This document shows, piece after piece, positions 1-64,000 of a stretch of DNA of 64,000 nucleotides; the first letter of the stretch is position 1, and the number at the start of each line of letters is the position of its first letter. The stretch lies in contig CAWIIQ010000001.1 of the NCBI GenBank assembly GCA_963836185.1, forward strand, positions 1,049,424-1,113,423, written 5' to 3'. The notes below the pieces were generated by a model. That model was given only the letters and a program-made list of their open reading frames with translations, made no database searches and was not told the DNA's origin. Made by a program: the position numbers and the translations under genes. The DNA is from Candidatus Krumholzibacteriia bacterium. Its GTDB lineage: Bacteria > Krumholzibacteriota > Krumholzibacteriia > Krumholzibacteriales > Krumholzibacteriaceae.

Positions 1-39
1 ATTGATCCTCGGCATCTCTTCAGGTGGAGGTAAACAGCT

Positions 40-459
40 TTGGCTACTGGCAAGACCGCAAAGAAGCGGACGATCAGACAACATTGTACCCCTTGTGATA
101 AAGACTTCGATATGGAAGTCGTCGAGGGTGGCGAGAGCAAAGAGGACGTGATCTGGCTCAAGTGCCCGGGTTGCCAGGGATTCCTTCCATACATGATAGA
201 AGAGGAAGGTGCAGCGTCAGGCAACGGCAGCGTGGAACCGGCGGAACTCGCTCCGGAAGATATCGATGAAGAGGAGAGGGAGCAGGCCAGGGAATATGTC
301 GAGTCGGGAGAGTTTGAGATCGGCGATATCATCTATCACAGGTCATGGCACGATTACGGCAAAATCGTCTCAAAGGAAGAACTCCCCGGCAACAGAAAGA
401 CGATAATCGTGAACTTCGTCAACCAGGGCACTATCCGTCTTCTCGAGGGAGTGACCTGA
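40..459 (+). CDS. hypothetical protein with CxxC...CxxC zinc-ribbon motif
   Basis: ORF in table. Two CxxC pairs (CTPC ... CPGC) and an acidic C-terminal half. No family recognised. Confidence 0.4.
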   Translation: MATGKTAKKRTIRQHCTPCDKDFDMEVVEGGESKEDVIWLKCPGCQGFLPYMIEEEGAASGNGSVEPAELAPEDIDEEEREQAREYVESGEFEIGDIIYHRSWHDYGKIVSKEELPGNRKTIIVNFVNQGTIRLLEGVT

Positions 460-470
460 AAGGCCTGACC

Positions 471-1334
471 TTGAAGACCGGGTTTCCAAGTATCTGTCTT
501 ATCGTTGCCGCGATGATATTTTCGGCCCCGGAGCCAGCGATGGCCACGGGGCCGTTTCTGAATCTGCCGACATATTACGGCCGGGTCGATACAGTCAGGG
601 CCATCATCGATGTCGGGCAGTCGTTCGTCGAGGGTGAGTTTGAGAACTCGACGGCCCTGTCATTCGAAACCGGTTTCAGGAGCGGCGAACGGACCCGCGT
701 CAGGATGCAGATCCTATATCCGATAATCCGCAGGGACGGATATTATAATCACGGTTTCGGCGATCTCATGCTCAGCGCCGAGTTGAAAATAGTCGGTGAT
801 ACCCTCAGGATCAACGGCCTCTTCTTTCGCGGAGACATGCGCATACCGACTGGATCGGCGAGCCGCTGGCCCTATGCCGGCGAGAGCCTGGACGGAGGAG
901 GAGGACTCGAATACAGGCGGTTTTCTGATACATTCGATTTTCGCTGCTCGGCGACTTACACGCTTGTCGGCCGCAAGGCCGAAGAGGAATTCTTCAGAAA
1001 CGAGAATTACGCACTGGCCGGGATCCTTTTCGGCCTCAAACCTTTCAGCGCCGTTTCGGTCGAGCTGTCCGCGTTCGCGCAGTACTTCAGGAACGGCGAT
1101 TTCAGGGAAGTCTACCTGATCGGCTGCGGGACCCGTCTCAAAGGGGGCCTCGATGTCCGTCTCTCGGGCGGAATAGACAACGGAGGGAGCCTCGAGCGTG
1201 TCTGGAACTCGATGATCCAGATCGGGATCACATGGCGTTTCCCCGGCGGCTGGAATAGAAAGCCCGATCCTGACGATGACCTCCCGGAGGGGATTCCGCA
1301 GGACGGCCTCCAGCCTGAAAAGACAACACCCTGA
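471..1334 (+). CDS. secreted hypothetical protein (signal peptide; possible outer-membrane beta-barrel-like)
   Basis: In frame with table ORF 345..1334. Likely TTG start at 471 giving N-terminus MKTGFPSICLIVAAMIFSAPEPAMA (signal-peptide-like). An alternative ATG is at 513. Overlap with ORF 40..459 is resolved by the later start. Confidence 0.45.
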   Translation: MKTGFPSICLIVAAMIFSAPEPAMATGPFLNLPTYYGRVDTVRAIIDVGQSFVEGEFENSTALSFETGFRSGERTRVRMQILYPIIRRDGYYNHGFGDLMLSAELKIVGDTLRINGLFFRGDMRIPTGSASRWPYAGESLDGGGGLEYRRFSDTFDFRCSATYTLVGRKAEEEFFRNENYALAGILFGLKPFSAVSVELSAFAQYFRNGDFREVYLIGCGTRLKGGLDVRLSGGIDNGGSLERVWNSMIQIGITWRFPGGWNRKPDPDDDLPEGIPQDGLQPEKTTP

Positions 1335-1483
1335 ATGCAATCTGCGAAATCACGATGTTCCAATTGTTCCTCGTTGTGGAGTAGAGTCCGCAACCTTTCC
1401 GCAATGTTGCCCCCTGTATAAGGCACATACCTTGCGTTGCCTGATGTTCGTCAAGACTGACTCTGGCTGCGAGGAATACATCG

Positions 1484-2953
1484 ATGGCAACGCATCCTGT
1501 CGAAACGATACCTGAGATGGAGGCAAGCGAAGCCGCTTCGCGCGATATGGCGAAGAGCGGGAACAGCGACGCCTCATCCCTGCTGGACAGCCTGCTCGAA
1601 CCGGTCGAGCAGGGAGTGGTCATCCTCGATCATTCCCGGACACCGGTCTTCGCGAACAGGTGCGCAAAGGGGATACTGTCCGTCGCTGCGAACGAGGAGA
1701 TCGCCGGAATAATCGAGAGAAGCTGTCCCGACAGTCTCTTTGATAAATGCACGTCGAACGGATCTGCCGTGACATACGTGGACGTCACTCTGCCCGACAA
1801 GGAGACGCGAAAGCTCCTCGGGCTGGAGGTCCGGGCGATAGGCATTCCCGGTGAGTCGGCGGCATACTACGTGTTGATCCATGATTTTTCACGCTGGAAA
1901 AAACTCGACGAGCTGAGGTCGCGCTTCGCCACCTCGCTTTCACACAGGATGAGGACACCGCTTACCGCGATCAGAAATGCCGTCAAGATACTCAGCGAAC
2001 AGCCGCTCGAGGGAGAGGACAGGGAGAAACTCCTCGATATAGGCTGGAGAAATGTCGAGAAGCTGATCACGAACCTCGATGAACTGCAGAAGATATTCAT
2101 GATCGAGTCGGAGGAGACAAAGGTATGCCGTGTCCTGACGAGAGCTCGTCACGACCTGAAACCTGTCTTCGACAAACTCCAGAGCGAAGGCAAGCTCCGC
2201 GGCTACAAGATAGGTATGCCGGATATGACGGTGTTCACCGGCCGGGGAAGCCTCAGGGATTTCATCGTCACTTCGATCGAGGCATACAATACCTGGCTCG
2301 GAGAAGCGCCGTTCATCGAGTGCAGTTCTTCGATCAAGGAGGAGCTCTGCTACCACGGCGGCGTGGAGAAGAGCCTGAAGATATACCTCAGGCCGAGGAC
2401 GAGCGGGTGGCTGAGGTCAGTCAGGGAAGGCCTCAGGGATTATCTTTCTTTCCACGAGGCTCACAGGGGCCTGGTCCTTGACAGGCTGGCCGACGCGCTT
2501 GACGCCGAGCTCGAGATCAGCTCCGGGAACACGATCAGCATCAGGCTTCCGCTCAAGCCATCCTTTGATCGCGAGAAGGACCTCGTCAGCCCGCTTCACA
2601 TGATGATGGAACGCGCCGATTTTTCAGGCAGCGAGTTCTGCCTGATCGATATGCACATGGTCGGGACTTCCGACAGCGCTTCCGAACTGGTCGGCACTCT
2701 CGAGAAGGTCATGTGCTCGGTCCTCACCGGAGAGCATATGATCTCAAAGGGAGAGGACGGTTCGTCGTGGGTCCATTTCATCGTCGGCAAGTGCCCCGAT
2801 GATATCGAGGGTGTAATGAAGAGCGTGCACGACAAGTTCCTCGAGGCCTGCCGCAGGAGCGGGGAGCAGATGATACCTTCGTTGAGATGGGAGACCCGGT
2901 ACAGCCGTGTAGCTGGGGAATGCATACCTGAGTCAGAGATACTCGACATCTGA
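1484..2953 (+). CDS. signalling protein with HisKA-like phosphoacceptor box (H-box HRMRTPLTAIRNAV); ATPase domain not evident
   Basis: H-box motif typical of histidine kinases. No clear N/G1/G2 ATP-binding boxes found by eye. Confidence 0.5.
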   Translation: MATHPVETIPEMEASEAASRDMAKSGNSDASSLLDSLLEPVEQGVVILDHSRTPVFANRCAKGILSVAANEEIAGIIERSCPDSLFDKCTSNGSAVTYVDVTLPDKETRKLLGLEVRAIGIPGESAAYYVLIHDFSRWKKLDELRSRFATSLSHRMRTPLTAIRNAVKILSEQPLEGEDREKLLDIGWRNVEKLITNLDELQKIFMIESEETKVCRVLTRARHDLKPVFDKLQSEGKLRGYKIGMPDMTVFTGRGSLRDFIVTSIEAYNTWLGEAPFIECSSSIKEELCYHGGVEKSLKIYLRPRTSGWLRSVREGLRDYLSFHEAHRGLVLDRLADALDAELEISSGNTISIRLPLKPSFDREKDLVSPLHMMMERADFSGSEFCLIDMHMVGTSDSASELVGTLEKVMCSVLTGEHMISKGEDGSSWVHFIVGKCPDDIEGVMKSVHDKFLEACRRSGEQMIPSLRWETRYSRVAGECIPESEILDI

Positions 2954-2982
2954 CACTGTTCGTTCTGAATGATATTCCGGAA

Positions 2983-4287
2983 TCAGTTGAAGATCTCTTC
3001 CTTATGCCTGGCGGTTTTATTCGCGGGCGGATCTTTCCGTTTATCCTCGTTCGACCTCATGGAGAGCAGCAGGAGGCTGAGAGGTTCGCTGATTGTATGG
3101 CGGACGCTCGGCAGGTGGTTGTTGAATGTGTAGCGGCCGCTTCTAAGAGCCATGATCTTGTGAAACGCAGTCTTGCCGTCCCAGCTCTTCAGCCTGGCAT
3201 GGATGATCTCGCCCTTCTCGAAGAAGACCTCTCCACGCCCTGTCTGGGAGACGATCATCAGCCTCCCCGACTTCAGATTGCTGTTGAGCAATGAGACTAT
3301 ATCGAGTACAGGGATGAGCGAAAGGCTTCCCTGCAGCGGATAGCTGCGTGATTTCTTCCTGCGCTTGAGATTAAGCACGAGAAGACCGGTGATCACGACG
3401 AGAAGGACGATCAGGACATTAGACCTGAGAACTGACAGTACGCGCGAGGTCGGTTCCTCGAGTGTCTTTATCGCTTCAACACCCTTTGCGACTCCCTTCG
3501 CCATCGTTTCCCCTGCCGGGGCGGAATTCTGCTCATCTTCCTCAAGCAGCGCTATCTCCCTTAGCTTTTCTCTCGCCCAGCTGTTCTCGGGATCGAGTGC
3601 CAGGACGTCGCTAAGCGCCTTCTCGGCCTGGCCCTTCGTTTCGGCGGTATATGAGGCAAGCACCGTACGTGCCCGGCCCAGCGCATTTTCGACCTCGGCC
3701 CTGTCAAAACGCCTCTCTATCTCATCTAGCATCGATATCACATCTGTGTTCGAAGGATCGCGCTCGGCGGCCTGAACGAGGTATTCCTTCGCTGAATCGA
3801 GGTTGTCCATGGCAAGGTGGCACCTTGCGATCTGGACCAGGGGGGCGGGGTCGTACGGCCTGATCCCGAGATAGAGCGAGAGCTTGGGTATCGCGAGATC
3901 GTATTTTCCGTTGCTCATCAGTCGTTCAGCCTCGGCGAGGAGCTTGGTCGTAAGACTCTTCTCCATCCGGGCCAGCTTGTCGCGGGCCCATGTAGCGTCG
4001 GGTTCCTGCTGGAGGCCCCTGAGCAGGAGCTCACGGGCATATTCGAGCTGGCCGCGTTTCTCGTAGATCTGAGAGAGCTGCCATATCGGCGATGTGAACG
4101 ATTCGTCGTACTTAAGGGCCTTCATCAGGTAGTCTTCGGCCTTTACATCGTCACCCCGGGCGAGGGATTTCTGCGCCTCAACGAACAGGCGCTCAGCCTC
4201 TACCCTGGATGAGGACTGGGCATGAAGACAGGGGGCGAGCAGGCCCGCCGCCAGAAAAACGGCCGAAATCAATACAATTACCTTCAT
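2983..4287 (-). CDS. tetratricopeptide-repeat protein with N-terminal signal peptide and internal TM segment
   Basis: N-terminus MKVIVLISAVFLAAGLLAPCLHA. Repeated TPR-like A/Y/L-rich helices. Hydrophobic segment LIVLLVVITGLLVLNL. Confidence 0.6.
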   Translation of the reverse strand: MKVIVLISAVFLAAGLLAPCLHAQSSSRVEAERLFVEAQKSLARGDDVKAEDYLMKALKYDESFTSPIWQLSQIYEKRGQLEYARELLLRGLQQEPDATWARDKLARMEKSLTTKLLAEAERLMSNGKYDLAIPKLSLYLGIRPYDPAPLVQIARCHLAMDNLDSAKEYLVQAAERDPSNTDVISMLDEIERRFDRAEVENALGRARTVLASYTAETKGQAEKALSDVLALDPENSWAREKLREIALLEEDEQNSAPAGETMAKGVAKGVEAIKTLEEPTSRVLSVLRSNVLIVLLVVITGLLVLNLKRRKKSRSYPLQGSLSLIPVLDIVSLLNSNLKSGRLMIVSQTGRGEVFFEKGEIIHARLKSWDGKTAFHKIMALRSGRYTFNNHLPSVRHTISEPLSLLLLSMRSNEDKRKDPPANKTARHKEEIFN

Positions 4288-4525
4288 TTGTCACACTCCG
4301 GGATGGATTTCCGCAAAAACTGTTCCATACCTTCGAGGGGCTTCTAACTATCTGTTGATTTTACGTGTCAGCATCTGTTAAACTTCCGGAACTTGTAGCA
4401 ATTTCACGGGTTAAGATACCCTATCGGGTTATTTTTCAAGCCGCTGCGAGCGGCCATCGGGAGGATGAGATGGATTTCGAGCTGACCACCGAACAGAAGG
4501 ACATCCAGGAAGCGGCAAGCCAGCT

Positions 4526-5623
4526 TTGCAAAAGGTGAATTTAGCAAGGGAGTTAGCCCTGAAGCACGAGGAGGAGCATTCTTTCCCCAGAGAACTCTGG
4601 AAGAAGGCGAGCGAACTCGGGTTCATCGGGCTGCATTTTCCCACTGAAGCGGGCGGCTCGGGCCTTGGAGTGATAGAGAACGTGCTCGTCGTGGAAGCGT
4701 TCTGCAGGCGCGATTCGGGCCTCGGAACGGCCCTGGCTCTCTCCGATTTCGCTGCTGAGATCATCATGCGCCACGGTTCGGATGAACAGAAACAGAAGTA
4801 TCTGGCCGCAGTAGCCAGGGGAGAGATGATCTCGGCCGGAGCCTTCACCGAGGCGAACCACGGCAGCGATATCACGAGGATGGATACGAGGGCCGTCAAG
4901 GACGGCGACTCGTGGGTGATAAACGGAAACAAGATGTTCATCACGAACGGCCAGATAGCGGACTTCTACATCGTGCTCTGCCAGACCGACGACAAGGCCG
5001 ATCCTTCATACAGGGGGATGGCGACGATTCTCGTAGACAAGGATACCGAAGGGCTCTCGACCGAGGATGTCGGCTCGAAGATGGGCATCAAGATGACCTC
5101 GACTGCAGAAGTGATTTTCGACAACGTCCGCGTACCTGAAGGCAATATCATAGGAAAGGACGGCAAAGGCTTTTACCAGGTCCTCGAATTCTTCGATGAG
5201 AGCCGGGTCGAGATCGCTGCTACCGCGCTCGGTATCGCACAGGGAGCGTTCGACAGGGCGATCGATTATTCGATCGAGCGTGAGCAGTTCGGCAGGCCGC
5301 TGGCGAAGTTCCAGGTCACCCAGCACAAGCTGGCCGACATGGCTACCGCTATAGAGTACGCGAGACTGCTTACATACAAGGCGGCGTGGAACTTCGACAA
5401 GGGACGGATCGATCCCAAGCTGACATCGATGGCGAAGTATGTCGCGGCCAGGACCGCCGTCCAGGTGGCTGATGAGGCGATACAGATCCTCGGCGGGTAT
5501 GGTTACATGACCGAGTATGAGGTGGAGCGTTACTACCGCGACGCGAAGATCGCCGAGATCTACGAGGGGACCAAGGAAATACAGAAGAACACGATCGCCA
5601 GCCACCTGATCAAGGAGCGCTGA
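4526..5623 (+). CDS. acyl-CoA dehydrogenase (N-terminal 22 aa appear to be encoded at 4470-4535 in another frame)
   Basis: Strong ACAD family similarity throughout (FPRELWKK..., catalytic region YYRDAKIAEIYEGT). ATG 4470 with RBS gggagga gives MDFELTTEQKDIQEAASQLCKR, the canonical ACAD N-terminus, then a stop. There is an apparent 1-nt indel near 4525. Confidence 0.8.
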   Translation: MQKVNLARELALKHEEEHSFPRELWKKASELGFIGLHFPTEAGGSGLGVIENVLVVEAFCRRDSGLGTALALSDFAAEIIMRHGSDEQKQKYLAAVARGEMISAGAFTEANHGSDITRMDTRAVKDGDSWVINGNKMFITNGQIADFYIVLCQTDDKADPSYRGMATILVDKDTEGLSTEDVGSKMGIKMTSTAEVIFDNVRVPEGNIIGKDGKGFYQVLEFFDESRVEIAATALGIAQGAFDRAIDYSIEREQFGRPLAKFQVTQHKLADMATAIEYARLLTYKAAWNFDKGRIDPKLTSMAKYVAARTAVQVADEAIQILGGYGYMTEYEVERYYRDAKIAEIYEGTKEIQKNTIASHLIKER

Positions 5624-6201
5624 TGATACTGCGTGATGGATCCGGCAGAAAGATCGGCACGGCGGCCTGTGCCCTGGCGGTGGCTCTTTTTGTAATCTCC
5701 TGTTCAGGAGAGGGCGACGGGGGAGATACCGCCGTCGAGACAGGTTCGAGCGGGCAGCAGCCCGCTGCGGCGGAGAATACATACAAGGGAAATGTTTCAG
5801 ACGTCACTTTCAGGACCCTCGACGGGGACGAGAAAAAGTTGTCCGATTACGGCCCGAAACTGATGGTGGTCAATTACCTTGCCACCTGGAACGAGGACTC
5901 CAAAAAGCTCGTGCCGATAATGAACGAGATGTGGCGAAAGTTTGGCGGTAACGTGATAGTTCTCGGAGTAGTCGTTGATGTGAAAAGCGCCGCTCAGGCG
6001 AAGGCTTTCGGAAAATCGACCGACATGAAGTTCGAACTTCTGATGCCCGGCGGTCACTCAGGCAGGTTCGGTACTCCGGGCAAGCTGCCGACATCGTATT
6101 TCGTGACGAAGGACGACCATTTCCTGTCGAGTTTCGAGGGGCTCGTCAGGGAAAAGCAGTACGAGGACATGATACGGATGATGCGTGTCCGGCGCATGTA
6201 A
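5623..6201 (+). CDS. TlpA/thioredoxin-like lipoprotein lacking the CxxC active site
   Basis: Signal peptide plus lipobox (VISCSG). Redoxin-like motif YLATWNEDSKK...VLGVVVD, where the usual WCxxC is replaced by WNEDS. Confidence 0.55.
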   Translation: MILRDGSGRKIGTAACALAVALFVISCSGEGDGGDTAVETGSSGQQPAAAENTYKGNVSDVTFRTLDGDEKKLSDYGPKLMVVNYLATWNEDSKKLVPIMNEMWRKFGGNVIVLGVVVDVKSAAQAKAFGKSTDMKFELLMPGGHSGRFGTPGKLPTSYFVTKDDHFLSSFEGLVREKQYEDMIRMMRVRRM

Positions 6202-6220
6202 CACTGATCTGGAGGCATTG

Positions 6221-7561
6221 ATGCCGCTGGCTTTCACACAGGACCAGCTCGCGCTTATCAACCTGCTGCTCAGGCTTGCCGTCATGGCCGGATTAACAAG
6301 CCTCATCCTCGGCTTCCGTTTCACCGACGACATTCTCGTAAAGGTATCCGTTCCCTCGCGAGAGAAGATCAAGCTGACGATCCTGCTTTCAGTGATCTTC
6401 TCGGTGGGCGTCCTGATAAGGAAGATGTCGGCTCAGGCGGCGATGGACCTCTCGCTGGAGGGAGCGATCTTTGCCGGGCTCCTCGGCGGAACATGGGTCG
6501 GAGCCGGGACAGGATTCGTCATCGGCATGACATGTTTTCTGATCGGGGAGACAGTCTCTCTCCCCCTTTACACTGCGGCGGGACTCTTCTCCGGATTCGT
6601 CTACTCGAGGCTGGGCAGGGGAGGAGAGGTCTGGAGTTATTCACTAAACCCTTTCCTCGCCATCTACAATTTCCTCGAAAGGCTCTTCCACGGATCTCTC
6701 GACAGGAACTTCATACCGCTGGTGCTCTGCATCGGATTCGCGCTGCTGCGGTACGCGCTTCTCGACCGGTACATGACGGCCGGTCTGATATACGGATATC
6801 CGATGAGAGACTGGCTCTTTATCACGATAGACCTCGCAGTGCTCGTCTACACCGTAGGGCTGGCGCTGAAGCTCGCCGCCAATACCCGGGACGGGCTGAT
6901 CCATCGCGAAGAGGAGAAACAGCTCGTGCACGCGAGGCTGACCACGCTCAGAAGCCAGATAAATCCGCATTTTCTCTTCAATACGCTTAATTCGATAACA
7001 TCGCTGATCAGGACAGACGCTGAACGGGCAAGGGAGATGACCAGGCGTCTCTCGTCAATATTCAGAAAATCTCTCGACGACACCGGGGACCTCCATTCCC
7101 TGGCCAGTGAGATCGATTTTCTGGACGATTATCTCTCGATAGAAAAGGTACGCTTCGGGGACGAGAGGTTCGAGGTCGTAAAAGAGCTCGATGAAACGAC
7201 ACTCAGCATACTGGTGCCGTCCCTTTTACTTCAGCCGCTTGTCGAGAACGCCGTCAAGCACGGTATCGCCTGCAGGACCGAAGGCGGCAGGGTGCGGATC
7301 AGTTCCGCCGCGGTAGATGGAGGCACGGAGATAACGATAGAAAACGACGGCCCCGAGACGGGACCGCTGGATAAGGACGCGCTCTTTGTAAAAGGAGTGG
7401 GCCTGCGGAACGTCGCGGAGAGGCTCGAAATATACTCATGCGGGGAGGGGAGGATGAAGATCGATTCGCGGCCCGGTGGGGGAGCGATAGTCCGGCTGTT
7501 CATCCCCGAGTCCGCCGGAAGGGGGAAGGAAGTTGCCGGTACGTGCGCTGATCGTAGATGA
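6221..7561 (+). CDS. LytS/YehU-family sensor histidine kinase (5TM LytS domain + His_kinase)
   Basis: N-terminal polytopic membrane domain. Motif LRSQINPHFLFNTLNSI. HATPase region LVENAVKHG...GLRNV. ATG 6221 preceded by ggagg. Confidence 0.8.
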   Translation: MPLAFTQDQLALINLLLRLAVMAGLTSLILGFRFTDDILVKVSVPSREKIKLTILLSVIFSVGVLIRKMSAQAAMDLSLEGAIFAGLLGGTWVGAGTGFVIGMTCFLIGETVSLPLYTAAGLFSGFVYSRLGRGGEVWSYSLNPFLAIYNFLERLFHGSLDRNFIPLVLCIGFALLRYALLDRYMTAGLIYGYPMRDWLFITIDLAVLVYTVGLALKLAANTRDGLIHREEEKQLVHARLTTLRSQINPHFLFNTLNSITSLIRTDAERAREMTRRLSSIFRKSLDDTGDLHSLASEIDFLDDYLSIEKVRFGDERFEVVKELDETTLSILVPSLLLQPLVENAVKHGIACRTEGGRVRISSAAVDGGTEITIENDGPETGPLDKDALFVKGVGLRNVAERLEIYSCGEGRMKIDSRPGGGAIVRLFIPESAGRGKEVAGTCADRR

Positions 7562-8303
7562 TGAGAAGCTGGCCCGTGACGAGATGAGATACCTGCTCGA
7601 GCAGTTCGGCGACATCGAGGTCGCTGGAGAGGCCGCCGGCGGGGAAGAAGCTGTCGCGATGTCAGCCGACCTGGATCCTGACATCATATTCCTCGATATA
7701 CAGATGCCTGTCCTCGACGGATTCGGTGTCGTCAGGAAACTGGTCGACTCGGGGAACGTCCCGCTCATCATCTTCACTACCGCGTACGACCAGTACGCGA
7801 TCAAGGCTTTCGAGATCAACGCCGTCGACTACCTGCTCAAGCCGGTCGAGAAGGACCGTCTTGCGGGGGCTGTCGAAAGGGCCATGGCGATCATGCCTTC
7901 ACGCGGCGAGTATGTCAAAAGACTCAAAAAACTCACCGAAAGTATTCATGTAGGACGGAAATTTCTGCCCAGGATCGTCGTGAAGAACGAAGGCGGGATG
8001 GACCTCGTCGATACGAGCCGTGTGGCGATGCTGGAGAAGCGGGGTGCCGAGGTGATCGCTCATACCGACGACGGTGATTTCATCACGAACTATACCGACC
8101 TCGACGAGCTCGAGGTCCAGCTCGATCCTGCCGTATTCCTGCGGCTGGGCTCTGATGGTATCGTCAACGTCGGCAAGATCGACAAGATAGTGCCGTGGTC
8201 GGGCGGCAACTATGTTATGACTCTCGGTGACAGCTCCTCGACAGAGATAAAGCTGACGAGGACGCAGGCACAGATTCTCAAGAATAAGGCAGAACCCGGC
8301 TAG
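7533..8303 (+). CDS. LytTR-family response regulator (REC + LytTR DNA-binding domain)
   Basis: REC motifs (LIVDDE, DIQMP, IIFTTAYDQYA). C-terminal LytTR-type region. TTG start with G-rich RBS. Overlaps the end of the kinase gene as in operons. Confidence 0.8.
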   Translation: MPVRALIVDDEKLARDEMRYLLEQFGDIEVAGEAAGGEEAVAMSADLDPDIIFLDIQMPVLDGFGVVRKLVDSGNVPLIIFTTAYDQYAIKAFEINAVDYLLKPVEKDRLAGAVERAMAIMPSRGEYVKRLKKLTESIHVGRKFLPRIVVKNEGGMDLVDTSRVAMLEKRGAEVIAHTDDGDFITNYTDLDELEVQLDPAVFLRLGSDGIVNVGKIDKIVPWSGGNYVMTLGDSSSTEIKLTRTQAQILKNKAEPG

Positions 8304-8317
8304 AGGGAGGTCCGATC

Positions 8318-9688
8318 TTGTCATCCGGTTACGATGTCGTCGTGCTCGGTGGAGGCCCGGCCGGCTATCCGGCCGCGATAAGAGCATCGCAGCTCGGCGC
8401 GAAGGTCTGTCTGATCGAAGAGGACAGGCTAGGCGGCGTATGCCTCAACAGGGGCTGTATCCCGACCAAGACTCTTCACGGGGCGGCGCACCTGATCGAA
8501 CTTGCCGCGACGGGACAGGAGTCGGGCGTTTCAGGGACGCTGACGGCGGATCCCGCGGCTCTTCTCGATCACAAGAACGATGTCGTCGACAGTCTCGTCG
8601 GCGGTGTCGGTAAGATCCTCAAGGGGCACAAAGTCGATGTCGTAAAGGGACGGGGCCGTCTCATCTCACCTGAAAAGATCGATGTCGAAGGTCACGGCAC
8701 CATAGAGGGGAACTCCCTGATCATCGCGACCGGATCGTCGGAGATCGAACTTCCCGGGATGGAGTTCGACGGCACGACCGTGCTGAGTTCTACCGACCTG
8801 CTCGATATAGGGAGGGTGCCCGAGAGCATGATAGTCGTCGGCGGCGGGGTGATCGGGTGCGAGTTCGCGTCGATCTTCAGCGCGTTCGGCACAAAGGTCA
8901 CGATAGTAGAGATGCTCCCCTCGCTGATAGCGACAGAGGATATTCATGTGATCAGGTTCCTGCAGACCTATCTGAAAAAAAAGGGGATCACACTTCACCT
9001 GGGAACTAAAGTCTCATCTCTGAAAAAAGGCGACGGGCAGGTGACCGCCCTTCTCGAAGGCGGTACGGAGATCACTGCCGAGATCGCGCTCGTCTCGGTG
9101 GGAAGAAGGCCAAATACGTCGGGTATCGGCCTTGAGGAGGCTGGAGTCGAGTCGTCAGCATCCGGCATCACTGTCGATGCCTCGATGAGGACGAATGTCG
9201 ATGGTATCTTTGCCGCCGGAGACGTCATCGGAGGATGGCTCCTCGCCCACGTGGCGACGCGCGAGGGTGTCGTCGCCTCTGCAAATGCGCTCGGCCGGGG
9301 CGGTGAGGTCGACTACGGCGCCGTGCCGACCACGATATATACCCTTCCGGAGGTCTCTCGCGTCGGGCTTACTGAGCAGGAGGTAAAGGAGAAGGGGATC
9401 GAGTTTGTCACCGGAAGGTTCCCGTTCGCGGCGAACGGAAAGGCAAAAGGGCTTCGCGAGGAGGAGGGATTCGTCAAATGGATCGCCTCGAAGGAGGACG
9501 GAAAGCTGCTCGGGCTCCATATTCTAGGGCCGCAGGCGACCGAGCTTCTCGCGGCAGGGATCGTGGCCCTCGGCAGGAAACTCACCGCGCATGAATTCGC
9601 CGATTCGATATTTCCACATCCGACGCTCTCCGAGGCGCTCGCCGAGGCGGCCGAGGCGATCGATGGAAAAGCGATACATATACTCTGA
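8318..9688 (+). CDS. lpdA: dihydrolipoyl dehydrogenase
   Basis: GGGPAGY FAD motif, redox-active CLNRGCIPTK, C-terminal HPTLSEAL. Full length. Confidence 0.9.
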   Translation: MSSGYDVVVLGGGPAGYPAAIRASQLGAKVCLIEEDRLGGVCLNRGCIPTKTLHGAAHLIELAATGQESGVSGTLTADPAALLDHKNDVVDSLVGGVGKILKGHKVDVVKGRGRLISPEKIDVEGHGTIEGNSLIIATGSSEIELPGMEFDGTTVLSSTDLLDIGRVPESMIVVGGGVIGCEFASIFSAFGTKVTIVEMLPSLIATEDIHVIRFLQTYLKKKGITLHLGTKVSSLKKGDGQVTALLEGGTEITAEIALVSVGRRPNTSGIGLEEAGVESSASGITVDASMRTNVDGIFAAGDVIGGWLLAHVATREGVVASANALGRGGEVDYGAVPTTIYTLPEVSRVGLTEQEVKEKGIEFVTGRFPFAANGKAKGLREEEGFVKWIASKEDGKLLGLHILGPQATELLAAGIVALGRKLTAHEFADSIFPHPTLSEALAEAAEAIDGKAIHIL

Positions 9689-9746
9689 TATCATCCTGTT
9701 AGAAGTTTGCGGAAAAGACTCACAGATTTCCCGGAGGTATGGCCGA

Positions 9747-12365
9747 ATGATCCGATCGATGAATGTGGCGCGGTGTCGCCGCAACACTGGAATCATACTT
9801 CTTCTGATCGTCATGGCGGCGGTGGGCTGCGCCGGCGCGGCGAAGAGTTCACGGGCCCTTCCTGAGACGGTGAAGGGACCGGGCGGTGCTGGGATAGTGC
9901 TCGATCGCTATCCCGGGTCCGGGTCTGTGCTCGTCGCGGTTGCTGTAAGGGCGGGCTCCGCCTGGGAAACCCCCGATACACGCGGCGTGACGCACCTGCT
10001 CGAGCATCTTCTCTTTGACGGATCGGAGAGATTCACGCGCGAGGAGATAAGTGGATGGGTCGATGACAACGGCGCCTTCCTTAACGCTTTTACGAGAAAG
10101 GAAGTGACCGTTTATTTCCTTCTCGTCCGGGCCGACCTGCTCGAGGAAGCGATAGAGATACTCTCCCAGATGCTCCTTCACCCCGTATTCTCGCCGGCCG
10201 AGCTGGAGAAGGAGCGCAAGGTCGTACTCGAGGAGATGAGCCAGGGGCTGGACGATCCGCGAGAGAAAGCCTCGAGGGCCGCGGATAGGTTTCTCTACCG
10301 CGGCTCATCACTCACAGAACCGGTCATCGGGTATCCGTCGACGATCGAGAGCGTCTCAAGAGACAGGATAATAGAATACTACAGGTCCCGGTACACACCG
10401 GGGAATATGAGGATATTCGTGACGGGTGATTTCGACCGGGGAAGGACTCTCGGCTGGATCGAGGACTATTTTACTGTTTCAGGGGGAGTTCCCGCAGAGG
10501 GAGCCCCGGCTGATAAACCACTGCTGATGCCTCGATGGAGCGGAGAGATGACCACTCGCGTGATAGCTGATTCAGGGAACAGGACAGACCTGCTCGTACG
10601 GATGCCTTCGGCCGGGGAAAAACTTTTCCCCGCGGCGCTGCTTCTCGCGGAGATCCTCTCCTCGCCTTCGTCCCCGCTTGCGGAGGCAGCGAGGATATCG
10701 GGCCTCGAGGAACCTTCGGTCGGCATCGAGGTACACGAGGAGTTTTCGGCGCTGAGGATAAGCCTGGAAGGAAAGTCCGTCGGCCTGGACGATTCCGGTA
10801 AGCTTCTCGATGCGGTCACTTCGCTTGCGGGATGGAGCCCCGATGAGGAGCAGCTCGAGAGAGCGAAGATTTCGTTTGTTTCCTCTGATATGTTCGACCG
10901 TGAGAGGTACCATTTCTACGTGATGCTCAACGGCGAGGCGATGGCCGTTGCCGGGGCCGGTTGGGCGGAGGCAGTAGCAGCGGTAGAGAAGGTCAAGCCG
11001 GGACAGATCTCGAAGCTGGCAGATCAGTATATGGGAAACCCTGAGTTCAACGGTTTCTTCGCGACGCCGCACGCGCCCGAAGTCAGGATGGAGAGGGGGG
11101 AAGCGGTCTTCGAGCTTCTTCCGATGAAGATGACCGCTGGGGTCAGGCGGCGGGTAGATACGCCGGTGGAAGCCCTCTGTCTTCTCTTTCCCGGCAGGTC
11201 ATGCGCGGGGCAGATGGCGAGCGACGCGGTCTCGGCCCTCTTCATCCTGATGGAAAACTCAACGGGAGGACGAAGGCTGAAAGAGGATCTCGCGTCGATA
11301 GGGGCGAGGGTCCAGATGAGCGATAATCCTTACATCCCCATGGACGATTACCTGATCAATCCGGCCTGGGCTTTCATCAGGCTGGAGGCGCCGGCGGGCA
11401 GGATGCCTGAGGCGGCCCGCCTGCTCAGGAGCTTCCTTTCTGAAAACGAGGTCTCCCAGGCCGAACTTGACGCGGCAGCGCCTTTCGTCGCGCGAGAAGC
11501 CGGGATCAGGTCGGGGCAATCTTCGGCTGCGCTGAAAAAGGCCGTTTACAAGAGACTTTTCCCCGGCCACAGTTTCGGCGAAGGGCTCTACCGTTCGCCG
11601 GGAAGGTGGGCTGCGCCCGATTCTGCCGACATACTTCGTACTCGCCTCGAAATCTTCCAGTTCAGAGGGTCCGCGGTGACGCTTGTGACGGGGATGGAAG
11701 AGAACGCCGGGATGGACCTCCTTCGGGACACCTTCGGGGATGCCTATATATCGGACAGGATCCCCTGCCGGAGAAAGGCGGATGATTACATCCCCGGGAC
11801 AGCCGACGGACTGTCTCCCGGAAGCGGCGCCCAGCTCGCGGCCGCCTGGCGTATAGACGGCCTTCATGGCGGGGAGATAGCAGCGCTTGCCGTAGCTTCC
11901 GAGGTGCTGAGCATGCGTATGCAGCTCGATATCAGGGAGACGAGAGGGCTGGCTTACTCGACAGGGTGCTCGATGACCCAGGTGGCCGGTCACGCGGTCG
12001 TCATCGCCGGGCTGGGAACGAGGGGAGAAAACGCCGGGAAGGCTGAAACTGCCCTTAAAGAAGCTATTGAGGCGTTTGCGGTCGATCCTCCGACGCGCGC
12101 AGAGGCCGTCGCGGCAAAAAGCCGCCTCGTGTCACGGCTGTCGCGCAGGGAACTGTCCTGTGCAGGCGAAGCTCTCGGAATCGCCCTGGATCACCTTTAC
12201 AGGGGCGGTATAGACGGCCTGGAGCTCATCGCCGCCGCGTCGCCGGAGGAAGTAGTCGAAATGGCTGGCCGGCTGATATGGGACTCGGCCCTCTTTGTGC
12301 GCCTTCTGCCAGGTGAAAACGCACCAGAAAAAAAATCGATGCCGCCGGGTATGATGCGACGATAA
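9747..12365 (+). CDS. M16-family (pitrilysin/insulinase-like) zinc peptidase, two tandem M16 units, signal peptide
   Basis: HLLEHLLFDGSERF (HxxEH zinc motif). Size consistent with a dual M16 domain. Start moved from table 9591 (which would overlap lpdA) to ATG 9747 after ggagg. Confidence 0.75.
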   Translation: MIRSMNVARCRRNTGIILLLIVMAAVGCAGAAKSSRALPETVKGPGGAGIVLDRYPGSGSVLVAVAVRAGSAWETPDTRGVTHLLEHLLFDGSERFTREEISGWVDDNGAFLNAFTRKEVTVYFLLVRADLLEEAIEILSQMLLHPVFSPAELEKERKVVLEEMSQGLDDPREKASRAADRFLYRGSSLTEPVIGYPSTIESVSRDRIIEYYRSRYTPGNMRIFVTGDFDRGRTLGWIEDYFTVSGGVPAEGAPADKPLLMPRWSGEMTTRVIADSGNRTDLLVRMPSAGEKLFPAALLLAEILSSPSSPLAEAARISGLEEPSVGIEVHEEFSALRISLEGKSVGLDDSGKLLDAVTSLAGWSPDEEQLERAKISFVSSDMFDRERYHFYVMLNGEAMAVAGAGWAEAVAAVEKVKPGQISKLADQYMGNPEFNGFFATPHAPEVRMERGEAVFELLPMKMTAGVRRRVDTPVEALCLLFPGRSCAGQMASDAVSALFILMENSTGGRRLKEDLASIGARVQMSDNPYIPMDDYLINPAWAFIRLEAPAGRMPEAARLLRSFLSENEVSQAELDAAAPFVAREAGIRSGQSSAALKKAVYKRLFPGHSFGEGLYRSPGRWAAPDSADILRTRLEIFQFRGSAVTLVTGMEENAGMDLLRDTFGDAYISDRIPCRRKADDYIPGTADGLSPGSGAQLAAAWRIDGLHGGEIAALAVASEVLSMRMQLDIRETRGLAYSTGCSMTQVAGHAVVIAGLGTRGENAGKAETALKEAIEAFAVDPPTRAEAVAAKSRLVSRLSRRELSCAGEALGIALDHLYRGGIDGLELIAAASPEEVVEMAGRLIWDSALFVRLLPGENAPEKKSMPPGMMRR

Positions 12366-12372
12366 TCATTGA

Positions 12373-12615
<243 letters not shown>

Positions 12616-12647
12616 TTGACAAGGCCTGTCACCTCAAAAAGGTGAAG

Positions 12648-13700
12648 ATGTCAAAGAAGTACCGTTTAACGGCCATGGCTTCCTGTTCGGGCTGAGCTTC
12701 CAAGCTCAGCCCGACGGAGTTGTGGCCAGTTCTTCATAAGCTCCCTCCCCAGAACCATCCCGACCTGATCGTCGGAACGAGCCAGGCGGATGACAGCGGG
12801 GTAGTGCGCGTCAGCGACGATAAGGCGATCATACTCACGGTAGATTTCTTCCCGGCTATAGTCGACGATCCGTACTTTTTCGGGCAGGTCGCCGCGGCGA
12901 ACGCGATGAGCGATGTCTACGCGATGGGAGGCGAGGTGCTCTCAGCGCTGAACATCATCGGATTCCCCGAGGGTATGCTAGAGATAGAGGCACTTGAGCT
13001 TCTCATGAAGGGTGGCGCCGACAAGGTAAACGAAGCGGGCGGGGTAATAGTCGGCGGCCACACGTTGAAAGATACCGAGCTGAAGTACGGCCTGTCAGTG
13101 GTGGGGACGATCCATCCCGATGATATCGTGCTGACAGCAGGTGCCAGGCCAGGTGACGCTCTTGTCCTTACCAAGCCGCTCGGCACAGGGATCTACTCAA
13201 CGGCTCTGAAAAAAGGTGCCCTGGGACAAGAGCAGGAGGCCCTCTTTATCGGCCAGATGACAGCCCTCAACGGACCGGCGGCAAAGGCGATGGTAGCGGC
13301 GAAAGCGCACGCCTGTACCGATGTCACCGGGTTCGGTCTGATCGGCCACGCCCTCGAGATGGCTGTCGGCTCCGACGTCACCCTGGCGATAGATATGGGT
13401 GCCGTTCCACTTCTGCCCGAATCCCTTCATCTAGCCTCGCACGGCGTCCTCACGGGGGGTGGTGCGTCGAATATCGAGTTCGCGAGCATATCTGTCGAGT
13501 TCGAGGGCAAGGTGTCGAGGGAGGAGAAGATGGTCCTTCACGATCCGCAGACTTCCGGCGGCCTGCTCATCGCCATACAGGCGGATAAGGCTGATGACCT
13601 GGCCGGTGTCGTGAGGGATTCAGGCGCCGGTTACGCCGCCGTCATCGGAGAGGTTCTTCCCCAGGCTCCCGGCAGAAAGCCGATGATCGTCAGGGCCTGA
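12648..13700 (+). CDS. selD: selenide, water dikinase (selenophosphate synthetase) with in-frame UGA = selenocysteine at 12693-12695
   Basis: Table ORF 12720..13700 is AIR-synthase-related SelD. Reading upstream in frame from ATG 12648 gives MSKKYRLTAMASCSG-[TGA]-ASKLSPTELWPVLHKL. This aligns with the conserved SelD N-terminus (RLTxxSHGAGC[G/U]CK...), which places UGA at the catalytic Cys/Sec position. Confidence 0.8.
12691..12710 (+). promoter_or_regulatory. SECIS-like hairpin directly at/after the selD UGA (gctgagctt-cc-aagctcagc)
   Basis: Perfect 9-bp stem with 2-nt loop starting 2 nt upstream of the UGA. This is the position expected for a bacterial SECIS element. Confidence 0.6.
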
Positions 13701-13708
13701 GCCTCGAT

Positions 13709-14272
13709 CTACCCTTTCCGCCTCTGCTTCGCTTCTTCCAGGCTGAAAAGGCATCCACAGTAGTCCTGTCTGGTGAGCCCGTACTCACGGCTCTTTACGC
13801 AGCTTTCCTGGAAGCCGCCTTTTTTCTTGAAGTCTTCCCCGAGAAAGGTCACGCCGTGCTTTTCCCCGCATGCTGTGCCTTCCTCGACGATCCAGCGATG
13901 GATCTTGTGCGGACTGACCGACAGGGTGGAAGTGAAAAGGCCGAATCCCTTCTCCGCTCCTTTCCTCGCCGTTTCCTCGAGCCTGAACCGGTAACAGGCC
14001 CGGCAGCGCTCGCTCTTCTCGGGAAGGTGGGCATATGGCGCCGTCGCTGAGGCCCATCCATCGAAGCCGCCCCTCCCTTCGATGAGATCTATCCCGAGTC
14101 GTTCGCAGACGGTCCTCATCTCACCCAGCCTCAGTGTGTGCTCGGCCTCAGGCTGGATGTTGGGATTGTAGTAGTATGCGGTCACATCGTACCTCTCGCG
14201 GAGGTACTCGAGGACGTAGCTCGAGCAGGATGCGCAGCATGCGTGTACGAGGATGCGTTCAGATGATTTCAT
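13709..14272 (-). CDS. queH: epoxyqueuosine reductase QueH (DUF208)
   Basis: HACCASCS ... YYYNPNI ... RCRACYRFRL ... FTSTLSVSPHK. This is the conserved QueH Cys pattern and length (187 aa). Confidence 0.8.
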   Translation of the reverse strand: MKSSERILVHACCASCSSYVLEYLRERYDVTAYYYNPNIQPEAEHTLRLGEMRTVCERLGIDLIEGRGGFDGWASATAPYAHLPEKSERCRACYRFRLEETARKGAEKGFGLFTSTLSVSPHKIHRWIVEEGTACGEKHGVTFLGEDFKKKGGFQESCVKSREYGLTRQDYCGCLFSLEEAKQRRKG

Positions 14273-14275
14273 CGC

Positions 14276-15643
14276 TCAGTGAGGAAGAGGGGAACCGCCG
14301 CTGCCGCCAGGCCTGCCGGGCGCCTCCGCGGCGAGCCCGGTGCCCTCGGCGAAGTAGTCGCCCCTGGGATCGCGGACAGGCACAGCCCTCATCGTGGCTA
14401 CGAGTGAATCGCGTCTGGCCGTGAAGGCAGCCATCTTCTCGCTGCTGACCGGCTTCGCCGGAGGAAGCTTCAGGTTTCGCGGATTGACGAACCTGCCGTT
14501 CTTCTTGACGCGGTAGTCGAGGTGCGGGCCGGTCGCGTAACCGGTAGCGCCTACGTATCCGATCGTCTGGCCCTGCTTGACCTTTACTCCCGACTTGATC
14601 CCCTTGCCGAACTTGCTCAGGTGGAGATAGTAGCTGATATAGCTGTTGTTGTGCCTGATTTTTACGTAGTTTCCGTTCGCCCTGGTCCTTGAAGCCGTCA
14701 TCACGGTGCCGTCGCCTGTAGACTGGACCGGAGTCCCGGTCGGCGCGGCGTAATCTATGCCGAGATGAGGCGCGTATGAATGAAGTACGGGGTGGAAACG
14801 CCTCTTGTTGAATCCCGAGCTGATCCGGCTGTACTTGAGCGGCGCCCTGAGGAGCTGCTTGCGGAGCGACTTTCCATCGTAGTCGAAATAATCATCGTAT
14901 TCATCGTTGTTATTGAATAAGAAACAGTAACGGCTCTCACCGCTCGTGTTGAACTCGGCGGCGATGATATCGCCTATGCCGGTCCTCTCCTCGTGGTCCG
15001 GTCCATCGAGCATCCTGCGTTCCTCGTAGATCACCCTGAAGTAGTCGTTCTTCCTTATCTCGGTGAAAAAATCGATGTCCCACGCATAGATCTCTACGAG
15101 CATCGCCCCGAGAGCCTGAGGCAACTCCTGCTCTATGATCGAAGCGAAGAGGGACTGGGTGATCAGGCCCGAGGCCTCCCTGACCGTGATCTCGTAGGGG
15201 TACTCTATCCGTTCGACATTTATCCCCTCGTGGGAGCAGGCGATCTCGACATAAGCGGTCTCATCGGTCGTCGAGAGGCGGATCTTCTCGATCGAGCCGT
15301 CATCGCCGTTGAATATCTCATATTTCTGTCCGGGCTGGATCCTGCCGAGGTCGTATACTTCCTTTGCCTCCCGGACGATGTCGTGCACCTGCTGATGTGT
15401 GGCGCCGCAGGCGGTCATTACGTCGGAGAAACTTGAATTCTTTCTGATCTCTCCGGAGTGGTCAGGTTCGGCAACGGGGGGAGGCGCGGGGAGGCTCAGG
15501 CCGGCAGGGGCCTCAGCTACCATGGATGCGGGGGCTGTCTCAGGATCCGCCATGGGCGCTTCCCTGTAGGAAGCTGTTATGAGGACAGCCGATACGACCG
15601 CGGTTATTATCACGAATATCGTTATTTTCTTATCTCTACTCAT
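14276..15643 (-). CDS. M23-family peptidoglycan metalloendopeptidase with signal peptide
   Basis: C-terminal M23 motifs (HLGIDYAAPTGTPV, HLDY...). N-terminal hydrophobic leader. Confidence 0.75.
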   Translation of the reverse strand: MSRDKKITIFVIITAVVSAVLITASYREAPMADPETAPASMVAEAPAGLSLPAPPPVAEPDHSGEIRKNSSFSDVMTACGATHQQVHDIVREAKEVYDLGRIQPGQKYEIFNGDDGSIEKIRLSTTDETAYVEIACSHEGINVERIEYPYEITVREASGLITQSLFASIIEQELPQALGAMLVEIYAWDIDFFTEIRKNDYFRVIYEERRMLDGPDHEERTGIGDIIAAEFNTSGESRYCFLFNNNDEYDDYFDYDGKSLRKQLLRAPLKYSRISSGFNKRRFHPVLHSYAPHLGIDYAAPTGTPVQSTGDGTVMTASRTRANGNYVKIRHNNSYISYYLHLSKFGKGIKSGVKVKQGQTIGYVGATGYATGPHLDYRVKKNGRFVNPRNLKLPPAKPVSSEKMAAFTARRDSLVATMRAVPVRDPRGDYFAEGTGLAAEAPGRPGGSGGSPLPH

Positions 15644-15722
15644 CTACCTGCCCGTCTGTTTCGCAGTAAAATATCGCCATACCTGCCGATGCGTCAAGTA
15701 AAAGTGCGTTTTTTTTAATCGA

Positions 15723-16757
15723 TTGCAAGATACGGACCGCTTGAACGCCGGAGCCGCAGCCTTTATCATACCGGTGGATAACAGGAGACGCAGAGAGGAC
15801 CACCGCATCATGGAGCAGGACGATCGACCCGACCTTGGCAGTGAGCTCAAAAGGCTCAAGGAACGAGCCAGAGGGGTTTTCGGCGGGCAAAAGGCGCCTG
15901 AATCCGGGGCGCCGCCAGTGCCCGAGGCTCCGAAGGCCGATGAAGGATCGCCCGCCGGCCGGCCTGCAAAGCCCCAGGTGCCCGTTCTCGCTGATATTCC
16001 TGTGACCGATGACCAGATCTTTATCGAGCCGCCCGGGGGGCTGATCGAGGATATCGTCCCTGGAGAAGCCATCGAGACCGGGGCGGGGATCCTCTGGAGG
16101 GTGAGGGAGAGAGCGGGAAACATCTGGGAAAGGGGAGCGGCGGCGCACGCTGAGTACATCGCTGCGATCGCTTCGTCTCCGGTGAAGATGCCCCCAACGT
16201 GCCGGTCCTTCGAGGCGCTTGTCAAGGCGCCGGCGGGATCGGTCGCATACCTTGACCTCGAGACGACCGGCCTGCGGAATACACCTCTCTTCCTGATCGG
16301 GCTGATGTACAGCGAGGGCGAAGAATTGATCCTCGACCAGCTCTTCGCGAGGGACTATACCGAGGAACGGGCCGTTCTCTCTTTCGTATCACAGCTGCTC
16401 GATTCGCGCGAGGTCCTCGTTACCTTCAACGGGAATACATTCGACGTCCCCTTTCTCGCTGACAGGATGACCTTTCACGACCTGCCGATGGTCATGCCCC
16501 GGTCGCATGTCGACCTGCTTCCGGTCTCGCGGTCGCTGATGAAGGGGCGAACGCCTGACAACAGGCTCCAGACCCTGGAGAGGTTCGTACTCGGAAGGAA
16601 GAGGACCGGGGACATCCCCGGGAGCGAGATCCCTGGAGCATACCACGAATTCGTCCGCACAAAGAACGCGAGGCAGATGGCCGCCGTTATCCACCACAAC
16701 AGGCTCGATCTTCTTTCGATGATGGAGCTGATCACAGTTTATCTGACGCATATTTAA
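15723..16757 (+). CDS. YprB/MrfB-like RNase-H-fold 3'-5' exonuclease
   Basis: Motifs YLDLETTGL ... TFNGNTFDVPFL ... HHNRLDLLSM typical of the YprB (PF13482) family. Start ambiguous: TTG 15723 or ATG 15810. Confidence 0.65.
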   Translation: MQDTDRLNAGAAAFIIPVDNRRRREDHRIMEQDDRPDLGSELKRLKERARGVFGGQKAPESGAPPVPEAPKADEGSPAGRPAKPQVPVLADIPVTDDQIFIEPPGGLIEDIVPGEAIETGAGILWRVRERAGNIWERGAAAHAEYIAAIASSPVKMPPTCRSFEALVKAPAGSVAYLDLETTGLRNTPLFLIGLMYSEGEELILDQLFARDYTEERAVLSFVSQLLDSREVLVTFNGNTFDVPFLADRMTFHDLPMVMPRSHVDLLPVSRSLMKGRTPDNRLQTLERFVLGRKRTGDIPGSEIPGAYHEFVRTKNARQMAAVIHHNRLDLLSMMELITVYLTHI

Positions 16758-16935
16758 AAGTCCCCGTGAGACTCCACGCATGCAACAGCCTCACTGGCCG
16801 GGAACATTGTTACTAATGATTGCAACAACCTCCATACAGAAGTAATATAAAGATTCCGGTCCCTGAACTGACTGAGCGGCAATCTTCACCGCAGCGGCTG
16901 GGACCGGTGATGCCGGGGCAAAGGAAAGGATCGTC

Positions 16936-19379
16936 TTGGACGTAAAGAGATTTCTCGGCAAGGTCACTGTCGACGACCTTTACGACGGCCAGATAGTCCA
17001 CAGTCACAAGATTCCACTGCGCAGCGCCCGCTTCGGCGAGCTCGGTGAAGCACTGCCGCCTGGCCTCGCTTCGATCCTTGCCGGTTCGGGTATCGAGAGC
17101 CTCTACACACACCAGGTCGAGGCGGTCGAGTCTCTGCGCGGCGGGATCGACACGGTCATAGTCACATCGACGGCGAGCGGGAAGACGCTCTGCTATAACA
17201 TTCCCGTTCTCGAGGCCCTCATAGAGGACCCCGGGAGCAGGGCGCTCTACCTCTATCCGACGAAGGCCCTCGCTCAGGACCAGCTGAGGGTGCTCAAGAG
17301 GTACAAGGATGGCGGCTCGATCAGCATTCGAGGCAGGGACGTACGATGGGGATACTCCGGGGCCGCTGCGAAGAAAGCTGCGCGACGGCGCCAGCATACT
17401 TCTGACCAATCCCGATATGCTTCACTCGGGGATCCTGCCTAATCACGCGAAGTGGGCCCCCTTCCTGACGAAGCTGCGCTACGTCGTCGTCGACGAGATA
17501 CACAGTTATCGAGGCGTCTTCGGCTCGCATGTATCGAACGTGATGAGGCGGCTCTCACGGATATGCGACCATTACGGGTCTAAGCCGGTATTCGCGGCTA
17601 GCTCGGCGACGATCGCCAATCCGGGCGAGCACGCGGGGCGGCTGCTCGGCCGCGAGATGAAGGTCGTCACGAAGGACGGTTCGCCGAGGGGGCGCAAGAC
17701 CTTCCTCATGTGGAACCCGCCTAACCTGGACCCCGCGGGGATGGAGCGAAGGAGCTCGAACGCCGAAGCGGCCGAGCTCGTCACCCGGCTCATCCTCGAC
17801 GGTGTCCAGACGATCGCCTTCGTCAGGGCGCGCGTGGTGAGCGAGGTGATAACGAGATATGTCCGGGACATGCTCTCAAAGCACCGGGCCTCGATGGCCG
17901 ATTCGGTCCATCCATACAGGGGCGGGCTACCTCCCCGAGGAGCGCAGGGAGATAGAGCGCCGGTTATTCGAGGGCGAACTCAAGGCGGTCATCAGCACCA
18001 ACGCCCTCGAGCTCGGCATCGACGTCGGAGCGTTGCATGCCTCGGTGATCGTCGGTTATCCGGGCAGCATAGCCTCGACGTGGCAGCAGGCGGGAAGGGC
18101 CGGGCGCGGCATGGAAGACTCACTGATCATATTCATCCCGCAGAATACACCGCTCGACCAGTATCTTGCCCGCAATCCCGACTACTTCTTCGGGCGCTCG
18201 CCAGAGAACGCGATAATCGATCCGGAAAACCCGCACGTCCTTCTCGGCCAGATGCGCTCCGCCGCCTTCGAGCTTCCGCTGGCCGCGAAGGAGGTAGAGG
18301 GGATGGGCGAGTACGCTCCGGCGATCGCGCAGCTCCTCGAGGAGGAGAGGGATCTCAACTTCGTCAAGGGGAGCTGGTTCTGGCGGGGGCACGGCTATCC
18401 AAGCGCCGACGTCAACCTGCGCAATATCTCGCCGAACATCTACACGATAATCGACGAGTCTGACGGCAACAGGGTGATCGGCACGATCGACGAGGCGAGC
18501 GCATTCCAGCAGGTCCATACACAGGCGATATATCTGCACGAGGCGGAGACGTATTTCGTCCGTGACCTCGATATAGAGAAGAAGATAGCTTTCATAGAAA
18601 AGACGAATGTCGACTACTACACGCAGTCTATCACCGAGACCCAGGTCAAGGTCGACCGCGAGGAGAAGAACGGGATGTGGAGGATCAGCCCGATCGCCTT
18701 CGGCGACGTCTCGGTGACCGATCTGACGTTCATGTTCAGAAAGATAAAGTTCGGCAGCCGCGACTCGATCGGCTACGGCAAATGCGATCTGCCGCCGCAG
18801 ATCCTCGAGACGGCCGGTATGTGGATAGAGCCCCCGGGCGACGCGCTCGCCGCGGTGCGCGAATGGGGAAGGGTCCCTTCCGAGGGGCTGCTCGGCCTGT
18901 CCAATATACTCAGGGAGGTCGTGCCTCTGTTCGTGATGTCCGATCCGCTCGATATCGGAACGACGGTAAACTCGCGTTCGACCGGCGGCCCGGCTCTCTA
19001 CATATATGACAAGTACCCTGGCGGCCTCGGTTTCGCGCGCAAGACTTACGACATAGTCGAGGAGGTCATGCAGGCCTCGCTCGAGTTGATACAGACATGC
19101 GGATGCAGGAAGGGATGCCCCTCATGCGTCGGTTCCCCCATACCGCCCTTCACACAGCTCGACCCCGATACGGGCGGGCGCGGGATGATCCCCGACAAGG
19201 AGGCGGCCCTTGTGATCCTGCACCTTCTTCTTGAGCTCGAGGCCTACGAACCTGCTCCTCTCGAGGATTACGGAGGAGGGCCGGTGGAGAGGCCCGAGGG
19301 CAAGCCGCTCCCTGTCGAGCTGGAGAACAAGTTGCGCAGGACTCTGCTGCGCAACGGGGAGCGCGGTCGCAGGTCATGA
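16936..19379 (+). CDS. DEAD/DEAH-box helicase with C-terminal DUF1998 zinc-finger (YprA/MrfA-like); two apparent single-base frameshifts (~17330, ~17925)
   Basis: Walker A TSTASGKT, DEIH box, helicase C motifs, and a C-terminal CGCRKGCPSCVGSP four-Cys cluster. Protein continuity is restored by removing one base at each of two sites. The three table ORFs (16936, 17309, 17859) are pieces of one gene. Confidence 0.7.
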
Positions 19380-19425
19380 TCGGGTAGCCAGTTAGAGTAA
19401 AATCGGACCTTTTACCGCCGGAGCG

Positions 19426-19454
19426 TTGACGCTCGACTGCCCCTGTGCTATATT
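19426..19454 (+). promoter_or_regulatory. candidate sigma70-type promoter upstream of sdhC (TTGACG - 17 nt - TATATT)
   Basis: Canonical -35 and -10 hexamers with 17-nt spacer, about 100 nt upstream of sdhC. Confidence 0.4.
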
Positions 19455-19555
19455 GCACTAGTTCTGCTGATCAAGTCTCTTTCAGAGCAAGGTCATCCGG
19501 GTTCCATGGCGATCGCCGCGGGACCCTCGACTTTCTTTAAACCGGGAGGCCCCCG

Positions 19556-19927
19556 ATGAGGGTTATCAAGCGTTACCGCATCCACGCGGGCACGTTTGCC
19601 TGGATTCTTCATCGCCTGTCAGGGCTCGGGCTGATCTTTTATCTGCTCCTGCACATATGGGTAATCAGCCATCTGTCCGGCGGTGAGAAATCCTTCGACG
19701 GGATAATGCACGCATTCGGCACTCCTCTCTTCAAGTTCATGGAGATAGGGCTGGTAGGCGTGATCTTCTACCACATGTTCAACGGATTGAGGATCACTCT
19801 GATAGACATGGGCGTGATGGTCGAGAAGCAGAAGACGCTTTTTGCCATCTCCGTAGTGGTATGGCTCGCCTGCTGGGGCGGGGCCGCGGCGGTAATGATC
19901 TCGCGGATGATCTCCGCGGGCGCGTAG
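19556..19927 (+). CDS. sdhC: succinate dehydrogenase cytochrome b556 subunit
   Basis: Three TM helices, heme-ligand His pattern. First gene of the sdhCDAB order. RBS gggagg. Confidence 0.85.
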   Translation: MRVIKRYRIHAGTFAWILHRLSGLGLIFYLLLHIWVISHLSGGEKSFDGIMHAFGTPLFKFMEIGLVGVIFYHMFNGLRITLIDMGVMVEKQKTLFAISVVVWLACWGGAAAVMISRMISAGA

Positions 19928-19940
19928 AAGGGAGGCCGCA

Positions 19941-20309
19941 ATGAGTTACAAGTACAATGAGACCGCAAGGTCGGGCGGCGCTCTCTGGTGGTTCTTCCAC
20001 CGCCTGAGCGGGCTCTATCTCGCCGCTGTTCTCTTTGTCCACGTCCTCGTCCTGCATGTGCTGATGAAGGACGAGATCGCGTACGGCTCGATAGCCGAAC
20101 GCGTATCGACGCCACTCTGGAAGACAATAAATATTTCGTTCCTCATCGTCGCGCTGCTCCACGGCCTCTACGGCCTGTGGATCGTGCTCGGCGATTACAT
20201 CCACAAGCCGTGGATGAGAATACTAATCTGGAGCGGCATTGCCGTCATCGGGCTCGTATTTGCGATATACGGCGCCCTGACGATGATCTCGTTCCAGTAC
20301 GGAGGTTGA
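19941..20309 (+). CDS. sdhD: succinate dehydrogenase hydrophobic membrane anchor subunit
   Basis: Small three-TM protein between sdhC and sdhA. Confidence 0.8.
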   Translation: MSYKYNETARSGGALWWFFHRLSGLYLAAVLFVHVLVLHVLMKDEIAYGSIAERVSTPLWKTINISFLIVALLHGLYGLWIVLGDYIHKPWMRILIWSGIAVIGLVFAIYGALTMISFQYGG

Positions 20310-20315
20310 CCTGTC

Positions 20316-22103
<1,788 letters not shown>

Positions 22104-22116
22104 AGGAGGCCCCGGA

Positions 22117-22830
22117 ATGGCAATGATCACGTTCAGGATCAATCGTTTCAATCCGGACGATGAGCGTCGGGGTCACTACATGCAGGAGTATCAGCTCGAC
22201 GTGGAGAAGGGCACGACACTCCTCGACGCTCTCAACGAGATAAAGTGGAAACAGGACGGGACACTGACCTTCAGGCGCTCGTGCCGGAGCGGTATCTGCG
22301 GCTCATGCGCGATGACGATCAACGGGGTCAACAACCTCGCGTGCGAGACACAGGTGCTCGAGCTCGGAGGATCGACGATCACCGTCGAGCCGATGCGCGG
22401 TTATCCCGTCATCAAGGACCTCGTGGTCTCTCTCGACCCGCTGGTGCGGGGCCTGCTCGCGGTGAAGCCATGGCTGATCACCCACTCGCCCCCTTCGAGC
22501 GATCAGGAGAGGCTCCAGTCCCCTGAGGAGAGGGAGAAGATCGACGGCCTTTACGAGTGCATACTATGCGGTTCGTGCACATCGTCTTGTCCCTCGTTCT
22601 GGGCCGACAAGGAGTATGTCGGACCTCACGCCTTCCTCAAGGCTTACAGGTTCGTAGCGGATACCAGGGATGAGGGCAGCGCCGAGCACCTCAAGGCTCT
22701 CGATGACAGGCACGGGCTGTGGCGGTGCCACACGATCTTCAACTGTGTCGAGGCATGCCCGAAGGACCTCAACCCAACGAAGGCGATTTCCGAGCTGAAA
22801 AAGGAGCTTGTCAGGCGCAGGCTCGGGTAA
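22117..22830 (+). CDS. sdhB: succinate dehydrogenase iron-sulfur subunit
   Basis: 2Fe-2S CRSGICGSC, 4Fe-4S CILCGSCTSSCP and 3Fe-4S CHTIFNCVEACP motifs. ATG 22117 after aaaggagg. Confidence 0.9.
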   Translation: MAMITFRINRFNPDDERRGHYMQEYQLDVEKGTTLLDALNEIKWKQDGTLTFRRSCRSGICGSCAMTINGVNNLACETQVLELGGSTITVEPMRGYPVIKDLVVSLDPLVRGLLAVKPWLITHSPPSSDQERLQSPEEREKIDGLYECILCGSCTSSCPSFWADKEYVGPHAFLKAYRFVADTRDEGSAEHLKALDDRHGLWRCHTIFNCVEACPKDLNPTKAISELKKELVRRRLG

Positions 22831-22861
22831 GGGACCCGGAAATCGGTCAGATCGTATCAAT

Positions 22862-22893
22862 GGACGGCGGCCTCGCGCCGCCGTCCTTCTTTT
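22862..22893 (+). terminator. rho-independent terminator after sdhB (ggacggcggc-ctcg-cgccgccgtcc + ttctttt)
   Basis: GC-rich 10-bp stem followed by a T-tract, 32 nt after the sdhB stop. Confidence 0.6.
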
Positions 22894-23006
22894 GAGTGGA
22901 ACCTTCCCGCGTGTTGAAATATAATCCTTCAAACGAATTCAGAGACTCGCCGGAGCGATTTGCGGGATCGTCCGGGCGATCTTCCGGAGGATAAAAGGAG
23001 GAACCG

Positions 23007-23993
23007 ATGTCAGGCTTCACACGTAGAACCTTTCTGAAGATGTCCGCGGCTCTCGGAGCGGCAGGCGGCCTTATCCCGGCAGGCCGGCTCTTCGCGGCGG
23101 CTCAGGGCAGCGGTGCTCAGGGCGGCCCCGTTGTGATATCGACATGGCCCCACGGGGTGCCGGCCAATGACGCGGCCTGGAAGGTCCTGTCTGCTGGAGG
23201 GACATCACTCGACGCGGTCGAGATGGGAGTACGTGTTCCCGAGGCTGATCCCGGTGTGCGGAGTGTCGGATACGGCGGACTTCCCGACGAGGATTGCAGG
23301 GTGACACTGGATGCCTGCATAATGGGGCCGGACGGCAACTGCGGTTCAACGGCATTCGTAGAGGGGTACATGCATCCTATATCGATTGCCCGCAGGGTGA
23401 TGGAGGATACCGATCACGTGATGATCGTCGGCGGCGGCGCGGAGGAATTCGCCCGGAAGGTCGGGTTTGCCCGCGAAGACCTCCTGACTGAAGAGGCCAG
23501 GAAGGCCTGGGTCAAGTGGAAGTCGGGGATGGGCGACGGGGACGACTGGTTCCCCGGCGGCGAAGAGAACCATGACACGATCGGAATGGTCGCGCTCGAT
23601 GCGGCAGGGAACCTCTCAGGCGCGTGCACTACTTCCGGCCTTGCCTGGAAGATCCACGGACGGGTGGGCGATTCGCCGATAATCGGCGCCGGGATGTATG
23701 TCGATAACGAGGTCGGCGCGGCCGCGGCGACAGGCAGGGGCGAGGCCGTTATCAAGACCTGCGGCAGTTTTCTCGTCGTGGAGAACATGCGCAGCGGGAT
23801 GTCGCCCGGGGATGCATGCAGGGCGGCCGTAGAGAGGATATCAGAGAAGCACGGCGGCAAGGCCGATTTCCAGGTCGGCTATATCGCGCTCAGTAAAAAG
23901 GGAGAGACAGGAGCATTCTCTCTCTCCGACGGGTTCTCGTATGCTCTGGCGAGAGACGGAAAGAACGAGTTACTTACAGCGGAACATATCTAG
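23007..23993 (+). CDS. Ntn-hydrolase of the asparaginase_2 family (isoaspartyl peptidase / glycosylasparaginase-like) with Tat signal
   Basis: Twin-arginine leader RRTFLKMSAALGAAGG. Autoproteolytic HDTIGMVALD Thr nucleophile context. GAGMYVDNEVGAAAATGRGE. Confidence 0.75.
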   Translation: MSGFTRRTFLKMSAALGAAGGLIPAGRLFAAAQGSGAQGGPVVISTWPHGVPANDAAWKVLSAGGTSLDAVEMGVRVPEADPGVRSVGYGGLPDEDCRVTLDACIMGPDGNCGSTAFVEGYMHPISIARRVMEDTDHVMIVGGGAEEFARKVGFAREDLLTEEARKAWVKWKSGMGDGDDWFPGGEENHDTIGMVALDAAGNLSGACTTSGLAWKIHGRVGDSPIIGAGMYVDNEVGAAAATGRGEAVIKTCGSFLVVENMRSGMSPGDACRAAVERISEKHGGKADFQVGYIALSKKGETGAFSLSDGFSYALARDGKNELLTAEHI

Positions 23994-24029
23994 TCGAATG
24001 ATGGATGATGAATATAGAAAGGGGAGAAT

Positions 24030-24803
24030 GTGGCTTCCATGACAGGATCGGGCGGATTATTCAGGACGGCACTGGCGGTGGCTGCCCTCGCGGCGCTGAT
24101 CGCATCGTGCTCCGGGAGTGTTAAGAACCCGGAGGCAGCCGTCGACAGGATGCTCAAGGCATACGGCGGAGTGAAGAACCTTCCCCTGATTACTACCTTC
24201 GAGGGCAGGGGTTTCAGGAAACAGATTCCTGAAGGGCAGGTCGCGACAAACTACCCTTTCGATATCTTCCAGAGAAAGCTTGAGTACAAGACCAGGACGT
24301 ACAGGATCCTCGACGGCAGGATCGTCGAACTTCAGATCCTTATAGTAAATAATAACGAGAATTTCATCTGGACGCTGGGGTCAGGCGCTTCAGAGGTCCC
24401 CGAATGGGAAGTCGAATTGATCGCATACAGGTTTCCCATGATCCTCGACAAGCTCAGCGCCGGGGGACTCGAACTCAAGCGCGTAGAGAGTGAGTACTGG
24501 GACGGCATGTATCACATCGGGTTCGAAGAGGGAGATAACATCGTCGATGTCGGCCTCGATGAGAAGTCATTCCATGTCAGGCAGATCTCTGTCAGGAGCC
24601 TGGCGAATCCGGACTTCTCCTTCAAAGAGGAGTACGGAGACTATGTCAAGACAGACGGCATCTGGTTTCCCAACAGGTTTATCGGATACTTCAAGGATGA
24701 CGAATATTTCGAATTTCTCATCCCGGTCGTTCGATTCGGCAATGAATTCCCGGACGATTTCTTCACGGTGATGGAGAGTGATACTGCGACCGCGATGCCT
24801 TAG
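24030..24803 (+). CDS. hypothetical lipoprotein
   Basis: Signal peptide with lipobox (LIASCSGS). No recognised domain. Confidence 0.5.
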   Translation: MASMTGSGGLFRTALAVAALAALIASCSGSVKNPEAAVDRMLKAYGGVKNLPLITTFEGRGFRKQIPEGQVATNYPFDIFQRKLEYKTRTYRILDGRIVELQILIVNNNENFIWTLGSGASEVPEWEVELIAYRFPMILDKLSAGGLELKRVESEYWDGMYHIGFEEGDNIVDVGLDEKSFHVRQISVRSLANPDFSFKEEYGDYVKTDGIWFPNRFIGYFKDDEYFEFLIPVVRFGNEFPDDFFTVMESDTATAMP

Positions 24804-24996
24804 CACGCAAACTGCACTTATCGCGGCAGTTACAATCCTCAAAACCCGGTCCGCGAACCCCGCTGACCGGGTTTCCTTTGGCATATAAAATGCAAAGCTT
24901 CCTCACAACGGGGCAGCTCCGGAAGCGAGCGTCCCGACTGGGGGAAATTGCAGGGATTCGGGCTTTTCCGGATAGACATCTTACGGAAGGACACCG

Positions 24997-25437
24997 GTGG
25001 AAAAGCGGATTCGGTCGTCTCATATCGTAATACTTACAGCTGTATCATGCCTGCTGCTCGCGTGTGTCATCACGTCACCCGTCCTGTTTGTCAGCGCGGA
25101 GTCGAGAAACGGGGATCCCGCCGCTGAGGCGTCGATACTTGCCGAGAGGCATCTCGACAGGGCTATGGAAGAGATGAAGCGGACAGGAGTCTGCTCCGCC
25201 GAGGGACGCACCGTGACATGCGACGATGACGGCGGCGCCGTCTACCAGCTCGACACCAGGATCGTACGCGGGGATTCCGGTGAAGTCAGCAGGGTATCGG
25301 TCCGGGTGAGGTGGAAGGGACCTCTGGGCGGAGGAGCAGTCGTGGCGACAGGCGTCTGCGCAGAGTCATCCGGATATGACCGGGCCTCGATGAGCGGCGC
25401 TCCTTCCGGCGATGAGTTGTCGCGCAACGACCGTTAA
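24997..25437 (+). CDS. hypothetical secreted/membrane-anchored protein
   Basis: N-terminal hydrophobic segment. No recognised domain. Confidence 0.4.
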   Translation: MEKRIRSSHIVILTAVSCLLLACVITSPVLFVSAESRNGDPAAEASILAERHLDRAMEEMKRTGVCSAEGRTVTCDDDGGAVYQLDTRIVRGDSGEVSRVSVRVRWKGPLGGGAVVATGVCAESSGYDRASMSGAPSGDELSRNDR

Positions 25438-25441
25438 GTTA

Positions 25442-25978
25442 TCAGAGAAGCTCGCTGACCTTGAACAGGGACCTGAACTCGTACCCCGCGCCGGCGATCC
25501 TGTCAACGGCGCCCTCTTCCCTGTCGACGAGCACATGTACCGCGGCGATCTCGCCGCCCCCGGCTTCCACGGCTTCGGCGGCCCTCAGAAGTGAGCCACC
25601 CGTGGTGACGACATCCTCGACTATTATGATCTTCATTCCCTCTTCGAGTTTTCCCTCGACGAGTTTCTGCGTTCCGTGGCCCTTTGCTTCCTTCCTTATG
25701 AGAAAGCCTTCCTTCTCTTCGCCCCGCTCGGCGGATAGAGCGAGAAGCGCCCCGATGATCGGGTCGGCGCCTATGACGGGGCCCGCGAAGCCGTCGTATT
25801 CAAGATCGCTGAGGCTCTCGAGCAGGAGCTTCGCCGAGAGGTTCAACCCCATCGAGTGCAGGGTCGTCATCTTCCCGTTGATGTAGTAGGTGCTTTTCTT
25901 GCCCGAGACGAGCGTGAAATCACCTTTGAGTATCGAACGCTCGATCAGGATCCTCTTGAGTTCTTCCCTGTCGCTCAA
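25442..25978 (-). CDS. pyrE: orotate phosphoribosyltransferase
   Basis: PRPP-binding motif IIIVEDVVTTGGS, GDFTLVSGKKSTYYIN. 178 aa. Confidence 0.85.
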   Translation of the reverse strand: MSDREELKRILIERSILKGDFTLVSGKKSTYYINGKMTTLHSMGLNLSAKLLLESLSDLEYDGFAGPVIGADPIIGALLALSAERGEEKEGFLIRKEAKGHGTQKLVEGKLEEGMKIIIVEDVVTTGGSLLRAAEAVEAGGGEIAAVHVLVDREEGAVDRIAGAGYEFRSLFKVSELL

Positions 25979-26000
25979 TGTCGCCTCCGTCCTTATTGAC

Positions 26001-26642
26001 TCAGTCGTCAGTGTAAAAGGATATTCCCAGAGTGATCTGGAAAAAGTGCGCGTAGTCTTTGCCGGTATATATCCAGACCGGCTGCCTGTAGTCTGTGCCG
26101 GTCCACATGTAGTGCCATTTTCCCCCGAGGCCGAGATGGATCCCGCCCTTTGAGAGCCTCCACCATATCTCGCCTCCCGCGTAGACTCCGGGCTGGTTGT
26201 ACGTGATCCGCCCCTCTCCCGAGAATCCCATCTGGATCGAAGATGTGCTGGTATAGAGCCCGCCGCCCAGTTCGCCGCTGACCCTTAACTTCTTCGACAG
26301 GTCGGCCTTCGTCATAAGGCAGCCGGTGACGGAATAGACCATGAAATCGACCGTCTGCTGGATGCCGAGATACTCGAGATCCTTGTCGGGCAGCAGCGAA
26401 TTTCCAAAATCCGATCCCGACAGGGCAATACCGAGGGCGGATGATGTCGAGAGTCCGTGGTAGAAATAGATCTCGAGCTCGCTTCCCGATCCGAAGGCCT
26501 CGTCGAGCCCCGATGTGCTGTGGATCCCGCCTATCCTGAGTCCCAGGATCTCCCTGCCCTTGATACTCTCGCCGCCTTCCGCCGGAAGGCTCGATGAGAG
26601 CACTGATGCCAGGATCGATGCTGTCAATGCAACACGTTTCAT
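26001..26642 (-). CDS. hypothetical outer-membrane beta-barrel-like protein with signal peptide
   Basis: N-terminal signal (MKRVALTASILASVLSS). Alternating amphipathic strands. Aromatic near C-terminus. Confidence 0.45.
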   Translation of the reverse strand: MKRVALTASILASVLSSSLPAEGGESIKGREILGLRIGGIHSTSGLDEAFGSGSELEIYFYHGLSTSSALGIALSGSDFGNSLLPDKDLEYLGIQQTVDFMVYSVTGCLMTKADLSKKLRVSGELGGGLYTSTSSIQMGFSGEGRITYNQPGVYAGGEIWWRLSKGGIHLGLGGKWHYMWTGTDYRQPVWIYTGKDYAHFFQITLGISFYTDD

Positions 26643-26699
26643 GTGTTTAAGATAGCATTCATGTAGTGGGCGGGCGAGAAAAAAAGTCTGATGGAGAGG

Positions 26700-28697
26700 C
26701 TATCGGAGGAGGACCAGCTTCGTCATGCCGACCATTTTCCCGCTGTCGAAGACTGCGGCGGCATAGATGCCCGATGCGACAGGCCGGCCACTGTCGGCCC
26801 TGCCGTTCCATACGACCGAACCGGTCCCGTCGGCTGACGACATCACGGTCCTCGTATGGATGCGTTTTCCGGCTATGGAGAAAACGACTACTTCTATAAG
26901 GCTGCCGGGGCTGGCCGTAAAGGAGATCGTCGTAGCGGGATTGAACGGGTTGGGCGAGCATGAGACCTCTGCCGGCGGCAGAGGCGCCGCGTCGCTTTCC
27001 TGACGGGAAGCAGCCGCATCCGCCGTCTCTTCCTGCAGGGTCAGGTCGCTGGAAACGGGAGGAGTGGAACCGTAGGGTGGAGGGAAGGGAAGTTCCTTTA
27101 TAGCATCGACATTGATGTGCCCCATCGGCGCCGAGCAGTGGTCGACGATCTCGAGGTAGAACTCATGGCCCATATAGGGTTCGAGATTCCAGATCCGCTT
27201 ATCCATCAGTTCGATGCCGCGCCCCGTTTCGCTGTATATCGTTTCTCCCGAGACGGCGTCGATCATCGCTATGTAGCATGAATCGGGGTAAGCTCCTCCG
27301 CCTACGAGAAGACTCATCGAGCGTCCCGTCACGGTGAATACGGTCGAACGGATAGAGCCCCTCGGACCGTCTCCCTGGCGGGATCCAGGTCTGTATCCGA
27401 AGATCGGCCCGTCGAATCTCTCGGCCGTTCCGATCCACCAGTTTCCCTCGAATCCGACCTTTGTGGTGTCGTCGCCGCGGAAAGCGTACGCGTCTCCGAA
27501 TACGGGCTGGTGATCGAACGCGTCTCCATCGAGGATCGTCCAGTCTCCGAGTGGAGCTTCAAGTTTGACAACGGCATGGTCGCCGCTCCATGTCAGGGTG
27601 TCGAATCTGATCGAGTAGACATTGTCATTCGTGTAGTCGAGGTACGAGGTATGCCTCGATATTATTTCCGCTCCCGTAGGTGTTCGTGTGATCTCCGCCG
27701 CGTGGCCGAAATCGATGACCGACCTGTAGATGACGTTCCACCCGCTTGTCAGGGAATCGGAAAACATGTGGGAGACGCCTCCGACGCCTTCTTCGGTAAA
27801 GAAGAGGTGGTATTTACCCTCGCGCTTGAGGACAAAAGTACTCTCCAGCAGGTGCCAGTTGTCGTGAACGTACATCGGTCCCGTGTCGTTCCACGAGAAT
27901 CTGCCGTCTCCGCTCGTGAGAGCCACGGCGCCGTAATCATACTTTGTCCTGGTAGTCTGCGTGAGATAGCAGCCGGTCTCATCCTCGAAGAAGTTAGGGT
28001 CCCGGAAATGGCAGTACTCGTCAACGGCCCAGTTGCACCAGGAAGAATCGCACGCAAACGGTTCGATAAGCTCTTCCTGCGCCTTGGTCCATTGAAAAAG
28101 GTCGCCGTTGGAGTAGGCTATCCCTGTCTGCTGGGCCGACGCGGAGTTTACACCTGTATAGAACATGAGGTAGTAGCCGTCCGTTCCCTCGAGCGGGATC
28201 ACACACGGCGCCCATATATCACGTGAGTCCCATGCGCCCGGTTCTCCTCTCGAGAGCACAGGTTCATGGAACGTCCAGCGGACCAGGTCGGTAGAGGTGG
28301 CATGCCCGAAGGTTCGTTCGTTGGCGACGATATAGAAGATATGATATACGCCGTCGGCCATCACTATTGTGTGATCCTTGACGTCCTGGTCGGGGTTGTA
28401 CAATACGGGGCCCTCGAAATCAAAGAAGACCATCGCTTCCGGATCGCCGGGGACAAAGGTGTCTCCCATCGAGCGGTCAGACCGGTGCTTCTTGTCGAAG
28501 TCGACGGCGTTTTCGGTCGCTCCGGCGGGGACAGCCGAAAGAAGGACCGATGCCGCGACAAGGGTGAGGGTCGTCTGGAATCGTGATCTGATAATGTGTG
28601 TCATAATATAAAAAGTGACCCGGGTCAGGGCATGGCAGACCCGGGTCTGTGGGACTATCATGTCCCGGATTATTTTCCTATAGTCAGATCCGTTCAA
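26700..28697 (-). CDS. secreted glycoside-hydrolase-like 5-bladed beta-propeller protein (GH43/GH32-like) with T9SS C-terminal sorting domain
   Basis: Signal peptide. Propeller-type motifs (DPEAMVFFDFEGP, WAPCVIPLEGTDGYYLMFYTG). C-terminal SPNPFNPATTISF...VWNGRADSGRPVASGIYAAAV matches the Por/T9SS CTD pattern. Confidence 0.6.
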   Translation of the reverse strand: MNGSDYRKIIRDMIVPQTRVCHALTRVTFYIMTHIIRSRFQTTLTLVAASVLLSAVPAGATENAVDFDKKHRSDRSMGDTFVPGDPEAMVFFDFEGPVLYNPDQDVKDHTIVMADGVYHIFYIVANERTFGHATSTDLVRWTFHEPVLSRGEPGAWDSRDIWAPCVIPLEGTDGYYLMFYTGVNSASAQQTGIAYSNGDLFQWTKAQEELIEPFACDSSWCNWAVDEYCHFRDPNFFEDETGCYLTQTTRTKYDYGAVALTSGDGRFSWNDTGPMYVHDNWHLLESTFVLKREGKYHLFFTEEGVGGVSHMFSDSLTSGWNVIYRSVIDFGHAAEITRTPTGAEIISRHTSYLDYTNDNVYSIRFDTLTWSGDHAVVKLEAPLGDWTILDGDAFDHQPVFGDAYAFRGDDTTKVGFEGNWWIGTAERFDGPIFGYRPGSRQGDGPRGSIRSTVFTVTGRSMSLLVGGGAYPDSCYIAMIDAVSGETIYSETGRGIELMDKRIWNLEPYMGHEFYLEIVDHCSAPMGHINVDAIKELPFPPPYGSTPPVSSDLTLQEETADAAASRQESDAAPLPPAEVSCSPNPFNPATTISFTASPGSLIEVVVFSIAGKRIHTRTVMSSADGTGSVVWNGRADSGRPVASGIYAAAVFDSGKMVGMTKLVLLR

Positions 28698-28731
28698 TCC
28701 TGAGCTCCCTCTCCGGAGGCGCAGGCAGGTA

Positions 28732-29964
28732 TCACCTCAGCAGGATCATCTTGCGGGTGAGGACCTCTTTGCCTATCTGCAGCCTGCAGTAGTACACGCC
28801 TGAAGGTATCGACCTTCCAGAGGAGAGAGCCGGATTCCATACATAGGTGTGGTCACCGGCGGATCTATTTCCGAGATCGTGCCTGGCGACCGTCTTGCCC
28901 GACACGTCGTAGAACACCATCGTCACCCGGGTGCCTGATTCGGCCGATCCGACCGTGAACGGGATCGTGGTCGCCGGGTTGAAGGGATTCGGGTAGTTCT
29001 GGCCCATGGAACTCGGCACTCCGGGCACCCCGGAAGCCAGCATCGGCCCGACGATCGCCGGGTCATCGGTACCCAGCTCGACGAGCCAGTAGTACCTGTC
29101 GACCAGCGGATCATCGCATTCATCGAACCAGCTGAAACTCGTTATGCCGTAGACCGGTTCAGTGTTTCTCCTCATTGCGGAAGCAAGGTCGGGGCTGTCG
29201 CCGCGGTAGATATCAAATCCGGTAGTCTCGCCGCAGCAGTACGCGACCCAGGAGAGGACCACGCCGCCATTGACCCTTTCGCATACTGCCGTCGTGACCT
29301 GAACGGCAGTAACAGGGATCAACTCGAGTGATACCTGTTCGGAAGTGCCGGAGGCGGTCATGATGCCGCTGACTTCCGCGCTCCTGTATCCGGGGGCGCT
29401 GGCCTGAACGGTAAATTCGCCTTCGGGCAGGTTCGAGAAATCGAAATTCTTGTCGTTGAAACATGAGCAGGACATGACGTGGCCGTCGGCCGTGCTGATC
29501 AGGTTTACGACGGCCCCGGCCGGAACACCGGGCTGATCCGACTCGAGGATGCCCTCGATGACCGCGTCGGGCCTGTCGAGCCAGTACTCATATGTGGAAT
29601 CGTTGAATGAGAAATACCAGTACCCGCTGTCGGGCAGGACCGCGACTATCGACGGGGGGCTCCAGTCGTATGCGGCTGTTCCCCAGCCCTCTGTGAACGA
29701 CCAGCCCCAGTGCATGGGCAGGTACGATCCATCCGCGGTGAATTTGAAGTATATCGTGTCGGGGTCGCCCGGCTCATTAATCAGCTTGAGCTTTCGCCAG
29801 ACGTTATCGCCGATCGGATCCATGTTGTTTTCTGCGTCATCCGGCTCACATGTGATTCCGGCGAAATTGCCGACCAACTGTATCGAACTGAATTCCTGGG
29901 CTTGCGCCCCGGCTGCAGATAGAAAAAGGCTGCCGACGAGCAGCATGCCTGTAAGAAGATTCAT
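28732..29964 (-). CDS. secreted protein with carboxypeptidase-regulatory-like fold and T9SS C-terminal sorting domain
   Basis: Probable start at MNLLTGMLLVGSLFLSAAGAQA (the table ORF extends to 30075). C-terminal QNYPNPFNPATTIPF...YVWNPALSSGRSIPSGVYYCRL = T9SS CTD. Confidence 0.55.
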   Translation of the reverse strand: MNLLTGMLLVGSLFLSAAGAQAQEFSSIQLVGNFAGITCEPDDAENNMDPIGDNVWRKLKLINEPGDPDTIYFKFTADGSYLPMHWGWSFTEGWGTAAYDWSPPSIVAVLPDSGYWYFSFNDSTYEYWLDRPDAVIEGILESDQPGVPAGAVVNLISTADGHVMSCSCFNDKNFDFSNLPEGEFTVQASAPGYRSAEVSGIMTASGTSEQVSLELIPVTAVQVTTAVCERVNGGVVLSWVAYCCGETTGFDIYRGDSPDLASAMRRNTEPVYGITSFSWFDECDDPLVDRYYWLVELGTDDPAIVGPMLASGVPGVPSSMGQNYPNPFNPATTIPFTVGSAESGTRVTMVFYDVSGKTVARHDLGNRSAGDHTYVWNPALSSGRSIPSGVYYCRLQIGKEVLTRKMILLR

Positions 29965-30135
29965 TCTCAATTCCACACTTCCCTCAAGATGTAAAGCGCG
30001 CATTCCCGGACGAGAAGGAATGCGTCGATGTAGGTAAATTATAGCGCAGTATGCCGTTTTTGTCAATATAGACAATCAGGGACAGACTGCCATCGGGCAT
30101 TTCCATCCATCCGGACCTCTCTGACGGAACGGTTA

Positions 30136-30759
30136 TTGCAAAATTCGATTCAGAATGGCCCCAGGGCCTGCAGATATTCTGTAACATCAGATTATACAAC
30201 GGGTTCGGATTTGGATGCCCCGCCGGCCCGGTTGGATTTTGCAACCGGAGGACACGAATTGAGCGAAAAATTGATGCTTGAACCGAGGGATACCTTCGAA
30301 TCGAGGGAATTTTACATCAAGGCAGAGGCAAACATTAAAAGAAGCAATTATGCCGACGCCGTGAAATTTCTCGAGCAGGCGCTGAAGATATCGCCCGAGA
30401 ATCCCGTCTATCTCTCTACCATGGGACTGTGCGAATCGATGATGGGTGATCCGGTCAAAGGAGAGGAAAAGTGTATGCTGGCCCTGCAGCTGGCCGGCCG
30501 CGAGCGCGATCCGATGCTCTACGTCAATCTCGGACGAGTCGTGCTCGAAAGAGGCGACCGGATGAAGGCGCGGGATTACTTCACCAAGGCGTACAGGATG
30601 GACAATACCAACGCCCCCGCGGCGCTCGAGCTCTCCCGCATGGGAGTGCGCAAGAAGCCCGTGGTGCCTTTCCTTGGTCGCAACCACCCGTTGAACAAGT
30701 ACCTTGGAAGACTCAGGCACCAGCTCAAGGAAAAACGCGCCGGAGAGCTGAAGAAGTAG
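30136..30759 (+). CDS. TPR-repeat protein
   Basis: TPR-like helical repeats (AVKFLEQALKISPENPVYL..., ARDYFTKAYRMD). Start may be the internal ATG near 30276. Confidence 0.5.
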   Translation: MQNSIQNGPRACRYSVTSDYTTGSDLDAPPARLDFATGGHELSEKLMLEPRDTFESREFYIKAEANIKRSNYADAVKFLEQALKISPENPVYLSTMGLCESMMGDPVKGEEKCMLALQLAGRERDPMLYVNLGRVVLERGDRMKARDYFTKAYRMDNTNAPAALELSRMGVRKKPVVPFLGRNHPLNKYLGRLRHQLKEKRAGELKK

Positions 30760-30838
30760 TAACGTCCGTTGCTTCTTCCGGCATTATCCCGAGAATTCTC
30801 TGGCAACACCGGGCCGTACGACCTTATCATCCCCATGT

Positions 30839-32048
30839 ATGGATACTAACGGCAGATGTATACCCGTGACATTCCGGACGGTCTGGATCGCATCGTCGAT
30901 CCTGATCCCGATCCTCTGCGGCGCATGCGGCGGAAGCGGCAGTGTGCAGGACGTGATGGACTCGGGCTGGGACGAGACGAGGCGCGATGCCGATACGCGG
31001 ATACTGCTTTCTCTGGAGCGCGGCCGTTATGATGAGGTGATCAGGATCGCCGACAGCCTCGAGGCTGCCGAAGGTACCGATCCGCGGCTGCAGGGGCAGA
31101 AGGCCGAGGCCCTCTGGAGGACGGGCAGTGTGGATGAAGCGGTATCTCTCTTCGAGGAGTCGCTTCTTGCCGACTACGCTGTCTGCGAGACGCACCTGAA
31201 TTTCGCAGTCTGTCTTCTCGAGAATGGAAAGACCGGACGGGCGCTTACCGAACTGAACGAGGCGAAGATGTTCTGCGGCCTCGAAAACACCCCGGTGATA
31301 AACAGGAACCTTGCCGTTGTGAGGATAAAGATGGGTGAGGAGGAATCGGCGCTCGCTGTCGTCGACGAGGGGCTCGAATACGCTCCGAACGATTCGTACC
31401 TGCTCGGGTTGAAGGGGATGCTCATCGCCGATGCCAACCCGGTCCTCGCCGAGACTCTCTTCGTCAAGTCTGAGCGTGAGGGGGGGATGACTCCCGATTT
31501 CCTTTACCAGCTCGGGCTCCTGATGCTGAGGAGCAGCCAGCCGTCGCGCGCGGTCAAACCTCTGGAGGAAGCGCTGGCGGCGGATCCGACCGACCTTGAG
31601 GTCAAGTTCAACTACGCGGAGGCGCTGGCAAGATCGGGAAAGACAGAACAGGCCGAAGCGGTCCTCAGGGAGATGCTCGGCGGGGCGTATGAGGAGAAGG
31701 CCTTGAAAAGCCTTGCCCGCCTGATCTATCGAAAGGGTGAATACGCTGAGGCTCTGGGCCTCTTTCGCGACTCTCCCGGAGACTCCCGAGAACCTCGACC
31801 GGGTCGCGATGTGCCTTCACAGACTGTCGCGCACCGAAGAAGCGATCGTGATCCAGAGGACGGTCGTCGATGAGAGACCCGACTGGCCGACCGGCCTTAT
31901 CAATCTCGCGGTAATGCTCGCTTCGACGGGTGAACTGGACGAGTCGGAGAGGCTGCTGATGAGAGCTCTCGAACTCGATCCCGAGAACGTGACAGCCCTG
32001 GTCAATCTCGAAAGCCTCAGGGAGGCGCGAGACAAAAGCGGCCGCTGA
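30839..32048 (+). CDS. TPR-repeat lipoprotein; apparent single-base frameshift near 31775
   Basis: Table ORFs 30839..31873 and 31737..32048 are both TPR-like. They join into one continuous TPR protein if one C is removed at ...ctctttcgcgact.... Confidence 0.55.
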
Positions 32049-32312
32049 AGCCCTTTTATCCCCATGAGTAGATGCACTCATTCCTGGCATCGGGCCCGCG
32101 CCCGGGCCGAAGCGGCAATATCGGCCCCTCGGGGTGCCTGGTGCCTGATAGGGGGCGTAAATAATAAAAAACCATTGTTATTCACCTCCCCTGTCTTATA
32201 GTATGCTTTGTCGAACAGGAAACAATCCTCCTCCGGCTGACGTAAGATGAAGTGAGGATTCCAAAAGCGGAGGTAGACATCATGTACTGCCAGCATTGCG
32301 GTAAAGAAGCGA

Positions 32313-32711
32313 GTGAAGAGAAGCGCGTACTGCGAAAACTGCGGCAGGCCCCTTGCGAAGGAGCAGCCAGCGGGCCGGAAGCTGTACGCATATGAACTGA
32401 CCCGTCTCACCGTCCCCGAGGAGACGAAAAATCCCGGGGTCGCTGCGTCGCTCGGTTTCTTTCTCGGCTGGATACTGCTCGGGCCGGTCGGCTACATCTA
32501 CCTCGGTCAATGGAACTGGTTCTGGCTTACCTTCGTGATCCAGATCTTCGCCATCCCGCTCACCGCGGGTGTGGCGTACATCCTCCTTCCCGTGATCTTC
32601 GCTATCCATCAGTACCAGATGGCGAAGGAGCTGAACGAGATGGTCGCTGACGCCAGAGAAGGCAGGCAGGACGGTCTCGATGACGACATGCCGGCTATCA
32701 TGGAGGAATGA
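32313..32711 (+). CDS. zinc-ribbon/TM protein
   Basis: CENCG zinc-ribbon half, then two hydrophobic helices. A second ribbon half (MYCQHCG) lies just upstream in another frame (32282). This may be another frameshift or a coincidental start. Confidence 0.45.
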   Translation: MKRSAYCENCGRPLAKEQPAGRKLYAYELTRLTVPEETKNPGVAASLGFFLGWILLGPVGYIYLGQWNWFWLTFVIQIFAIPLTAGVAYILLPVIFAIHQYQMAKELNEMVADAREGRQDGLDDDMPAIMEE

Positions 32712-32726
32712 GGAGAGGATGAGCTC

Positions 32727-33673
32727 TTGGATCGCAATCTGGCCCTTGAGCTGGTCCGGGCGACCGAGGCGGCGGCGCTGGCTTCCGCCCGTCTGCTCGG
32801 TAAAGGGCGATCCCATAGCCGCCGACAGGGCGGCCGCCGCGGCGATGGCCCTCGCGATCAGGGGAATAAAGATCACCGGACATGTGATCATCGGCGAGAG
32901 GGACGAGATCCCCGACGCCGTTCTGCGCCGTGGAGACGTTGTCGGCTCCGGCGAGGAGCCCGAGGTCGATATAGCGCTCGATCCGCTCGAAGGGATGGGC
33001 TCTCTCGCGGACGGACAGGGAAACGCGATCTCCGCCGATTGCCATCGCCCCGAGGGGATCCTTCAGGCATTTCAACTCGAGATATATGAGAAAGATAGCG
33101 GTAGGCAGAGACGCGGCGGATGCATCGACCTGGGCATCTCCGTCTTCGATCAGCTCGTAAGGATAGCCGAGGCGAAGCGGGTATATGTAGAGGATCTCAC
33201 CGTGGCGATCCTCAAGAGGGAAAGACACGACGATACTTATAGATGAAGTGAGGCGCACCGGCGCCAGGATAGAGCTCGTACGGGACGGGGACCTCGCCGC
33301 GGCCTTCGCCGCAGTGCTGCCCGGCACGGGCATAGATGTAGCGCTCGGGACGGGGGATACCCGCCAGGGTATCATAACCGCGGCGGCGATGGCCTGCCTC
33401 GGAGGAGGCTTCCAGGGTGAGCTGGTCAGGGAGGAAGGCGGGCCGGCAGATGACGACGGCGACTACGAAAGGATCTTCGGGATCGACGACCTCGCCGGCG
33501 GAAGCAATATCATGTTCGCGGTGACCGGCGTTTCGAGATGCCCTTTCCTCGAGGGAGTGAACTTTCGTCCAGGGGGCGCGGTGACCAACAGCCTCGTGCT
33601 GCGAAGCAAGAGCGGCACGCTGAGGTTTCTGCGTACCGAGCATTTCTTCGACAAGGAACCTGACTACACCTGA
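32727..33673 (+). CDS. glpX: fructose-1,6-bisphosphatase class II (GlpX), interrupted by several frameshifts
   Basis: MDRNLALELVRATEAAALASARLLGKG, GEEPEVDIALDPLEGM and C-terminal LVLRSKSGTLRFL all match GlpX. They lie in three frames (table ORFs 32727, 32680, 33248). Confidence 0.7.
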
Positions 33674-33714
33674 TCGAGTGACCGGGCGGACCATGACCGG
33701 CCGCGGACAATCCG

Positions 33715-35038
33715 ATGGACGATCTTTTTTCAGCGGAAACCCCTTCTCCGCTCGCCGAGCGCATGAGGCCGAGGACCCTCGACGAGTTCTTCGGACAGAG
33801 CGATGTCGTAGGCGAGGGCAAGATCCTCAGGCGGATGCTCGAGCAGGGCTCTCTCGAATCTTCGCTGATATTCTGGGGGCCTCCGGGATGCGGCAAGACG
33901 ACTCTCGCGCATATCATCGCCGAAAAGGTCGACGCGAATTTCGTCTTCTTCTCGGCCGTCACCTCCGGGATAGCCGACGTCCGCAGGATAATGGGAGAAG
34001 CAGGGCAGAGGCTCTCCTATAACGGTCGACGCACGATCCTCTTCGTCGACGAGATCCACAGGTTCAACAAGGCTCAGCAGGACGCTTTTCTTCCCCATAT
34101 AGAGAGCGGGACGATAATCCTGATAGGCGCGACGACGGAGAATCCCAGCTTCGAGGTGATATCGCCCATTGCTGTCACGCTGCAGGGTGTTCGTCCTCAA
34201 GCTGCTCGGCGAGGACGACATCGCGGGGATAGTTCGCGCGGCGCTCGATGATGTCGAGCGAGGATACGGGAAGAGAAAGATCGATGCCGACAGCGAAGTC
34301 CTCGGATACCTCGCACATCTGGCAAACGGCGATGCGAGGACGGCGCTCAACGCGCTCGAGATGTCGATAGCCTCGTTCCCCGGCTCCGGGCCGGTGACGC
34401 TGACGCGCGATTCTGTCGAGGAGGCCGTCCAGAAGAGGAGCATCCTCTACGACAAGAAGGGCGAGGAACATTTCAACATCATATCGGCCCTTCACAAGAG
34501 CCTGCGCGGGGGGGATCCCGACGCGGGACTCTACTGGCTCGCCAGGATGATCGAGGCGGGAGAGGACCCGATGTATGTCGTGCGCCGCCTCGTAAGGTTC
34601 GCGTCGGAGGATGTCGGGAACGCCGATCCACAGGCCCTACAGGTCACGCTCGGCGCGATGGAGGCCGTACGGTTCATCGGCCTGCCCGAGGGGAAGCTCG
34701 CTCTCGCCCAGGCTGTCACATACCTCGCGCTCGCACCGAAGAGCAACGCGCTCGAGAAGGCATACATCGCGGCGGCAAAGGATGTGGAGGAACACGGTCC
34801 CATGCCCGTCCCCCTCTGGATCAGGAACGCGCCGACCAGGCTGATGAAGGACCTCGGGTACGGGGAAGGGTATGACTATCCCCACGAGGATCCCGACGCA
34901 GTCGTCTCCCAGGAATATTTCCCCGAAGGGATGGAGGGAAGGAGATATTACGAGCCTGTCGAGCGTGGATTCGAGAGAGAGATGATAAAAAGGCTCGAGT
35001 ACTGGAGGCGCCTGCGCGATAAGAAGAAAGAGGAGTGA
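33715..35038 (+). CDS. rarA: replication-associated recombination protein A (AAA+ ATPase MgsA/RarA); apparent frameshift near 34190
   Basis: Walker [10 protein letters not shown], Walker [13 protein letters not shown], sensor GATTENPSF. Table ORFs 33715 and 34169 rejoin if one C is removed from ...tcgcccatt.... Confidence 0.8.
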
Positions 35039-35261
35039 AATCGGAAAAATAGTGTAAACACCCTACGTATATAGAAGTTGACACCTGGTCTCAACTATCC
35101 TCACGAGCTGTAAAGAAACCTTACGAACGCAAAACTAATGTCCTTATAAATGTACAATCTTGACTTTTATAGCGATATATGTAATAATTTGACTTGTTAG
35201 AGTGCGTTTCTAAATATCGGTTCGTGAATGGGGCATACTTCTTCGGAGGAGCGACATCGTT

Positions 35262-36253
35262 ATGTTCAGGAAGCCCCTTCTTATCCTGTCTATATTTATA
35301 CTGACGGTTGTAATGATTATTCCTTCCGGGGAGGCGAACGCCCAGTGCTTCGGCTCGCTCATGCTGTCCCCCGGATTCTTCGAGTTCGACTACCTTGTCA
35401 GGCTGGCCGTCCATTTCGGCAGCGCCGAAGATATTCCCACAGACATCATATGCAGCAGGGGCAGGATACCCGGCGAAGATATAATCGAGGTCCCGATCTG
35501 GTTCTATAATGTCCACGAGGGAGTGACCTATCTCGAGTTCGCGGTGGAGTCGAACGACAGCATCGTCGGATTCACTCCTGAAAGCTGCATTTCGATCGTT
35601 CACGAGACGATCGTGAAGCTCAAGGGCGGCATATTCAATCACAGTATCAAGCTGGATGCCTGCATGCCGCTGTGCGGCCCCGGGCTTGCGGGGTACGCGC
35701 TTATCAAGCCGGCCGAGGGATTCGGAGCTTACCTGGATAAATCTCGTAGAGAACAGGCATTCGGACAGGATGTACGCCAGTGACAGGCTGTATAACAGGC
35801 ATGACATGTTTTCGCCTCACCACGGCGGGTATGTCGGTACGAGTTTTCTCTATACCTGCCAGAGGCCGATATGCGAAGAGCCGAACCTGCCCGTCGTCGA
35901 TCTCGACGCGACAGCGGGATACGGACATTGCAGTCAAGCTCACCTGGATCGCAGGCGAAGGTAATACGACCGTGATCAGGGCGGGGGAAGACGGGTTCCC
36001 GACCGGTTATGGCGATGGACGCCTCGTAGTCGAGATGCCGAGCACGTACGGCCAGCGGCTGTACTATTACGACACCGCCGCTCCGCAGGGCGCGATCCTT
36101 TATTACAAGGCATTCTCACTTACAATGGATACTTCCGGCGAGGTGCTCGATGATTCGTTCGTCGAGTGCGCCGCGACGGATACGACATTCACGCACGGAT
36201 TCATCGCGACGGAAGAATCGAGCTGGGGCGCGATCAAGAAGATCAAGAAGTAG
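35262..36253 (+). CDS. hypothetical secreted protein in an AT-rich islet; reading frame changes twice (35262, 35656, 35780 ORFs)
   Basis: Signal peptide MFRKPLLILSIFILTVVMIIPSGEANA. Flanked by AT-rich non-coding DNA (35040-35260), atypical for this genome. C-terminus ...ATEESSWGAIKKIKK shares a motif with ORF 60439..61053. Confidence 0.4.
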
Positions 36254-36293
36254 ATGACAGGCTGCTGACGGGAATCCGCACTCCACATATGAG

Positions 36294-36327
36294 AAAAACG
36301 GCCGAAGCCCTCCGAGGCCGTTTTTTT
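36294..36327. terminator. bidirectional rho-independent terminator (cggccgaagccctccgaggccg + T7)
   Basis: Hairpin flanked by an A-run upstream and a T-run downstream, between convergent genes. Confidence 0.55.
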
Positions 36328-36340
36328 ATGTCCTCGCCGT

Positions 36341-37033
36341 TCAGCTCATACCCGACTCGATCATCACCTCGAGAAGGGTGCCCAGCCCAGGCAGGTGCAG
36401 GTCGGCCCCGGCGATCGGGACGCCGGCGGTGACCGCCGTCTCGACTACGATGACCTTCATCTCAGCGGCGTGAGCGCTGATGACGCCCTTCTCGGCATCC
36501 TCGATGGCAAAGCATCTGGCCGGCTCGAGGCCGAGTCTCCCGGCGGCAAGAAGGTAAGGTTCGGGGAAAGGCTTTATCTTCCCGGAGTCATCTTTTCCCA
36601 CGACTGTCTCGAAGAGATGACCGATCTTGTGAGCATCGAGCAGAGCATTTACATCATGGCTGTACGATCCTGACGCGATGGCGGTCCTGAGGCCCGAACT
36701 TCCGAACAGCTCGACGATCCGTACCGCCTCGGGGAAGAGAGGTATCTCGCCTCTCCTGCAATAGGAGGAATAGACGGGGTCCTTCTCCGCCCGTATATCG
36801 GCGGGATCGAGGTCGAGCCCGTATCTGCGTATCTCACCCTCCGCGCCTCCGCCCTTCGAGGTCCATTCCACCCAGTACTCCTCGCGGTCTATCGTATGGC
36901 CCTTTCCCGAGAAGACCTCAGAATATGCCCTGTAGTGAAAAGGCTCGGAGTCGACGATCACGTTGTCGAAATCAAAGATGACCGCATCGGCGCCGTCGAC
37001 TATCTGTCGGAAGACCTCAATATTGCCGCTCAA
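36341..37033 (-). CDS. HAD-superfamily hydrolase (beta-phosphoglucomutase-like subfamily IA)
   Basis: Motif I DFDNVIVDSE, motif III K...G, motif IV ED at expected spacing. Confidence 0.75.
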   Translation of the reverse strand: MSGNIEVFRQIVDGADAVIFDFDNVIVDSEPFHYRAYSEVFSGKGHTIDREEYWVEWTSKGGGAEGEIRRYGLDLDPADIRAEKDPVYSSYCRRGEIPLFPEAVRIVELFGSSGLRTAIASGSYSHDVNALLDAHKIGHLFETVVGKDDSGKIKPFPEPYLLAAGRLGLEPARCFAIEDAEKGVISAHAAEMKVIVVETAVTAGVPIAGADLHLPGLGTLLEVMIESGMS

Positions 37034-37182
37034 ATCGCTCTCCTTCCGGCGCCCCGATATCAGGGCTTGACCTTGATATCATCAGATATTAATCTCTCGC
37101 GGTAATGTAGCATCAGGCGGCCACCGATACAAGCGACCACTGCGGTGGCCATGCCTTCGCACAATGGAATCCTCGGGAGAAG

Positions 37183-37644
37183 ATGAGCGGTCAGGTCTTC
37201 AGGATAACAGAGTTGAATCCGACACTCGAGATGGAGATAGCCGGACTGCTCGAATCGGAACGCCTGGAAAACAGGTACGCCCCGGGATGCGACCTGTTCG
37301 GAATATTTGACTCCGACGGGTCACTGGCCGGCATCACGGGTTCAAGAGAGTTCAAAACGGAATGCCTCTTGCAGTTTGTGGCGGTGAATGAAGATGAGAG
37401 GGGAGAGGGCAAAGGGACCGGGCTGGTAAGCAGGGTCCTCGCATACGCTTCGGGAAGGTGCAGCAGGGTATGGTTGCTCGCGCTGCCGGGATCAGAGGGG
37501 TATTTTGAGAGGTTCGGGTTCGAACCCGCCACGACAGACAGGCTGCCTGAGCGGATAAGGGACTCGAAGGAAGTAGCCGGGATCGAGATCGCCTCGACAA
37601 AGGTGATGACACTGAGGCTGCCGGACAGCTGGCAGGCTATCTGA
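37183..37644 (+). CDS. GNAT-family N-acetyltransferase
   Basis: Acetyl-CoA-binding core QFVAVNEDERGEGKGTGLV. Confidence 0.7.
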   Translation: MSGQVFRITELNPTLEMEIAGLLESERLENRYAPGCDLFGIFDSDGSLAGITGSREFKTECLLQFVAVNEDERGEGKGTGLVSRVLAYASGRCSRVWLLALPGSEGYFERFGFEPATTDRLPERIRDSKEVAGIEIASTKVMTLRLPDSWQAI

Positions 37645-37650
37645 TATACG

Positions 37651-38433
37651 ATGGGAAAACCGATGATAGACGAATACAGCGGCTGGCCATTCACGATCTC
37701 CGCGGCGAGCGACCGCGGCTCGGTGAGGGAGAGGAACGAGGATTACTACGGCATCTTCGATCCCGAGACCGAGAAGGTGCGCGAGTCGAGAGGGGTCCTT
37801 GTCGTGGTAACGGACGGGATGGGCGGACATTTCTCCGGTGAGGAAGCGAGCAGGATGGTCGTCGAGGTGATGGGCGACATCTATTACGCTGATTCTGAAA
37901 AGAAAAAGGACGCGGTCGAGACACTGGACCTCGCGTTCAGGGAGGCGAACAGGCGAGTCTTCAATCATGTGGGCAACGGCAGGAATGGGACTGCCGGAAC
38001 GACATGTACCGCGGTCGCGCTTTTCCCCGACAGCTACAATATTGCCCATGCCGGTGACTCGCGGGCCTACCTGGTCCGTGATGGAAAGATCGAGCAGCTC
38101 ACCAGGGACCACAGCCTCGTAGGGGAGATGGTCGAGAAGGGGCTGATCGACAGGGAAGAAGCGGTCAAGCACCCTCGCCGCAACGTGCTCACCCGGGCAG
38201 TCGGGCTGAGGCACGAAGTGGCCCCGGATATCGAAAAGGGGATCTCGTTCAGGGAGGGCGACAAGATACTGCTCTGCTCCGACGGATTGTTCTCGATGGT
38301 CCCGGAAGATGAGATCGGATCGATAGTCGAGCGGAACGCCCCGAAGGAAGCATGCGGAAAACTCGTTGAAGCCGCCATCTCATACGGCGGTGATGACAAC
38401 ATCACTGTCGTTGTCATCCACAAGGGCAAGTGA
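37651..38433 (+). CDS. PP2C-family Ser/Thr protein phosphatase
   Basis: DGMGGH, metal-binding Asp pattern. GDDNITVVV at the C-terminus. Confidence 0.8.
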   Translation: MGKPMIDEYSGWPFTISAASDRGSVRERNEDYYGIFDPETEKVRESRGVLVVVTDGMGGHFSGEEASRMVVEVMGDIYYADSEKKKDAVETLDLAFREANRRVFNHVGNGRNGTAGTTCTAVALFPDSYNIAHAGDSRAYLVRDGKIEQLTRDHSLVGEMVEKGLIDREEAVKHPRRNVLTRAVGLRHEVAPDIEKGISFREGDKILLCSDGLFSMVPEDEIGSIVERNAPKEACGKLVEAAISYGGDDNITVVVIHKGK

Positions 38434-38443
38434 CTCCCGAAAA

Positions 38444-39146
38444 TCAGAAGACAACGTTAAAGGCAGCGCCGAGCGCCGCCTGGCCATCGTAATCGAGCTC
38501 GACGAAGATATGGTAGTCGTCGGTCAGCCAGATCTTCGTCCCGCCCCGCAGCAGCAGATTCATATCGGCCGAATCGCCCTCATCTCCGCACGGCCAGGAG
38601 TCCGGTCTGATTTCATCGCAGCTTCCCTTCGCGAAAAAATACTGGCCGATGAATCCGACCGATCCGTAAGGCTCGAACCTGACCTTCATCCCGGGATCTA
38701 TCATGCCGCTGACCATGAAAGCAGCAGTGACGATCCCCCTGCTGTACCCGGAGCCGCCGAGCCACCCCAGAGAAATGTCGGCTGAGAGGTCGAGCATGTT
38801 GGAGGGGGAGTCGCTGATTATGTAGAACTTGTAGTCCGCGCCCAGCCCGTAGTTGTCGATCTCCTCTGCGCGGGCGTACCCGAACTGCAGTCCGAGATCG
38901 CTTCCTCCCGTGATGAGAAAACGCGTCGCGATACCGGTGCTGAACCTCCAGCCCCCGCCCGAGACGAAGACGGCTCCCTCGCCGAGAGGGGAGATTGCCG
39001 CTGTAGTGTACTGTCCGAATACCTGTGCAATGAGCAGGGGAAGGGATAAGCGCCGCCGCGATCAGAACGGCAATCACTACGCAGGCTGCCGTATGTACAG
39101 CTGCCCCGGATCCGCTCCTGCTGACCTGTCCCGACCTATCGTTCAT
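38444..39146 (-). CDS. outer-membrane beta-barrel protein (frameshifted)
   Basis: C-terminal ...AFNVVF (terminal Phe) and alternating beta-strand pattern in ORF 38444..38797. Signal-peptide-like MNDRSGQ...AVLIAAALIPSPAHC upstream in another frame. Confidence 0.4.
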
Positions 39147-39465
39147 CAAATCAATCTTTCCAGGAAACATCTCTCCCACCTCGTCTCTGTGCTTCAGCCC
39201 GGGGCATAGTACCATATATTTCGCCTGCCCGCGACCGCTTTTATGCATCAACTACATTTTTAAATACTGCGTAAGCACCTGTATAATATTGTTTTAACGA
39301 CTGTTATCCACAAAAGGAACATAATCAGCGTGACGGGTAAAAAGCAGTTGACGCCCAAAATGTAGTATGCGATATTTGCACTTGCCCCAAGATATGGCGT
39401 CAGGGGGGCAAACAGGGTGAAGATGCTTCGACATAGGTAAATTATTACATATACAGGGGGTTAAC

Positions 39466-41734
39466 ATGTCTTCGGCTCGTCTCGAACCACGGATTTCCAA
39501 CAACGCTCTCAGAGTGCTCGAGAGAAGGTATCTGCGCAAGGACGTTAACGGAAATCTGACAGAGACGCCGGAAGAACTCTTCCAGCGGGTCGCGGCGAAT
39601 ATCGCCTCGGCCGAGAGGCGTTACGGTGACAACAAGAACCGCCTGGGCTGGGAAGATACGTTCTATAACATGATGGCCACCCTCGATTTTCTGCCCAATT
39701 CGCCGACCCTGATGAACGCCGGCGCCGAGCTCCAGCAGCTCTCCGCCTGCTTCGTCCTTCCGATCGAGGACTCGATGGAGAGCATCTTCGAGACGATCAA
39801 GAACACGGCGCTGATCCACAAGAGCGGAGGAGGCACGGGATTCTCCTTCTCGCGCATCCGCCCGAGGAACGACCGGGTCAAGACGACCAAGGGCATCTCG
39901 AGCGGGCCGATCTCGTTCATGACGGTCTTCGACGCCGCCACCGAAACGGTAAAGCAGGGCGGCACGCGCAGGGGCGCCAACATGGCGATCCTTCGCGTCG
40001 ACCATCCCGACATCCTCGATTTCATCACGGCGAAGAAGGACAACAGAAAACTCAACAACTTCAACATCTCGGTCGCCATCACCGAGGAATTCATGGAGGC
40101 GGTCAAGGCTGACCGCGACTATGAGCTGATCAATCCGCACGGCGGCGATGTCGTCGACAAGATATCAGCGAAGAAGGTCTACCAGATGATCGTCGAGCTC
40201 GCGTGGAAGAACGGCGAGCCGGGGATCGTTTTCATAGACAGGCTCAACGAGGATAATCCGACGCCCAACGCGGGGATGATAGAGAGCACGAATCCCTGCG
40301 GGGAGCAGCCGCTTCTTCCATACGAGTCGTGCAATCTCGGTTCGATAAACCTGTCGCACATGGTCACGGAAGACGGGCGACAAGTCGAAGATCGATTTCA
40401 ACAAGCTCGGCGAGACGGTGCGCAGGGCGACGCGGTTTCTCGACAACGTGATCGACGTGAACCGCTACCCGCTCAGCCAGATCAAGGATCAGACACTTGC
40501 CAACCGCAAGATCGGCCTCGGCGTCATGGGATTCGCCGACGCTCTCGTCAGGATGGAGATCCCCTACGACTCGGAGGAGGCCCTCGAGGTCGCCGAAGAG
40601 ATCATGGGATTCATCCAGCGCGAGTCGACCGCGACGAGCCTGGAGCTGGCCGAAGAAAGGGGAGCCTTCCCCAACTTCAAGGGCAGCAGGTTCGATACTG
40701 AGGATGCGCCGAAGCGCCGCAACGCGACGACGACGACGATCGCTCCGACCGGCACGCTGAGCATCATCGCCGGGTGCTCGAGCGGTGTCGAGCCTCTCTT
40801 CGCTGTAGCCTTCATCAGGCATGTCATGGACAACGATGAGCTCGTCGAGGTAAACCCGGTCTTCGAGGAGATCGCCCGCCGCGAGGGATTCTTCAGCGAA
40901 GAGCTGATGAAGAAGATCGCCGAGGAGGGGACCGTTCAGGGGATAGAGGAGATACCCGAGCATTGGCGGCGTATCTTCGTTACCGCGCATGATATCACGC
41001 CCGAGTGGCACATCCGGATCCAGGCAGCCTTCCAGAAATACACCGATAATGCCGTATCCAAGACGGTGAACTTTCCGAAGTCCGCCACTAAGGAAGACGT
41101 CGAATCAGTGTACATCAAGGCGTACGAGATGGGCTGCAAGGGCGTGACAATATACCGTGACGGAAGCCGTCAGGAGCAGGTCCTCAACATAGGCTCTGTC
41201 AACCGCGAGACCGAAGACGGCGAACTCGAGCTGGGCGATGATCTGGGCGGACTGCTCAAGCCGAGGCCGCGTCCCGAGGTGACGACCGGCAAGACCCACA
41301 AGATGACGACGGGCTGCGGAAACCTCTACGTGACGATCAACGAGGACGAGCACGGCCCGTTCGAGGTCTTCACGCAGATGGGCAAGGCGGGCGGATGCTC
41401 CGCCTCGCAGTCGGAGGCGATCAGCCGGCTGATATCTCTTTCGCTGCGCGCCGGAATCGATCCGAAGCAGATCGTCAAGCAGCTCCGCGGGATCAGGTGC
41501 CCCAACCCGGGATGGGAGAAGGGCGGCATGATCCTCTCGTGCAGCGACGCGATCGCCAGGGCGATCGAGCGGTACTTCCTCGAGGAGAAGACCCCGGTCG
41601 GCCACAAGGTCACCAAGATGTCGGCGGGATACCTCGACAAGGTCGCCGGCTTCTGCCCCGACTGCGGCGGCGTGATGGAGCACGAGGGAGGCTGCGCGGT
41701 CTGCCGCGAATGCGGCTTCTCCAAGTGCGGCTAA
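39466..41734 (+). CDS. nrdJ: class II (adenosylcobalamin-dependent) ribonucleoside-diphosphate reductase; apparent single-base frameshift near 40375
   Basis: N-terminal ATP-cone-less RNR core with [10 protein letters not shown] active-site Cys and C-terminal Cys pairs. Table ORFs 39466 and 40418 rejoin if one G is removed from gacgggcgac. Confidence 0.8.
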
Positions 41735-41779
41735 AGGAATTCCATGCATGAAAAACAGGAATTGTAGGGGTCATTCATA

Positions 41780-42317
41780 ATGGCCCCCGTCCCCGTCGTC
41801 CTTGTCGCCTGCGCTCACGAGGAGCTCGGCCGAAACCTCCTGACGATAGCATGGACGCGGAATCGACTGCTCCGATCCCGCGACCGTCCATGTCTCGATA
41901 AGGCCCGAAAGACACTCCTACAGGATGATCTCCGAATCAGGATGTTTCACCGTGAACATTCCGACACTCGATATGACTGAGACAGTCGACCTGTGCGGAG
42001 TGATATCGGGCAGGGATGTCGCTGATACTGAGGGAGACAAATTCGACAGGGCAGGCCTGACAGCCCTTCCCGCAAAGATCATAAAGGCCCCCCTCGTCGC
42101 CGAGTGCCCGGTAAACCTCGAGTGCGAGGTAAAGAATGTAATCCCCGTCGGCGTCCACCACATGTTCATAGGCGAGGTAGTCGCAAAGCACGCCGACAGC
42201 GAGGTCCTCACCGACGGCAAACTCGATTTCTCGAAGATCCCCCTTGTAACGTACGTTAACGGCGAGTACTGGTCCCTCGGAAAGCCAGTCGGAACTTACG
42301 GTTTCTCGAAAAAGTAA
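41780..42317 (+). CDS. flavin reductase-like FMN-binding split-barrel protein; apparent frameshift near 41930
   Basis: N-terminal VVLVACAHEE...TIAWT (ORF 41780) and C-terminal GCFTVNIPT...HMFIGEVV (ORF 41925) together make a typical flavin reductase domain. Confidence 0.55.
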
Positions 42318-42355
42318 TGACAGGAGGAAGGACAGGCGATAAAATATAGAAAATA

Positions 42356-43366
42356 ATGCTCCGGTTGCCATGGGTGGGGAAAGGAAGTGACGACGTGGGC
42401 AATCTAAGGGAAGCTATGCGCCGGGAGCTGCGGCTCCGCAACTACAGTCCGGGCACGATCAGGACATATCTTCAGCACATGACAGAATTCACCAGGCACT
42501 TCGGCCGAAGTCCGTCCGAACTCGGCAGGGAAGAGATAAACTCCTACCTGCTCCACATGACGGAAGTAAGAAAGGTCTCCGCCACATACAGGGACCAGGC
42601 CATAAGCGCGCTGAAATTCTTCTACGGAAGGGTGCTGAAGAAACAGCTCATCATCGAAGAACTCCCACGTCCGAAGAAAGAATTCAAACTGCCGTCAGTG
42701 CTGAGCACAAAAGAAGTAGCTCGGCTCTTCCAGGCAGTCAGAAACCGGAAGCATCTCACCATCCTGATGCTCCTCTATTCCGGTGGTATGAGAGTAAGCG
42801 AAGTAGTCAGGCTCAAACCTGAGGACATCGATCCAGAAAGACACCTTATCAGGGTGCGAGGGGGAAAGGGACGGAAGGACAGGTACACAGTCCTCTCGGA
42901 TACGGCTCTCGATGTCCTCCGTGATTATTACCTGTCATGGAAGCCGGAATATTTTCTTTTTGAGGGAAACAGGAAAGGTTCTCATCTGTCGACAAGATCG
43001 GTCCAGAACGTCGTTTCAGCGGCCAGAAAGCGTGCCGGGCTGAAGAAGAAGTTCAGCACCCATGTTCTCAGGCACAGCTTCGCGACGCACCTCCTTGAAA
43101 GCGGCACCGATTTAAGGTATATTCAAGAACTACTGGGGCACAAAAGTGCCAGGACGACACAGATCTACACACATGTAACACGGAGGGATATCGCACGGAT
43201 CGTTAGCCCGCTGGACAGGATGATGGAGGGGGAAGCAGCGGCGACAGGACCGATCGGAACATCCGAACGGAAGAAATCTCCCACCCACCCCACCCATTTT
43301 ACTGAACGTCCTCGTCGCAAACGAACCAAAAACCGTCAAAACAACGAACCGGACACACACAAATAA
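42356..43366 (+). CDS. integron-type (IntI-related) tyrosine recombinase, co-oriented with the cassette array
   Basis: N-terminal SAM-like domain very similar in pattern to IntI (YSPGTIRTY..., ALKFFYG). Catalytic R...HxxR...Y present (VLRHSFATHLL, IYTHV). C-terminal SPLD. The IntI-specific insertion appears absent by eye. Identification rests mainly on the attC array starting about 460 bp downstream. Confidence 0.7.
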   Translation: MLRLPWVGKGSDDVGNLREAMRRELRLRNYSPGTIRTYLQHMTEFTRHFGRSPSELGREEINSYLLHMTEVRKVSATYRDQAISALKFFYGRVLKKQLIIEELPRPKKEFKLPSVLSTKEVARLFQAVRNRKHLTILMLLYSGGMRVSEVVRLKPEDIDPERHLIRVRGGKGRKDRYTVLSDTALDVLRDYYLSWKPEYFLFEGNRKGSHLSTRSVQNVVSAARKRAGLKKKFSTHVLRHSFATHLLESGTDLRYIQELLGHKSARTTQIYTHVTRRDIARIVSPLDRMMEGEAAATGPIGTSERKKSPTHPTHFTERPRRKRTKNRQNNEPDTHK

Positions 43367-43393
43367 ACTGTTATATGATAGCCGAGAGAGGCT

Positions 43394-43807
43394 ATGAGAA
43401 AGAAATACCGTAAACTTTTCACGATACTATTAGTATCAGCGTTATTGGCTTCTTGTGAAGCCAACGATATTGGAAAGTGCACACATATCCCTGTCGAAGG
43501 AGTCGCAACAATTGTCACAGTCTGAAGAGCGTTCTGAATACCAGGATTGTGGTATGGGGGTTTTATTATACATCGACCTGGCTCCCGATTGTCCAATTTA
43601 CGCTGAAAGATTTCAATACAAAATACTCGACTTCTGACTTTGTACCCCAAAAGATGGGTCGAAGCCGTTGGCTTGATAGAAGGATCTCAGCATAGGTGTA
43701 TTTACTTTGCTAAGGGTGGTCCTTGTCCTAACTATATCGTTTGGGAAGATATAGACGTACAAAGCATTGAAGATTCATGTACTGTGTGGGCTGCGGAATC
43801 ACCATGA
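43394..43807 (+). pseudogene. first cassette gene: lipoprotein of the 'DSCxVWE' family, carrying two compensating frameshifts
   Basis: ATG 43394 after gagagagg. MRKKYRKLFTILLVSALLASCEANDIGKCTHIPVEGVATIVTV (frame 2), then ...IDLAPDCPIYAERFQYKIL (frame 0, ORF 43455), then ...YPKRWVEAVGLIEGSQHRC...IEDSCTVWAAESP* (frame 2). This is collinear with the paralogs at 55813..56269 and 59517..59939. Confidence 0.5.
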
Positions 43808-43831
43808 TTGGGTTATGGGAGCTCGGCCATC

Positions 43832-43972
43832 ATATAACAGCAGTGTTCGCGGCTGCAGGCCTTCGGCCTTTCGCTCAGATGGCCTTTGTCACGGCGGCCG
43901 CAGGGCGACTGCCGCGCCAACCGGGCCTGGCGGCCCGGACGGCCACCTCGCGAACACGACCAATGTTATGTG
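43832..43972 (+). repeat. attC site 1 (type A, ~141 bp)
   Basis: catATAACAGcagtgttcgcgg...ctcgcgaacacgaccaatGTTATGt. Inverted cores with extrahelical bases. Confidence 0.8.
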
Positions 43973-43997
43973 ACATGACATTGAGATAGGAGGGGTA

Positions 43998-44593
43998 ATG
44001 AAAAGGCTATCTGCGGTCATATTCTTACTATTGCTGATGACGTCCGCTAGCGTACTTGCTGACTCGGTACAATTTACCATACGAGTTCATCGAGACGTTG
44101 AGGATATCTCTGCGCTAGAGGTGAAAACCTTTGAGATCATTTCGGGGGGACTATTCCCAGAAACTGAACTAGAAACAGAGATGAAGGAGAAGATTCGAGC
44201 ACGGATCGAGTCTACTGGATTAGTCTATGATCCTTCAAAGAAGGACCTCTTTGTTGGTGTTATCTTTGTTGGCTTCTCCGAGCATGGGAACAAGCTACCT
44301 GGATTGGAAGATTGGCCAAGTCAAACCCATGGATCTGTTGATTCAGCTTATGCGCTTCTAACTGCAGAATCTGAGAATACAGAAGGGCAAGGTGCATGGA
44401 GGTCCATCCAAATCCACATTCTTGCACCACCTATCAGGAAGTTCCGGTTCGGATCTGGACGGGCTCGGTTACATACGATGGATTAGAGACCGATACTGAT
44501 AAACTGGCAAATGTGATGTTGGAACAATTACTTCTTGAATATCCCGTGCCATCTGGAAAGCCAGAGTTGCGAGAAGTGATATTAAGTGAATAG
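43998..44593 (+). CDS. cassette 1: secreted hypothetical protein, frameshifted (ORFs 43998..44486 and 44396..44593)
   Basis: Signal peptide MKRLSAVIFLLLLMTSASVLA. Two overlapping frames both look protein-like. Confidence 0.4.
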
Positions 44594-44610
44594 TGGAGGG
44601 GTGTCACGTC

Positions 44611-44752
44611 ACATAACAGAGTGTTCGCGGCTGCAGGCCTTCGGCCTTTCGCATAGATGGCCTTTGTCACGGCGGCCGCAGAAGCGCCCGCCGCGCCAAC
44701 CGGGCCTGAGGGCCCGGACGGCCACCTCGCGAACACGACCAATGTTATTCGC
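44611..44752 (+). repeat. attC site 2 (type A)
   Basis: Near-identical to site 1. Ends GTTATTC. Confidence 0.8.
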
Positions 44753-44777
44753 CACCTAACCTTGCAAAGGAGATAAT

Positions 44778-44945
44778 GTGGATGTATTGAAAATGTTGCT
44801 TCCTTTCGGGATTGCCTTTTTAGTGTTCTTAGCTATAAGGGAAGTAATGTGCTGGTACTTCAGAATTAACAATATGCTCAATATGCTCAATAGTATTGAT
44901 ACCAGTTTAAAAAGAATGTCGGGAAGGACAGACAGTTCTTCTTAA
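44778..44945 (+). CDS. cassette 2: small (55 aa) hydrophobic protein
   Basis: Not in table (<60 aa). VDVLKMLLPFGIAFLVFLAIREVMCWYFRINNMLNMLNSIDTSLKRMSGRTDSSS. GTG or internal ATG start. Confidence 0.3.
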   Translation: MDVLKMLLPFGIAFLVFLAIREVMCWYFRINNMLNMLNSIDTSLKRMSGRTDSSS

Positions 44946-44976
44946 GACAATACAATTGATTTTACGGTTAGGCGGC

Positions 44977-45117
44977 GTATAACAGTGTGTTCGCGGCTGC
45001 AGGCCTTCGGCCTTTCGCTAAGATGGCCTTTGTCACGGCGGCCGCTAGAGCGCCCGCCGCGCCAACCGGGCCTGGCGGCCCGGACGGCCACCTCGCGAAC
45101 ACGACCAATGTTATCTG
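44977..45117 (+). repeat. attC site 3 (type A)
   Basis: gtATAACAGtgtgttcgcgg ... caatGTTATCt. Confidence 0.8.
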
Positions 45118-45194
45118 AAACCACACCTTATCGTGGTATAATTCAGCGTTGCGTGGATTCTGGCCACAAGACACTGTGCCCCAAGGATGATGAG

Positions 45195-47132
45195 ATGAAG
45201 AGCAAGAACCTCACAAGAGTACTGATCGCCTGCCTATTTATCATGATCTCTAACGAAATATCTGCTCAATGGTATGACTTGGGGAATCCTGTGTTCATTG
45301 ACCCGGGGATGTTTCAGGACACACACATTTCTTACGATGGCAATGGAGGCCTGTTCTTTACGTGGTGCGATTGGAGAAACGGGGGAGCCCCTTATCAGGC
45401 GGATGTCTATGCACAATATGTGAATGCTGACGGAATAGCACAATTCGGACTGTCGGGGATGCCAATCGATACGATCAGCGGCAATCAGTACAAGGCTAAT
45501 GTTTCATATGTGGGAGGGGATTGCGCGGTGATTGTATGGTCGGACCTGATGGATGGATATAAATTGCGAGCTCAGCGCATTAATTCCGAAGGAATGGTAT
45601 TCTGGGGAGACAGAGGTGTGGATGTATCAGAACAGTCAGGAATGGGAGAAGTCGCATCAGTGATTCCAGATATTAATGGAGGAGCCATAATATCCTGGAG
45701 AAATTTTTATGTTTGGATTCAACGGCTGGATTCACTGGGCAATCGGATGTGGGGGGAGGACGGAATAAGAATTAACAATATTGGGGACACTGTTGGCAGT
45801 GCTCCTGCAATTGTGAGTGATGGGGCGGGAGGCGCAATAATCGTATGGTCAGACTATCGCTCTGGGAGCATGACGCATGACATATATGCTCAACGTGTTA
45901 ACTCAAACGGGGATGAGTTATGGACAGACGGGGGATTGCCGATTAACAACAATGAAGGAGCTCAAACTCAACCCTCAATAGTGTTTGACGGAAATAACTC
46001 CTTTATCAGTTGGTTTAACAATACATGGGACATCGGTGTTCAGAAAATAGATCACGATGGTAATCTCTTATGGAATGTTAATGGAGTATATATTAGTCCA
46101 ATAGAGCCCAGACCTAAGTATCGAGCCATGGCTGCCGATAATCATGGAGGTGTGATTGCCGCTTGGGAAGATTTTAGGAATACGAGTTCAACTGAATCTG
46201 ATATTTACGCTCAGCGGATTCGCTCAGATGGGGAGATTGCATGGGATATAGATGGTATTGCGATTTACATTGGTGGAGGGGATCATCAACAGCCAGCAAT
46301 TTCTACCACATCATCAGGCGATGCTATCATTGTTTGGACTAATTATTATGGAATTTACGCACAACGAGTGGATACCAGCGGAGCAATATATTGGCCAGAA
46401 TACGGTGAAAACATTTCAAGAGGGCCAGGGTGCCAACACTGGCCACTTATCCAGAACATCGATGACAAAGAATTATTCGTTGTGTGGAATAAGAATGAGA
46501 ATGATGCATGTTATGGAAACGACGATTTATATGTTCAAAAGATTGATCTTGAAGGACACATTGTAGGCACATTTCTAGATCAGGCCGAATGGTATTGTGT
46601 CTCTGATGAAATATGTTTGAAATGGTCGATTGTCTTATCCGCAAATAATCTTGAATTCATTATACTGCGCACATTAAGCGGAGAGCATAAGTACAGAGAA
46701 GTTGGCCGGATTATTGGATTCGAACGTCAATCCGAATTTTGCTATATTGATAGCACATGTAAACTTGGGGAAAAGTACATATATCGTGTTATCGCTTCCA
46801 TGGAAGATGATGAGATGTTGCTTTTTGAAACTACAACAATCCTGATGCCAAATCTAAAGTATGTTCTTCATCAGAATTATCCGAATCCGTTCAATCCAAT
46901 AACCAAAATCTCATACAGTCTGCCAAAACAGTGCATCGTCAGCTTAAAGATATACGATATTATGGGAAAAGAGATTGTATGCCTTGTTAACAATCAATTG
47001 CAGCAAGGTGAACAGGTAATACATTGGGATGGTAAAAACCACTTCGGAGATCTTGTTTCTTCCGGAACATATTTTTGCAAGCTTTTTGCTGGAAAACAGA
47101 CAAAAGTAATTAAATTGATATGTCTGAGATGA
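45195..47132 (+). CDS. cassette 3: secreted repeat (beta-propeller-like) protein with T9SS C-terminal sorting domain
   Basis: Signal peptide MKSKNLTRVLIACLFIMISNEISAQ. About 8 repeats of ...GGAIIxWxD...IYAQRxNxxG.... C-terminal QNYPNPFNPITKISYSLP...IHWDGKNHFGDLVSSGTYFCKL = T9SS CTD. The table ORF start at 44985 lies inside attC 3 and is rejected. Confidence 0.7.
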   Translation: MKSKNLTRVLIACLFIMISNEISAQWYDLGNPVFIDPGMFQDTHISYDGNGGLFFTWCDWRNGGAPYQADVYAQYVNADGIAQFGLSGMPIDTISGNQYKANVSYVGGDCAVIVWSDLMDGYKLRAQRINSEGMVFWGDRGVDVSEQSGMGEVASVIPDINGGAIISWRNFYVWIQRLDSLGNRMWGEDGIRINNIGDTVGSAPAIVSDGAGGAIIVWSDYRSGSMTHDIYAQRVNSNGDELWTDGGLPINNNEGAQTQPSIVFDGNNSFISWFNNTWDIGVQKIDHDGNLLWNVNGVYISPIEPRPKYRAMAADNHGGVIAAWEDFRNTSSTESDIYAQRIRSDGEIAWDIDGIAIYIGGGDHQQPAISTTSSGDAIIVWTNYYGIYAQRVDTSGAIYWPEYGENISRGPGCQHWPLIQNIDDKELFVVWNKNENDACYGNDDLYVQKIDLEGHIVGTFLDQAEWYCVSDEICLKWSIVLSANNLEFIILRTLSGEHKYREVGRIIGFERQSEFCYIDSTCKLGEKYIYRVIASMEDDEMLLFETTTILMPNLKYVLHQNYPNPFNPITKISYSLPKQCIVSLKIYDIMGKEIVCLVNNQLQQGEQVIHWDGKNHFGDLVSSGTYFCKLFAGKQTKVIKLICLR

Positions 47133-47179
47133 TTATATACTCAATTTGAGCACTATACTTATAAGTCAGGTGTGGCTTC

Positions 47180-47321
47180 AGATAACAGAGTGTTCGCGGC
47201 TACAGGCCTTCGGCCCTTCGCTCAGATGGCCTTTGTCACGGCGGCCGCTAGAGCGCCCGCCGCGCCAACCGGGCCTGGCGGCCCGGACGGCCACCTCGCG
47301 AACACGACCAATGTTATCCGA
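47180..47321 (+). repeat. attC site 4 (type A)
   Basis: gATAACAGagtgttcgcgg ... caatGTTATCCg. Confidence 0.8.
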
Positions 47322-47539
47322 CATCTTATTGAAGCTTAAAGAGGTGAAATTGCTATGAAAATGATGAAGCCAATTGTTGTTCTGATAGTACTGATACTCC
47401 TGTTCTCGGTCGCAAAGTATGTCAGAGTTCAAGCATTTCATATTAGAAAGTGAGAGCAAGGTTGAGCTTCCTAATTATTTTTATGATGACCTAGAGCCAT
47501 ACGTTACAACAATAGATCGCCAGCATTCTGACAAAGAGG

Positions 47540-47986
47540 ATGATTCGCCTTGCTGAATCTGTTTATCCACCAAGAAGGAAGATGCTTGAGAAGCATCCAG
47601 GTTTGCCAGAAGAAATGGTAGCAGATTCACTGTGGGTGGCTGAAGAGCACGGCGATTTAAAAATACCCTACACACTAACTGCGAGTGCAGTTCGGTACTA
47701 TATTGATCTGATGAAGAGGTACGAAAAGAAGGACGAAACGCTCGATAGTATCCCGAAAAATGCAAAGTTAACATATAAAGCAGACATGCACGGTCCATCA
47801 ACTTTCATTATTAATGGTGAATTGTATGAAAATGTTAAGGTTGTAACCCTTGAGTTAAGCTGGTCCACCTATACTAATGCTTTGAATGCTGGAGGATTCA
47901 GTATTGTCAAGTTTGTGATTTTCGACAGGGAGAAGAATATTCTGGGTGTGTTTGGGGATGGATTCCCTGGAGAATGGGCGTCATGA
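47540..47986 (+). CDS. cassette 4: hypothetical protein (148 aa)
   Basis: Table ORF. No recognised domain. A 32-aa hydrophobic mini-ORF (47355..47453) precedes it. Confidence 0.45.
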   Translation: MIRLAESVYPPRRKMLEKHPGLPEEMVADSLWVAEEHGDLKIPYTLTASAVRYYIDLMKRYEKKDETLDSIPKNAKLTYKADMHGPSTFIINGELYENVKVVTLELSWSTYTNALNAGGFSIVKFVIFDREKNILGVFGDGFPGEWAS

Positions 47987-48014
47987 ACATTGGGAATATC
48001 CAATAGAAGACGTC

Positions 48015-48155
48015 GGATAACAGAGTGTTCGCGGCTGCAGGCCTTCGGCCTTCGCTCAGATGGCCTTTGTCACGGCGGCCGCTGGAGCGCCCGCCGCGCC
48101 AACCGGGCCTGGCGGCCCGGACGGCCACCTCGCGAACACGACCAATGTTATTCGC
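48015..48155 (+). repeat. attC site 5 (type A)
   Basis: ggATAACAGagtgttcgcgg ... caatGTTATTCg. Confidence 0.8.
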
Positions 48156-48559
48156 CATGTGGCAGATGAATAAATTTAACTTCGATTTCTTCTTATTTTT
48201 TAGGACTCTTCTTTCCCCGCAGTACAGCCCCATCCAGCCTCAGGGTGACTTCCGGAGTCTCTAAAGCCTGATCGATCCAGTACCTCATATTTTCTCCGAT
48301 GTTAAGGCCTAGACTCGTGCCGTAACGGGCCTGAGGGTGGCTTGCGGCTGAGACTGAGATCCTCGATCCTGAGGTTTTAAGGGGCCGAGATTGGTAGGGG
48401 AGAGCTCGTAAGGAACTTGCTTTCAACGATCGGGGCAATTCAGCGTACGACTTCGGGTCGCGCTGTCGCATCTTTATCAGCCAAGGGTTGGCTGAAAGAC
48501 TATTGAACCGGAGAGATTAAAGGATTAGATTTATAGGTGAGGGGTGATCTAGTATGAAT
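48156..48559 (+). other. cassette 5: ORF-less conserved element, copy 1 (candidate structured RNA / mobile 5' leader)
   Basis: About 404 bp between attC 5 and attC 6. Shares long conserved blocks with 51800..52215. Ends in SD-like aggtgagggg + ATG reading into attC 6. Confidence 0.5.
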
Positions 48560-48675
48560 TCCACACGGCGTATAACAGAGGTGTTCGCGGCTGCGCATGT
48601 CACCCGGCCTGCAGAGCACGCCGGGCGCCAATGCTTCGCGTACACCGCCTGCGGCGGCGTCGCGAACACTCACAA
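48560..48675 (+). repeat. attC site 6 (type B variant, ~116 bp)
   Basis: Same R''/L'' (tATAACAGaggtgttcgcgg) and L'/R' (cgcgaacactcacaatGTTATAC) but a different central region. Confidence 0.75.
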
Positions 48676-48740
48676 TGTTATACGATAAATGCCCTTATTC
48701 CTTTGACATATTCAATTCTACATAGATAGAATCTCCATAC

Positions 48741-51639
48741 ATGTTAGGGGAAACAATCTCACATTATGAAATTCTCGAGAAGCTCGGCGAGGGCGGGATG
48801 GGCGTAGTCTACCGCGCCCGTGACACGAAGCTCGACCGCGAGGTGGCTATCAAGCTCCTGCCCCCGCACCTGAGCTCCGATCCCGAGGCGGTAAAGAGGT
48901 TCGTCCATGAGGCGAAGACCGCCTCGGCCCTGAACCACTCCGCTATAGGCGTCATCCACGAGATAGACGAGACGGATGACGGCCAGACGTTCATCGCAAT
49001 GGCCCTCTACGAGGGGGGACTCTCAGGGAGAAGCATCGACAGCGGCAGCATGACATCTAGGCGAAGCAGTAACCATAGCCTCCCAGATAGCCTCGGGTCT
49101 CGACCAGGGCCCACGAGAAGGGGATAGTCCACAGGGACATCAAGCCGCAGAACATACTTCTGACCAGAGACGGCGAGGCGAAGATAATCGACTTCGGCCT
49201 AGCGAAGCTCGCCGGAAGGACGAAGCTGACGAGGGACGGGAGTACGCTCGGCACTGCCGCCTACATGTCCCCCGAGCAGGCGAGGGGAGAAGAGGTCGAT
49301 CACCGTTCGGACATCTTCTCTCTCGGGACGATCCTGTACGAGATGCTCGCCGGTGAGCCACCATTCAAGGGGGAGCACGAGGCGGCGTTGCTCTACGGGA
49401 TAGTGCACGAGGAGCATGAAGAGATATCGGAGAAGTGCGGGGGCATAGCACCGGAATTGTGCAATGTGGTCGGAAAGACGCTGAAGAAGGAAAAGGAAGC
49501 AAGGTATCAGAACGCGGCGGACCTGAAAGCTGAATTGAAGAGGTCGAGCACCGGCAGTGTCGATGAGGGCGGACCGAGGGATACGAAGGACGCTGGAAGA
49601 GGTAAAGGGTTCTGGATAGGCATTGCGGCGGTCACCGTGACACTCACAACTGCCGTACTTCTCGTAATGACCGGACGTGAGCCGGCGCCGCTTACCGCTT
49701 CGGAGATGACTCTCGCTGTGGTTGATTTTAATGACCTAGCAACAGAACCGGATCCTATAAAATCCAAGACGATTACAGAGCTGCTAAATACCTCCCTGGG
49801 AGATTTCTGTCCGATACGCGTTCAGAGCCCGGAACGAGTAAGGGAATGTCGAAGACAGCTTTTCGGTTCAACTGAAGCGCAGATAGAGGAAGGGCAGGAA
49901 CTGGAGATCGCGCGCAGGAGCGAAGCGACCTATTTGCTTACTGGCAGCATCAGTGTCGTTGGCAACGACGGTTTTATCTCTTGGAGGCTCATAGATGTAC
50001 TAAGTGGGACTATCATCAAGGCCGGAACAGTCGAACCAGGTGAGATGATGGCAGTAGTTGATAAGATCGTGGAGGTCGTATTGCCGGAGATCGCAGAAGC
50101 TTCGGGAGTTGAGCAGACTGCAGAGCAGGTTTCCGTGGCACAATCTCGACATCTTCACAGCAGGCGTTTGAGCATTACGTTAGGGGTAAGATAAATCATG
50201 ACAGCGATCGTCCAGTCGAAGCACTCGATGAATACACGAAAGCTGTCGGATTAGATTCCAGTTTTGCTCTTGCCTGGTTTGCTATGTCTAGACTCTACTA
50301 TGGTGCCATGATGATTAGGTATGATCCGGCACTTTATAATAAATACAATGAGCTTGCCTTAAGGTATGAATCCAGGATGGGCACCAAGGAGAGGATGCAG
50401 CTTCGTGCTATTAATCTTGGAGGAGTCAAAACGATAGAAAAACTCAAGGAAATCCTCGAGCTCTGGCCTGATGACCGCGAGACGCTGCAGATGCTCGTCC
50501 TCAGAACCCACTATAATTGGATGCAAAAAGAATGTATCGAGTACTCTCGAATCGGATTGACGCTATACCCGGAAGACCAGGTTTTCGGAGGAAGTATCTA
50601 TATCACATCTCTTAATAATTTGGGTCTAAGCCAAGAAGCGATGAAGGCGTCCAGAGAATTTATCAGAAAATATCCTGACGATTCGGCAGCTTGGCGTTCT
50701 CTTGCCGAGACATTTGTGGTCATGGGGCAACCGGACAGTGCCGAGGCGATCTGCAGAATAATTTTGGAGAAATATCCTGAAGGCAGCCAGAATGCAGAGG
50801 CAAGGCGGATGATAGCACGATGTGCATATCTTGCAGGCGATCTAGATGAATCGATTTCAAGGTATGATAGATTATTGTCAGACGCGAACCTGGATGAATC
50901 TACTCGTCAGGAGATTCTTTCTAACTATACTCACATTATAGATCTTACTTATGTATATCGAGAAGCTGGCCGCTACTACGACGCCTTGCGGACCTTGAAT
51001 GAGGCAAGACCGTACTTCGGCAACCGACCTGATCGCTGGGAATTACAAATGGGCTATCTGCTAGTAGATATTGGCAGGAACAAGAATGCGTTGAAACTCG
51101 CTGAAGAGATGCTTGCATCAGATAATATGCCAATGCAGAGGTATGCCAGACGATTCATGGGCAAGGCGCAAGTTAATAATGGTGATATCCAAGGTGCTCA
51201 GGAAACTGTATCGATACTGGATGGACTTGGCATAGTCAGGGGACCTATCTACAAGTACCATTCATTTTTCACTCAGGCATATATTGCATTGGCAAGGAAT
51301 GATGCTTCAGTGTCTCTAAAGCATCTTGATGATGCGGCCCAGATAGTGGGCTTCTCATACTGCATGTTCGGAATCGAGCTGAAGACATTGCAGGCGGAGG
51401 CGAACAGACTGGCAGGGGACCTGGAGGCGGCAGCCTCGATCCATGAAGAACTGCTGAGGATTCATGGCGGACATGCATTGTCACACTTCGAACTCGGTAA
51501 ACTGTATGAGGCAATGAGAAGAACGGACGAGGCAAAACTGCACTATAATAGATTCCTAGAGATGTGGAATAACGCTGATGATGGATTACCTCAACCTGCA
51601 CTCGCGAGGGAGAGACTGACAGCGCTTAAAGGTGTTTAA
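48741..51639 (+). pseudogene. cassette 6: degraded Ser/Thr protein kinase fused to a TPR domain (at least 3 frameshifts between 49010 and 49140)
   Basis: Kinase subdomains [27 protein letters not shown] and SPEQ are present but spread over three frames. The C-terminal TPR region (50284..51639) is intact in one frame and contiguous with the kinase region in sequence. Confidence 0.55.
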
Positions 51640-51658
51640 ATAGAGCAGGGCTTTCATC

Positions 51659-51799
51659 GCATAACAGTGTGTTCGCGGCTACAGGCCTTCGGCCCTTCGC
51701 TCAGATGGCCTTTGTCACGGCAGCCGCAGGGCGACTGCCGCGCCAACCGGGCCTTGAGGCCCGGACGGCCACCTCGCGAACACGACCAATGTTATCCGC
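51659..51799 (+). repeat. attC site 7 (type A)
   Basis: cATAACAGtgtgttcgcgg ... caatGTTATCCg. Confidence 0.8.
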
Positions 51800-52215
51800 T
51801 ATGTGGCAGCTGATTGAATTTATCTTCGATCTTTTCTTTTTATTGGGACCCTTCTTCCCGCCCATCCCAACCATTACCAGCCGGAGGTCGACTTCCGAGA
51901 GTCTCTAGAGCTAGTTCTGCAAGGTGACGAGTCCAACCCCTGTAAGAATAATGCCTCTATAGATGATCCGGCCTGAGGGTGGCTTGCGAGGCGCGACTGA
52001 GATCCTCGGGTCAAGAGGCTTTAAGGGCCGAAATAGGGGTAGGGGAGCGATCGTCAGGGACTTGCTATCATCGGTCTGAGGCAGGTTCATCTCTCGACTT
52101 CGGGAGGCGCAGTCGCAGTTCTATCAACGGGTCAACGCCGAAAGACTATTGAAAGTTCGAGATTAACGGTATAGATTTAGAGGTGAGGGGTGCCTATATA
52201 TGAATTCCACACAGC
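51800..52215 (+). other. cassette 7: ORF-less conserved element, copy 2
   Basis: Collinear with 48156..48559 (blocks ...atgtggcag..ttcgat..ttctt..., ggcctgagggtggcttgcg, gactgagatcctcg, cgacttcggg, aaagactattgaa, gagattaa.gg.atagattta.aggtgaggggtg...atgaattccacac). No conserved ORF on either strand. Confidence 0.5.
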
Positions 52216-52346
52216 GGATAACAGCAGTGTTCGCGGCTACGGGCCTTGAGGCCCTCGCTCAGATGGCCTTTACCGGCCTTTGGCGCGCCGGCCAACCGGG
52301 CCTGAGGCCCGACGACCAACTCGTTAACATGACCACTGTTATGGAG
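52216..52346 (+). repeat. attC site 8 (degenerate type A)
   Basis: ggATAACAGcagtgttcgcgg ... ctcgttaacatgaccactGTTATGG. L' arm mutated. ATG of the next gene lies inside R'. Confidence 0.65.
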
Positions 52347-52868
52347 GGACGTTTTAGAAAATGTAACATACGAATCATTCTGGTTGTTCTCGTCTTAACT
52401 TCAGCTCTTATATCCTGTGGAGAGGATAGCTGTGAGTGCCCTACACCTAATCCTATTGAATACACCAGCGTTGTGTTCTACTACAAAGATCATCCATATT
52501 GCTATTCAAGTACTGCTGGATTAGAGGTAGAGCTTTATGTCGGTGATGAACTCATAGGGTATTGGCATTATGGCTCTAATCCAGCAGATCCAAATCTAGA
52601 TTATCCTAATTCGCAACCTTTTCCGGTTGAGCTCGGAAGTGCCTTGAACCTTGAATTCAGGTATTGGGATAAATCAGGTCATGAGATGAGAGACACAGCA
52701 AATCTCATCATGGATGATGAAGATTGCACTTACGTCAGTTTCTTTGCCGACATAGAAAATCCCTGCCTGGGTGCTGAGTTATGTGATAGTTGTATTGTTT
52801 TTGAGATCGATGAAAACATGAAGTGTGAGGGTGCTGATTCAATCTATGTCGCTGTAGTGACTAATTGA
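52341..52868 (+). CDS. cassette 8: Cys-rich lipoprotein
   Basis: MEGRFRKCNIRIILVVLVLTSALISCGEDSCEC.... The ORF is also open upstream through attC 8 to the ATG at 52200 of the conserved element. Confidence 0.55.
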   Translation: MEGRFRKCNIRIILVVLVLTSALISCGEDSCECPTPNPIEYTSVVFYYKDHPYCYSSTAGLEVELYVGDELIGYWHYGSNPADPNLDYPNSQPFPVELGSALNLEFRYWDKSGHEMRDTANLIMDDEDCTYVSFFADIENPCLGAELCDSCIVFEIDENMKCEGADSIYVAVVTN

Positions 52869-52881
52869 TGGAGACAGCGGC

Positions 52882-53024
52882 ATATAACAGTGTGTTCGCG
52901 GCTACGGGCCTTGCGGCCCTTCGCTCAGATGGCCTTTGTCACGGCGGCCGCAGAAGCGCCCGCCGCGCCAACCGGGCCTGGCGGCCCGGACGGCCACCTC
53001 GCGAACACGACCAATGTTATCCGC
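52882..53024 (+). repeat. attC site 9 (type A)
   Basis: catATAACAGtgtgttcgcgg ... caatGTTATCCg. Confidence 0.8.
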
Positions 53025-53038
53025 AAGCGTATTATGAT

Positions 53039-53434
53039 ATGAACAAGTTCCCAGCAATATTTTTTTTGTCACTCCTTCTGGCTTCCTGCCGAGATCCTTT
53101 CGCGCATGAATGGGAAAACTTATATCAGCTCAGCGCAGATCAGATTATTCTACCCGATACTGCTCAAATATTTCAACCGATGCAGGTCAAAGTGCAGGTT
53201 ACTTTAGATACATCTAATCATAATTACAAAGACCAATATATCGAAACAACACCAGATGGCTATCTGATAGTGCTGATTGGTGTAATAGAAGATACGAGAT
53301 TTCCAGATAATGACCCGGATCCCAGAACAGAATGGCATTCTTTTAACCTTATCCCATTTAAGAAAGGAGAAGTAATCATTGAGGGGAAACGAGTCAATTC
53401 AGAGAATCTTATTGATTCAGTGTATGTTCAGTAG
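53039..53434 (+). CDS. cassette 9: lipoprotein, 'EWHxF' family member 1
   Basis: MNKFPAIFFLSLLLASCRDP... contains ...PDT...TEWHSFNLIP.... Paralogous to 54398..54760 and 54947..55336. Confidence 0.6.
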   Translation: MNKFPAIFFLSLLLASCRDPFAHEWENLYQLSADQIILPDTAQIFQPMQVKVQVTLDTSNHNYKDQYIETTPDGYLIVLIGVIEDTRFPDNDPDPRTEWHSFNLIPFKKGEVIIEGKRVNSENLIDSVYVQ

Positions 53435-53447
53435 TGGGCACGCCTGC

Positions 53448-53589
53448 GCATAACAGAGTGTTCGCGGCTACGGCCTTCGGCCTTTCGCTCAGATGGCCTT
53501 TGTCACGGCGGCCGCTGGAGCGCCCGCCGCGCCAACCGGACTTGGCGGCCCCGGACGGCCACCTCGAAAACACGACCAACGTTATACGA
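53448..53589 (+). repeat. attC site 10 (type A)
   Basis: gcATAACAGagtgttcgcgg ... ctcgaaaacacgaccaacGTTATAC. Confidence 0.8.
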
Positions 53590-53646
53590 AAGGCCGGGAA
53601 GCGATAAAAAAGAACCTTGACAGATATGCATATATGATGCATACTG

Positions 53647-54207
53647 ATGCATATGAGAACTACACTGAATATTGACGATGATCTGATTCGCAAGGCAGCG
53701 AAGATGACAGGGATCAGCGAGAAGACTTCCCTGGTACGCCTCGGGCTTGAAGCATTGATCGCTCTTGAGAGCGCGAGAAGGCTAGCAGCTCTTGGCGGCA
53801 CAGAGAAAGATCTTGGCCCTGATTCCTCGCAAACGAACGAGTTCGTGAGTATGATCCTGGCTGATACATCTGTATGGATCGATCATCTTCGCAATGGAAA
53901 CAAGCGGATGGCTCTTTTTCTGAACGAAGGTGTCGTTTTGTGTCATCCTTTCATACTCGGGGAATTGGCCTGTGGGAACCTCAAAAACAGAGCTAAAATA
54001 CTCGATATGCTTGCTTCCCTTCCGACAATGCCAGTTGCAGAGCACAGTGAAGTGCTTGATTTCATTTCCCGATACAAATTCCAAGGGAAGGGTATAGGGT
54101 GGATCGATGCCCATCTGTTGGCATCAACATTTCTGGCGAAAAGCCGAATCTGGACTCTCGACAAATCTTTACTAAAGATAGCAAAAGACCTGAAGGTCTC
54201 AATATAG
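53647..54207 (+). CDS. cassette 10: VapB-like antitoxin + PIN-domain VapC toxin in a single open frame
   Basis: N-terminal MRTTLNIDDDLIRKAAKMTGISEKTSLVRLGLEALIA (VapB/DUF2191-like). C-terminal MILADTSVWIDHL...GELACGN...IDAHLLA (PIN acidic residues). No stop between the two parts. Confidence 0.7.
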   Translation: MHMRTTLNIDDDLIRKAAKMTGISEKTSLVRLGLEALIALESARRLAALGGTEKDLGPDSSQTNEFVSMILADTSVWIDHLRNGNKRMALFLNEGVVLCHPFILGELACGNLKNRAKILDMLASLPTMPVAEHSEVLDFISRYKFQGKGIGWIDAHLLASTFLAKSRIWTLDKSLLKIAKDLKVSI

Positions 54208-54239
54208 GGCAATCAAAAGGTTTAGTAGCCGGCCACTTC

Positions 54240-54382
54240 GTATAACAGAGTGTTCGCGGCTGCGGGCCTTGCGGCCCTTCGCTCAGATGGCCTTTGTCAC
54301 GGCGGCCGCAGGAGCACCCGCCGCGCCAACCGGGCCTGGCGGCCCGGACGGCCACCTCGCGAACACGACCAATGTTATCCGA
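54240..54382 (+). repeat. attC site 11 (type A)
   Basis: gtATAACAGagtgttcgcgg ... caatGTTATCCg. Confidence 0.8.
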
Positions 54383-54397
54383 AAGCGCGGGATATGT

Positions 54398-54760
54398 ATG
54401 AATAAAAAAATCGCATTATCGATCCCATTACTTCTTGTAGTTGCATGTAATCTATTCAAGCCACCTGAAAAGATACAAACATGGGCTGATGTCGAACAGA
54501 TTGTTGTTCCTGATACTGTTGACTATTTCGAAGCTTTCGAGATCAGCGCTGAAATTTCAATGGACCATACATGTAAGTATGTAGGTCCTGTGCTGGAAGA
54601 AACTTCTGAGGGCTGCTCCATTACCATTATCGTTGAATCTGTGGAAGTGAGCTTTCATGAAAAGGATATTTCTGAGTGGCATACCTTTACTCTGAGACCT
54701 CTCGAATTGGGATCTTACATCATCAGGGTGAAAAGTAAGAATGTGGAAGATTCTTGTTGA
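54398..54760 (+). CDS. cassette 11: lipoprotein, 'EWHxF' family member 2
   Basis: MNKKIALSIPLLLVVACNLF... contains ...PDT...SEWHTFTLRP.... Confidence 0.6.
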   Translation: MNKKIALSIPLLLVVACNLFKPPEKIQTWADVEQIVVPDTVDYFEAFEISAEISMDHTCKYVGPVLEETSEGCSITIIVESVEVSFHEKDISEWHTFTLRPLELGSYIIRVKSKNVEDSC

Positions 54761-54789
54761 TTCAACTTACGTTCGTTAGATGCGCCATC

Positions 54790-54932
54790 GGATAACAGTG
54801 TGTTCGCGGCTACAGGCCTTGCGGCCTTTCGCTCAGATGGCCTTTGTCACGGCGGCCGCAGGAGCGCCCGCCGCGCCAACCGGGCCTGGGGGCCCGGACG
54901 GCCACCTCGCGAACACGACCAATGTTATGCGA
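54790..54932 (+). repeat. attC site 12 (type A)
   Basis: ggATAACAGtgtgttcgcgg ... caatGTTATGCg. Confidence 0.8.
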
Positions 54933-54946
54933 AGGCGAGGGGAACA

Positions 54947-55336
54947 ATGAAATTAGCGGTTGGAATAATTGCAATTATCGTTATTTGCTCTTCCTGCGAA
55001 GATCCACCAGTAAAAGTATGTGACCGACCAGTAATGTTGGAAGTAGAACAGTTGATGGCTCCGGATTCTTGCAGGTTAGGTGAGCAGGCACAATTACAAG
55101 TCGAAGTAATTCTTAACGGTTCAAGTTATAGTTATTTCGGCCCCGACATTAACGACACAGATTCGGGTTGTAGAATAAGGATTATGGGAGAAAAAGATGA
55201 ATGTGCACTTAACACTCCTTGCATTTGCTACGAGTGGCATTCGTTTGTTATTTCCCCCTCACAAACGGGAATATACATAATAGAGATAATTAATTCTCAA
55301 GCTGATGATTTAGCGGATACAATAACAGTGTATTAG
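54947..55336 (+). CDS. cassette 12: lipoprotein, 'EWHxF' family member 3
   Basis: MKLAVGIIAIIVICSSCEDP... contains ...YEWHSFVISP.... Confidence 0.6.
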   Translation: MKLAVGIIAIIVICSSCEDPPVKVCDRPVMLEVEQLMAPDSCRLGEQAQLQVEVILNGSSYSYFGPDINDTDSGCRIRIMGEKDECALNTPCICYEWHSFVISPSQTGIYIIEIINSQADDLADTITVY

Positions 55337-55346
55337 CTGTGCCATC

Positions 55347-55486
55347 GGATAACAGAGTGTTCGCGGCTGCAGGCCTTCGGCCTTTCGCTCAGATGGCCTT
55401 TGTCACGACAGCCGCAGGGCGACTGCCGCGCTAACCGGGCCTGGCGGCCCGGACGGCCACCTCGCGAACACGACCAATGTTATGTG
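55347..55486 (+). repeat. attC site 13 (type A)
   Basis: ggATAACAGagtgttcgcgg ... caatGTTATGTg. Confidence 0.8.
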
Positions 55487-55512
55487 CAATGCTGTGCATT
55501 AATTTAAAGGGG

Positions 55513-55677
55513 ATGAAGTTGAAGAAACTATCTCTGATCATCGGAATTCTCGCATTAGCCGTTGCAATAATCATCTTCATATATGCTTCTGGTGCTAGGC
55601 GAATTTATAGCGGCCTCTTATTTATATTGATAGCTATCATCCAATTCACTTTTGCTCTTCGAAAAGGTGATAAATGA
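55513..55677 (+). CDS. cassette 13: small two-TM membrane protein (54 aa)
   Basis: MKLKKLSLIIGILALAVAIIIFIYASGARRIYSGLLFILIAIIQFTFALRKGDK. Confidence 0.4.
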   Translation: MKLKKLSLIIGILALAVAIIIFIYASGARRIYSGLLFILIAIIQFTFALRKGDK

Positions 55678-55693
55678 TCAATAAGGGCACTGC

Positions 55694-55768
55694 ACATAAC
55701 AGAGTGTTCGCGGCTGCGGGCCTTGCGGCCCGGACGGCCATCTCGCGAACACGACCAACGTTATGCGA
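55694..55768 (+). repeat. attC site 14 (short variant, ~75 bp, central region deleted)
   Basis: acATAACAGagtgttcgcggctgcgggccttgcggcccggacggccatctcgcgaacacgaccaacGTTATGC. Confidence 0.7.
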
Positions 55769-55812
55769 AAAGCCGCAGACGTTAAAACCTACCCCTGGGA
55801 GGAGATGATGTG

Positions 55813-56269
55813 ATGTTGAAATCAGGAATGTTCATCATTGCCGCTGTTTTTTTTATTCTCGCTCCTTATTTCTTGTGAGGATGAAGAAGGCATCATTTGT
55901 GGGGGAGAGTGCCTTTATCATGAGATACCAGGCACAGCATCTATTATTTCTGTTACTGATATTGATGGATCTACCTATTGTGGAGATCCTGTCGAGGTGA
56001 TTTACAACTTTACTCCAGATGATCCAAGCGATATTGATCCAGACTATTTGACGATTTGGCCACTCGATAATATTTACTACAAGATAGGTCAAAACAATCC
56101 GCCACGAAGATGGGTTGAAACGCATGGACTTCTGGCAGGAACAGACCATCCATGTACAAGATTTAGGATTTACAAGGGATCTTGTGTGCCTGTTGGATAC
56201 AATTTTGATGGCATAGATGATTACAGTGTCTCTGATTCATGTGATGTATGGGAGCAAGAGATACCATAA
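55813..56269 (+). CDS. cassette 14: lipoprotein of the 'DSCxVWE' family; frameshift in a T8 homopolymer at ~55848
   Basis: ATG 55813 gives MLKSGMFIIAAVFF. After removing one T of the T8 run this continues ...LFSLLISCEDEEG... (lipobox). C-terminus ...DSCDVWEQEIP. Confidence 0.5.
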
Positions 56270-56293
56270 GTAAACTTGATTACTGCGACCACC

Positions 56294-56426
56294 GCATAAC
56301 AGAGGCATTTGCGTACTCGCCTGGCTTCGCCAGAACTAGGCTGTCACGGCCGTTGCAATTTGAGTGCATGATGATAGATAAATAGGGGATTGCGGCTGCG
56401 CCGCGAATGCTCACAATGTTATACGG
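56294..56426 (+). repeat. attC site 15 (type B-like variant, diverged arms)
   Basis: gcATAACAGaggcatttgcg ... cgcgaatgctcacaatGTTATAC. Shares the ...ctcacaatgttatac end with site 6. Confidence 0.65.
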
Positions 56427-56452
56427 CATGCAGTTCATGGCAGGGGAATAAA

Positions 56453-56995
56453 TTGATCCATATAGTATTTGATCTCGAAGCTACCTGCTGGGAACAGGGC
56501 ACAACGCCGAGTCGAATGGAAATTATTGAAATTGGGGCCACAAGGCTGCACCCTGATACATACGAAATCGATAGTGTGTTCTCTACCTTTGTGCGACCTG
56601 TCGAGGAACCTGAGCTAAGCGACTTCTGCAAGAACCTAACATCCATCCAACAAACTGACGTCGATCTTGCGCCTGTTTTTCCCGAGGCGATGGATATGTT
56701 CTTTGCCTGGATTGATGCTAGTGAAGTTACCTTTTATTCCTGGGGCTACTATGATATCAAGCAGATCCGAATGGATTACCAGCGTCATGGAAATTCTGAG
56801 CCGGCGGCATTCAGTAGCCACGTTAATTTGAAGAAGCTATTTTCTGAGATCTATGGCAGGAAGCCTTGTGGAATGCGGAAGGCTCTAAATATACTTGGGT
56901 TGGGGCATGAAGGGACGCATCATAGGGGTGTGGATGATGCAAAGAACATTTCCAGGATCGCTAAAGTAATTCTTCCGGAATATTATGGCTCCTGA
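56453..56995 (+). CDS. cassette 15: DEDDh-type 3'-5' exonuclease (DnaQ-like/ERI-1-KapD-like)
   Basis: Exo I IHIVFDLEAT, Exo II ...FYSWGYYD, Exo III HHRGVDDAKNISRI (H-x4-D). TTG 56453 is the likely start. The longer table ORF starts inside attC 15. Confidence 0.7.
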   Translation: MIHIVFDLEATCWEQGTTPSRMEIIEIGATRLHPDTYEIDSVFSTFVRPVEEPELSDFCKNLTSIQQTDVDLAPVFPEAMDMFFAWIDASEVTFYSWGYYDIKQIRMDYQRHGNSEPAAFSSHVNLKKLFSEIYGRKPCGMRKALNILGLGHEGTHHRGVDDAKNISRIAKVILPEYYGS

Positions 56996-57042
56996 AGACC
57001 TGAGTATTGGGGAACTGGACTTTGAATAGGTGGCTGCACGCC

Positions 57043-57105
57043 GGATAACAGTGTGTTCGCGGCTGCAGGCTCAGGCGGCCACCTCGCGAGCATAAGCAAT
57101 TGAAG
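57043..57105 (+). repeat. attC site 16 (truncated, R' core mutated): array terminus
   Basis: cggATAACAGtgtgttcgcggctgcaggc|tcaggcggccacctcgcgagcataagcaattg. Central part missing. GTTAT replaced. Confidence 0.6.
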
Positions 57106-57216
57106 CCTTGTATTTCAATTGCTGTACGATATACTTTGCCGGGCGAAGTACTCTATTACAGGTATCCAGTCAGATATGCATATCAATGGCAGCGCTATAC
57201 AGGAGTTGAAATATAG

Positions 57217-59436
<2,220 letters not shown>

Positions 59437-59516
59437 AAGGAAAGATTAAGGTATCGATTAGTTTAATAGATGCTCATGAGGTCAGGAAAATCCTAAATCT
59501 CTTTCAGGAGAGGGGT

Positions 59517-59939
59517 ATGAAAGAATTCTATGTAATTGTCTTTTGTGGCTTAATCCTGCCATTTATACCTTCCTGTGGTTGTGATTCCATGCAGGTCGAA
59601 GGAACAGCCAAGATTCTTTCTGTTACAGTGATAGATACCCTGACAGAATGTGGTGGTCTGGCTGAAGTGCGTTTTGATTTTATTCCAGATGATCCGTCGA
59701 TGACTCAGGAAACCAGATTGAGCATGTACCAGACGACAGATGTAAAGTGGAGAGTGCTGTATTACGAGTATCCCCCGAAGAAATGGTTGGATTTAGTCGG
59801 TGTAACTGAGGGATCTGAGCAAAGATGCAGTTTTGAGTGCTATTGGGGTGGAGGTTGTGGAGGATGGAACTGGGATTTCCTCGATGTCTCTGAGGAGTCA
59901 GCGATCGATTCATGTGAGGTATGGGAGGGAGAGGAGTAG
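59517..59939 (+). CDS. lipoprotein of the 'DSCxVWE' family (outside the attC array)
   Basis: MKEFYVIVFCGLILPFIPSCGCDS...YPPKKWLDLVGVTEGSEQRCSFECYWGGGCGG...IDSCEVWEGEE. Collinear with cassette genes at 43394 and 55813. RBS aggagagggg. Confidence 0.6.
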   Translation: MKEFYVIVFCGLILPFIPSCGCDSMQVEGTAKILSVTVIDTLTECGGLAEVRFDFIPDDPSMTQETRLSMYQTTDVKWRVLYYEYPPKKWLDLVGVTEGSEQRCSFECYWGGGCGGWNWDFLDVSEESAIDSCEVWEGEE

Positions 59940-59942
59940 GGC

Positions 59943-60359
59943 TTGTTTAAAATCGTAGTAGTTTTCATCTTATTCGTTACTCTTTTTCCCGGATGTTCTG
60001 AGGAGAGTGTAGCTCCTGAACCAGGGGGCGCTATTGACGATCCTTGCAGAGGGAACAATCCTCCTGCAATTGAAGCTCTGCCTGACACATTCGTAGCACT
60101 CGGTGATACGATCTGGCTGTACGCCGTCGGGCACGATCCTGATCATGACGAGATTCATTTCCTCAGCAGCTGCAACAATATAACATGGGCACAATTGCAG
60201 TCTGGAGATCTGCCGATATTTGGAGTAAACGCTAAAACAGGAGTGTTCAGATTTGTGCCGCGATCTTACGATGATCCCTACAGGGTATTCGAGGTCTGGG
60301 CCGCGGATTCCTGTGACGCTATTAATTCCTCGGAATTCACTATTCAAGTTACGCAATAG
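59943..60359 (+). CDS. lipoprotein with Ig-like/cadherin-like fold (putative)
   Basis: Lipobox LFPGCSEES. Motifs PPAIEALPDTFVALGDTIWLYAVGHDPDHDEIHF resemble dystroglycan-type cadherin-like/He_PIG domains. AT-rich. Confidence 0.5.
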   Translation: MFKIVVVFILFVTLFPGCSEESVAPEPGGAIDDPCRGNNPPAIEALPDTFVALGDTIWLYAVGHDPDHDEIHFLSSCNNITWAQLQSGDLPIFGVNAKTGVFRFVPRSYDDPYRVFEVWAADSCDAINSSEFTIQVTQ

Positions 60360-60438
60360 AATATATAGACTCACAAAATCTGTAGGACAATGCGGAAATA
60401 CCACTTGTCAGAATCTGTGATGACGGTATTTTCAAGGT

Positions 60439-61053
60439 ATGAAGAGAAACATTGCTATATTGCTTTTTCTCCTCGCGATCACATCCCCACTCAGAATCAA
60501 TGCTGAAGTCCTGGGCACGGCGCAATACACCATGTCCTTTGCTAATTTTGGATATATTGATTCGATGCCGTTGCTGCTCGAACTTCATATAAAGATGTTT
60601 AATTTGACTCCTCTTGATGGAGAATCAACTGGTGAGATATGTACGATACCTTTCGAGGCACATCTGGATTCGACCGATGTCGATACGGTTCTTGTGGCGA
60701 ATGAGGGAGTCTGGTGGACGGAACGTGCTAAAGAACTTTTAACCAATGATCATTCGGAGGGTATTGGAATAGGGTGCTACCTGGTATGGCCAAGCGGTGG
60801 AATCGGCGGCTTCTGGTTCTATGATCCTGAGCAAGAAGCCTTTCTGCTCAATAGTGCGGACTTTCACGGAGCGACGATCACTGGTATTTCCCTCAGAGTC
60901 GATGAAATATCATTTGATATCATCGATGGGCATATTGGAGAACTGGTTGATGTGTACTGCCGTGCGACATTGATCGTTGAGGGCAGTTGGAACAATAATG
61001 TCGCGACCGAAGAATCCTCATGGGGATATATCAAAACGATCCCTTCTCAATAG
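60439..61053 (+). CDS. secreted hypothetical protein with C-terminal ATEESSWGYIK motif
   Basis: Signal peptide MKRNIAILLFLLAITSPLRINA. C-terminus ...NNVATEESSWGYIKTIPSQ shared with the ORF ending at 36253. Confidence 0.5.
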   Translation: MKRNIAILLFLLAITSPLRINAEVLGTAQYTMSFANFGYIDSMPLLLELHIKMFNLTPLDGESTGEICTIPFEAHLDSTDVDTVLVANEGVWWTERAKELLTNDHSEGIGIGCYLVWPSGGIGGFWFYDPEQEAFLLNSADFHGATITGISLRVDEISFDIIDGHIGELVDVYCRATLIVEGSWNNNVATEESSWGYIKTIPSQ

Positions 61054-61107
61054 ACACCAGTCATATTCAATGCTTATAATGCTGTCCGTTATACTAGCGG
61101 AGGTTAT

Positions 61108-61590
61108 ATGAAGCGAATCCTGGTTATTCTTGCGGTCGTAGTAGTTGTTGTTGTTTCGTGTTCCGATGATGATTCCATTACTGCGCCGGAACCATGCACT
61201 CCATTCTTTTCTGCAGAGTCTCTTCAAGTCGTGGTGGAGTATATATATTTACCGCTTCTTGACGTATGGGTGTGGGGCGCTAAAGCAACATACAAATATG
61301 AACTTTATGGATGCAGCGGGAAGATTCACACGCATGAGTTTGTCTTTAGTGAGCCGGGCGAGACACTTACTGTTCATGACAATACTATCGCCGATTGTTT
61401 TGAGCCGATAGATATACAACTCGACAAGACTGCAAGAGTGTCGACTACGGACGATCTGTTTGCTGGATTTGACAGTGTGACGGTATTTTTCACCCTGAGA
61501 GGACTTCACCAGCAATGTTATAGCGGCGCTGTGGACAGCATCGCACCTATAATATGGAGCAATACAGTTCGCGCGGAAGTATTAGATTAG
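61108..61590 (+). CDS. hypothetical lipoprotein
   Basis: MKRILVILAVVVVVVVSCSDDD lipobox. AT-rich. Confidence 0.5.
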   Translation: MKRILVILAVVVVVVVSCSDDDSITAPEPCTPFFSAESLQVVVEYIYLPLLDVWVWGAKATYKYELYGCSGKIHTHEFVFSEPGETLTVHDNTIADCFEPIDIQLDKTARVSTTDDLFAGFDSVTVFFTLRGLHQQCYSGAVDSIAPIIWSNTVRAEVLD

Positions 61591-61638
61591 AGTCGAACCG
61601 GACGATTATCCATGACCAGGAGTAGAGAGAAGAGAGTG

Positions 61639-61854
61639 ATGTACAGGATCTTAATCGCTATAGTAGTTTTAGTCTCGATTGCTTCATGTACGGGAACTGC
61701 CGGGGACAGCTCGAAGGAGAAGCTGACTCAGCGTGAGAGGGACAGTATCCTCGCTGAGACCGATCTTCCGGGAGCGGGCGTCGTCGGAAAAGCTATCGAA
61801 GCGTCAGATTCCTCAGCCGCGAGAGCCAGGAGGCTTGATGAGCAGTCTGACTAG
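61639..61854 (+). CDS. small lipoprotein (71 aa)
   Basis: MYRILIAIVVLVSIASCTGT lipobox. Internal ATG of table ORF 61612. Confidence 0.45.
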   Translation: MYRILIAIVVLVSIASCTGTAGDSSKEKLTQRERDSILAETDLPGAGVVGKAIEASDSSAARARRLDEQSD

Positions 61855-61884
61855 TCATGGCCGGGCTCAGGGGCATACCCAACT

Positions 61885-62484
61885 ATGAAAAATGCCGCTA
61901 TTTCTTTCATCCTGATGGTCAGCCTCGTTTTCGGCTGTTCCAGGCCCTATTCGGAACTGGACCTTCCGTATGAAGACGAGACGGAAAAGGAAGATTACGC
62001 TGTATATTCGGAAAGTATCGAGTATGTCTACCTGCGCAATCTGGTATCGCACAATAAACGAGATGTCAAATCTATCGTAGTCATCTCGCAGACTGATGAA
62101 CTCAACGAGTACTGGAAGAACAAGTTTATCAGCGAGCTCGAGGACGAAGGCATACAGGAAGAAGTGATCGAAGCCTGGAGGACGGAAAACAATTCTGTAA
62201 TTCTTCTCCAGAGGAAATTTGATTTTGATTACGAATACTTCATCGTTAACAGAGATGAGCTCGATGAATACGGATCCGAACATTTCTTCAGTGAGTTTTA
62301 CAAGCGATATCCTGATTCGAACGGGCTGATCTCGGTCTCCAGGATCGGATATGACGAAACGAGGACTACAGCGCTGATCCACGTGATACACAGCTTCGGT
62401 ACGCTCGGAGCGAGATACTACTTTCTTGTGCTGCAAAAGAGTGCTGGTGGATGGGATGTGGTTCGGAGGATCTCTACCGGGTAA
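61885..62484 (+). CDS. hypothetical lipoprotein
   Basis: MKNAAISFILMVSLVFGCSRP lipobox. AT-rich. Confidence 0.5.
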   Translation: MKNAAISFILMVSLVFGCSRPYSELDLPYEDETEKEDYAVYSESIEYVYLRNLVSHNKRDVKSIVVISQTDELNEYWKNKFISELEDEGIQEEVIEAWRTENNSVILLQRKFDFDYEYFIVNRDELDEYGSEHFFSEFYKRYPDSNGLISVSRIGYDETRTTALIHVIHSFGTLGARYYFLVLQKSAGGWDVVRRISTG

Positions 62485-62932
62485 TCAGGTATCAGTCTCG
62501 ATACTGCCACACAGTCTGCGTGAACAGAAAGTTCATATCAAAAAAAAGTGAGGGAATATAAGGGTTGCGGGCTCATATCCCCTCAGTGCCGATTCGGATT
62601 GCAATCAAGGTTGACAGCAGAGCAACCATGCTTATCAAGGATACGTTTCCTGCCATATTTAATGACTTATTTACCGTATCCTGAAGTCCCGTTAAGGGCT
62701 CTTCTCATTAATAATAAATATGTGTAGCTGCTGCCTCCTCGGTTGAGAGCCTGTCGACATTCAAAGTATAACCGGATATCTGAATCTGTCCAGACCGGTA
62801 CTGGATATCGGCTGGATTGACAAACGTTCCGGCAGTGATATACTGATAGCGTCTGGTTGACCGGGGGAACTGCCTGTCAGGCTCTGATGGCATCGCTTCC
62901 ATTTATCATACCGAACGAACGAGTAACGTATT

Positions 62933-63490
62933 ATGCATATACTTTCCATCTTCATGTTTTTCATGTTCCTGTACTGGTTGAGCAACAGGCTCAGCCGGCC
63001 TGCTCCAAAGCCGTTCATGGAGCCATGGCACAGAGGTGTTTCCACGGAGGAACTGGTAAGGCTGTACGATTCCTGTGACATCCTGGTCTTCGGGCGAATC
63101 GAAAATCTCGAGAACATGGACGTCGAAAGGTATGTCATGGGAGCAAGACATAGATTCGTCGAGGTCCATCTCGAAGTCAGGGTGGCGCTGCCACAGGATT
63201 TGAAGGATTCTGACGCAGTGATCAATTCGTGTTATTTCACACGGCAGGGAGACTTGAGCGGAGGGAGTAAAGGAGTCGGAGTCTATCCAGGGCTGAATGA
63301 TAAGATCTGCCTCGGGTTGTTTATGAATTCGGTTAAAAACGGTGTTCATTATCTCGGGTCGAACAATCCCTTTTACCTGATCAGCGATGATAAATGGATG
63401 CCGTACGCAAGAAGGCAATGGATAGACCTTATCCCCGCGGACAGACCTCTCACGTGCGATTTTACTGATTCAGGCTCCAGCATCAACTAG
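62933..63490 (+). CDS. hypothetical protein
   Basis: Table ORF. N-terminal hydrophobic segment. No recognised domain. Confidence 0.4.
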   Translation: MHILSIFMFFMFLYWLSNRLSRPAPKPFMEPWHRGVSTEELVRLYDSCDILVFGRIENLENMDVERYVMGARHRFVEVHLEVRVALPQDLKDSDAVINSCYFTRQGDLSGGSKGVGVYPGLNDKICLGLFMNSVKNGVHYLGSNNPFYLISDDKWMPYARRQWIDLIPADRPLTCDFTDSGSSIN

Positions 63491-63628
63491 AGATAACCAT
63501 TCATTTTTCAACCAGGCACAACTTTCAGTAGTAATTCCAGCCGGAATATCGTACAAATTCCCAAGATATTGAAACTAATGAATATCCGTTCTGATTGCGT
63601 TACGGAATCATCGACGAAAGGAGCCTTG

Positions 63629-64000
63629 ATGGCCTGCCCGGAATGTTACAGCAACGACCCGCGAGTGACACCTATTCTCGACCCGGAAAGTTGCCTGATG
63701 ACTCACGCACAGTATGTCTGCTCGACTTGTGGGAGATGTATCTGCGCGGAAGCTGATGCCCAGAACAAGTACAGGATCAAATATCCGTTCAATTCGCTGG
63801 AGATCGCCAAATTGTACCTCAGAGCCGCTGAAGCGATCTATGGCGGACCGTGCGAGATCTACGAGATCGAATACTCGAATGGCAGGCTCCTGTACAAGAT
63901 ATTCCACACAAAAGAGGATTTGGAATCATACCTGAAGAAAAATACGATGCAGAGCTGTCCGACAGGTAAACCTCTTTTTACTACTCCCTCGTATAAACCA
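63629..64000 (+). CDS. Cys-rich (zinc-ribbon-like) hypothetical protein, 3'-partial at the window end
   Basis: ATG 63629 after aaaggag. MACPECYSNDPRV...CSTCGRCIC.... Open to the end of the window (not in the ORF table because no stop). Confidence 0.4.
   Translation, partial: MACPECYSNDPRVTPILDPESCLMTHAQYVCSTCGRCICAEADAQNKYRIKYPFNSLEIAKLYLRAAEAIYGGPCEIYEIEYSNGRLLYKIFHTKEDLESYLKKNTMQSCPTGKPLFTTPSYKP

What the first reader, a model, noticed from the sequence alone, without database searches (positions are those of the whole stretch)
42356..57105. Sedentary chromosomal integron with at least 16 near-identical GC-rich attC sites in a high-GC, T9SS-bearing bacterium
From 43,832 to 57,105 a directional repeat of about 141 bp recurs 16 times on the same strand. 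Each copy starts with YATAACAG and ends with GTTATNC. These are reverse complements of each other, matching the R''/R' core arrangement of attC sites (GTTRRRY-like). Each copy has imperfectly paired inner arms with extra bases (agtgttcgcgg ... cctcgcgaacacgacc). Between repeats lie short AT-rich units (0.17-3 kb, about 40-45% GC against about 63% in flanking DNA). Almost all carry one small gene in the same orientation. Three start codons sit in or immediately after R': 52341 ATG inside GTTATGG, 53039 and 54398 ATGs within 15 nt. A tyrosine recombinase lies at the array origin. Highly homogeneous attC sites and a long array are the signature of sedentary chromosomal integrons. Those are described mainly from Vibrio, Xanthomonas, Pseudomonas and a few others. 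The native T9SS-CTD proteins (26700-30075) point to an FCB-superphylum-type host, where such arrays are poorly documented.
Basis: partly seen in the sequence, partly recalled or inferred. Interest (0 to 1): 0.9.

Follow-up and report, generated by a model that had tools for sequence, protein, structure and literature searches.

The report
Integron-like cassette array, atypical integrase
This is a chromosomal gene-cassette array that looks and behaves like an integron, but the recombinase beside it lacks the protein segment held to define integron integrases and to be necessary for their activity, so it may show how integrons arose or a second way to build one.

Summary
Sixteen same-strand, imperfectly palindromic sites lie between 43,834 and 57,105, and nowhere else in the 64 kb. 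There are 15 complete sites (69-137 nt, ATAAC...GTTAT) and one decayed terminal copy. They separate 16 low-GC cassettes.

The sites have attC-like anatomy:
- an invariant ATAAC/GTTAT outer stem;
- an inner stem that varies in sequence but stays complementary;
- an asymmetric spacer;
- a variable centre;
- a more stable bottom strand.

Related metagenomic arrays share whole cassettes in different orders and behind different sites. Homology starts right after GTTAT. A conserved attI-like junction (CAAATAAACT|GTTAT) just after the recombinase gene is followed by at least seven different first cassettes. The locus is syntenic in related Krumholzibacteriota MAGs.

The interpretation needs correcting. 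The recombinase (42,356-43,366) is not a canonical IntI. It lacks the roughly 42-residue IntI-specific domain (I2 helix), scores below the NCBIfam integron-integrase cut-off, and falls outside the monophyletic IntI clade. It is also co-oriented with the cassettes. Similar I2-less recombinase-plus-array loci occur in Nitrospiraceae, Spirochaetota, Flavobacteriaceae and a Firmicutes MAG. I found no published description.

Best reading: a sedentary integron-like platform run by an I2-less IntI relative. This is a new variant of a known kind.

The parts
42356..43366 (+). Tyrosine recombinase, 336 aa. It is IntI/XerA-related but lacks the IntI-specific I2 domain. It is co-oriented with the cassettes and has a basic, low-complexity C-terminal tail (about residues 290-336).
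   Evidence: Pfam PF00589 and PF13495. NF040815 scores 244.8 bits (cut-off 220); TIGR02249 scores 230.9 bits (cut-off 265) and is split in two stretches. There is a 42-aa gap relative to 2a3v and to IntI1 and 11 other IntI. The catalytic residues R146, K171, H236, R239, H262 and Y271 are invariant. dN/dS is 0.14-0.16. The AlphaFold2 model has no extra helix.
43352..43374 (+). attI-like junction, CACACAAATAAACT|GTTAT. It overlaps the stop codon of the recombinase gene and is the insertion point of the first cassette.
   Evidence: The same motif follows the gene in L001, L008, L095, L105, L115 and L124. It is followed by seven different sequences, and the L002 contig ends exactly at GTTAT.
43375..43969 (+). 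Cassette 1 with site 1 (43834-43969). It holds only small ORFs, including a 43-aa lipoprotein-like ORF at 43395.
43970..44748 (+). Cassette 2 (ORF 43998-44486, 162 aa, no Pfam match) with site 2 (44613-44748).
44749..45114 (+). Cassette 3 (ORF 44778-44945, 55 aa) with site 3 (44979-45114).
45115..47317 (+). Cassette 4 (ORF 45153-47132, 659 aa, with a T9SS C-terminal sorting domain) with site 4 (47182-47317).
   Evidence: Por_Secre_tail 30.8 bits, cut-off 27
47318..48151 (+). Cassette 5 (ORF 47540-47986, 148 aa) with site 5 (48017-48151).
48152..48681 (+). Cassette 6 (ORF 48193-48471 on the - strand, 92 aa) with site 6 (48572-48681, the 110-nt variant). It belongs to the most widespread cassette family.
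   Evidence: Eight family members in six arrays, two of them directly at attI.
48682..51795 (+). Cassette 7, 3.1 kb. It holds a split Ser/Thr kinase (48741-49127 and 49265-50194) and a TPR protein (50284-51639), with site 7 (51661-51795).
   Evidence: its start is homologous to L119
51796..52342 (+). Cassette 8, a paralogue of cassette 6 (ORF 51911-52090 on the - strand), with site 8 (52218-52342, 125 nt).
52343..53020 (+). Cassette 9 (ORF 52341-52868, whose ATG lies inside GTTATGG) with site 9 (52884-53020).
53021..53585 (+). Cassette 10 (ORF 53039-53434) with site 10 (53450-53585).
53586..54378 (+). Cassette 11, a VapB antitoxin and PIN toxin (53647-54207), with site 11 (54242-54378).
   Evidence: Pfam. 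The same cassette lies behind four different upstream sites in the window, L008, L114 and L102.
54379..54928 (+). Cassette 12 (ORF 54398-54760) with site 12 (54792-54928).
54929..55483 (+). Cassette 13 (ORF 54947-55336) with site 13 (55349-55483).
55484..55764 (+). Cassette 14 (ORF 55489-55677, 62 aa) with site 14 (55696-55764, the 69-nt minimal variant).
55765..56422 (+). Cassette 15 (ORF 55838-56269) with site 15 (56296-56422). This site is a diverged type with a covarying L box, GCATTTGCG/CGCGAATGC.
56423..57105 (+). Cassette 16 (ORF 56453-56995, a DEDDh/RNase_T exonuclease) with the decayed terminal site 16 (57045-57104, no GTTAT). This is the end of the array, and katG follows at 57232.

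Best explanation
This is a sedentary, chromosomally fixed, integron-like gene-cassette platform in a Krumholzibacteriota genome.

Proposed mechanism:
- Each cassette is an ORF followed by its own attC-like site.
- The site folds as single-stranded DNA, most likely the bottom strand. It forms a hairpin with an ATAAC/GTTAT outer (R) stem, an asymmetric unpaired spacer (3 nt opposite 7 nt), an 8-11 bp inner (L) stem and a variable tip.
- This hairpin mimics a two-arm recombinase core site.
- The adjacent tyrosine recombinase cuts and exchanges strands at or next to the GTTAT of the right end.
- Cassettes are thereby excised as circles (attC x attC) and inserted at the double-stranded attI-like site CAAATAAACT|GTTAT, which abuts the 3' end of its own gene.
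- Cassettes are read in the same direction as the recombinase gene.

The recombinase is a relative of integron integrases that lacks the I2 helix domain. Site recognition must therefore work differently from VchIntIA/IntI1, and these sites indeed lack single extrahelical bases inside the L stem.

Shown here: the site anatomy, covariation, strand asymmetry, cassette modularity and reshuffling, the attI junction, synteny, an intact recombinase under purifying selection, and the absence of I2.

Inferred: that this recombinase is the enzyme responsible, that the substrate is folded single-stranded DNA, and the exact cleavage position.
For: Sites:
- 15 complete sites plus 1 decayed, all on the + strand and only in the array.
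- The R stem is invariant. Four of the 9 L-stem pairs show changes on both sides. 93% of cells are paired, against 21-50% when the partner is slid.
- Further L-box types occur in the same or related arrays: GATATGCG/CGCATATC, AGGCATTCCCG/CGGGAATGCCT and GGTCTTGCG/CGCAAGCCC.
- The bottom strand is more stable in 76 of 81 sites, by 6.9 kcal/mol on average.

Modularity:
- 121 inter-site segments from 29 arrays fall into 100 families.
- One family recurs 8 times, including directly at attI.
- The VapBC cassette lies behind four different upstream site types, with homology starting right after GTTAT.

attI: a conserved motif is followed by seven different first cassettes, and a contig breaks exactly there.

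Recombinase-array linkage:
- It is seen in every relative with enough sequence: L001, L005, L007, L008, L122.
- It is also seen in other phyla: L125, L021, L050, L045.
- The recombinase is the only tyrosine recombinase gene in the 64 kb.
- Its catalytic residues are intact and dN/dS is about 0.15.

Other:
- Upstream synteny HAD-GNAT-PP2C-RNR-Flavin_Reduct-recombinase is shared.
- Site identity between genomes (94%) equals that within the array, although dS of the neighbouring gene is 0.69.
Against: - No experiment links this recombinase to these sites.
- The rest of the genome could not be searched for a canonical intI acting in trans.
- I2 has been reported as necessary for cassette recombination and is considered to confer single-strand recombination (PMC7790495).
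- Cury et al. 2016 concluded that recombinases near attC sites that lack the intI_Cterm domain are not IntI (PMC4889954).
- Many I2-less relatives in Bacteroidota and Alphaproteobacteria show no array in their flanks.
- Extrahelical bases comparable to canonical attC could not be identified.
- The IntegronFinder attC model could not be run.
- The terminal site lacks GTT, so the crossover point is not pinned to the base.
Confidence: 0.62

Rival explanations
1. The array is a CALIN, a cluster of attC sites lacking its own integrase. It would be serviced in trans by a canonical I2-bearing IntI encoded elsewhere in the genome. The adjacent Xer-like gene would then be a housekeeping or unrelated recombinase that merely sits at a conserved locus.
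For: - The protein passes the archaeal XerA model NF040815.
- The gene is syntenic like a core gene.
- Cury et al. 2016 found that non-IntI recombinases near attC sites are usually unrelated.
- The genome outside the window was not searchable.
Against: - The array starts 4 nt after the stop codon, at a conserved attI-like motif whose right side differs in seven genomes.
- The gene-then-array layout recurs in relatives down to about 60% identity and in four other phyla, with different site sequences.
- No canonical intI lies in 64 kb or in the 20-kb loci L005, L007 and L008.
- Contigs of relatives repeatedly break right after this gene.
Confidence: 0.17
2. The same recombinase moves the modules by ordinary double-strand recombination, as in Xer/dif or pdif modules. 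It would act between the L'-7 bp-R' core sites (CGCGAACAC-GACCAAT-GTTAT), with no single-strand folding. The palindromic left arm would have another role, for instance as an accessory site or a transcript hairpin.
For: - The protein has a Xer-like catalytic domain without I2.
- The L'-spacer-R' arrangement has a 7-bp spacer, within the 6-8 bp that is usual for tyrosine-recombinase core sites (my own background knowledge, not a tool result).
- IntI retains an ancestral double-strand activity (PMC4792948, PMC7790495).
Against: - L-box sequences differ widely between sites of one array yet remain complementary to their partner arm. This points to recognition of structure rather than sequence.
- The 7-nt spacer differs between sites that evidently exchange cassettes (GACCAAT, TCACAAT, GACCACT, TCAGAAC). 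That is a poor fit for a homology-dependent double-strand exchange.
- There is a consistent strand asymmetry in folding energy.
Confidence: 0.14
3. The locus is a canonical sedentary chromosomal integron with a bona fide IntI.
For: All non-protein features are integron-like. VchIntIA is the best sequence and fold match in the PDB.
Against: - The IntI-specific domain is absent.
- TIGR02249 and NF011946 score below their cut-offs.
- The protein falls outside the monophyletic IntI clade.
Confidence: 0.03
4. The repeats are REP/MITE-type dispersed repeats or intergenic terminator hairpins that accumulated in a variable island, with no site-specific recombination.
For: They are GC-rich hairpins in intergenic positions. 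Site 16 and three L008 sites are decayed.
Against: - There is no copy elsewhere in the 64 kb, and all copies have one orientation.
- There are no target-site duplications.
- Whole cassettes bounded exactly at GTTAT recur in other orders and directly at attI.
- No terminator-like T-tracts are found: the 41,700-45,200 scan, which spans sites 1-3, reports no terminator at any site.
Confidence: 0.03

Closest known systems
Sedentary chromosomal integrons (for example the Vibrio cholerae superintegron with VCR sites, and the Xanthomonas integrons)
   Same: - The chromosomal locus is fixed.
- The array is long, with highly homogeneous attC-type sites of about 120-140 nt.
- Cassettes are mostly small ORFs of unknown function, co-oriented, and include toxin-antitoxin cassettes.
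- Cassette content differs between close relatives.
- The attC bottom strand is inferred to lie on the leading-strand template, as in 25 of 30 SCIs (PMC5371416; GC skew).
   Different: - The integrase lacks the I2/additional domain and lies outside the IntI clade.
- The gene is co-oriented with the cassettes.
- The R box is ATAAC/GTTAT rather than RYYYAAC/GTTRRRY.
- The spacer asymmetry is larger (3 against 7 nt).
- There is no single extrahelical base inside the L stem.
- The host phylum has no reported integrons in the library I searched.
Inverted-integrase integrons (Treponema denticola group, some Spirochaetota)
   Same: The integrase gene is transcribed in the same direction as the cassettes, and attI lies downstream of the gene (PMC4889954; PMC9668308).
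   Different: Those integrases were identified as IntI by the criteria of the cited surveys, which include the IntI-specific domain. This one lacks it.
CALIN (clusters of attC sites lacking an integron integrase; IntegronFinder category)
   Same: IntegronFinder would presumably give this label here if its attC model fires, because no protein in the window can match intI_Cterm.
   Different: CALINs are interpreted as degraded integrons, averaging about 5-6 sites. Here an intact, conserved recombinase gene with an attI-like junction heads the array in many genomes.
Xer/dif systems and pdif modules (archaeal XerA-dif; Acinetobacter plasmid dif modules)
   Same: The recombinase is Xer-like without I2 and passes the XerA NCBIfam model. 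Discrete gene modules are bounded by recombination sites.
   Different: By my own knowledge, dif and pdif sites are 28-bp double-stranded 11-6-11 sites, and in pdif modules they alternate in orientation. Here the sites are 69-165-nt imperfect palindromes, all in direct orientation, with covarying stems.
'Integron-like' subgroup of simple tyrosine recombinases (Smyshlyaev et al. 2021, PMC8138268)
   Same: [quoted passage not shown] This protein fits such I2-less members.
   Different: In the passages I read, no cassette arrays or sites were attributed to the insertion-less members.

Membership tests
Integron (IntI + attI + attC cassettes) | The integrase carries the IntI-specific additional domain around patch III (I2 alpha-helix; the intI_Cterm profile). 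| tested here: not met
   - Query residues 191-207 (17 aa) stand opposite VchIntIA residues 180-238 (59 aa).
- There is a gap of 42-50 aa relative to IntI1 and 11 other canonical IntI.
- TIGR02249 scores 230.9 bits (cut-off 265); NF011946 scores 155.5 bits (cut-off 435).
- The AlphaFold2 model has no extra helix.
- The intI_Cterm profile itself was not available.
Integron (IntI + attI + attC cassettes) | The integrase belongs to the monophyletic IntI clade. | tested here: not met
   Neighbour-joining tree of 101 sequences. IntI is monophyletic in 100 of 100 bootstraps, and the window clade lies outside it among I2-less relatives. Neighbour-joining only; deep branching is not resolved.
Integron (IntI + attI + attC cassettes) | The tyrosine-recombinase catalytic residues (R-K-H-R-H-Y) are intact. 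| tested here: met
   R146, K171, H236, R239, H262 and Y271 are invariant in the family alignment. PF00589 E-value 4e-42.
Integron (IntI + attI + attC cassettes) | attC sites are imperfect palindromes R''-L''...L'-R' with conserved AAC/GTT, an unpaired central spacer and a variable terminal structure, 57-141 nt long. | tested here: met
   The sites read ATAAC-3nt-L''(9)...L'(9)-7nt-GTTAT, are 69-137 nt in the window, and have variable centres.
Integron (IntI + attI + attC cassettes) | attC sites are conserved in structure rather than sequence (compensatory changes). | tested here: met
   Four of 9 L-stem pairs change on both sides. 93% of cells are paired, against 21-50% in slid controls, and 0 of 500 shuffles reach the covariation score. 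Further L-box types appear in L005 and L125.
Integron (IntI + attI + attC cassettes) | Extrahelical bases on the bottom strand mark the recombinogenic strand. | tested here: inconclusive
   The main site type has a perfect 9-bp L stem with no single bulged base. The asymmetry lies instead in the spacer (3 against 7 nt) and in a side hairpin. The polarity of the spacer asymmetry agrees with the control integron L065.
Integron (IntI + attI + attC cassettes) | The sites are detected by the IntegronFinder attC covariance model. | not testable with these tools
   The model is not in Rfam (no hit). The supplements are not held, or are held only as text, and Infernal cannot be run with an external model here.
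Integron (IntI + attI + attC cassettes) | An attI site lies next to intI, and incoming cassettes are inserted there. | tested here: met
   The conserved CAAATAAACT|GTTAT ends 8 nt after the stop codon. Seven different first cassettes follow it, and a cassette family occurs both at attI and mid-array. This is comparative evidence only.
Integron (IntI + attI + attC cassettes) | A Pc promoter in intI or attI drives the cassettes, and intI is divergent from the array. | tested here: not met
   The gene is co-oriented with the cassettes. Only weak sigma-70-like matches occur at 42317-42345 and 43350-43379. Promoters of FCB-group bacteria are not covered by the scan, so the Pc part is inconclusive.
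Integron (IntI + attI + attC cassettes) | Cassettes are discrete mobile units (an ORF plus its own attC). | tested here: met
   Full-length cassette homologies occur in other arrays with different neighbours. Close homologues keep the same downstream site type: window cassette 6 and L116|0.
Sedentary chromosomal integron | The locus is the same in related genomes, the attC sites are homogeneous, and there are more than 10 sites. | tested here: met
   Synteny in the window, L004, L008, L122 and L124. Eleven sites are 89-98% identical. There are 16 sites.
Xer/dif chromosome-dimer resolution (XerA type) | The protein matches the XerA equivalog. | tested here: met
   NF040815 scores 244.8 bits, above the cut-off of 220. 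XerA structures are near-equal fold matches.
Xer/dif chromosome-dimer resolution (XerA type) | The recombinase acts on a single 28-bp dif site at the terminus. | not tested
   No dif consensus for this phylum was available. GC skew does not change sign in the window, so the locus is not at a skew switch.
pdif modules | Short double-stranded Xer sites in alternating orientation flank the modules. | tested here: not met
   All sites are direct repeats on one strand and 69-165 nt long.
REP / MITE repeats | Copies are dispersed across the genome in both orientations, with target-site duplications. | tested here: not met
   There are no copies outside 43.8-57.1 kb in the 64 kb, and all have one orientation. 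Every metagenomic contig carries its sites on a single strand.

The most novel reading that the evidence does not exclude
Cassette arrays built on folded attC-type sites are not restricted to I2-bearing IntI. An unrecognised class of 'I2-less integrons' would exist, spread over several phyla (seen here in Krumholzibacteriota, Nitrospiraceae, Spirochaetota, Flavobacteriaceae and a Firmicutes MAG). These would be run by the sister radiation of IntI. They would represent either the long-sought pre-I2 stage of integron evolution or an independent solution to structure-specific single-strand recombination.
Probability: 0.4. Interest if true: 0.92.

Novelty: new variant of a known kind. Interest (0 to 1): 0.8.

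Why it matters
The integron field treats the I2 helix domain as the defining innovation that let a Xer-like recombinase handle folded single-stranded attC sites. Published work stresses the lack of natural intermediates (PMC7790495), and it discards recombinases near attC sites that lack this domain (PMC4889954).

A natural, conserved and evidently active cassette platform headed by an I2-less relative would do three things:
- It would give a concrete system for testing how attC recognition evolved.
- It would imply that surveys based on IntegronFinder miss or mislabel a class of integrons as CALINs, in poorly sampled phyla.
- It would offer a new structure-specific recombinase and site pair for engineering.

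It also documents a large, diverse cassette pool in Krumholzibacteriota: 100 families among 121 segments.

Tried and rejected
- **Rfam scan** of 41-64 kb at E<=1: no match.
It served only for outgroups, canonical IntI controls and distant I2-less loci.
- **Look-up of the contig encoding P0001**: not on record, so the host was inferred from relatives and synteny.
- **My covariance model R1**: it is too specific to this site family. It gave one hit in 62 other loci, so it cannot serve as a general attC detector.
- **Ad hoc hairpin scanners** for canonical attC in control loci: either too strict or too noisy. I therefore abandoned a home-made 'canonical attC' model.
- **The IntegronFinder attC model**: the supplements are not held. 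The taxon-specific models of Ghaly et al. 2021 are held only as text, and no tool here runs an external covariance model.
- **PADLOC and PHROGs** on the cassettes and on the 59-64 kb ORFs: only a DEDDh exonuclease match.
- **Promoter scan**: weak and not informative for this phylum.
- **My initial worry that the spacer asymmetry had the opposite polarity to canonical attC**: rejected after comparison with the control integron L065.

Full report
**1. Observation**

A directional repeat family occupies 43,834-57,105.
- The left-end motif ATAACAGNGTGTTCGCGG matches 13 times, against 0.12 expected. The right-end motif CTCGCGAACACGACCAATGTTAT matches 12 times, against none expected. All matches are on the + strand.
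- Looser scans and a covariance model built later give 15 complete sites plus a weak 16th at 57,042-57,104 (17.5 bits). Nothing else turns up in the 64 kb.
- Eleven sites are 135-137 nt long and 89-98% identical. Sites 6, 8, 14 and 15 are 110, 125, 69 and 127 nt and are diverged. Site 16 keeps the left arm and L' but reads CAATTGAAG where the others read CAATGTTAT.
- The units between sites are 281-3,114 bp. Their unique parts are 38-52% GC, against 58% in the flanks and 65% in the sites.
- Nearly all units carry one + strand ORF.

**2. Anatomy of a site**

On the + strand each site reads ATAAC - 3 nt - GTGTTCGCG ... CGCGAACAC - GACCAAT - GTTAT.
- The outer stem is 5-6 bp. The spacer is asymmetric (3 nt opposite 7 nt). 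The inner stem is 9 bp. The centre is variable and branched.
- The bottom strand of site 3 folds at -51.5 kcal/mol (z = -7.9), the top strand at -40.8 (z = -3.9).
- Over 81 sites from 28 arrays, the bottom strand is the more stable in 76, by 6.9 kcal/mol on average. Many of these sites are related, so this is not 81 independent observations.
- In an alignment of 26 sites from five loci the outer stem never varies. Four of the nine inner-stem pairs show changes on both sides. 93% of cells pair, against 21-50% when the partner column is slid.
- Sites of the same or sister arrays have quite different inner stems that stay complementary: GCATTTGCG/CGCGAATGC, GGTCTTGCG/CGCAAGCCC, GATATGCG/CGCATATC and AGGCATTCCCG/CGGGAATGCCT.
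- This is recognition by structure rather than sequence, which is the hallmark of attC sites.
- I first thought the spacer asymmetry ran opposite to canonical attC. Comparison with a genuine integron fetched as a control showed the same polarity. That control is L065 (Calditrichia), with an I2-bearing IntI and divergent cassettes. Its bottom strand reads 5'-CCTAAC-5nt-L'...L''-3nt-GTTAGG.
- What I could not find is a single extrahelical base inside the inner stem.

**3. The recombinase is not a canonical IntI**

The ORF at 42,356-43,366 (336 aa, + strand) has the SAM-like and catalytic domains of a tyrosine recombinase.
- It passes the archaeal XerA model (244.8 bits, cut-off 220). It fails the integron-integrase model TIGR02249 (230.9 bits, cut-off 265), and that match is split in two.
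- VchIntIA (2a3v) is its best PDB sequence match. However, query residues 191-207 stand opposite IntI4 residues 180-238.
- An alignment with IntI1 and eleven other canonical IntI shows that the segment ALPxALxRKYPxA...DPRSGxxRRHH is simply absent, as it is in XerC and XerD.
- An AlphaFold2 model (mean pLDDT 77.7, core above 90) has no helix between H182-195 and H213-227. It matches IntI4 (E = 5e-16) and XerA (E = 2e-15) about equally.
- In a neighbour-joining tree of 101 sequences, the I2-bearing IntI form one clade in 100 of 100 bootstraps. The window protein sits outside it, in a large I2-less radiation that is much closer to IntI than to E. coli XerC/D.
- The catalytic residues are invariant. 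dN/dS against relatives is 0.14-0.16.
- It is the only tyrosine recombinase gene in the window.

**4. Evidence that the array works like an integron**

*The attI-like junction.* Four bases after the stop codon comes GTTAT, within the motif CACACAAATAAACT|GTTAT.
- The same motif follows the orthologous gene in six other contigs. It is followed by seven unrelated sequences.
- One contig ends exactly at GTTAT.

*Cassettes behave as modules.* A metagenome scan for the right-end 23-mer returned 28 contigs. The model finds 92 sites on them and on the relatives' loci, always on a single strand per contig.
- The 121 inter-site segments fall into 100 families, 88 of them singletons.
- The cassette 6/8 family occurs eight times in six arrays. 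It also occurs directly at attI in L115 and L004.
- The VapBC cassette (window cassette 11) recurs in L008, L114 and L102 behind four different upstream site types. Homology begins immediately after GTTAT and runs to the next site.
- The closest cassette homologues keep the same downstream site variant (window site 6 and the first site of L116, at 546-662), as expected if each cassette owns the site that follows it.

*The locus is chromosomally fixed.* The order HAD, GNAT, PP2C, ribonucleotide reductase, flavin reductase, recombinase is shared by the window, L004, L008, L122 and L124. Cassette content differs in each.

*Site conservation.* Site identity between genomes (93.9%) equals that within the array (94.2%), although synonymous divergence of the adjacent gene is 0.69. 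The sites are therefore kept alike by selection, exchange or conversion.

*Orientation relative to replication.* GC skew is positive along the whole window. By the usual rule this places the bottom strand of the sites on the leading-strand template, as in 25 of 30 sedentary integrons (PMC5371416). This is an inference.

**5. Cassette content**

Most ORFs have no Pfam match. The exceptions are:
- a 659-aa protein with a T9SS sorting domain;
- a split Ser/Thr kinase with a TPR protein;
- a VapB-PIN pair;
- a DEDDh exonuclease.

The array ends at a decayed site in front of katG (57,232-59,436).

**6. Host**

Named relatives of the recombinase are from Krumholzibacteriota MAGs. The synteny and the T9SS-type domains on native proteins agree with an FCB-superphylum host. 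The host assignment is an inference.

**7. Breadth**

Relatives down to about 60% identity carry arrays with the same architecture: L001, L005, L007, L008 and L122. More distant I2-less recombinases also head arrays:
- L125 (Nitrospiraceae): an attI-like GTTATCTG, then three sites of the form CAGATAAC-2nt-L''...L'-5nt-GTTATCTG with covarying inner stems.
- L021 (Spirochaetota): one such site.
- L050 (Gilvibacter): co-oriented, with seven sites that have canonical-looking 7-bp R boxes.
- L045 (a Firmicutes MAG): the classical divergent layout.

Many other I2-less relatives show no array in their flanks, so the association is specific to certain lineages.

**8. Comparison with what is known**

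- Integron integrases are defined by the additional domain (PMC9668308).
- I2 has been reported as necessary for cassette capture and is considered to confer single-strand recombination. Authors note a lack of natural intermediates (PMC7790495).
- Cury et al. found 21 recombinases near attC sites that lacked intI_Cterm, in genomes with no IntI elsewhere in the replicon. The four of these placed between IntI and Xer sat next to fewer than three sites. The authors concluded that recombinases lacking the domain are not IntI (PMC4889954).
- Smyshlyaev et al. noted that the insertion is 'not fully conserved' in their integron-like subgroup.
- Searches of the library found no paper on integrons in Krumholzibacteriota and none describing arrays headed by an I2-less integrase. 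The library is incomplete, so prior description cannot be excluded.

**9. Verdict**

The locus fails the membership test for 'integron' on the integrase criterion. It meets the tests for attC-like sites, an attI, modular cassettes and sedentary behaviour.

The best-supported mechanism is integron-like recombination of folded sites by an I2-less relative of IntI (confidence 0.62). Two rivals cannot be excluded without the whole genome or an experiment:
- service in trans by a hidden canonical IntI (0.17);
- double-strand, Xer-like exchange at the right-hand core (0.14).

Noticed in passing
window 39466-42317: Two native genes upstream of the recombinase look frameshifted. Ribonucleotide reductase is split into overlapping ORFs 39466-40701 and 40418-41734, where relatives have one gene of 755-756 aa. 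The flavin reductase is 130 aa, preceded by a 66-aa ORF, where relatives have 186-189 aa. This suggests indel errors in a long-read assembly, or real pseudogenes.
   Followed up: partly
window 48741-50194 and 53647-54207: Inside the cassettes, a Ser/Thr kinase is split into an N-terminal ORF and a C-terminal ORF. Separately, VapB and the PIN toxin appear as one 186-aa ORF. Either could be a decayed cassette or the same kind of indel artefact.
   Followed up: no
window 59424-64000: After katG comes a second low-GC block (46.6% GC) of tightly packed, co-oriented small ORFs. They have no Pfam or PHROGs match beyond one very weak T4_tail_cap hit, and no attC-like sites. Its nature is unknown.
   Followed up: partly
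window sites, e.g. 45031-45065; alignment A3 columns about 56-95: The 'variable' centre contains a motif, TTGTCAC-hairpin-GCGCCAA(C), that is conserved across otherwise different site types (the window main type, site 6, L007, L005). This suggests an additional functional element, such as an accessory protein site or a folding nucleus.
   Followed up: no
L008 11520-13655: Three of the four sites in this related array have lost the AA of the left ATAAC (they read ATCAG or TGCAG) but keep the rest. These may be inactivated sites that freeze the cassettes in place.
   Followed up: no
proteins P0062, P0064, P0065, P0071, P0081, P0110, P0113, P0118 (alignment A1 columns 30-100): Many bacterial and archaeal members of the I2-less family carry a conserved N-terminal extension of about 80 aa (ITVAFxYNPxxVxKIKTIxGxRWHPExKYWSxP). 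The window protein lacks it. Its function is unknown.
   Followed up: no
window 43232-43366 (protein residues about 293-336): The recombinase ends in a basic, low-complexity tail that varies in length among close relatives. Its coding sequence overlaps the attI-like region: in L001 the homologous DNA lies after the stop codon.
   Followed up: partly
L045 229-4733: The Firmicutes MAG array next to an I2-less recombinase has unusually long repeats of about 280 nt, bounded by GCCTAAC...GTTAGGC-type boxes. Two of them contain a further conserved insert.
   Followed up: no
window 57095-57130: Immediately after the decayed last site lies a perfect 9-bp hairpin, GCAATTGAA-N9-TTCAATTGC, upstream of katG. 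It might be a terminator or the remnant of the ancestral attI right half.
   Followed up: no

Follow-up and report, generated by a model that had tools for sequence, protein, structure and literature searches.

The 64-kb stretch of DNA analysed here (the window) contains a gene for a tyrosine recombinase that is followed, on the same strand, by a candidate attI site and an array of promoterless ORFs, each accompanied by one attC-like site, i.e. in the format of gene cassettes (Table 1). The array holds 15 attC-like sites plus a truncated one (43834–57100), all of them on the + strand; none was detected on the – strand of the window. Its G+C content is 39–57%, against ∼58% in the flanking chromosome. 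The cassettes carry a VapBC toxin-antitoxin pair and small, low-G+C ORFs with no Pfam match, a content typical of chromosomal integrons; some of the cassette genes appear broken. No Rfam family was found in the window at the gathering threshold. The attC sites were detected by an explicit scan for R and L boxes at defined offsets combined with a walk along the predicted stem. This replaced an earlier finder based on an AAC…GTT pattern and fold energy; of 14 complete sites it had picked up 9, and its output was noisy where loci were rich in GC.

Table 1. Position and strand of the recombinase gene, the candidate attI and the attC sites in the window.
Feature	Coordinates	Strand	Remarks
Tyrosine recombinase gene, IntI-like without the additional (I2) domain	42356–43366	+	336 aa, intact ORF
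Candidate attI	43320–43376	+	Two AACGAACC direct repeats (43320–43327, 43343–43350), then GACACACACAAATAAACT, then crossover core GTTAT (43370–43374)
Cassette array	43371–57100	+	∼13.7 kb; + strand ORFs, each followed by an attC
attC 1	43834–43969	+	
attC 2	44613–44748	+	
attC 3	44979–45114	+	
attC 4	47182–47317	+	
attC 5	48017–48151	+	
attC 6	48572–48681	+	Variant interior, R and L boxes unchanged
attC 7	51661–51795	+	
attC 8	52218–52342	+	Diverged L′ arm
attC 9	52884–53020	+	
attC 10	53450–53585	+	Diverged L′ arm
attC 11	54242–54378	+	
attC 12	54792–54928	+	
attC 13	55349–55483	+	
attC 14	55696–55764	+	Minimal 69-nt version; R box, bulge and L box as in the other sites
attC 15	56296–56422	+	Different sequence family, L box GCATTTGC; 4/7 spacer geometry kept; weak hairpin overall
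Truncated terminal attC	57045–57100	+	R″ and L″ present, GTTAT absent; end of array, followed by katG

The recombinase is the only tyrosine recombinase encoded in the window. It matches the Pfam domains Phage_int_SAM_4 and Phage_integrase (PF00589, E = 4e-42), and ends in a low-complexity tail (residues ∼290–336) whose coding DNA overlaps attI. The six catalytic residues (R146, K171, H236, R239, H262 and Y271) are present and, like the C-terminal SPLD motif, are invariant across 32 relatives, as would be expected of a competent enzyme. With VchIntIA and IntI1 the protein shares an N-terminal SAM-like domain, the catalytic set RKHRHY and the SPLD motif, in agreement with the initial annotation, which had called both ends of the protein IntI-like. 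The best relative of solved structure was the Vibrio integron integrase VchIntIA, both by sequence (2a3v, 150 bits in a phmmer search of the PDB) and by fold (Foldseek, E = 7e-16); identity to IntI1 was 34%. In profile searches, however, the protein scored below the cutoffs of the integron integrase model TIGR02249 (230.9 bits, cutoff 265) and of PRK15417 (155.5, cutoff 435), and above that of the XerA model NF040815 (244.8 bits, cutoff 220).

The main difference from VchIntIA and IntI1 is the absence of the additional domain, which had been suspected from a rough count of some 60 residues between the KDR motif and the following box, against about 100 in IntI. The spacing between GKGRKDR and HVLRH proved to be 59 residues, compared with 100 between the equivalent motifs of IntI1 and nine other insertion-bearing IntI homologues, and with 60–66 in XerA, XerC and XerD. 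The phmmer match to 2a3v was split in two pieces (query 21–190 to IntI 9–179, and query 208–289 to IntI 239–320), leaving between them ∼59 IntI residues (180–238) against 17 of the query. In all, ∼41 residues, corresponding to the I2 helix and the flanking hairpin extension, are absent with respect to VchIntIA and IntI1. A MAFFT alignment placed gaps opposite two IntI1 segments, one of them THSTDPRSGV, that are also lacking in XerD and XerA, and an AlphaFold2 model (pLDDT 80) contained only a short beta-hairpin at residues 196–212, with no I2 helix. More than 100 homologues keep both the spacing of 59 residues and the catalytic residues.

A neighbour-joining tree, a rough method here applied to 277 columns, recovered the canonical insertion-bearing IntIs as a clade with 100% bootstrap; the recombinase falls outside this clade and is thus not a canonical IntI. 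Its family and IntI formed a group without XerA (85% bootstrap; 85–97% for the branching of XerA outside that group), and in this tree the enzyme sits in the sister group or grade of canonical IntI. The initial annotation had offered a choice between a divergent IntI and a recruited XerD-like enzyme; the tree and the SPLD tail point to something in between, since the protein is best placed in a large I2-less family that shares the IntI tail, and is neither a canonical IntI nor an ordinary XerC/D or XerA. A secondary loss of I2 within the IntI clade was considered and rejected, as the tree gives it no support. No array was detectable beside most of the distant family members (35–51% identity; L001–L050, among the matches listed), and the family as a whole is therefore not dedicated to integrons.

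The stop codon of the recombinase gene (TAA, 43364–43366) is followed by GTTATAT at 43370–43376, its G being the fourth nucleotide after the stop; this is the motif initially proposed as an attI core. When eight orthologous loci were compared, identity was 76% in the 30 nt on the left, up to GTTAT, and 36% in the 30 nt on the right, the recombinases being 72–82% identical in those cases that gave a substantial match. Conservation that stops at GTTAT, with unrelated sequence beyond, indicates that different first cassettes occupy the same junction in the eight loci; GTTAT at 43370 thus behaves as an attI crossover would. A core resembling it lies 3′ of the recombinase gene also in L101, L103, L105, L106 and L108. 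The initial annotation had proposed a search for attI-like direct repeats 3′ of the gene (43367–43831); both AACGAACC copies precede the core instead, and fall within the last part of the ORF. A scan for sigma-70 promoters gave a few weak matches (43095–43123, inside the gene, and 43350–43379, at attI), which are not usable as evidence for a cassette promoter (Pc).

The attCs of the window are imperfect inverted repeats of the form R″–L″…L′–R′ with an AAC…GTT core, and are predicted to form hairpins. Three of them gave bottom-strand fold z-scores of –4.2 to –5.9, and the degenerate attC 15 a value of ∼0; attC 15 set aside, the fold z-scores ranged from –4.2 to –7.2. Geometry was taken from the predicted minimum-free-energy folds. 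In the folded bottom strand, a 6-bp R box (ATAACA/TGTTAT) is accompanied by an L box of variable sequence; at least 10 different L-box sequences were found, each pairing at the same offset, so that it is structure, not sequence, that is kept. These sites thus resemble canonical attCs (PMC2727003) in their inverted R″/L″…L′/R′ layout, AAC…GTT core, variable terminal structure, crossover at G|TT of R′ and variable but always paired L box. They depart from them in the spacer. By definition, a canonical attC includes two or three extrahelical bases on the R″–L″ arm (Bouvier 2009, PMC2727003). In the predicted folds of the present sites no such bases are found, and the R′–L′ arm bears instead a bulge of 3–4 nt, near the crossover and one base pair inside the AAC/GTT triplet. 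The central region has ∼6–8 nt on the R′–L′ strand against only 2–4 nt on the other, so that the unpaired part of the R–L spacer is a one-sided 3–4-nt bulge or a 2 × 6 loop rather than a bubble of roughly 5/6.

This architecture varies together with the type of recombinase. In 31 of 33 attCs located beside I2-less recombinases, the ′ arm has a net excess of at least 3 unpaired nt (+3 or +4 in 29 cases), and in the same proportion (31/33) the ″ arm has no one-base bulge over the 14 bp next to the R box. In contrast, 10 attCs located beside canonical IntIs (loci L071 and L080), as well as attC_aadA1, have a near-symmetric central loop, and their ″ arm bears two bulges of one base each, located at bp 6–8 and 11–13; arrays beside canonical IntI genes have the classical attC architecture. 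The order recombinase–attI–co-oriented array was found again in seven further loci (L082, L092, L095, L097, L101, L106 and L108; recombinases 57–80% identical), whose attCs belong to two distinct sequence families, with a mixed set in L101, and also in a Nitrospiraceae locus (L103, 54%) and in Gilvibacter (L041, 42%). In a Firmicutes locus (L036, 43%), array and recombinase gene are divergent. The pairing of an I2-less recombinase with bulged attCs thus extends to other Krumholzibacteriota and to Nitrospiraceae, Bacteroidota and Firmicutes loci, i.e. to at least four phyla. In L095, some of the R″ boxes have decayed.

Taken together, these observations are best explained if the locus is a variant of the sedentary chromosomal integron in which the recombinase acts as the integrase, a reading that is judged probable on sequence grounds. 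The host is probably a member of Krumholzibacteriota, to judge by the closest homologues and by shared synteny. Insertion of cassettes by the enzyme would take place at the attI core (G|TTAT, 43370), directly downstream of the gene that encodes it, and excision or reshuffling between attC sites. Recognition of the attCs would require them to be single-stranded and folded, with the bottom strand recombining. As the cassette boundary lies at R′, cleavage should fall on the 5′ arm of the bottom-strand hairpin, which is also the classical situation, on the assumption that the polarity of tyrosine recombinases applies. The opposite assignment, in which the + strand recombines and carries the extra bases on its 3′ arm, as canonical bottom strands do, was rejected: judging by the conserved attI side and by where the cassettes end, the crossover is at R′ (G|TT), which belongs to the 5′ arm when the bottom strand is folded. 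We infer that the asymmetry of the R′–L′ arm could take the place of the interaction between I2 and the extrahelical bases: it might mark the strand that recombines, and might misplace the monomer bound to the L box so that only one strand exchange can occur.

Some features of the locus have precedents. In the 'inverted' integrons of Treponema and other Spirochaetota (Cury et al. 2016, PMC4889954; Ghaly et al. 2022, PMC9668308), the integrase gene also lies upstream of the cassettes on the same strand, attI is just downstream of it, and a long array combines promoterless ORFs, toxin-antitoxin cassettes and near-identical, lineage-specific attCs. The co-orientation originally remarked on is confirmed; same-strand intI is a known variant in Treponema and others (PMC4889954, PMC9668308) and was seen as well beside the canonical IntIs of L071 and L080, so that orientation is not what is novel. 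The Spirochaetota systems have both the additional domain and the extrahelical bases; the present one has neither, and shows the 3–4-nt bulge on the other arm. The new point would be that the attCs, as modelled, differ too, lacking the extrahelical bases docked by I2 and carrying a bulge on the opposite arm instead.

In practice (IntegronFinder, TIGR02249) and mechanistically, IntI is defined by the additional domain, on which the extrahelical bases of attC dock. Messier and Roy (2001; cited in PMC4889954 and PMC9668308) found this domain necessary for the activity of IntI1, and recombinases lacking it near attC sites were judged not to be IntI (Cury et al. 2016, PMC4889954). Both conclusions count against the recombinase as a working integrase. 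One alternative is that the array is an attC cluster lacking an integrase (CALIN), or depends in trans on a canonical IntI whose gene is located elsewhere; the neighbouring enzyme would then be an unrelated, Xer-like protein that is merely syntenic. Cury et al. (2016, PMC4889954) so concluded for 50 such cases; those had fewer than three attC sites each, however, against at least 15 here. The profile scores, above the XerA cutoff and below that of TIGR02249, agree with this alternative, and the count of a single recombinase covers 64 kb of a 2.3-Mb contig. It accounts poorly for attCs devoid of the bases that a canonical IntI uses to choose the strand, for a conservation break falling 3 nt past the recombinase stop codon in eight loci, and for a pairing that recurs in four phyla with the attC architecture tracking the recombinase type. 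It is regarded as unlikely.

Slightly less credible still is an Xer-type system in which a single recombinase works on duplex sites and the array would have arisen from tandem integrations at a dif-like site by two-strand exchange. The lack of I2 and the XerA score of the family would fit such an enzyme, as would a target site adjoining the gene; this is the arrangement of XerS, whose site difSL lies next to its gene. Archaeal XerA (NF040815; PDB 4a8e, 5hxy) has the same length and domain layout, and it too lacks an insertion in the stretch from the beta-hairpin lysine to box II. Yet XerA lacks SPLD and acts on duplex dif in chromosome resolution, while the gene studied here heads an attC array. 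Over the 64 kb of the window, cumulative GC skew is monotonic, with no inflection; the locus would thus not occupy a skew-switch (terminus) position, a point against a role of the site as dif. The repeats are imperfect palindromes of 69–170 nt with strongly non-random hairpins and variable but always paired L boxes, and each unit has the one-ORF, one-site format of a cassette. In duplex form, moreover, R″ and R′ stand 60–160 bp apart, so that there is no duplex core site at the cassette 3′ ends, and no inverted-arm duplex core was identified. The least plausible proposal is that of a fossil, a formerly canonical integron with an integrase rendered inactive, after the loss of I2, and an array in decay: the truncated terminal attC, the diverged L′ arms of attCs 8 and 10, the decayed boxes of L095 and the apparently broken cassette genes would suit it, but an enzyme outside the canonical clade (100% bootstrap) gives no support to a recent loss of I2, its spacing and catalytic residues persist in more than 100 homologues, the attCs follow a consistent alternative design rather than random decay, and the first cassettes differ among close relatives.

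In an incomplete coverage of the literature, that on Bacteroidota integrons included, no published description of I2-less integrases with arrays was found, and an I2-less integrase with bulged attCs may represent an undescribed, possibly ancestral kind of integron. The acquisition of I2 has been treated as the innovation that created integrons, and a lack of intermediates was noted (PMC7790495). A tentative view, and one that could well be wrong, is that a stage preceding I2 survives in these loci: folded single-strand attC recombination, with strand choice based on the bulge, would persist in a lineage sister to IntI, and I2 and the extrahelical bases would have been gained later, once, on the stem of canonical IntI. 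If true, the 'missing intermediates' to which Escudero et al. 2020 drew attention would have been found, and the idea that acquiring I2 enabled single-strand recombination would be overturned. Should the integrase role of the recombinase hold, standard pipelines presumably file such elements as CALINs, integron diversity would be undercounted, and a second solution to structure-specific single-strand recombination, of interest for engineering, would be at hand; the order of events in the origin of integrons would also become directly testable with natural enzymes and 69-nt natural substrates. Genes for RNR and a flavin reductase lie in conserved synteny with the recombinase gene, an arrangement that is also compatible with a housekeeping gene.

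The tyrosine recombinase gene heading the cassette array lies upstream of the cassettes and on the same strand, as the initial annotation had it; each attC-like repeat comes after a + strand ORF, and no attC-like copies were found on the − strand of the window. No second tyrosine-recombinase ORF was detectable across the whole 64 kb. The G+C content of the array is 39–57%, against ∼58% in the flanking chromosome. The view that such an arrangement is rare was not borne out: co-oriented intI genes are already known as a variant (PMC4889954, PMC9668308), and L071 (an Acidobacteriota MAG) and L080 (an Eisenbacteria MAG), two loci used for comparison, encode canonical IntIs with arrays downstream on the same strand. 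Co-orientation therefore seems common in environmental phyla and is not the point of interest here.

Positions of the features discussed, in the window and in loci of other genomes
Feature	Locus	Position	Strand	Details
Class II ribonucleotide reductase (RNR) gene	window	39466-41734	+	overlapping ORFs 39466-40701 and 40418-41734
Tyrosine recombinase ORF	window	42356-43366	+	336 aa; Pfam Phage_int_SAM_4 and Phage_integrase domains; stop codon 43364-43366
Candidate attI core, GTTATAT	window	43370-43376		GTTAT starts 3 nt past the stop codon
attC-like repeats of the cassette array	window	43834 to ~57100	+	15 copies plus a truncated one
Large cassette (~3 kb)	window	48682-51660		protein-kinase domain over two ORFs (48741-49127, 49265-50194); TPR protein (50284-51639)
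VapB/PIN cassette ORF	window	53647-54207	+	VapB antitoxin domain (residues 3-44), PIN toxin domain (70-180)
RNase_T-family exonuclease cassette	window	56390-56995
Truncated attC	window	57045-57100		R'' and L'' present, no GTTAT
KatG-like catalase-peroxidase gene	window	57232-59436
I2-less recombinase and divergent array	L036	1-5960
RNase_T-family exonuclease cassette	L097	11981-12895
Candidate attI	L103	10895-11015
Candidate attI	L105	10865-11000
Long-repeat families	L010	2500-16400

The additional domain specific to IntI (I2) is truly absent from the enzyme. The GKGxKxR hairpin and the HxLRH box are 59 residues apart, compared with 100 for IntI1 and for nine other homologues that bear the insertion, and 60–66 for XerA, XerC and XerD; among the best 120 database homologues, the ∼70 with both motifs share the spacing of 59, with few exceptions (58–61). 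The best sequence match in the PDB is VchIntIA, the integron integrase of Vibrio cholerae (2a3v, 150 bits), above XerA (137 and 133 bits), and the alignment is split, residues 21–190 of the query corresponding to IntI 9–179 and residues 208–289 to IntI 239–320. MAFFT alignment showed both parts of the IntI1 insertion (including THSTDPRSGV) to be missing and the IntI-type C-terminal SPLD motif to be present, and the AlphaFold2 model (pLDDT 80), for which 2a3v was again the best structural match and XerA the next, has only a short β-hairpin between helices 182–195 and 213–227. The missing segment and the IntI-like tail of the initial annotation were thus both confirmed. The enzyme has intact catalytic residues, which do not vary across 32 relatives. 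Against profile models, the query scored 244.8 bits with the NCBIfam XerA model NF040815 (above its cutoff of 220) and 230.9 bits with the integron-integrase model TIGR02249 (under its cutoff of 265), the latter match falling in two stretches, the first of which places residues 20–190 on model positions 4–175.

A neighbour-joining tree, a rough method, was built from 107 sequences (277 columns, 100 bootstraps), among them E. coli XerC and XerD, two XerA, IntI1, VchIntIA, 11 further insertion-bearing IntIs and ∼90 I2-less relatives (homologues likewise without the domain). The canonical IntIs were monophyletic at 100% with the query outside, which speaks against a recent loss of I2 from a canonical IntI, and IntI plus the I2-less family grouped apart from XerA at 85%, which speaks against an ordinary Xer. 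The query clade is tight (98%), with Krumholzibacteria MAGs as its named members, and monophyly of the I2-less family was unsupported (14%). A divergent IntI lineage or a recruited XerD-like enzyme had been proposed; the query falls between the two, and on this rough tree it is placed as a member of a sister group or grade of IntI. On parsimony, I2 would have been gained once.

The proposal of an attI core just after the stop codon was upheld when the recombinase 3′ ends of eight orthologous loci (window, L081, L082, L084, L090, L092, L094 and L095) were aligned: the sequence ...ACGAACCnGACACACACAAATAAACT-GTTAT is conserved through GTTAT, which is also the R' (crossover) end of every attC, and unrelated beyond it, mean pairwise identity being 76% in the 30 nt left of the junction and 36% in the 30 nt right. 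Such a break would be the signature expected of different cassettes inserted at one fixed crossover point. A search of 43367-43831 for direct repeats had been suggested; two, AACGAACC, do exist, but upstream of the core. Some relatives have a tandem duplication of the entire left part of the candidate attI. Relatives further removed have candidate sites of their own: those of L101 and L106 read ...CAAATAAAGT-GTTAT and ...CAATAAACT-GTTAT, respectively, while those of L103 (Nitrospiraceae) and L105 (Methanophagales) consist of two palindromic direct repeats (e.g. ATATCCGAAC...CGGATACA) followed by GTTAT, a layout unlike that of the window (ACGAACC/CACACA).

The extrahelical bases of attCs are single partnerless bases on the R''-L'' arm of the folded site (PMC2727003), onto which an I2 helix docks (PMC7790495). 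Bottom strands were folded with AAC/GTT constrained to pair, and 14 bp were then walked inward. In these predicted folds, 31 of the 33 attCs beside I2-less recombinases had a net excess of at least 3 unpaired nt on the R'-L' arm (+3 or +4 in 29), mostly as a bulge of 3–4 nt that lies one or two base pairs in from the triplet, and none of the 31 had a one-base bulge on the R''-L'' arm within 14 bp of the triplet. In contrast, the predicted folds of ten attCs beside the canonical IntIs of L071 and L080, and of attC_aadA1 from a class 1 integron, showed a near-symmetric central loop and two one-base R''-L'' bulges (at bp 6–8 and 11–13); their net excess was −1 or 0. An independent offset scan, which counted the nt from AAC to the L'' box and from the L' box to GTT, returned the pairs 3/7, 4/7, 4/8, 1/5, 2/6, 2/5 and 5/8; the difference is constant at 3–4, while absolute values and L-box sequences vary (at least 10 different L boxes). 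The hairpins are strongly non-random (z −4.2 to −7.2), the degenerate site 15 of the window excepted. An enzyme without I2 and attCs without extrahelical bases are two mutually consistent departures from what defines an integron. An integrase-less attC cluster (CALIN), or an array served in trans by a canonical IntI encoded elsewhere, fits poorly with such sites and with an attI junction abutting the recombinase gene, and is improbable. A duplex-acting Xer/dif-like system with tandemly integrated elements is slightly less probable again, since the sites are conserved in structure rather than sequence and GC skew is monotonic over the window.

The order RNR, flavin reductase, recombinase, array is common to relatives of 57–82% identity (L092–L097, L106, L108). 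The attC family of the window recurs in L082, L084 and L092; in L095 the copies are decaying, and the attCs of L097 (65% identity) belong to a different family of ∼166 nt. In L101 (61%), another chromosomal context, a mixed attC set accompanies toxin-antitoxin and restriction-like cassettes. Beyond this lineage, L103 (54%) has attCs of 67–68 nt downstream, and Gilvibacter L041 (42%) a co-oriented downstream array. In the Firmicutes HGW-8 MAG L036 (43%), also I2-less, the array is divergent, the classical arrangement, and its very long attCs (270–380 nt) keep the same spacer asymmetry (5/8). Many contigs stop 0.1–1.5 kb past the recombinase 3′ end (e.g. L081, L083, L093, L094, L102, L105, L106, L107 and many of L001–L050), as would be expected where repeats, in arrays or multicopy elements, interrupt assembly; the number of arrays seen next to this family is therefore probably too low. 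Among the distant members (L001–L050), most had no array in their available flanks, so the protein family is broader than integron function. Least likely of all is a fossil integron, with a once canonical integrase that lost I2 and is now inactive beside a decaying array, given a well-conserved recombinase family, a consistent, undecayed attC architecture and first cassettes that differ among close relatives.

In an earlier survey, recombinases without intI_Cterm near attCs were only scattered cases with <3 sites, judged not to be IntI (Cury et al. 2016, PMC4889954); the additional domain occurs in archaeal IntIs too (Ghaly et al. 2022, PMC9668308), and its acquisition has been considered the founding innovation, with intermediates lacking (Escudero et al. 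2020, PMC7790495). Non-exhaustive literature searches gave no account of an I2-less integrase at the head of an array, or of attCs with this geometry. Judged by its sequence, the element would work like an integron, but without the IntI additional domain and attC extrahelical bases, and is best filed as a new integron variant. Beyond the anatomy described, we infer that crossover would occur at G|TT of R', given the conserved attI side and the cassette boundaries, and that, given this crossover and tyrosine-recombinase polarity, cleavage would fall on the 5′ arm of the bottom-strand hairpin, just as it does in classical integrons. The L box lies 6–8 nt from the predicted cleavage point on that arm (a normal central region) versus 2–4 nt on the opposite arm. 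This built-in asymmetry could take over the job done elsewhere by I2 and extrahelical bases, telling bottom from top strand and stopping the L-box monomer from performing a second exchange, with resolution left to replication.

Among the relatives, P0012 (76% identity, 2.2 kb contig) is labelled 'Methanosarcinaceae archaeon' and P0040 / L106 (57%) 'Patescibacteria group'; both labels look like mis-binning. In L106 the synteny with RNR and flavin reductase is that seen at the Krumholzibacteria loci. L107, which carries the label Dehalococcoidia, contains an upstream V-type ATPase operon. In the Oceanirhabdus sp. chromosome (L010), dense long-repeat families flank an I2-less relative (45%) on both sides; by the scans used, they are not attC-like.

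In the window, the two RNR ORFs match residues 1–313 and 318–756 of the intact 755-aa L095 orthologue; the gene is therefore frameshifted close to 40404-40420, whether as a pseudogene or through an indel in the assembly. The kinase split in the unusually large cassette may be another frameshift. The VapB and PIN domains share one reading frame, either as a fused toxin-antitoxin or as two genes merged by an indel. The truncated attC closes the array, with the KatG-like gene directly after it; from 59 to 64 kb, G+C is still low (46–48%) and no attC was found. An RNase_T-family exonuclease cassette occurs both in the window and in L097, an array with another attC family.

What the first reader, a model, noticed from the sequence alone, without database searches (positions are those of the whole stretch)
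45195..47132. Integron cassette carrying a T9SS-sorted beta-propeller repeat protein
A 2-kb cassette (42% GC) encodes a 645-aa secreted protein with about 8 degenerate repeats and a canonical T9SS C-terminal domain (QNYPNPFNPITKISYSLP...DGKNHFGDLVSSGTYFCKL). The host's own T9SS cargos (26700-28697, 28732-29964) have the same CTD architecture but at about 60% GC. So a horizontally acquired, integron-mobilised protein has been equipped for the recipient's type IX secretion pathway. To my knowledge this is an undocumented cargo type for integrons.
Basis: partly seen in the sequence, partly recalled or inferred. Interest (0 to 1): 0.65.

Follow-up and report, generated by a model that had tools for sequence, protein, structure and literature searches.

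The report
Cassette-borne type IX secretion cargo protein
One gene cassette in an integron-like array of an uncultured, probably Krumholzibacteriota, bacterium encodes an exported propeller protein with a type IX secretion tag that its wider protein family already carries, which makes it a real but fairly ordinary case of mobile cassettes carrying secreted proteins.

Summary
ORF 45195-47132 (+) encodes a 645-aa protein with a signal peptide, eight degenerate repeats, an Ig-like spacer and a C-terminal domain. That domain passes the T9SS type-A models (TIGR04183 39.5 bits, cutoff 23; PF18962 30.8, cutoff 27). The gene is 42.3% GC against 58.3% for the host. It fills a 2,203-bp unit (45111-47313) between two 136-nt attC-like palindromes that are 97% identical, fourth in an array of about 15.

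The sorting domain was not fitted to the recipient: about 50 of the 119 top homologues readable here, mostly around 1,070 aa and lying in ordinary chromosomal loci where checked, carry the same tag. The cassette's tag is closer to theirs (34-42%, with one 19% outlier) than to the host's (30-33%), and it is the lowest-GC part of the gene. Low GC is shared by every cassette in the array.

The platform is not a canonical integron. Its recombinase lacks the IntI-specific insertion, although comparative evidence supports site-specific cassette insertion. No second T9SS-tagged cassette ORF turned up in the fetched DNA around about 70 related attC sites outside the window. T9SS machinery could not be checked. 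The finding is a new member of a known kind; the unusual recombinase is the more interesting lead.

The parts
42356..43366 (+). Tyrosine recombinase next to the array, on the same strand as the cassettes. It is IntI/XerA-like but lacks the IntI-specific insertion.
   Evidence: PF00589 and PF13495 match. NF040815 scores 244.8 (cutoff 220). TIGR02249 scores 230.9 (cutoff 265) in two stretches. Against VchIntIA (2a3v), 17 aa stand where the chain has 59 (query 190-208, chain 179-239). Orthologues of 71-76% identity sit upstream of arrays in L002 and L009.
43367..43374 (+). attI-like junction ACTGTTAT directly after the recombinase stop codon. Sequence conservation between related platforms ends here.
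   Evidence: In alignment A5 the window, L002 and L009 agree through ...AAATAAACTGTTAT and then diverge completely.
43834..57100 (+). Array of 15 attC-like repeats. Most are 135-137 nt; shorter copies lie at 48572-48681, 52218-52342 and 55696-55764, and the last copy at 57045 is degenerate. They delimit 14 cassettes plus one attI-proximal unit.
44979..45114 (+). Upstream attC-like site. It ends the preceding cassette, and its GTTAT at 45110-45114 marks the start of the cargo cassette.
   Evidence: The bottom strand folds at -52.0 kcal/mol (z -7.2); the top strand folds at -41.3.
45111..47313 (+). The cargo cassette itself, 2,203 bp, counted from G|TT to G|TT. It is the fourth unit from the attI-like junction.
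   Evidence: Boundaries come from the R' cores. The interior, 45115-47181, is 42.4% GC.
45115..45142 (+). Promoter-like element inside the cassette (CTGAAA, 16-nt spacer, TG-TATAAT), 53 nt upstream of the ATG.
   Evidence: It is the best consensus match in 43300-47500 (10 of 12, extended -10). This is a consensus match only, and the promoter rules of this phylum are unknown.
45195..47132 (+). Cargo gene, 645 aa: signal peptide (aa 1-25), eight-repeat beta-propeller (about aa 26-465), Ig-like beta-sandwich (about aa 466-555), T9SS type-A CTD (about aa 556-645).
   Evidence: The AlphaFold2 model has pLDDT 85.4 and pTM 0.71, is all-beta, and residues 1-25 are low-confidence. The leading Foldseek PDB matches are mostly beta-propellers.
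46878..47120 (+). Stretch matching the T9SS type-A sorting domain models (aa 562-642).
   Evidence: TIGR04183 39.5 bits and PF18962 30.8 bits. The model shows seven beta-strands across 562-643. The PNPFNP, YD..GK and SGxYF...K...R motifs align with host and homologue CTDs.
47182..47317 (+). Downstream attC-like site belonging to the cargo cassette.
   Evidence: The bottom strand folds at -51.8 kcal/mol (z -6.7).
26700..28697 (-). Host-composition secreted GH43/GH32-like protein with a CTD-like tail.
   Evidence: PF04616 and PF00251 match. FlgD_ig scores 29.8 (cutoff 27). TIGR04183 scores only 15.9, below the cutoff of 23. GC3 is 0.70.
28732..30075 (-). Host-composition protein with a T9SS type-A CTD.
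   Evidence: TIGR04183 scores 31.8 (cutoff 23). GC3 is 0.71.

Best explanation
Window 45111-47313 is a gene cassette, fourth in a chromosomal integron-like array. The array belongs to an uncultured bacterium whose attC type and recombinase orthologues occur in Candidatus Krumholzibacteriota genomes.

The cassette carries one intact gene. Its product would be made as a pre-protein with a Sec signal peptide, exported to the periplasm, and recognised through its C-terminal type-A sorting domain by a type IX secretion system. [quoted passage not shown] It is most likely a non-enzymatic ligand- or glycan-binding surface module.

The secretion tag was not added for this host. The gene is a short, single-propeller member of a large family whose long members (about 1,000-1,100 aa) already combine propeller repeats, an Ig-like domain and this tag. 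A tagged gene from some T9SS-bearing lineage entered the cassette pool, and it works in any host with a compatible T9SS.

Shown here: the anatomy, the domain identities, the cassette boundaries, the ancestry of the tag, and cassette turnover at this platform. Inferred: actual secretion, expression, the ligand, and the presence of T9SS machinery in this genome.
For: The protein and its tag:
- The CTD passes TIGR04183 and PF18962.
- It sits at the extreme C-terminus, and the model shows seven strands there.
- An N-terminal signal-peptide-like sequence corresponds to the low-confidence N-terminal segment of the model.
- There are eight repeats, and the leading Foldseek PDB matches are mostly beta-propellers, E 4e-10 to 1e-7, probability 1.0.

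Ancestry of the tag:
- The family consensus is a unit of about 59 aa repeated many times, followed by a conserved C-terminal region and the CTD (alignment A2).
- About 50 of the 119 top homologues readable here carry a CTD.
- CTD identity is 34-42% to seven of eight homologue CTDs (one outlier at 19%) and 30-33% to the host CTDs.
- The CTD-coding DNA is the lowest-GC part of the gene.
- Homologues P0010 and P0015 lie among housekeeping genes, not in cassettes.

The cassette and the platform:
- The flanking attC-like sites are 97% identical.
- Their bottom strand is more stable than the top (about -52 against -41 kcal/mol, z about -7), and the consensus fold has an R box, an asymmetric loop and an L box.
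- The recombinase is conserved upstream and on the same strand in L002, L009 and L038.
- Conservation stops exactly at GTTAT after the recombinase stop codon.
- The VapBC cassette recurs in four other arrays, and the kinase also matches L035.

The host:
- Host-composition CTD proteins lie at 26700-30075.
- A homologue from Krumholzibacteriaceae is named a T9SS type A sorting domain protein by NCBI.
- T9SS is described as a trait of the FCB superphylum (PMC11205867).
Against: - No T9SS machinery gene (SprA/Sov, PorV, PorU, GldK-N) was seen in the part of the window that was scanned (about 30 host ORFs). The rest of the genome could not be reached.
- NCBI taxonomy does not place Krumholzibacteriota inside the FCB group.
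- The recombinase fails a defining IntI feature, so its recombination activity on these sites is inferred from comparison, not from family membership.
- This cassette was found only once. No second copy, and no other T9SS-tagged cassette ORF, appeared in the fetched DNA around about 70 related attC sites outside the window. This was a motif screen of ORFs of at least 60 aa.
- The propeller has no specific structural or sequence match that would indicate a ligand (TM-score normalised to the query at most 0.38, identity 9-12%).
- The promoter is only a consensus match.
Confidence: 0.68

Rival explanations
1. One reading: a foreign passenger gene acquired through the integron was secondarily fitted with a CTD, or had its CTD adapted, to match the recipient's T9SS.
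For: The host has CTD proteins ending in nearly the same C-terminal residues (KLVLLR and KMILLR, against KLICLR in the cargo). The passenger repeats also occur without a CTD in other phyla, for example the Margulisbacteria hits, so the tag is modular over evolutionary time.
Against: The cassette's CTD is closer to seven of eight family CTDs (34-42%) than to the host CTDs (30-33%). The highest-scoring, near-full-length homologues listed mostly carry CTD-type Pfam domains. The CTD-coding segment is 35.6% GC, the lowest in the gene and far from host GC3 of about 0.70. No junction or composition break lies between the passenger and the tag.
Confidence: 0.05
2. The C-terminal domain is a generic FlgD-like Ig domain with a structural or surface role, and the organism has no T9SS. 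The protein would then be only periplasmic, or exported by another route.
For: The same stretch also matches FlgD_ig (PF13860, 20.7 bits) and FlgD families. One host 'cargo' passes only FlgD_ig. No T9SS machinery was seen in the window. NCBI taxonomy lists Krumholzibacteriota outside the FCB group.
Against: TIGR04183 and PF18962 are both above their curated cutoffs, while FlgD_ig is below its own. The domain is strictly C-terminal, follows a signal-peptide protein, and keeps the motifs shared with the host and homologue CTDs in the alignment. NCBI labels the Krumholzibacteriaceae homologue a T9SS type A sorting domain protein.
Confidence: 0.1
3. The unit is a silent or decaying passenger: a half-length derivative of a two-propeller family, stored in the array but not expressed or not functional.
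For: At 645 aa it is much shorter than any of the 119 listed homologues (804-1,122 aa; medians 1,071 with a CTD and 906 without). It aligns to the C-terminal 645 residues of P0010. It is the fourth cassette from the insertion point. The cassette is a singleton.
Against: The ORF is intact in an assembly that shows frameshifts in other genes. The model is confident and compact (pLDDT 85.4), with eight repeats, enough for a closed propeller. The signal peptide and the tag are both retained, and there is a promoter-like site inside the cassette.
Confidence: 0.12
4. The 136-nt repeats are not recombination sites. They would be REP-like or regulatory palindromes, and the gene is simply a fixed chromosomal gene.
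For: The recombinase lacks the domain that canonical IntI uses to read the extrahelical bases of attC. Covariation in the repeat is weak: 2 of 49 pairs show compensatory change.
Against: Three related platforms share the recombinase gene and a GTTAT junction and then carry entirely different first units. The VapBC cassette recurs in four other arrays at 80-87% identity. The repeats have AAC...GTT cores, a strand-asymmetric fold and cassette-sized spacing, and the listed cassette ORFs are co-oriented. Public contigs break right after the recombinase in four assemblies.
Confidence: 0.05

Closest known systems
T9SS type-A cargo proteins (TIGR04183/PF18962 CTD proteins, such as gingipain RgpB of Porphyromonas gingivalis and the secreted enzymes and adhesins of Flavobacterium johnsoniae)
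   Same: An N-terminal Sec signal, a passenger domain and a C-terminal sorting domain of about 80 aa that passes the curated models. The model predicts a seven-stranded sandwich for that domain.
   Different: The host is outside the Bacteroidota. The passenger is an uncharacterised propeller family. The gene sits in a cassette array rather than at an ordinary chromosomal locus. Secretion has not been tested.
The protein's own family: propeller-repeat proteins of about 1,000-1,100 aa with an Ig-like domain and a CTD, from uncultured bacteria (for example P0051, named 'T9SS type A sorting domain-containing protein', Candidatus Krumholzibacteriaceae; also P0002 and P0010)
   Same: The same repeat unit of about 59 aa (...SDGxGGAIVxWxDxR...DIYAQRV...), the same Ig-like domain and the same CTD. 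Overall identity is 30-34%, and 38-42% within the CTD for the closest members.
   Different: The cassette version has 8 repeats, where the long members give roughly 12-15 motif matches. It is 42% GC. The two homologues whose surroundings were examined lie among housekeeping genes.
Sedentary chromosomal integrons (the Vibrio superintegron with its VCR repeats; integrons whose intI gene points the same way as the cassettes, as I recall for Treponema denticola, from memory)
   Same: A fixed chromosomal site, a long array of co-oriented small ORFs separated by nearly identical palindromic sites of about 130 nt with AAC/GTT cores, toxin-antitoxin cassettes, many exported proteins, and an insertion point next to the recombinase gene.
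   Different: The recombinase lacks the IntI-specific insertion. The insertion point abuts its stop codon. The R' core reads GTTAT rather than GTTRRRY, and the spacer between the R and L boxes is strongly asymmetric (6 nt against 2-3 nt).
Cassette-encoded secreted and transmembrane proteins in environmental integrons (Ghaly et al. 2023, PMC10661359; Ghaly et al. 2022, PMC9668308)
   Same: Cassettes are enriched for signal-peptide proteins (16.1% against 6.8% in metagenomes; 13.2% against 6.9% in archaeal arrays). In this array at least 9 of 14 cassettes appear, by eye, to encode exported or membrane proteins.
   Different: Those surveys scored the Sec signal only and do not mention a T9SS sorting domain. 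At 2.2 kb this cassette is the second largest in the array.

Membership tests
T9SS type-A cargo (CTD protein) | A C-terminal domain matching TIGR04183 / PF18962 above the curated cutoffs | tested here: met
   TIGR04183 39.5 bits (cutoff 23) and PF18962 30.8 bits (cutoff 27), over aa 562-642 of 645.
T9SS type-A cargo (CTD protein) | An N-terminal Sec signal peptide | tested here: inconclusive
   The sequence shows a basic n-region, a hydrophobic core and an ISA-Q site, and residues 1-25 are the low-confidence segment of the model. No signal-peptide predictor was available.
T9SS type-A cargo (CTD protein) | An Ig-like seven-stranded sandwich with the conserved CTD motifs | tested here: met
   The model shows seven strands across 562-643. 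The PNPFNP, YDxxGK and SGxYFxxL...K...R motifs align with host and homologue CTDs.
T9SS type-A cargo (CTD protein) | The host encodes the T9SS machinery (SprA/Sov, PorV, PorU, PorK-N/GldK-N) | not testable with these tools
   None was found among about 30 host ORFs scanned in the window. The remaining 2.25 Mb of the contig could not be fetched. Indirect support comes from two host-composition CTD proteins in the window.
T9SS type-A cargo (CTD protein) | CTD-dependent secretion and processing | not testable with these tools
   This needs an experiment.
Integron gene cassette | Bounded by attC sites: imperfect palindromes with R''/L''...L'/R' boxes and AAC...GTT cores, 57-141 nt long | tested here: met
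   The sites are 136 nt and read ATAAC-AGN-GTGTTCGCG...CGCGAACAC-GACCAAT-GTTAT. The R' core is GTTAT(N)Y, not the full GTTRRRY. IntegronFinder's attC model could not be run.
Integron gene cassette | A single-stranded fold of the bottom strand with an unpaired spacer or extrahelical bases that mark the strand | tested here: inconclusive
   The bottom strand folds at about -52 kcal/mol, the top at about -41. The consensus has a 6-bp R box, an asymmetric loop of 6 against 2-3 nt, and a 9-bp L box. Canonical single extrahelical G and T bases were not identifiable, and covariation is weak (2 of 49 pairs).
Integron gene cassette | Usually one ORF, oriented towards its attC, in a compact unit | tested here: met
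   An 80-nt leader, one 645-aa ORF and a 49-nt trailer before the attC.
Integron gene cassette | Evidence of mobility: the same cassette in different arrays or positions | tested here: not met
   No second copy of this cassette exists in 44 fetched loci. Another cassette of the same array (VapBC) does recur in four other arrays, so mobility is shown for the array but not for this unit.
Complete integron (IntI platform) | An adjacent tyrosine recombinase with the IntI-specific additional domain around patch III (Messier and Roy 2001, as cited in PMC9668308) | tested here: not met
   17 aa stand where VchIntIA has 59. TIGR02249 scores 230.9, below the cutoff of 265, and matches in two pieces. 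The insertion is absent from all eight family members aligned.
Complete integron (IntI platform) | An attI insertion site next to the integrase gene, with variable cassettes beyond it | tested here: met
   Conservation among the window, L002 and L009 ends at ACTGTTAT, directly after the stop codon.
Beta-propeller repeat protein | Tandem repeats of about 50-60 aa, each forming a four-stranded blade that closes into a ring | tested here: inconclusive

The most novel reading that the evidence does not exclude
The cargo is less unusual than the platform that carries it. The array appears to be run by a recombinase family related to IntI and XerA that lacks the IntI-specific domain.

The gene lies on the same strand as the cassettes, with the insertion point (G|TTAT) directly after its stop codon. 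The family is 50-82% identical across Krumholzibacteriota, Latescibacteria, Dehalococcoidia, Nitrospiraceae and several archaeal lineages. Where downstream DNA is available, attC-like cassette arrays follow it.

If this family really catalyses cassette capture, it is a second, unrecognised kind of integron platform. Tools that require the IntI domain would report its arrays as orphan attC clusters. It would also extend cassette-borne expansion of the secretome, including T9SS cargo, to many uncultured phyla.
Probability: 0.35. Interest if true: 0.7.

Novelty: new member of a known kind. Interest (0 to 1): 0.3.

Why it matters
If the protein is secreted as predicted, a T9SS surface proteome can be extended by plug-in cassettes, because the secretion tag travels with the gene and needs no adaptation. 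That is a modest extension of the known tendency of cassettes to encode exported proteins that mediate interactions. The larger potential value lies in the platform: a recombinase without the IntI hallmark domain that nevertheless sits at the head of attC-type arrays in several lineages. This bears on how integron-like systems are defined and detected in uncultured phyla.

Tried and rejected
- Rfam gathering scan of the whole window: no match, so the repeats are not a curated RNA family.
- Exact look-up of the protein's contig, with both the 645-aa and the 715-aa version: not on record, so the rest of the genome stayed out of reach.
- Literature searches for integron plus T9SS or sorting domain, and for Krumholzibacteriota plus integron or secretion system: nothing relevant. 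The supplement of PMC10661359 is not held.
- Search for further T9SS-tagged cassettes in the fetched DNA around about 70 related attC sites in genome and metagenome loci (a motif screen of ORFs of at least 60 aa): none. The only hit (L010 5879-9370) lies 3.6 kb from the attC on a contig of host-like GC.
- Search for attC copies downstream of katG, by a pairing rule and by low-stringency blastn: none after about 57100.
- Scan of about 30 host ORFs for T9SS parts: none.
- Sequence search of the CTD against PDB: only weak FlgD hits, E at least 0.07.
- Rejected ideas: that the CTD was grafted from the host; that low GC is specific to this gene; that the integrase gap is a sequencing artefact (orthologues and the whole family share it).
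Full report
**1. The observation**

The + strand carries an ORF ending at 47132. From the ATG at 45195 it encodes 645 aa beginning MKSKNLTRVLIACLFIMISNEISAQ. The longest possible ORF starts at a GTG inside the upstream repeat and gives the 715-aa version held in public protein collections. The gene is 42.3% GC (GC3 39.8%), against 58.3% for window 1-42000. Eight degenerate repeats are present: six end in the motif [YVIAG]xQ[RKY][IVL] near residues 72, 231, 281, 338, 388 and 446, and two more (near 124 and 177) were read by eye from the translation.

The last 80 or so residues match the T9SS type-A sorting domain above both curated thresholds: TIGR04183 at 39.5 bits (cutoff 23, E 4e-10) and PF18962 at 30.8 bits (cutoff 27).

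Three details need correcting. The two host 'cargo' genes are on the minus strand, at 26700-28697 and 28732-30075. They are 57% GC, not 60%. Only the second passes TIGR04183 (31.8 bits); the first scores 15.9 and passes only the related FlgD_ig model.

**2. The cassette and its array**

Fifteen copies of a palindromic repeat lie between 43834 and 57100, all in one orientation. Most are 135-137 nt. Each begins ATAAC-AGN-GTGTTCGCG and ends CGCGAACAC-GACCAAT-GTTAT. The two copies flanking the gene (44979-45114 and 47182-47317) are 97% identical.

As single strands, the bottom strand folds much better than the top: about -52 against -41 kcal/mol, with z-scores of -6.7 to -7.2 against shuffles. The consensus fold of 29 copies from many contigs has four elements:
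- a 6-bp R box;
- an asymmetric internal loop, 6 nt against 2-3 nt;
- a 9-bp L box;
- a branched distal part.

Only 2 of 49 pairs show compensatory change, because the copies are more than 90% alike.

Counted from G|TT to G|TT, the cargo cassette is 45111-47313 (2,203 bp). It has an 80-nt leader, one ORF and a 49-nt trailer. It is the fourth unit from the recombinase and the second largest in the array.

The other cassettes encode a VapBC pair, an RNase T-like exonuclease, a Ser/Thr kinase with a TPR protein, and many small proteins of unknown function. By eye, at least 9 of the 14 cassettes encode a signal peptide, a lipoprotein-type N-terminus or a membrane helix.

**3. Is it an integron?**

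The gene at 42356-43366, on the same strand as the cassettes, is a tyrosine recombinase with the IntI-type N-terminal domain (PF13495 and PF00589). Its best solved relative is the Vibrio integron integrase (2a3v, E 1e-42). In that alignment, however, 17 residues stand where VchIntIA has 59 (query 190-208, chain 179-239). That is the region of the IntI-specific additional domain around patch III, which the field uses to define IntI (PMC9668308). The protein scores 230.9 on TIGR02249, below the cutoff of 265, and matches in two pieces. It passes NF040815, 'site-specific tyrosine recombinase/integron integrase'. By the standard definition the platform is therefore not a complete integron.

The comparative evidence for site-specific cassette insertion is nevertheless good:
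- Orthologues of the recombinase (71-76% identity, same gap, same basic C-terminal tail) sit upstream of, and on the same strand as, arrays of the same attC type in L002 (a Krumholzibacteriota genome) and L009.
- A 61%-identical relative in another Krumholzibacteriota genome (L038) heads an array of toxin-antitoxin and nuclease genes separated by repeats ending CGAAATGTTAT.
- The window, L002 and L009 are alike through the recombinase stop codon plus ACTGTTAT (window 43367-43374) and then become unrelated. That is the signature of an insertion site.
- The VapBC cassette recurs in four other arrays at 80-87% protein identity, and the kinase also matches L035.
- L039 shows the same HAD - PP2C - ribonucleotide reductase - flavin reductase - recombinase order as window 36-43 kb, so the platform sits at a fixed chromosomal site.

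**4. The protein**

An AlphaFold2 model built on 29 homologues is confident (pLDDT 85.4, pTM 0.71) and all-beta. Residues 1-25 are disordered or helical, as expected for a signal peptide. Each repeat contributes three to four strands. A further beta domain spans about 466-555, and seven strands span 562-643.

The leading Foldseek matches in the PDB are mostly beta-propellers, including sialidases, GH43 arabinanases, DPP8, BamB and TolB. E-values run from 4e-10 to 1e-7 and probability is 1.0. Identity is only 9-12%, and the TM-score normalised to the query is at most 0.38. The propeller fold is therefore supported, but no specific function follows from it. Blade number is inferred from the repeat count, and ring closure could not be inspected.

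**5. Where the secretion tag comes from**

The homology search returned more than 6,700 relatives, none above 35% identity. Their consensus is a unit of about 59 aa (...SDGxGGAIVxWxDxR...DIYAQRV...) repeated many times, followed by a conserved C-terminal region and the same CTD (alignment A2).

Of the 119 top homologues readable here, about 50 carry the CTD (median length 1,071 aa). The other 69, including the Margulisbacteria and WOR-1 hits, lack it (median 906 aa). The cassette protein aligns to the C-terminal 645 residues of the 1,084-aa homologue P0010.

Three lines of evidence show the tag came with the gene:
- Its CTD is 34-42% identical to seven of eight homologue CTDs (the eighth, P0105, is 19%) but only 30-33% to the two host CTDs. 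The host CTDs are 37% identical to each other.
- The CTD-coding segment is the most AT-rich part of the gene (35.6% GC), the opposite of what a graft from the host would give, since host GC3 is about 0.70.
- The two homologues whose surroundings were examined lie among ribosomal, RNase and two-component-regulator genes, not in cassettes.

The gene is best read as a short, single-propeller member of a family that was already T9SS-tagged. It was not 'equipped' for this host.

**6. How far horizontal acquisition is shown**

Low GC is not specific to this gene. Every cassette in the array is 38-52% GC, the attC sites themselves are 68% GC, and the fetched stretches around related arrays are 41-52% GC where they are mostly array, while their flanks and the host are about 56-58%. 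The composition marks the cassette pool as a whole and says nothing about a donor. No close relative of the gene exists in the collections, so the donor is unknown.

**7. How general it is**

A motif screen (PNP[FS] or NPFN, ORFs of at least 60 aa) of 35 loci carrying about 70 related attC sites outside the window found no other cassette ORF with the T9SS tag. The single hit (L010 5879-9370) is a 1,163-aa gene 3.6 kb from the attC, on a contig of host-like GC. In this sample the cassette is a one-off.

The literature searches found nothing linking integron cassettes to T9SS sorting domains. They did confirm that cassette proteins are enriched in signal peptides: 16.1% against 6.8% (PMC10661359) and 13.2% against 6.9% (PMC9668308).

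**8. What could not be tested**

No T9SS machinery gene was found among about 30 host ORFs scanned in the window. The remaining 2.25 Mb of the contig could not be fetched. T9SS is described as a trait of the FCB superphylum (PMC11205867). NCBI taxonomy lists Krumholzibacteriota directly under Bacteria, and no paper on T9SS in that phylum was found. Support for a T9SS in this host is therefore indirect: two host-composition CTD proteins in the window, and NCBI's naming of a Krumholzibacteriaceae homologue. Expression is also untested; the TG-TATAAT element at 45115-45142 is only a consensus match.

**9. Verdict**

The feature is real and the anatomy was described correctly. It is a cassette-borne, Sec-exported, T9SS-tagged propeller protein. 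That makes it a new member of two known kinds, cassette-encoded exported proteins and T9SS type-A cargo. It is not a new mechanism, and the idea of adaptation to the recipient is not supported. The platform's recombinase, which lacks the IntI hallmark domain yet heads attC-type arrays in several lineages, is the more unusual observation and deserves its own follow-up.

Noticed in passing
window 42356-43374; L002 394-1368; L009 2214-3248; L038 10001-20909; L040 4204-7222: The recombinase at the head of the array belongs to a large cross-phylum family that includes archaeal lineages (50-82% identity). NCBI names some members 'site-specific tyrosine recombinase/integron integrase'. All eight members aligned lack the IntI-specific insertion, and the longer ones have an N-terminal extension of about 100 aa instead. 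Where downstream DNA exists, co-oriented cassette-like arrays follow. In the window, L002 and L009 the insertion point G|TTAT abuts the stop codon.
   Followed up: partly
L039, L042, L043, L044 (3' ends of the contigs): In four public assemblies the contig ends 125-425 nt after a recombinase gene of this family. This is what is expected if a repeat array downstream breaks short-read assembly.
   Followed up: no
window 17309-19379; 39466-41734; 48741-50194; 53647-54207: Several genes look frameshifted: a DEAH helicase, the B12-dependent ribonucleotide reductase and a Ser/Thr kinase are each split into two overlapping ORFs. VapB and VapC are fused into one ORF here but match other loci in two reading frames. 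These are probably indel errors of a long-read assembly, or pseudogenes.
   Followed up: no
window 57045-63490: The array ends in a degenerate attC at about 57045-57100, followed by a host-composition katG (57232-59436). The low-GC ORFs after katG (59424-63490) have 56-72% identical homologues in loci that carry this attC family elsewhere (L001, L002, L016, L027). No attC of this family was detected after 57100, so cassettes may continue with lost or different sites.
   Followed up: partly
window 53039-53434, 54398-54760, 54947-55336; 55838-56269 and 59424-59939: Some cassettes encode paralogous small lipoproteins. Three are 28-30% identical to one another, and a further pair is 34% identical. 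None has a Pfam match where tested.
   Followed up: no
window array 43367-57044; loci L008-L037: The composition is three-tiered: cassette interiors are about 38-52% GC, the attC sites are 68% GC and the host is about 58%. The fetched stretches around related arrays from several metagenomes are likewise 41-52% GC, so the cassette pool as a whole is far more AT-rich than its hosts.
   Followed up: no
L044 (DATKWS010000247.1, labelled Patescibacteria group): This contig has the same gene order as the window (PP2C - ribonucleotide reductase - flavin reductase - recombinase) and as L039. Its taxonomic label is probably a binning error.
   Followed up: no
L006 9192-10439; window 26700-28697: In L006 the gene next to the long cargo homologue P0010 encodes a GH32N/GH43-type protein. 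The window's first host CTD protein has the same domain pair. This may hint at a link to glycan use, or it may be coincidence.
   Followed up: no

Follow-up and report, generated by a model that had tools for sequence, protein, structure and literature searches.

Integron context of the two copies

The window, the 64-kb stretch of DNA analysed here, contains an integron-type tyrosine recombinase gene that adjoins an array of attC-bounded cassettes. The integrase carries the Pfam domains Phage_integrase and SAM_4, and scores 244.8 bits against NF040815 (cut-off 220) and 230.9 bits against TIGR02249, which is below the cut-off of 265 for that model. It is encoded in the same direction as the cassettes, and the array belongs to a chromosomal, sedentary 'reverse' integron. 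The host is probably Krumholzibacteriota-like. Two of the cassettes are copies of one gene-less element:

42356-43366, co-directional with the cassettes: integrase IntI
48148-48677, plus strand: copy 1, a complete integron cassette (cassette 6) of 530 bp, from attC/R-box mapping
48572-48677, plus strand: own attC of copy 1, ~106 nt, of a subtype unlike that of copy 2
51792-52338, plus strand: copy 2, a complete integron cassette (cassette 8) of 547 bp, from attC/R-box mapping
52218-52338, plus strand: own attC of copy 2, ~121 nt

The initial annotation had described two collinear ORF-less copies between attC sites, which is confirmed by nhmmer searching and by attC/R-box mapping. Both copies are bounded by attC sites (R''…R'), lie in array orientation and have their junction at the G/TT of the R' box; copy 1 extends from the TT of the upstream R' box to the G of its own. 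The ORF-less body measures 424 nt in one copy and 426 nt in the other. An nhmmer profile built from the pair recovers 48156-48570 (E 4e-135) and 51800-52216 (E 1.7e-137), with no third copy in the 64-kb window. Counted from attI, the copies are cassettes 6 and 8 and not, as first numbered, 5 and 7.

Some features at the ends of the element are shared across the array. The left end has the following composition:

48148-48162, no strand assigned: left end TTATTCGCCATGTGG, comprising the remainder of the R' box and ~10 nt that pair with 48561-48577

Neither the first ~15 nt nor the last ~11 nt of the body (…CGCCATGTGG / CCACACGGCG…) are peculiar to the element. In inverted repeat I1 (17 nt, 88% complementary), a C:G to T:A co-change distinguishes the copies, and terminal complementarity of the same form is present in 13 of the 15 cassettes. 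These ATGTGG…CCACAC ends are a generic attC-stem extension, and as such were rejected as the terminal inverted repeat of a mobile element. The 44-aa ORF first noted at the 3' end of copy 1 exists (48554-48688), but its passage through attC, originally listed among the features of a leader, is generic: a reading frame is open through 14 of the array's 15 attCs. For annotation, this means that neither ATG…/…CCACAC complementarity nor an open frame through attC should be read as a leader or inverted-repeat signal.

Block-wise conservation of the cassette body

The copies align as invariant blocks alternating with scrambled linkers. All blocks quoted in the initial annotation were found (GGCCTGAGGGTGGCTTGCG, GACTGAGATCCTCG, CGACTTCGGG, GAAAGACTATTGAA, GAGATTAA, TAGATTTA and AGGTGAGGGGTG), whereas its estimate of 75-80% identity was too high; the copies are 70% identical over ungapped columns, and 66% identical within the part of the body that is specific to the cassette. 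Mismatches are clustered, with a variance of identity in 20-nt windows of 10.5 versus 4.3±1.1 under permutation (0 of 5000 permutations exceed the observed value), and the block pattern is therefore beyond chance. The body can be divided as follows:

48163-48266, plus strand: 5' module of copy 1, pyrimidine-rich, unstructured and sequence-conserved in five sequences from four assemblies
51807-51910, plus strand: 5' pyrimidine-rich module of copy 2, GC skew -0.23
48267-48326, no strand assigned: variable linker, ~33-43% identity between copies, with indels
48327-48502, plus strand: 3' G-rich module of copy 1, GC skew +0.32
51969-52148, plus strand: 3' G-rich module of copy 2

In copy 1, the 5' module has a GC skew of -0.25 and an AT skew of -0.20, and the 3' G-rich module holds the invariant blocks GGCCTGAGGGTGGCTTGCG, GACTGAGATCCTCG, GGTAGGGGAG and CGACTTCGGG. 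Conservation is densest towards the 3' end of the cassette body, in its last ~60 nt; ten invariant blocks are at least 8 nt long, and four of them fall within 53 nt at a promoter-like region described below. The proposal of an old element under constraint is thus upheld, with the constraint distributed unevenly: it is concentrated in blocks, the copies carry different attCs of their own, and the 5' part is 64-91% pairwise identical among five family members.

Recurrence in other integrons

The element had been proposed to be mobile, with a search for recurrence beside attC sites suggested as a check, and related integrons located through IntI homologues show that it does recur next to attC or attI. 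Its first 25-92 nt recur in three further assemblies (L017, L019 and L011) whose integrases are 76-80% identical to the IntI of the window; in total, eight other related integrase proteins were examined, and the element was seen for three of them. Its 5' sequence begins straight after the GTTAT of attI in L017 and L019, which makes the element the first cassette there, while in L011 it is the third. L019 and L020 share an identical integrase and have different first cassettes. No full-length homologue was found among these integrons, only the three partial 5' ends, because the short-read contigs end ~25-90 nt into the element. It is absent from the 10-kb arrays L015 and L021.

Wider searches gave no further members. 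Scanning genome contigs with the pattern GAAAGACTATTGAAN{3,10}GAGATTAA returned two AT-rich matches attributable to chance, and scanning metagenome contigs with GGTGGCTTGCGN{3,9}GACTGAGAT returned eight in which similarity is confined to the pattern itself. Pattern scans of viral contigs yielded no matches, nor did blastn against plasmids and phages.

A predicted promoter and translation start at the 3' end

The highly conserved 3' end of the body has the layout of an outward-facing expression unit, as predicted in both copies:

48503-48531, plus strand: putative sense promoter of copy 1, TTGAAC-17 nt-TAGATT, 8/12 versus consensus and below the scan threshold
52149-52177, plus strand: putative promoter of copy 2, TTGAAA-17 nt-TAGATT, 9/12 versus consensus
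48535-48546, plus strand: SD-like block AGGTGAGGGGTG of copy 1, invariant in both copies
52181-52192, plus strand: SD-like block AGGTGAGGGGTG of copy 2
48554-48688, plus strand: ATG of copy 1 with a 44-codon frame through its own attC
52200-52868, plus strand: ATG frame of copy 2, a 222-aa ORF through attC, joined in frame to the cassette 9 lipoprotein gene

The SD-like block resembles AGGAGGGGT, the SD ahead of the cassette 2 ATG.

Of the sigma-70-like sites on both strands, only TTGAAM-17-TAGATT keeps its position between the copies. The spacer from the SD-like block to the ATG is fixed at 7 nt in length and variable in sequence. Within the unit, the copies keep every length and vary at three places: base 6 of the -35 hexamer, the first 5 nt between the two hexamers, and the 7-nt SD-ATG spacer. 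All three are positions at which a promoter-RBS-start unit tolerates change. Cassette 7 has a closer match to consensus (TTGACA-18-TAGAAT, 11/12), and several cassettes of the array begin with promoter-like sites. Judging from cassettes 7 and 2 and these cassette starts, such promoter and SD signals are apparently in use in the host. No positionally conserved candidate was detected for a minus-strand promoter antisense to intI or the upstream cassettes, and neither strand has a conserved promoter ahead of the body.

On this basis, we tentatively interpret the element as a family of gene-less promoter or expression cassettes that would switch on the cassettes downstream. The initial annotation had mentioned, as an aside, known ORF-less cassettes that carry promoters, and it is this reading that the evidence favours. 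A sigma-70-type promoter, TTGAA(C/A)-17-TAGATT, would be followed by the SD-like GAGGGG(TG) and, 7 nt on, by the ATG. Transcription would start ~15-18 nt ahead of the ATG, and the transcript would extend across the attC of the cassette to one or more cassettes beyond. Ribosomes loaded at the terminal ATG would cross the attC hairpin, keeping it open, and the promoter cassette would carry its own translation-initiation region. Our inference from sequence is that the promoter is active in the host, that ribosomes start at the ATG and that downstream cassettes benefit.

Several observations weigh against this interpretation. The promoter was called solely by consensus matching in two full-length copies, using a consensus that may not fit the host's sigma factors, and sites of this quality are expected by chance at ~0.3-0.7 per 800 nt. 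With the predicted transcription start, the transcript would have the SD-like block at its extreme 5' end. Copy 1 is followed by cassette 7, which already has a strong promoter of its own. In addition, a plain promoter does not account for the conserved blocks 150-400 nt upstream, nor for GAGATTAA inside the -35/-10 spacer. The ~340 nt of conserved blocks upstream of the 3' unit may be DNA with a regulatory role, or an entry region that is pyrimidine-rich and not translated.

RNA structure

The body could instead be a functional non-coding RNA, either a trans-acting sRNA like sRNA-Xcc1 or a cis-acting leader, that depends on its sequence blocks or on a fold not visible from two sequences. The conservation in blocks with fixed spacing suits such a role, as do certain helices. 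Small hairpins are kept while their loops vary (CCUC…GAGG, 6 versus 7 nt; GACU…AGUC, 5 versus 6 nt), a 12-bp A/U-rich long-range helix on the plus strand carries two double changes, and a hairpin at 48477-48495 can also form in copy 2, although on the minus strand only, with the help of G-U pairs and one C-G to G-C flip. These last two candidate helices, however, point to opposite strands.

The initial proposal of a riboswitch-like leader, attenuator or other structured RNA is not supported by folding tests. For both copies and strands, single-sequence MFE z-scores lie around zero (+0.66, -0.06, -0.86 and +0.79), and the MFE structures of the two copies are unlike. Relative to column shuffles of the two full-length sequences, consensus-fold z-scores are +1.58 (plus) and -0.37 (minus) for the cassette body, and +1.90 and +0.09 for the 3' module; the sole signal (z -2.49, minus strand) vanishes once the attC ends are excluded. 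The 5' module shows no consensus structure in four aligned sequences (consensus energy -0.4 kcal/mol). CCUC is able to pair with either of two GAGG segments, with no covariation and without the make-up of an expression platform. A terminator scan of the copies located no intrinsic terminator. The suggested Rfam comparison likewise gave no match at gathering threshold across the whole window and nothing usable at E ≤ 10 for both copies and L019. One candidate, RAGATH-30 (RF03055; minus strand, 48149-48202, E 0.14), reached 21.4 bits versus a gathering threshold of 59.5 and was rejected as A/T-rich chance similarity, being absent from copy 2 and L019. No tRNA or tmRNA was found. With no conserved upstream promoter either, a non-coding RNA is an unlikely explanation, even if sRNA-encoding ORF-less cassettes are already known (PMC6557892).

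Possible insulation and regulation

Instead of, or besides, bearing a promoter, the element could be an insulator or regulatory platform, with the 5' module loading Rho to halt untranslated read-through from intI or preceding cassettes and the blocks binding a host regulator of the 3' promoter. The 5' module is in keeping with this: it is pyrimidine-rich in both copies, with T exceeding A, unstructured, conserved in five sequences, and in two relatives placed straight after attI, where intI transcription enters. Conserved blocks also occur both upstream of the promoter and within its spacer. Yet the argument is one of composition. No repeated operator-like motif is common to both copies, and no regulator gene is linked; a 19-nt internal direct repeat and, ahead of the -35 hexamer, a perfect 8-bp palindrome are both present in copy 1 and lost in copy 2. 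Internal direct repeats were rejected as iterons, as they are not kept between copies. We regard this explanation as rather improbable.

A scheme that we hold to be quite unlikely would join these elements into a mobile 'insulate-and-restart' expression module of an undescribed kind, or else make the core a new class of cassette-borne regulatory RNA with a fold hidden from two sequences. In the former, the unstructured C/U-rich entry segment would end incoming untranslated transcription by Rho loading, the block-conserved core would bind a host factor or work as RNA, and the promoter, SD and ATG at the exit would restart transcription, with ribosomes opening the attC hairpin for any downstream cassette.

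Coding potential

Neither strand has a conserved long ORF, as initially stated. Copy 2 lacks any counterpart of the 92-aa minus-strand ORF of copy 1, for which a protein search found no homologue; at 279 bp, this ORF takes copy 1 beyond the working rule of Blanco et al. for gene-less cassettes (no ORF >210 bp). Pfam searches in ten frames gave no match, no credible protein homologue was identified among collections of 5.8 billion and 1.84 billion proteins, and no ORF inside either copy is called as a gene in the protein collection. The only called gene that starts in or overlaps either copy is the 222-aa ORF at 52200, which consists mostly of the cassette 9 lipoprotein. Its 48-residue N-terminal query found no homologue, and the call is probably a fusion artefact.

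It is very unlikely that the element is a decaying remnant of a once-coding cassette, hitch-hiking or under weak selection and without a function of its own. Some gene-less Vibrio cassettes are degenerated genes (PMC11014356), and a HMMER search with a 107-aa minus-strand frame of copy 1 gave one match, P0122 (E 3.3e-5). This match was rejected: it covers 53 aa at 34% identity and 28 bits, is ungapped, is counted five times in a repeat protein, lies over the variable linker, and is not shared by copy 2. Substitutions have no 3-base periodicity, with mismatch phases flat in every ungapped block, and their clustering is far beyond chance. Furthermore, the family has been kept in at least four assemblies at 64-91% pairwise identity while the attCs of the copies diverged, and excision easily removes useless cassettes.

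That very small proteins act as leader or toxin peptides is highly improbable: although both window copies keep the 35-codon Phe-rich ORF from ATGTGGCAG as annotated, as well as the 3' SD-ATG with its conserved start and spacing, the mini-ORF is not conserved in relatives (35, 35, 5, 5 and 22 codons in five sequences, with codon 6 being a stop in both L017 and L011, and the 22-codon version belonging to L019), takes its first ATG from the attC-stem extension and differs in frame between the copies over ~60 nt because of compensating indels, while the 3' peptide is nearly all attC-encoded, differs between copies and has a frame of the kind open in most attCs. No conserved leader peptide, as needed for ribosome-mediated attenuation, was found among the five sequences compared, and a functional peptide from the 5' mini-ORF is largely refuted.

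Relation to known systems

The element could also be compared with group IIC-attC introns and IS1111-attC elements, which target attC (PMC3001079) and likewise place atypical or non-coding DNA there; the minus strand of the present element starts GTGTG after attC. A group IIC-attC intron, IS or MITE was rejected, given the intact flanking attCs at the canonical crossover and the direct abutment on attI; for the intron, Rfam contained no intron domains at E ≤ 10. The ORF-less Xanthomonas integron cassette that encodes the sRNA sRNA-Xcc1 (cited in PMC6557892) is similar in being a non-coding cassette with a conserved body. The element here differs from it in that no transcript, own upstream promoter, terminator or structure signal was found.

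Promoter cassettes are an already known kind from experiments in Vibrio and Treponema, and it is into this category that the element most likely fits. The gene-less promoter cassettes tested in Vibrio are 491-666 bp long with attCs of 101-127 nt (Blanco et al. 2024, PMC11014356). The copies described here are within this size class (530/547 bp, attC 106/121 nt). As in the Vibrionaceae superintegrons, they have no conserved gene and a sense promoter, here a predicted one, away from the cassette 5' end, and their proposed role is to express downstream cassettes of a long sedentary array. Unlike them, the element is in a distant phylum with a reverse integron and its activity is predicted only; it belongs to a family conserved across several assemblies with long invariant blocks, and ends in an SD-like block and an ATG with a frame running on through attC.

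The first demonstration that ORF-less cassettes can have promoter activity came from the reverse integrons of Treponema (Tansirichaiya et al. 2019, PMC6557892). In these, too, the integrase is co-directional with the cassettes and there are ORF-less cassettes, one of them beside attI; the 'genetic clutch' idea for promoter cassettes fits here as well (PMC6557892). Whereas ORF-less cassettes in first position are reported there as rare (1/42 and 1/5; PMC6557892), the present element is the first cassette in two of the eight other related integrase look-ups. The likeness is one of layout; similarity in sequence would not be expected.

Should the promoter interpretation be right, promoter cassettes are not limited to Vibrio and Treponema: an uncultured FCB-group lineage whose integron is of the reverse type has them too, and they can form conserved, horizontally shared families that are often first after attI. 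This bears on how long sedentary arrays are expressed, and the promoter-cassette idea would gain a translational side if the cassette also gave ribosomes a start ahead of attC. The hairpins of attC reportedly impede ribosomes (Jacquier et al. 2009, cited in PMC11014356 and PMC6557892). ORF-11 in attI1 is a translation-initiation region that reads into the recombination site. The predicted unit is similar in that a structured recombination site is preceded by a short ORF with an SD of its own, whose translation would open the hairpin and so allow expression downstream; in contrast to ORF-11, the unit is located on a mobile cassette rather than on the attI platform.

Integron platform and host

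The window contains a chromosomal integron. Its integron-type tyrosine recombinase matches Pfam Phage_integrase and SAM_4, and scores above the NCBIfam NF040815 cut-off and slightly below that of TIGR02249. The attI crossover GTTAT starts 5 nt after the intI stop codon. Downstream, the same strand carries at least 15 cassettes, with long attC sites rich in GC (mostly 105-135 nt) between them. This co-directional layout is that of the "reverse integrons" known in Treponema, Chlorobium, and Blastopirellula (PMC6557892). The nearest public integrases are from metagenome bins labelled Candidatus Krumholzibacteria or Krumholzibacteriota, and there is also an exact match. A T9SS sorting domain in one cassette protein fits an FCB-group host.

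The gene order ribonucleotide reductase, flavin reductase, intI (~40418-42356 in the window) is kept upstream of intI in six contigs of related integrons reached via IntI homologues (L011, L017, L018, L019, L021, L025). The IntI proteins of these relatives are 73-82% identical. This conserved synteny marks a fixed chromosomal locus, and hence a sedentary integron passed on by vertical inheritance.

Two copies of an ORF-less cassette

The initial annotation reported a diverged ORF-less cassette present twice and interpreted it as a candidate structured RNA or attenuator-like leader. The observation stands; the interpretation does not. An nhmmer profile built from the pair had two matches in the window, 48156-48570 and 51800-52216 (E ~1e-135), and no others; both copies are complete cassettes.

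Main features
42356-43366, +, integrase gene (intI)
48148-48677, +, copy 1, cassette 6 counted from attI, 530 bp
51792-52338, +, copy 2, cassette 8, 547 bp

Identity had been put at 75-80%, which is too high: ungapped columns give 70%, and the body specific to the cassette 66%. Conservation is strongly uneven, with ten invariant runs of 8-19 nt interspersed with stretches of near-random identity, and the variance of windowed identity lies above all 5000 permutations.

Successive parts of the element
~105 nt, pyrimidine-rich 5' module
~60 nt, scrambled linker
~175 nt, G-rich 3' module
~60 nt, densely conserved terminal segment

Strand composition switches sharply from a C/T-rich 5' half to a G-rich 3' half, with GC skew moving from -0.25 (48163-48266) to +0.32 (48327-48553) in copy 1 and from -0.23 (51807-51910) to +0.27 (51969-52199) in copy 2. 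Each copy has an attC of a different subtype, so either the copies are old or attCs have been exchanged. The two shortest cassettes of the array (366 bp, 44745-45110; 281 bp, 55480-55760) carry small ORFs of 55 and 66 codons, whose long hydrophobic stretches suggest membrane peptides. Among the first 15 cassettes, the two element copies are thus the only ones noted to lack an ORF.

RNA structure and attC-derived features

Folding gave no support to the structured-RNA reading. Against dinucleotide shuffles, the minimum free energy of the 3' module had z-scores of +0.66 and -0.06 on the plus strand and -0.86 and +0.79 on the minus strand, and the folds of the two copies differ.

RNAalifold consensus energies, z-scored against column-shuffled alignments
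Cassette body: + strand, +1.58; - strand, -0.37
3' module: + strand, +1.90; - strand, +0.09
5' module: + strand, +0.38; - strand, -0.07

The sole RNAalifold signal (z -2.49, minus strand, whole cassette) is lost once the terminal ~17 nt are removed, and the 5' module reaches a consensus energy of -0.4 kcal/mol from four sequences. Small hairpins with variable loops, a long-range, A/U-rich helix on the plus strand that shows two double changes between copies, and a hairpin retained via G-U pairs on the minus strand only are anecdotal at n = 2 and imply opposite strands. Comparison with Rfam returned no family, and neither an intrinsic terminator nor a tRNA or tmRNA was found. A RAGATH-30 lead was not reproduced in other copies.

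The ends of the element are complementary over 17 nt (TGTTATTCGCCATGTGG / CCACACGGCGTATAACA; 88% in copy 1, 94% in copy 2), and a C:G pair of one copy is replaced by T:A in the other. This is the R'/R'' pairing lengthened by ~10 nt. In 13 of the 15 cassettes, 8-14 of 18 positions past GTTAT match between the ends, and in all 13 position 11, counting from the G of GTTAT, is an A-versus-G mismatch. Nearly all cassettes (cassette ends at 43371-56418) open with ~10-13 nt whose reverse complement stands directly before their own R'' box (e.g. 43966-43980 and 44598-44612). In the circular excised cassette, these ends flank attC and extend its stem beyond the R boxes.

The ATG of the Phe-rich mini-ORF, initially taken as a leader cue, belongs to this generic extension. 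Translation through attC is equally generic, the frame ATA ACA G being open through 14 of 15 attCs, a consequence of their GC richness that is independent of the cassette supplying the ATG.

Coding potential

The absence of a conserved ORF was confirmed. The copies share no ORF, and in none of the ungapped blocks of their alignment do mismatches follow codon phase. None of ten frames matches Pfam, and no homologues were found of the 92-aa ORF in copy 1 or of the attC read-through N-terminus. A full HMMER search of 1.84 billion representative proteins yielded one match, located over the variable linker and without counterpart in copy 2; it was dismissed as a single 28-bit ungapped alignment that the repeats of the matched protein make count five times. 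The mini-ORF is likewise not conserved, stopping at codon 6 in L017 and L011 (ATG…ATG ATT TAA) and after 22 codons in L019.

Only one of the ten ORFs in and around the copies has been called as a gene in the protein collection. This 222-aa frame (52200-52868) starts at the element's ATG and continues in frame through attC into a lipoprotein (MEGRFRKCNIRIILVVLVLTSALISC…); its start site is probably an artefact. The likely ATG of the lipoprotein itself (52341) falls within the R' box and has neither an SD nor a promoter of its own.

Recurrence in related integrons

DNA scans with internal anchors of the element gave chance matches only. Among integron platforms fetched through integrase homologues to look for the element, its 5' end was recovered three times, beside integrases each 76-80% identical to that of the window.

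Recovered 5' ends
L017 (JGI 3300042086), first cassette at attI, nhmmer E 4e-9
L019 (NCBI GCA_030613345.1), first cassette at attI, nhmmer E 1e-10
L011 (ENA ERZ25749332), third cassette

The five 5' ends are 64-91% identical pairwise and so form a diverged family, not a recent duplicate. In each contig the element is visible for only 25-92 nt before the contig end (L011, 12832; L017, 11103; L019, 4979). Since three independent short-read assemblies all terminate inside the element, where the conserved 5' module meets the variable linker, it may be multi-copy or polymorphic in those populations too. L019 and the related contig L020 encode an identical integrase, whereas their first cassettes after GTTAT differ (the element and a sequence starting CCGA, respectively); cassette turnover at attI is therefore recent, within one population. 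Full-length homologues are worth retrieving.

A promoter-like unit at the 3' end

A custom scan for -35/-10 pairs (at least 7 of 12 matches, identical alignment columns in both copies) found one positionally conserved site on the plus strand and none on the minus strand.

Putative promoters (consensus match only)
48503-48531, +, copy 1, TTGAAC-17-TAGATT
52149-52177, +, copy 2, TTGAAA-17-TAGATT

Both are followed by an invariant AGGTGAGGGGTG, which resembles the AGGAGGGGT preceding the ATG of cassette 2, then by a 7-nt spacer of fixed length and free sequence, and then by ATGAATT. The copies differ at the sixth -35 base, the first five bases of the -35/-10 spacer, and the spacer before the ATG, which are positions where a promoter-SD-ATG unit tolerates change.

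The reading with the best support is a gene-less promoter cassette that carries its own translation start. Promoter function of ORF-less cassettes has been demonstrated in Treponema (PMC6557892), and most of 29 Vibrio gene-less cassettes, whose size class the element matches, have promoter activity (PMC11014356). Blanco et al. caution that in silico calling of promoters of this type is unreliable (PMC11014356). The promoter reading does not account for the 340 nt of conserved blocks further upstream or for a conserved block inside the promoter spacer. Rival readings are an RNA function, which would be invisible with only two sequences, an insulator that would load Rho or bind a regulator, a degenerating gene, and micro-peptides. 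The element fits best among the gene-less (promoter) cassettes, a known class in which it forms a new conserved family with a conserved core that this class does not explain. attC hairpins reportedly block ribosomes (Jacquier et al. 2009, cited in PMC6557892 and PMC11014356), and translation from the element's ATG across attC could lift such a block.

Promoter-like sites are somewhat enriched across the array (32 versus 20.4±5.1) and stand at the start of several cassettes. In cassette 7, a near-consensus match (11 of 12; TTGACA-18-TAGAAT, 48703-48732) ends 8 nt before the ATG, suggesting a leaderless or near-leaderless mRNA. This cassette is unusually large (48678-51791, 3.1 kb) and encodes a Ser/Thr protein kinase split in two ORFs (N-lobe, 48741-49127; C-lobe, 49265-50194) and a TPR protein (50284-51639).
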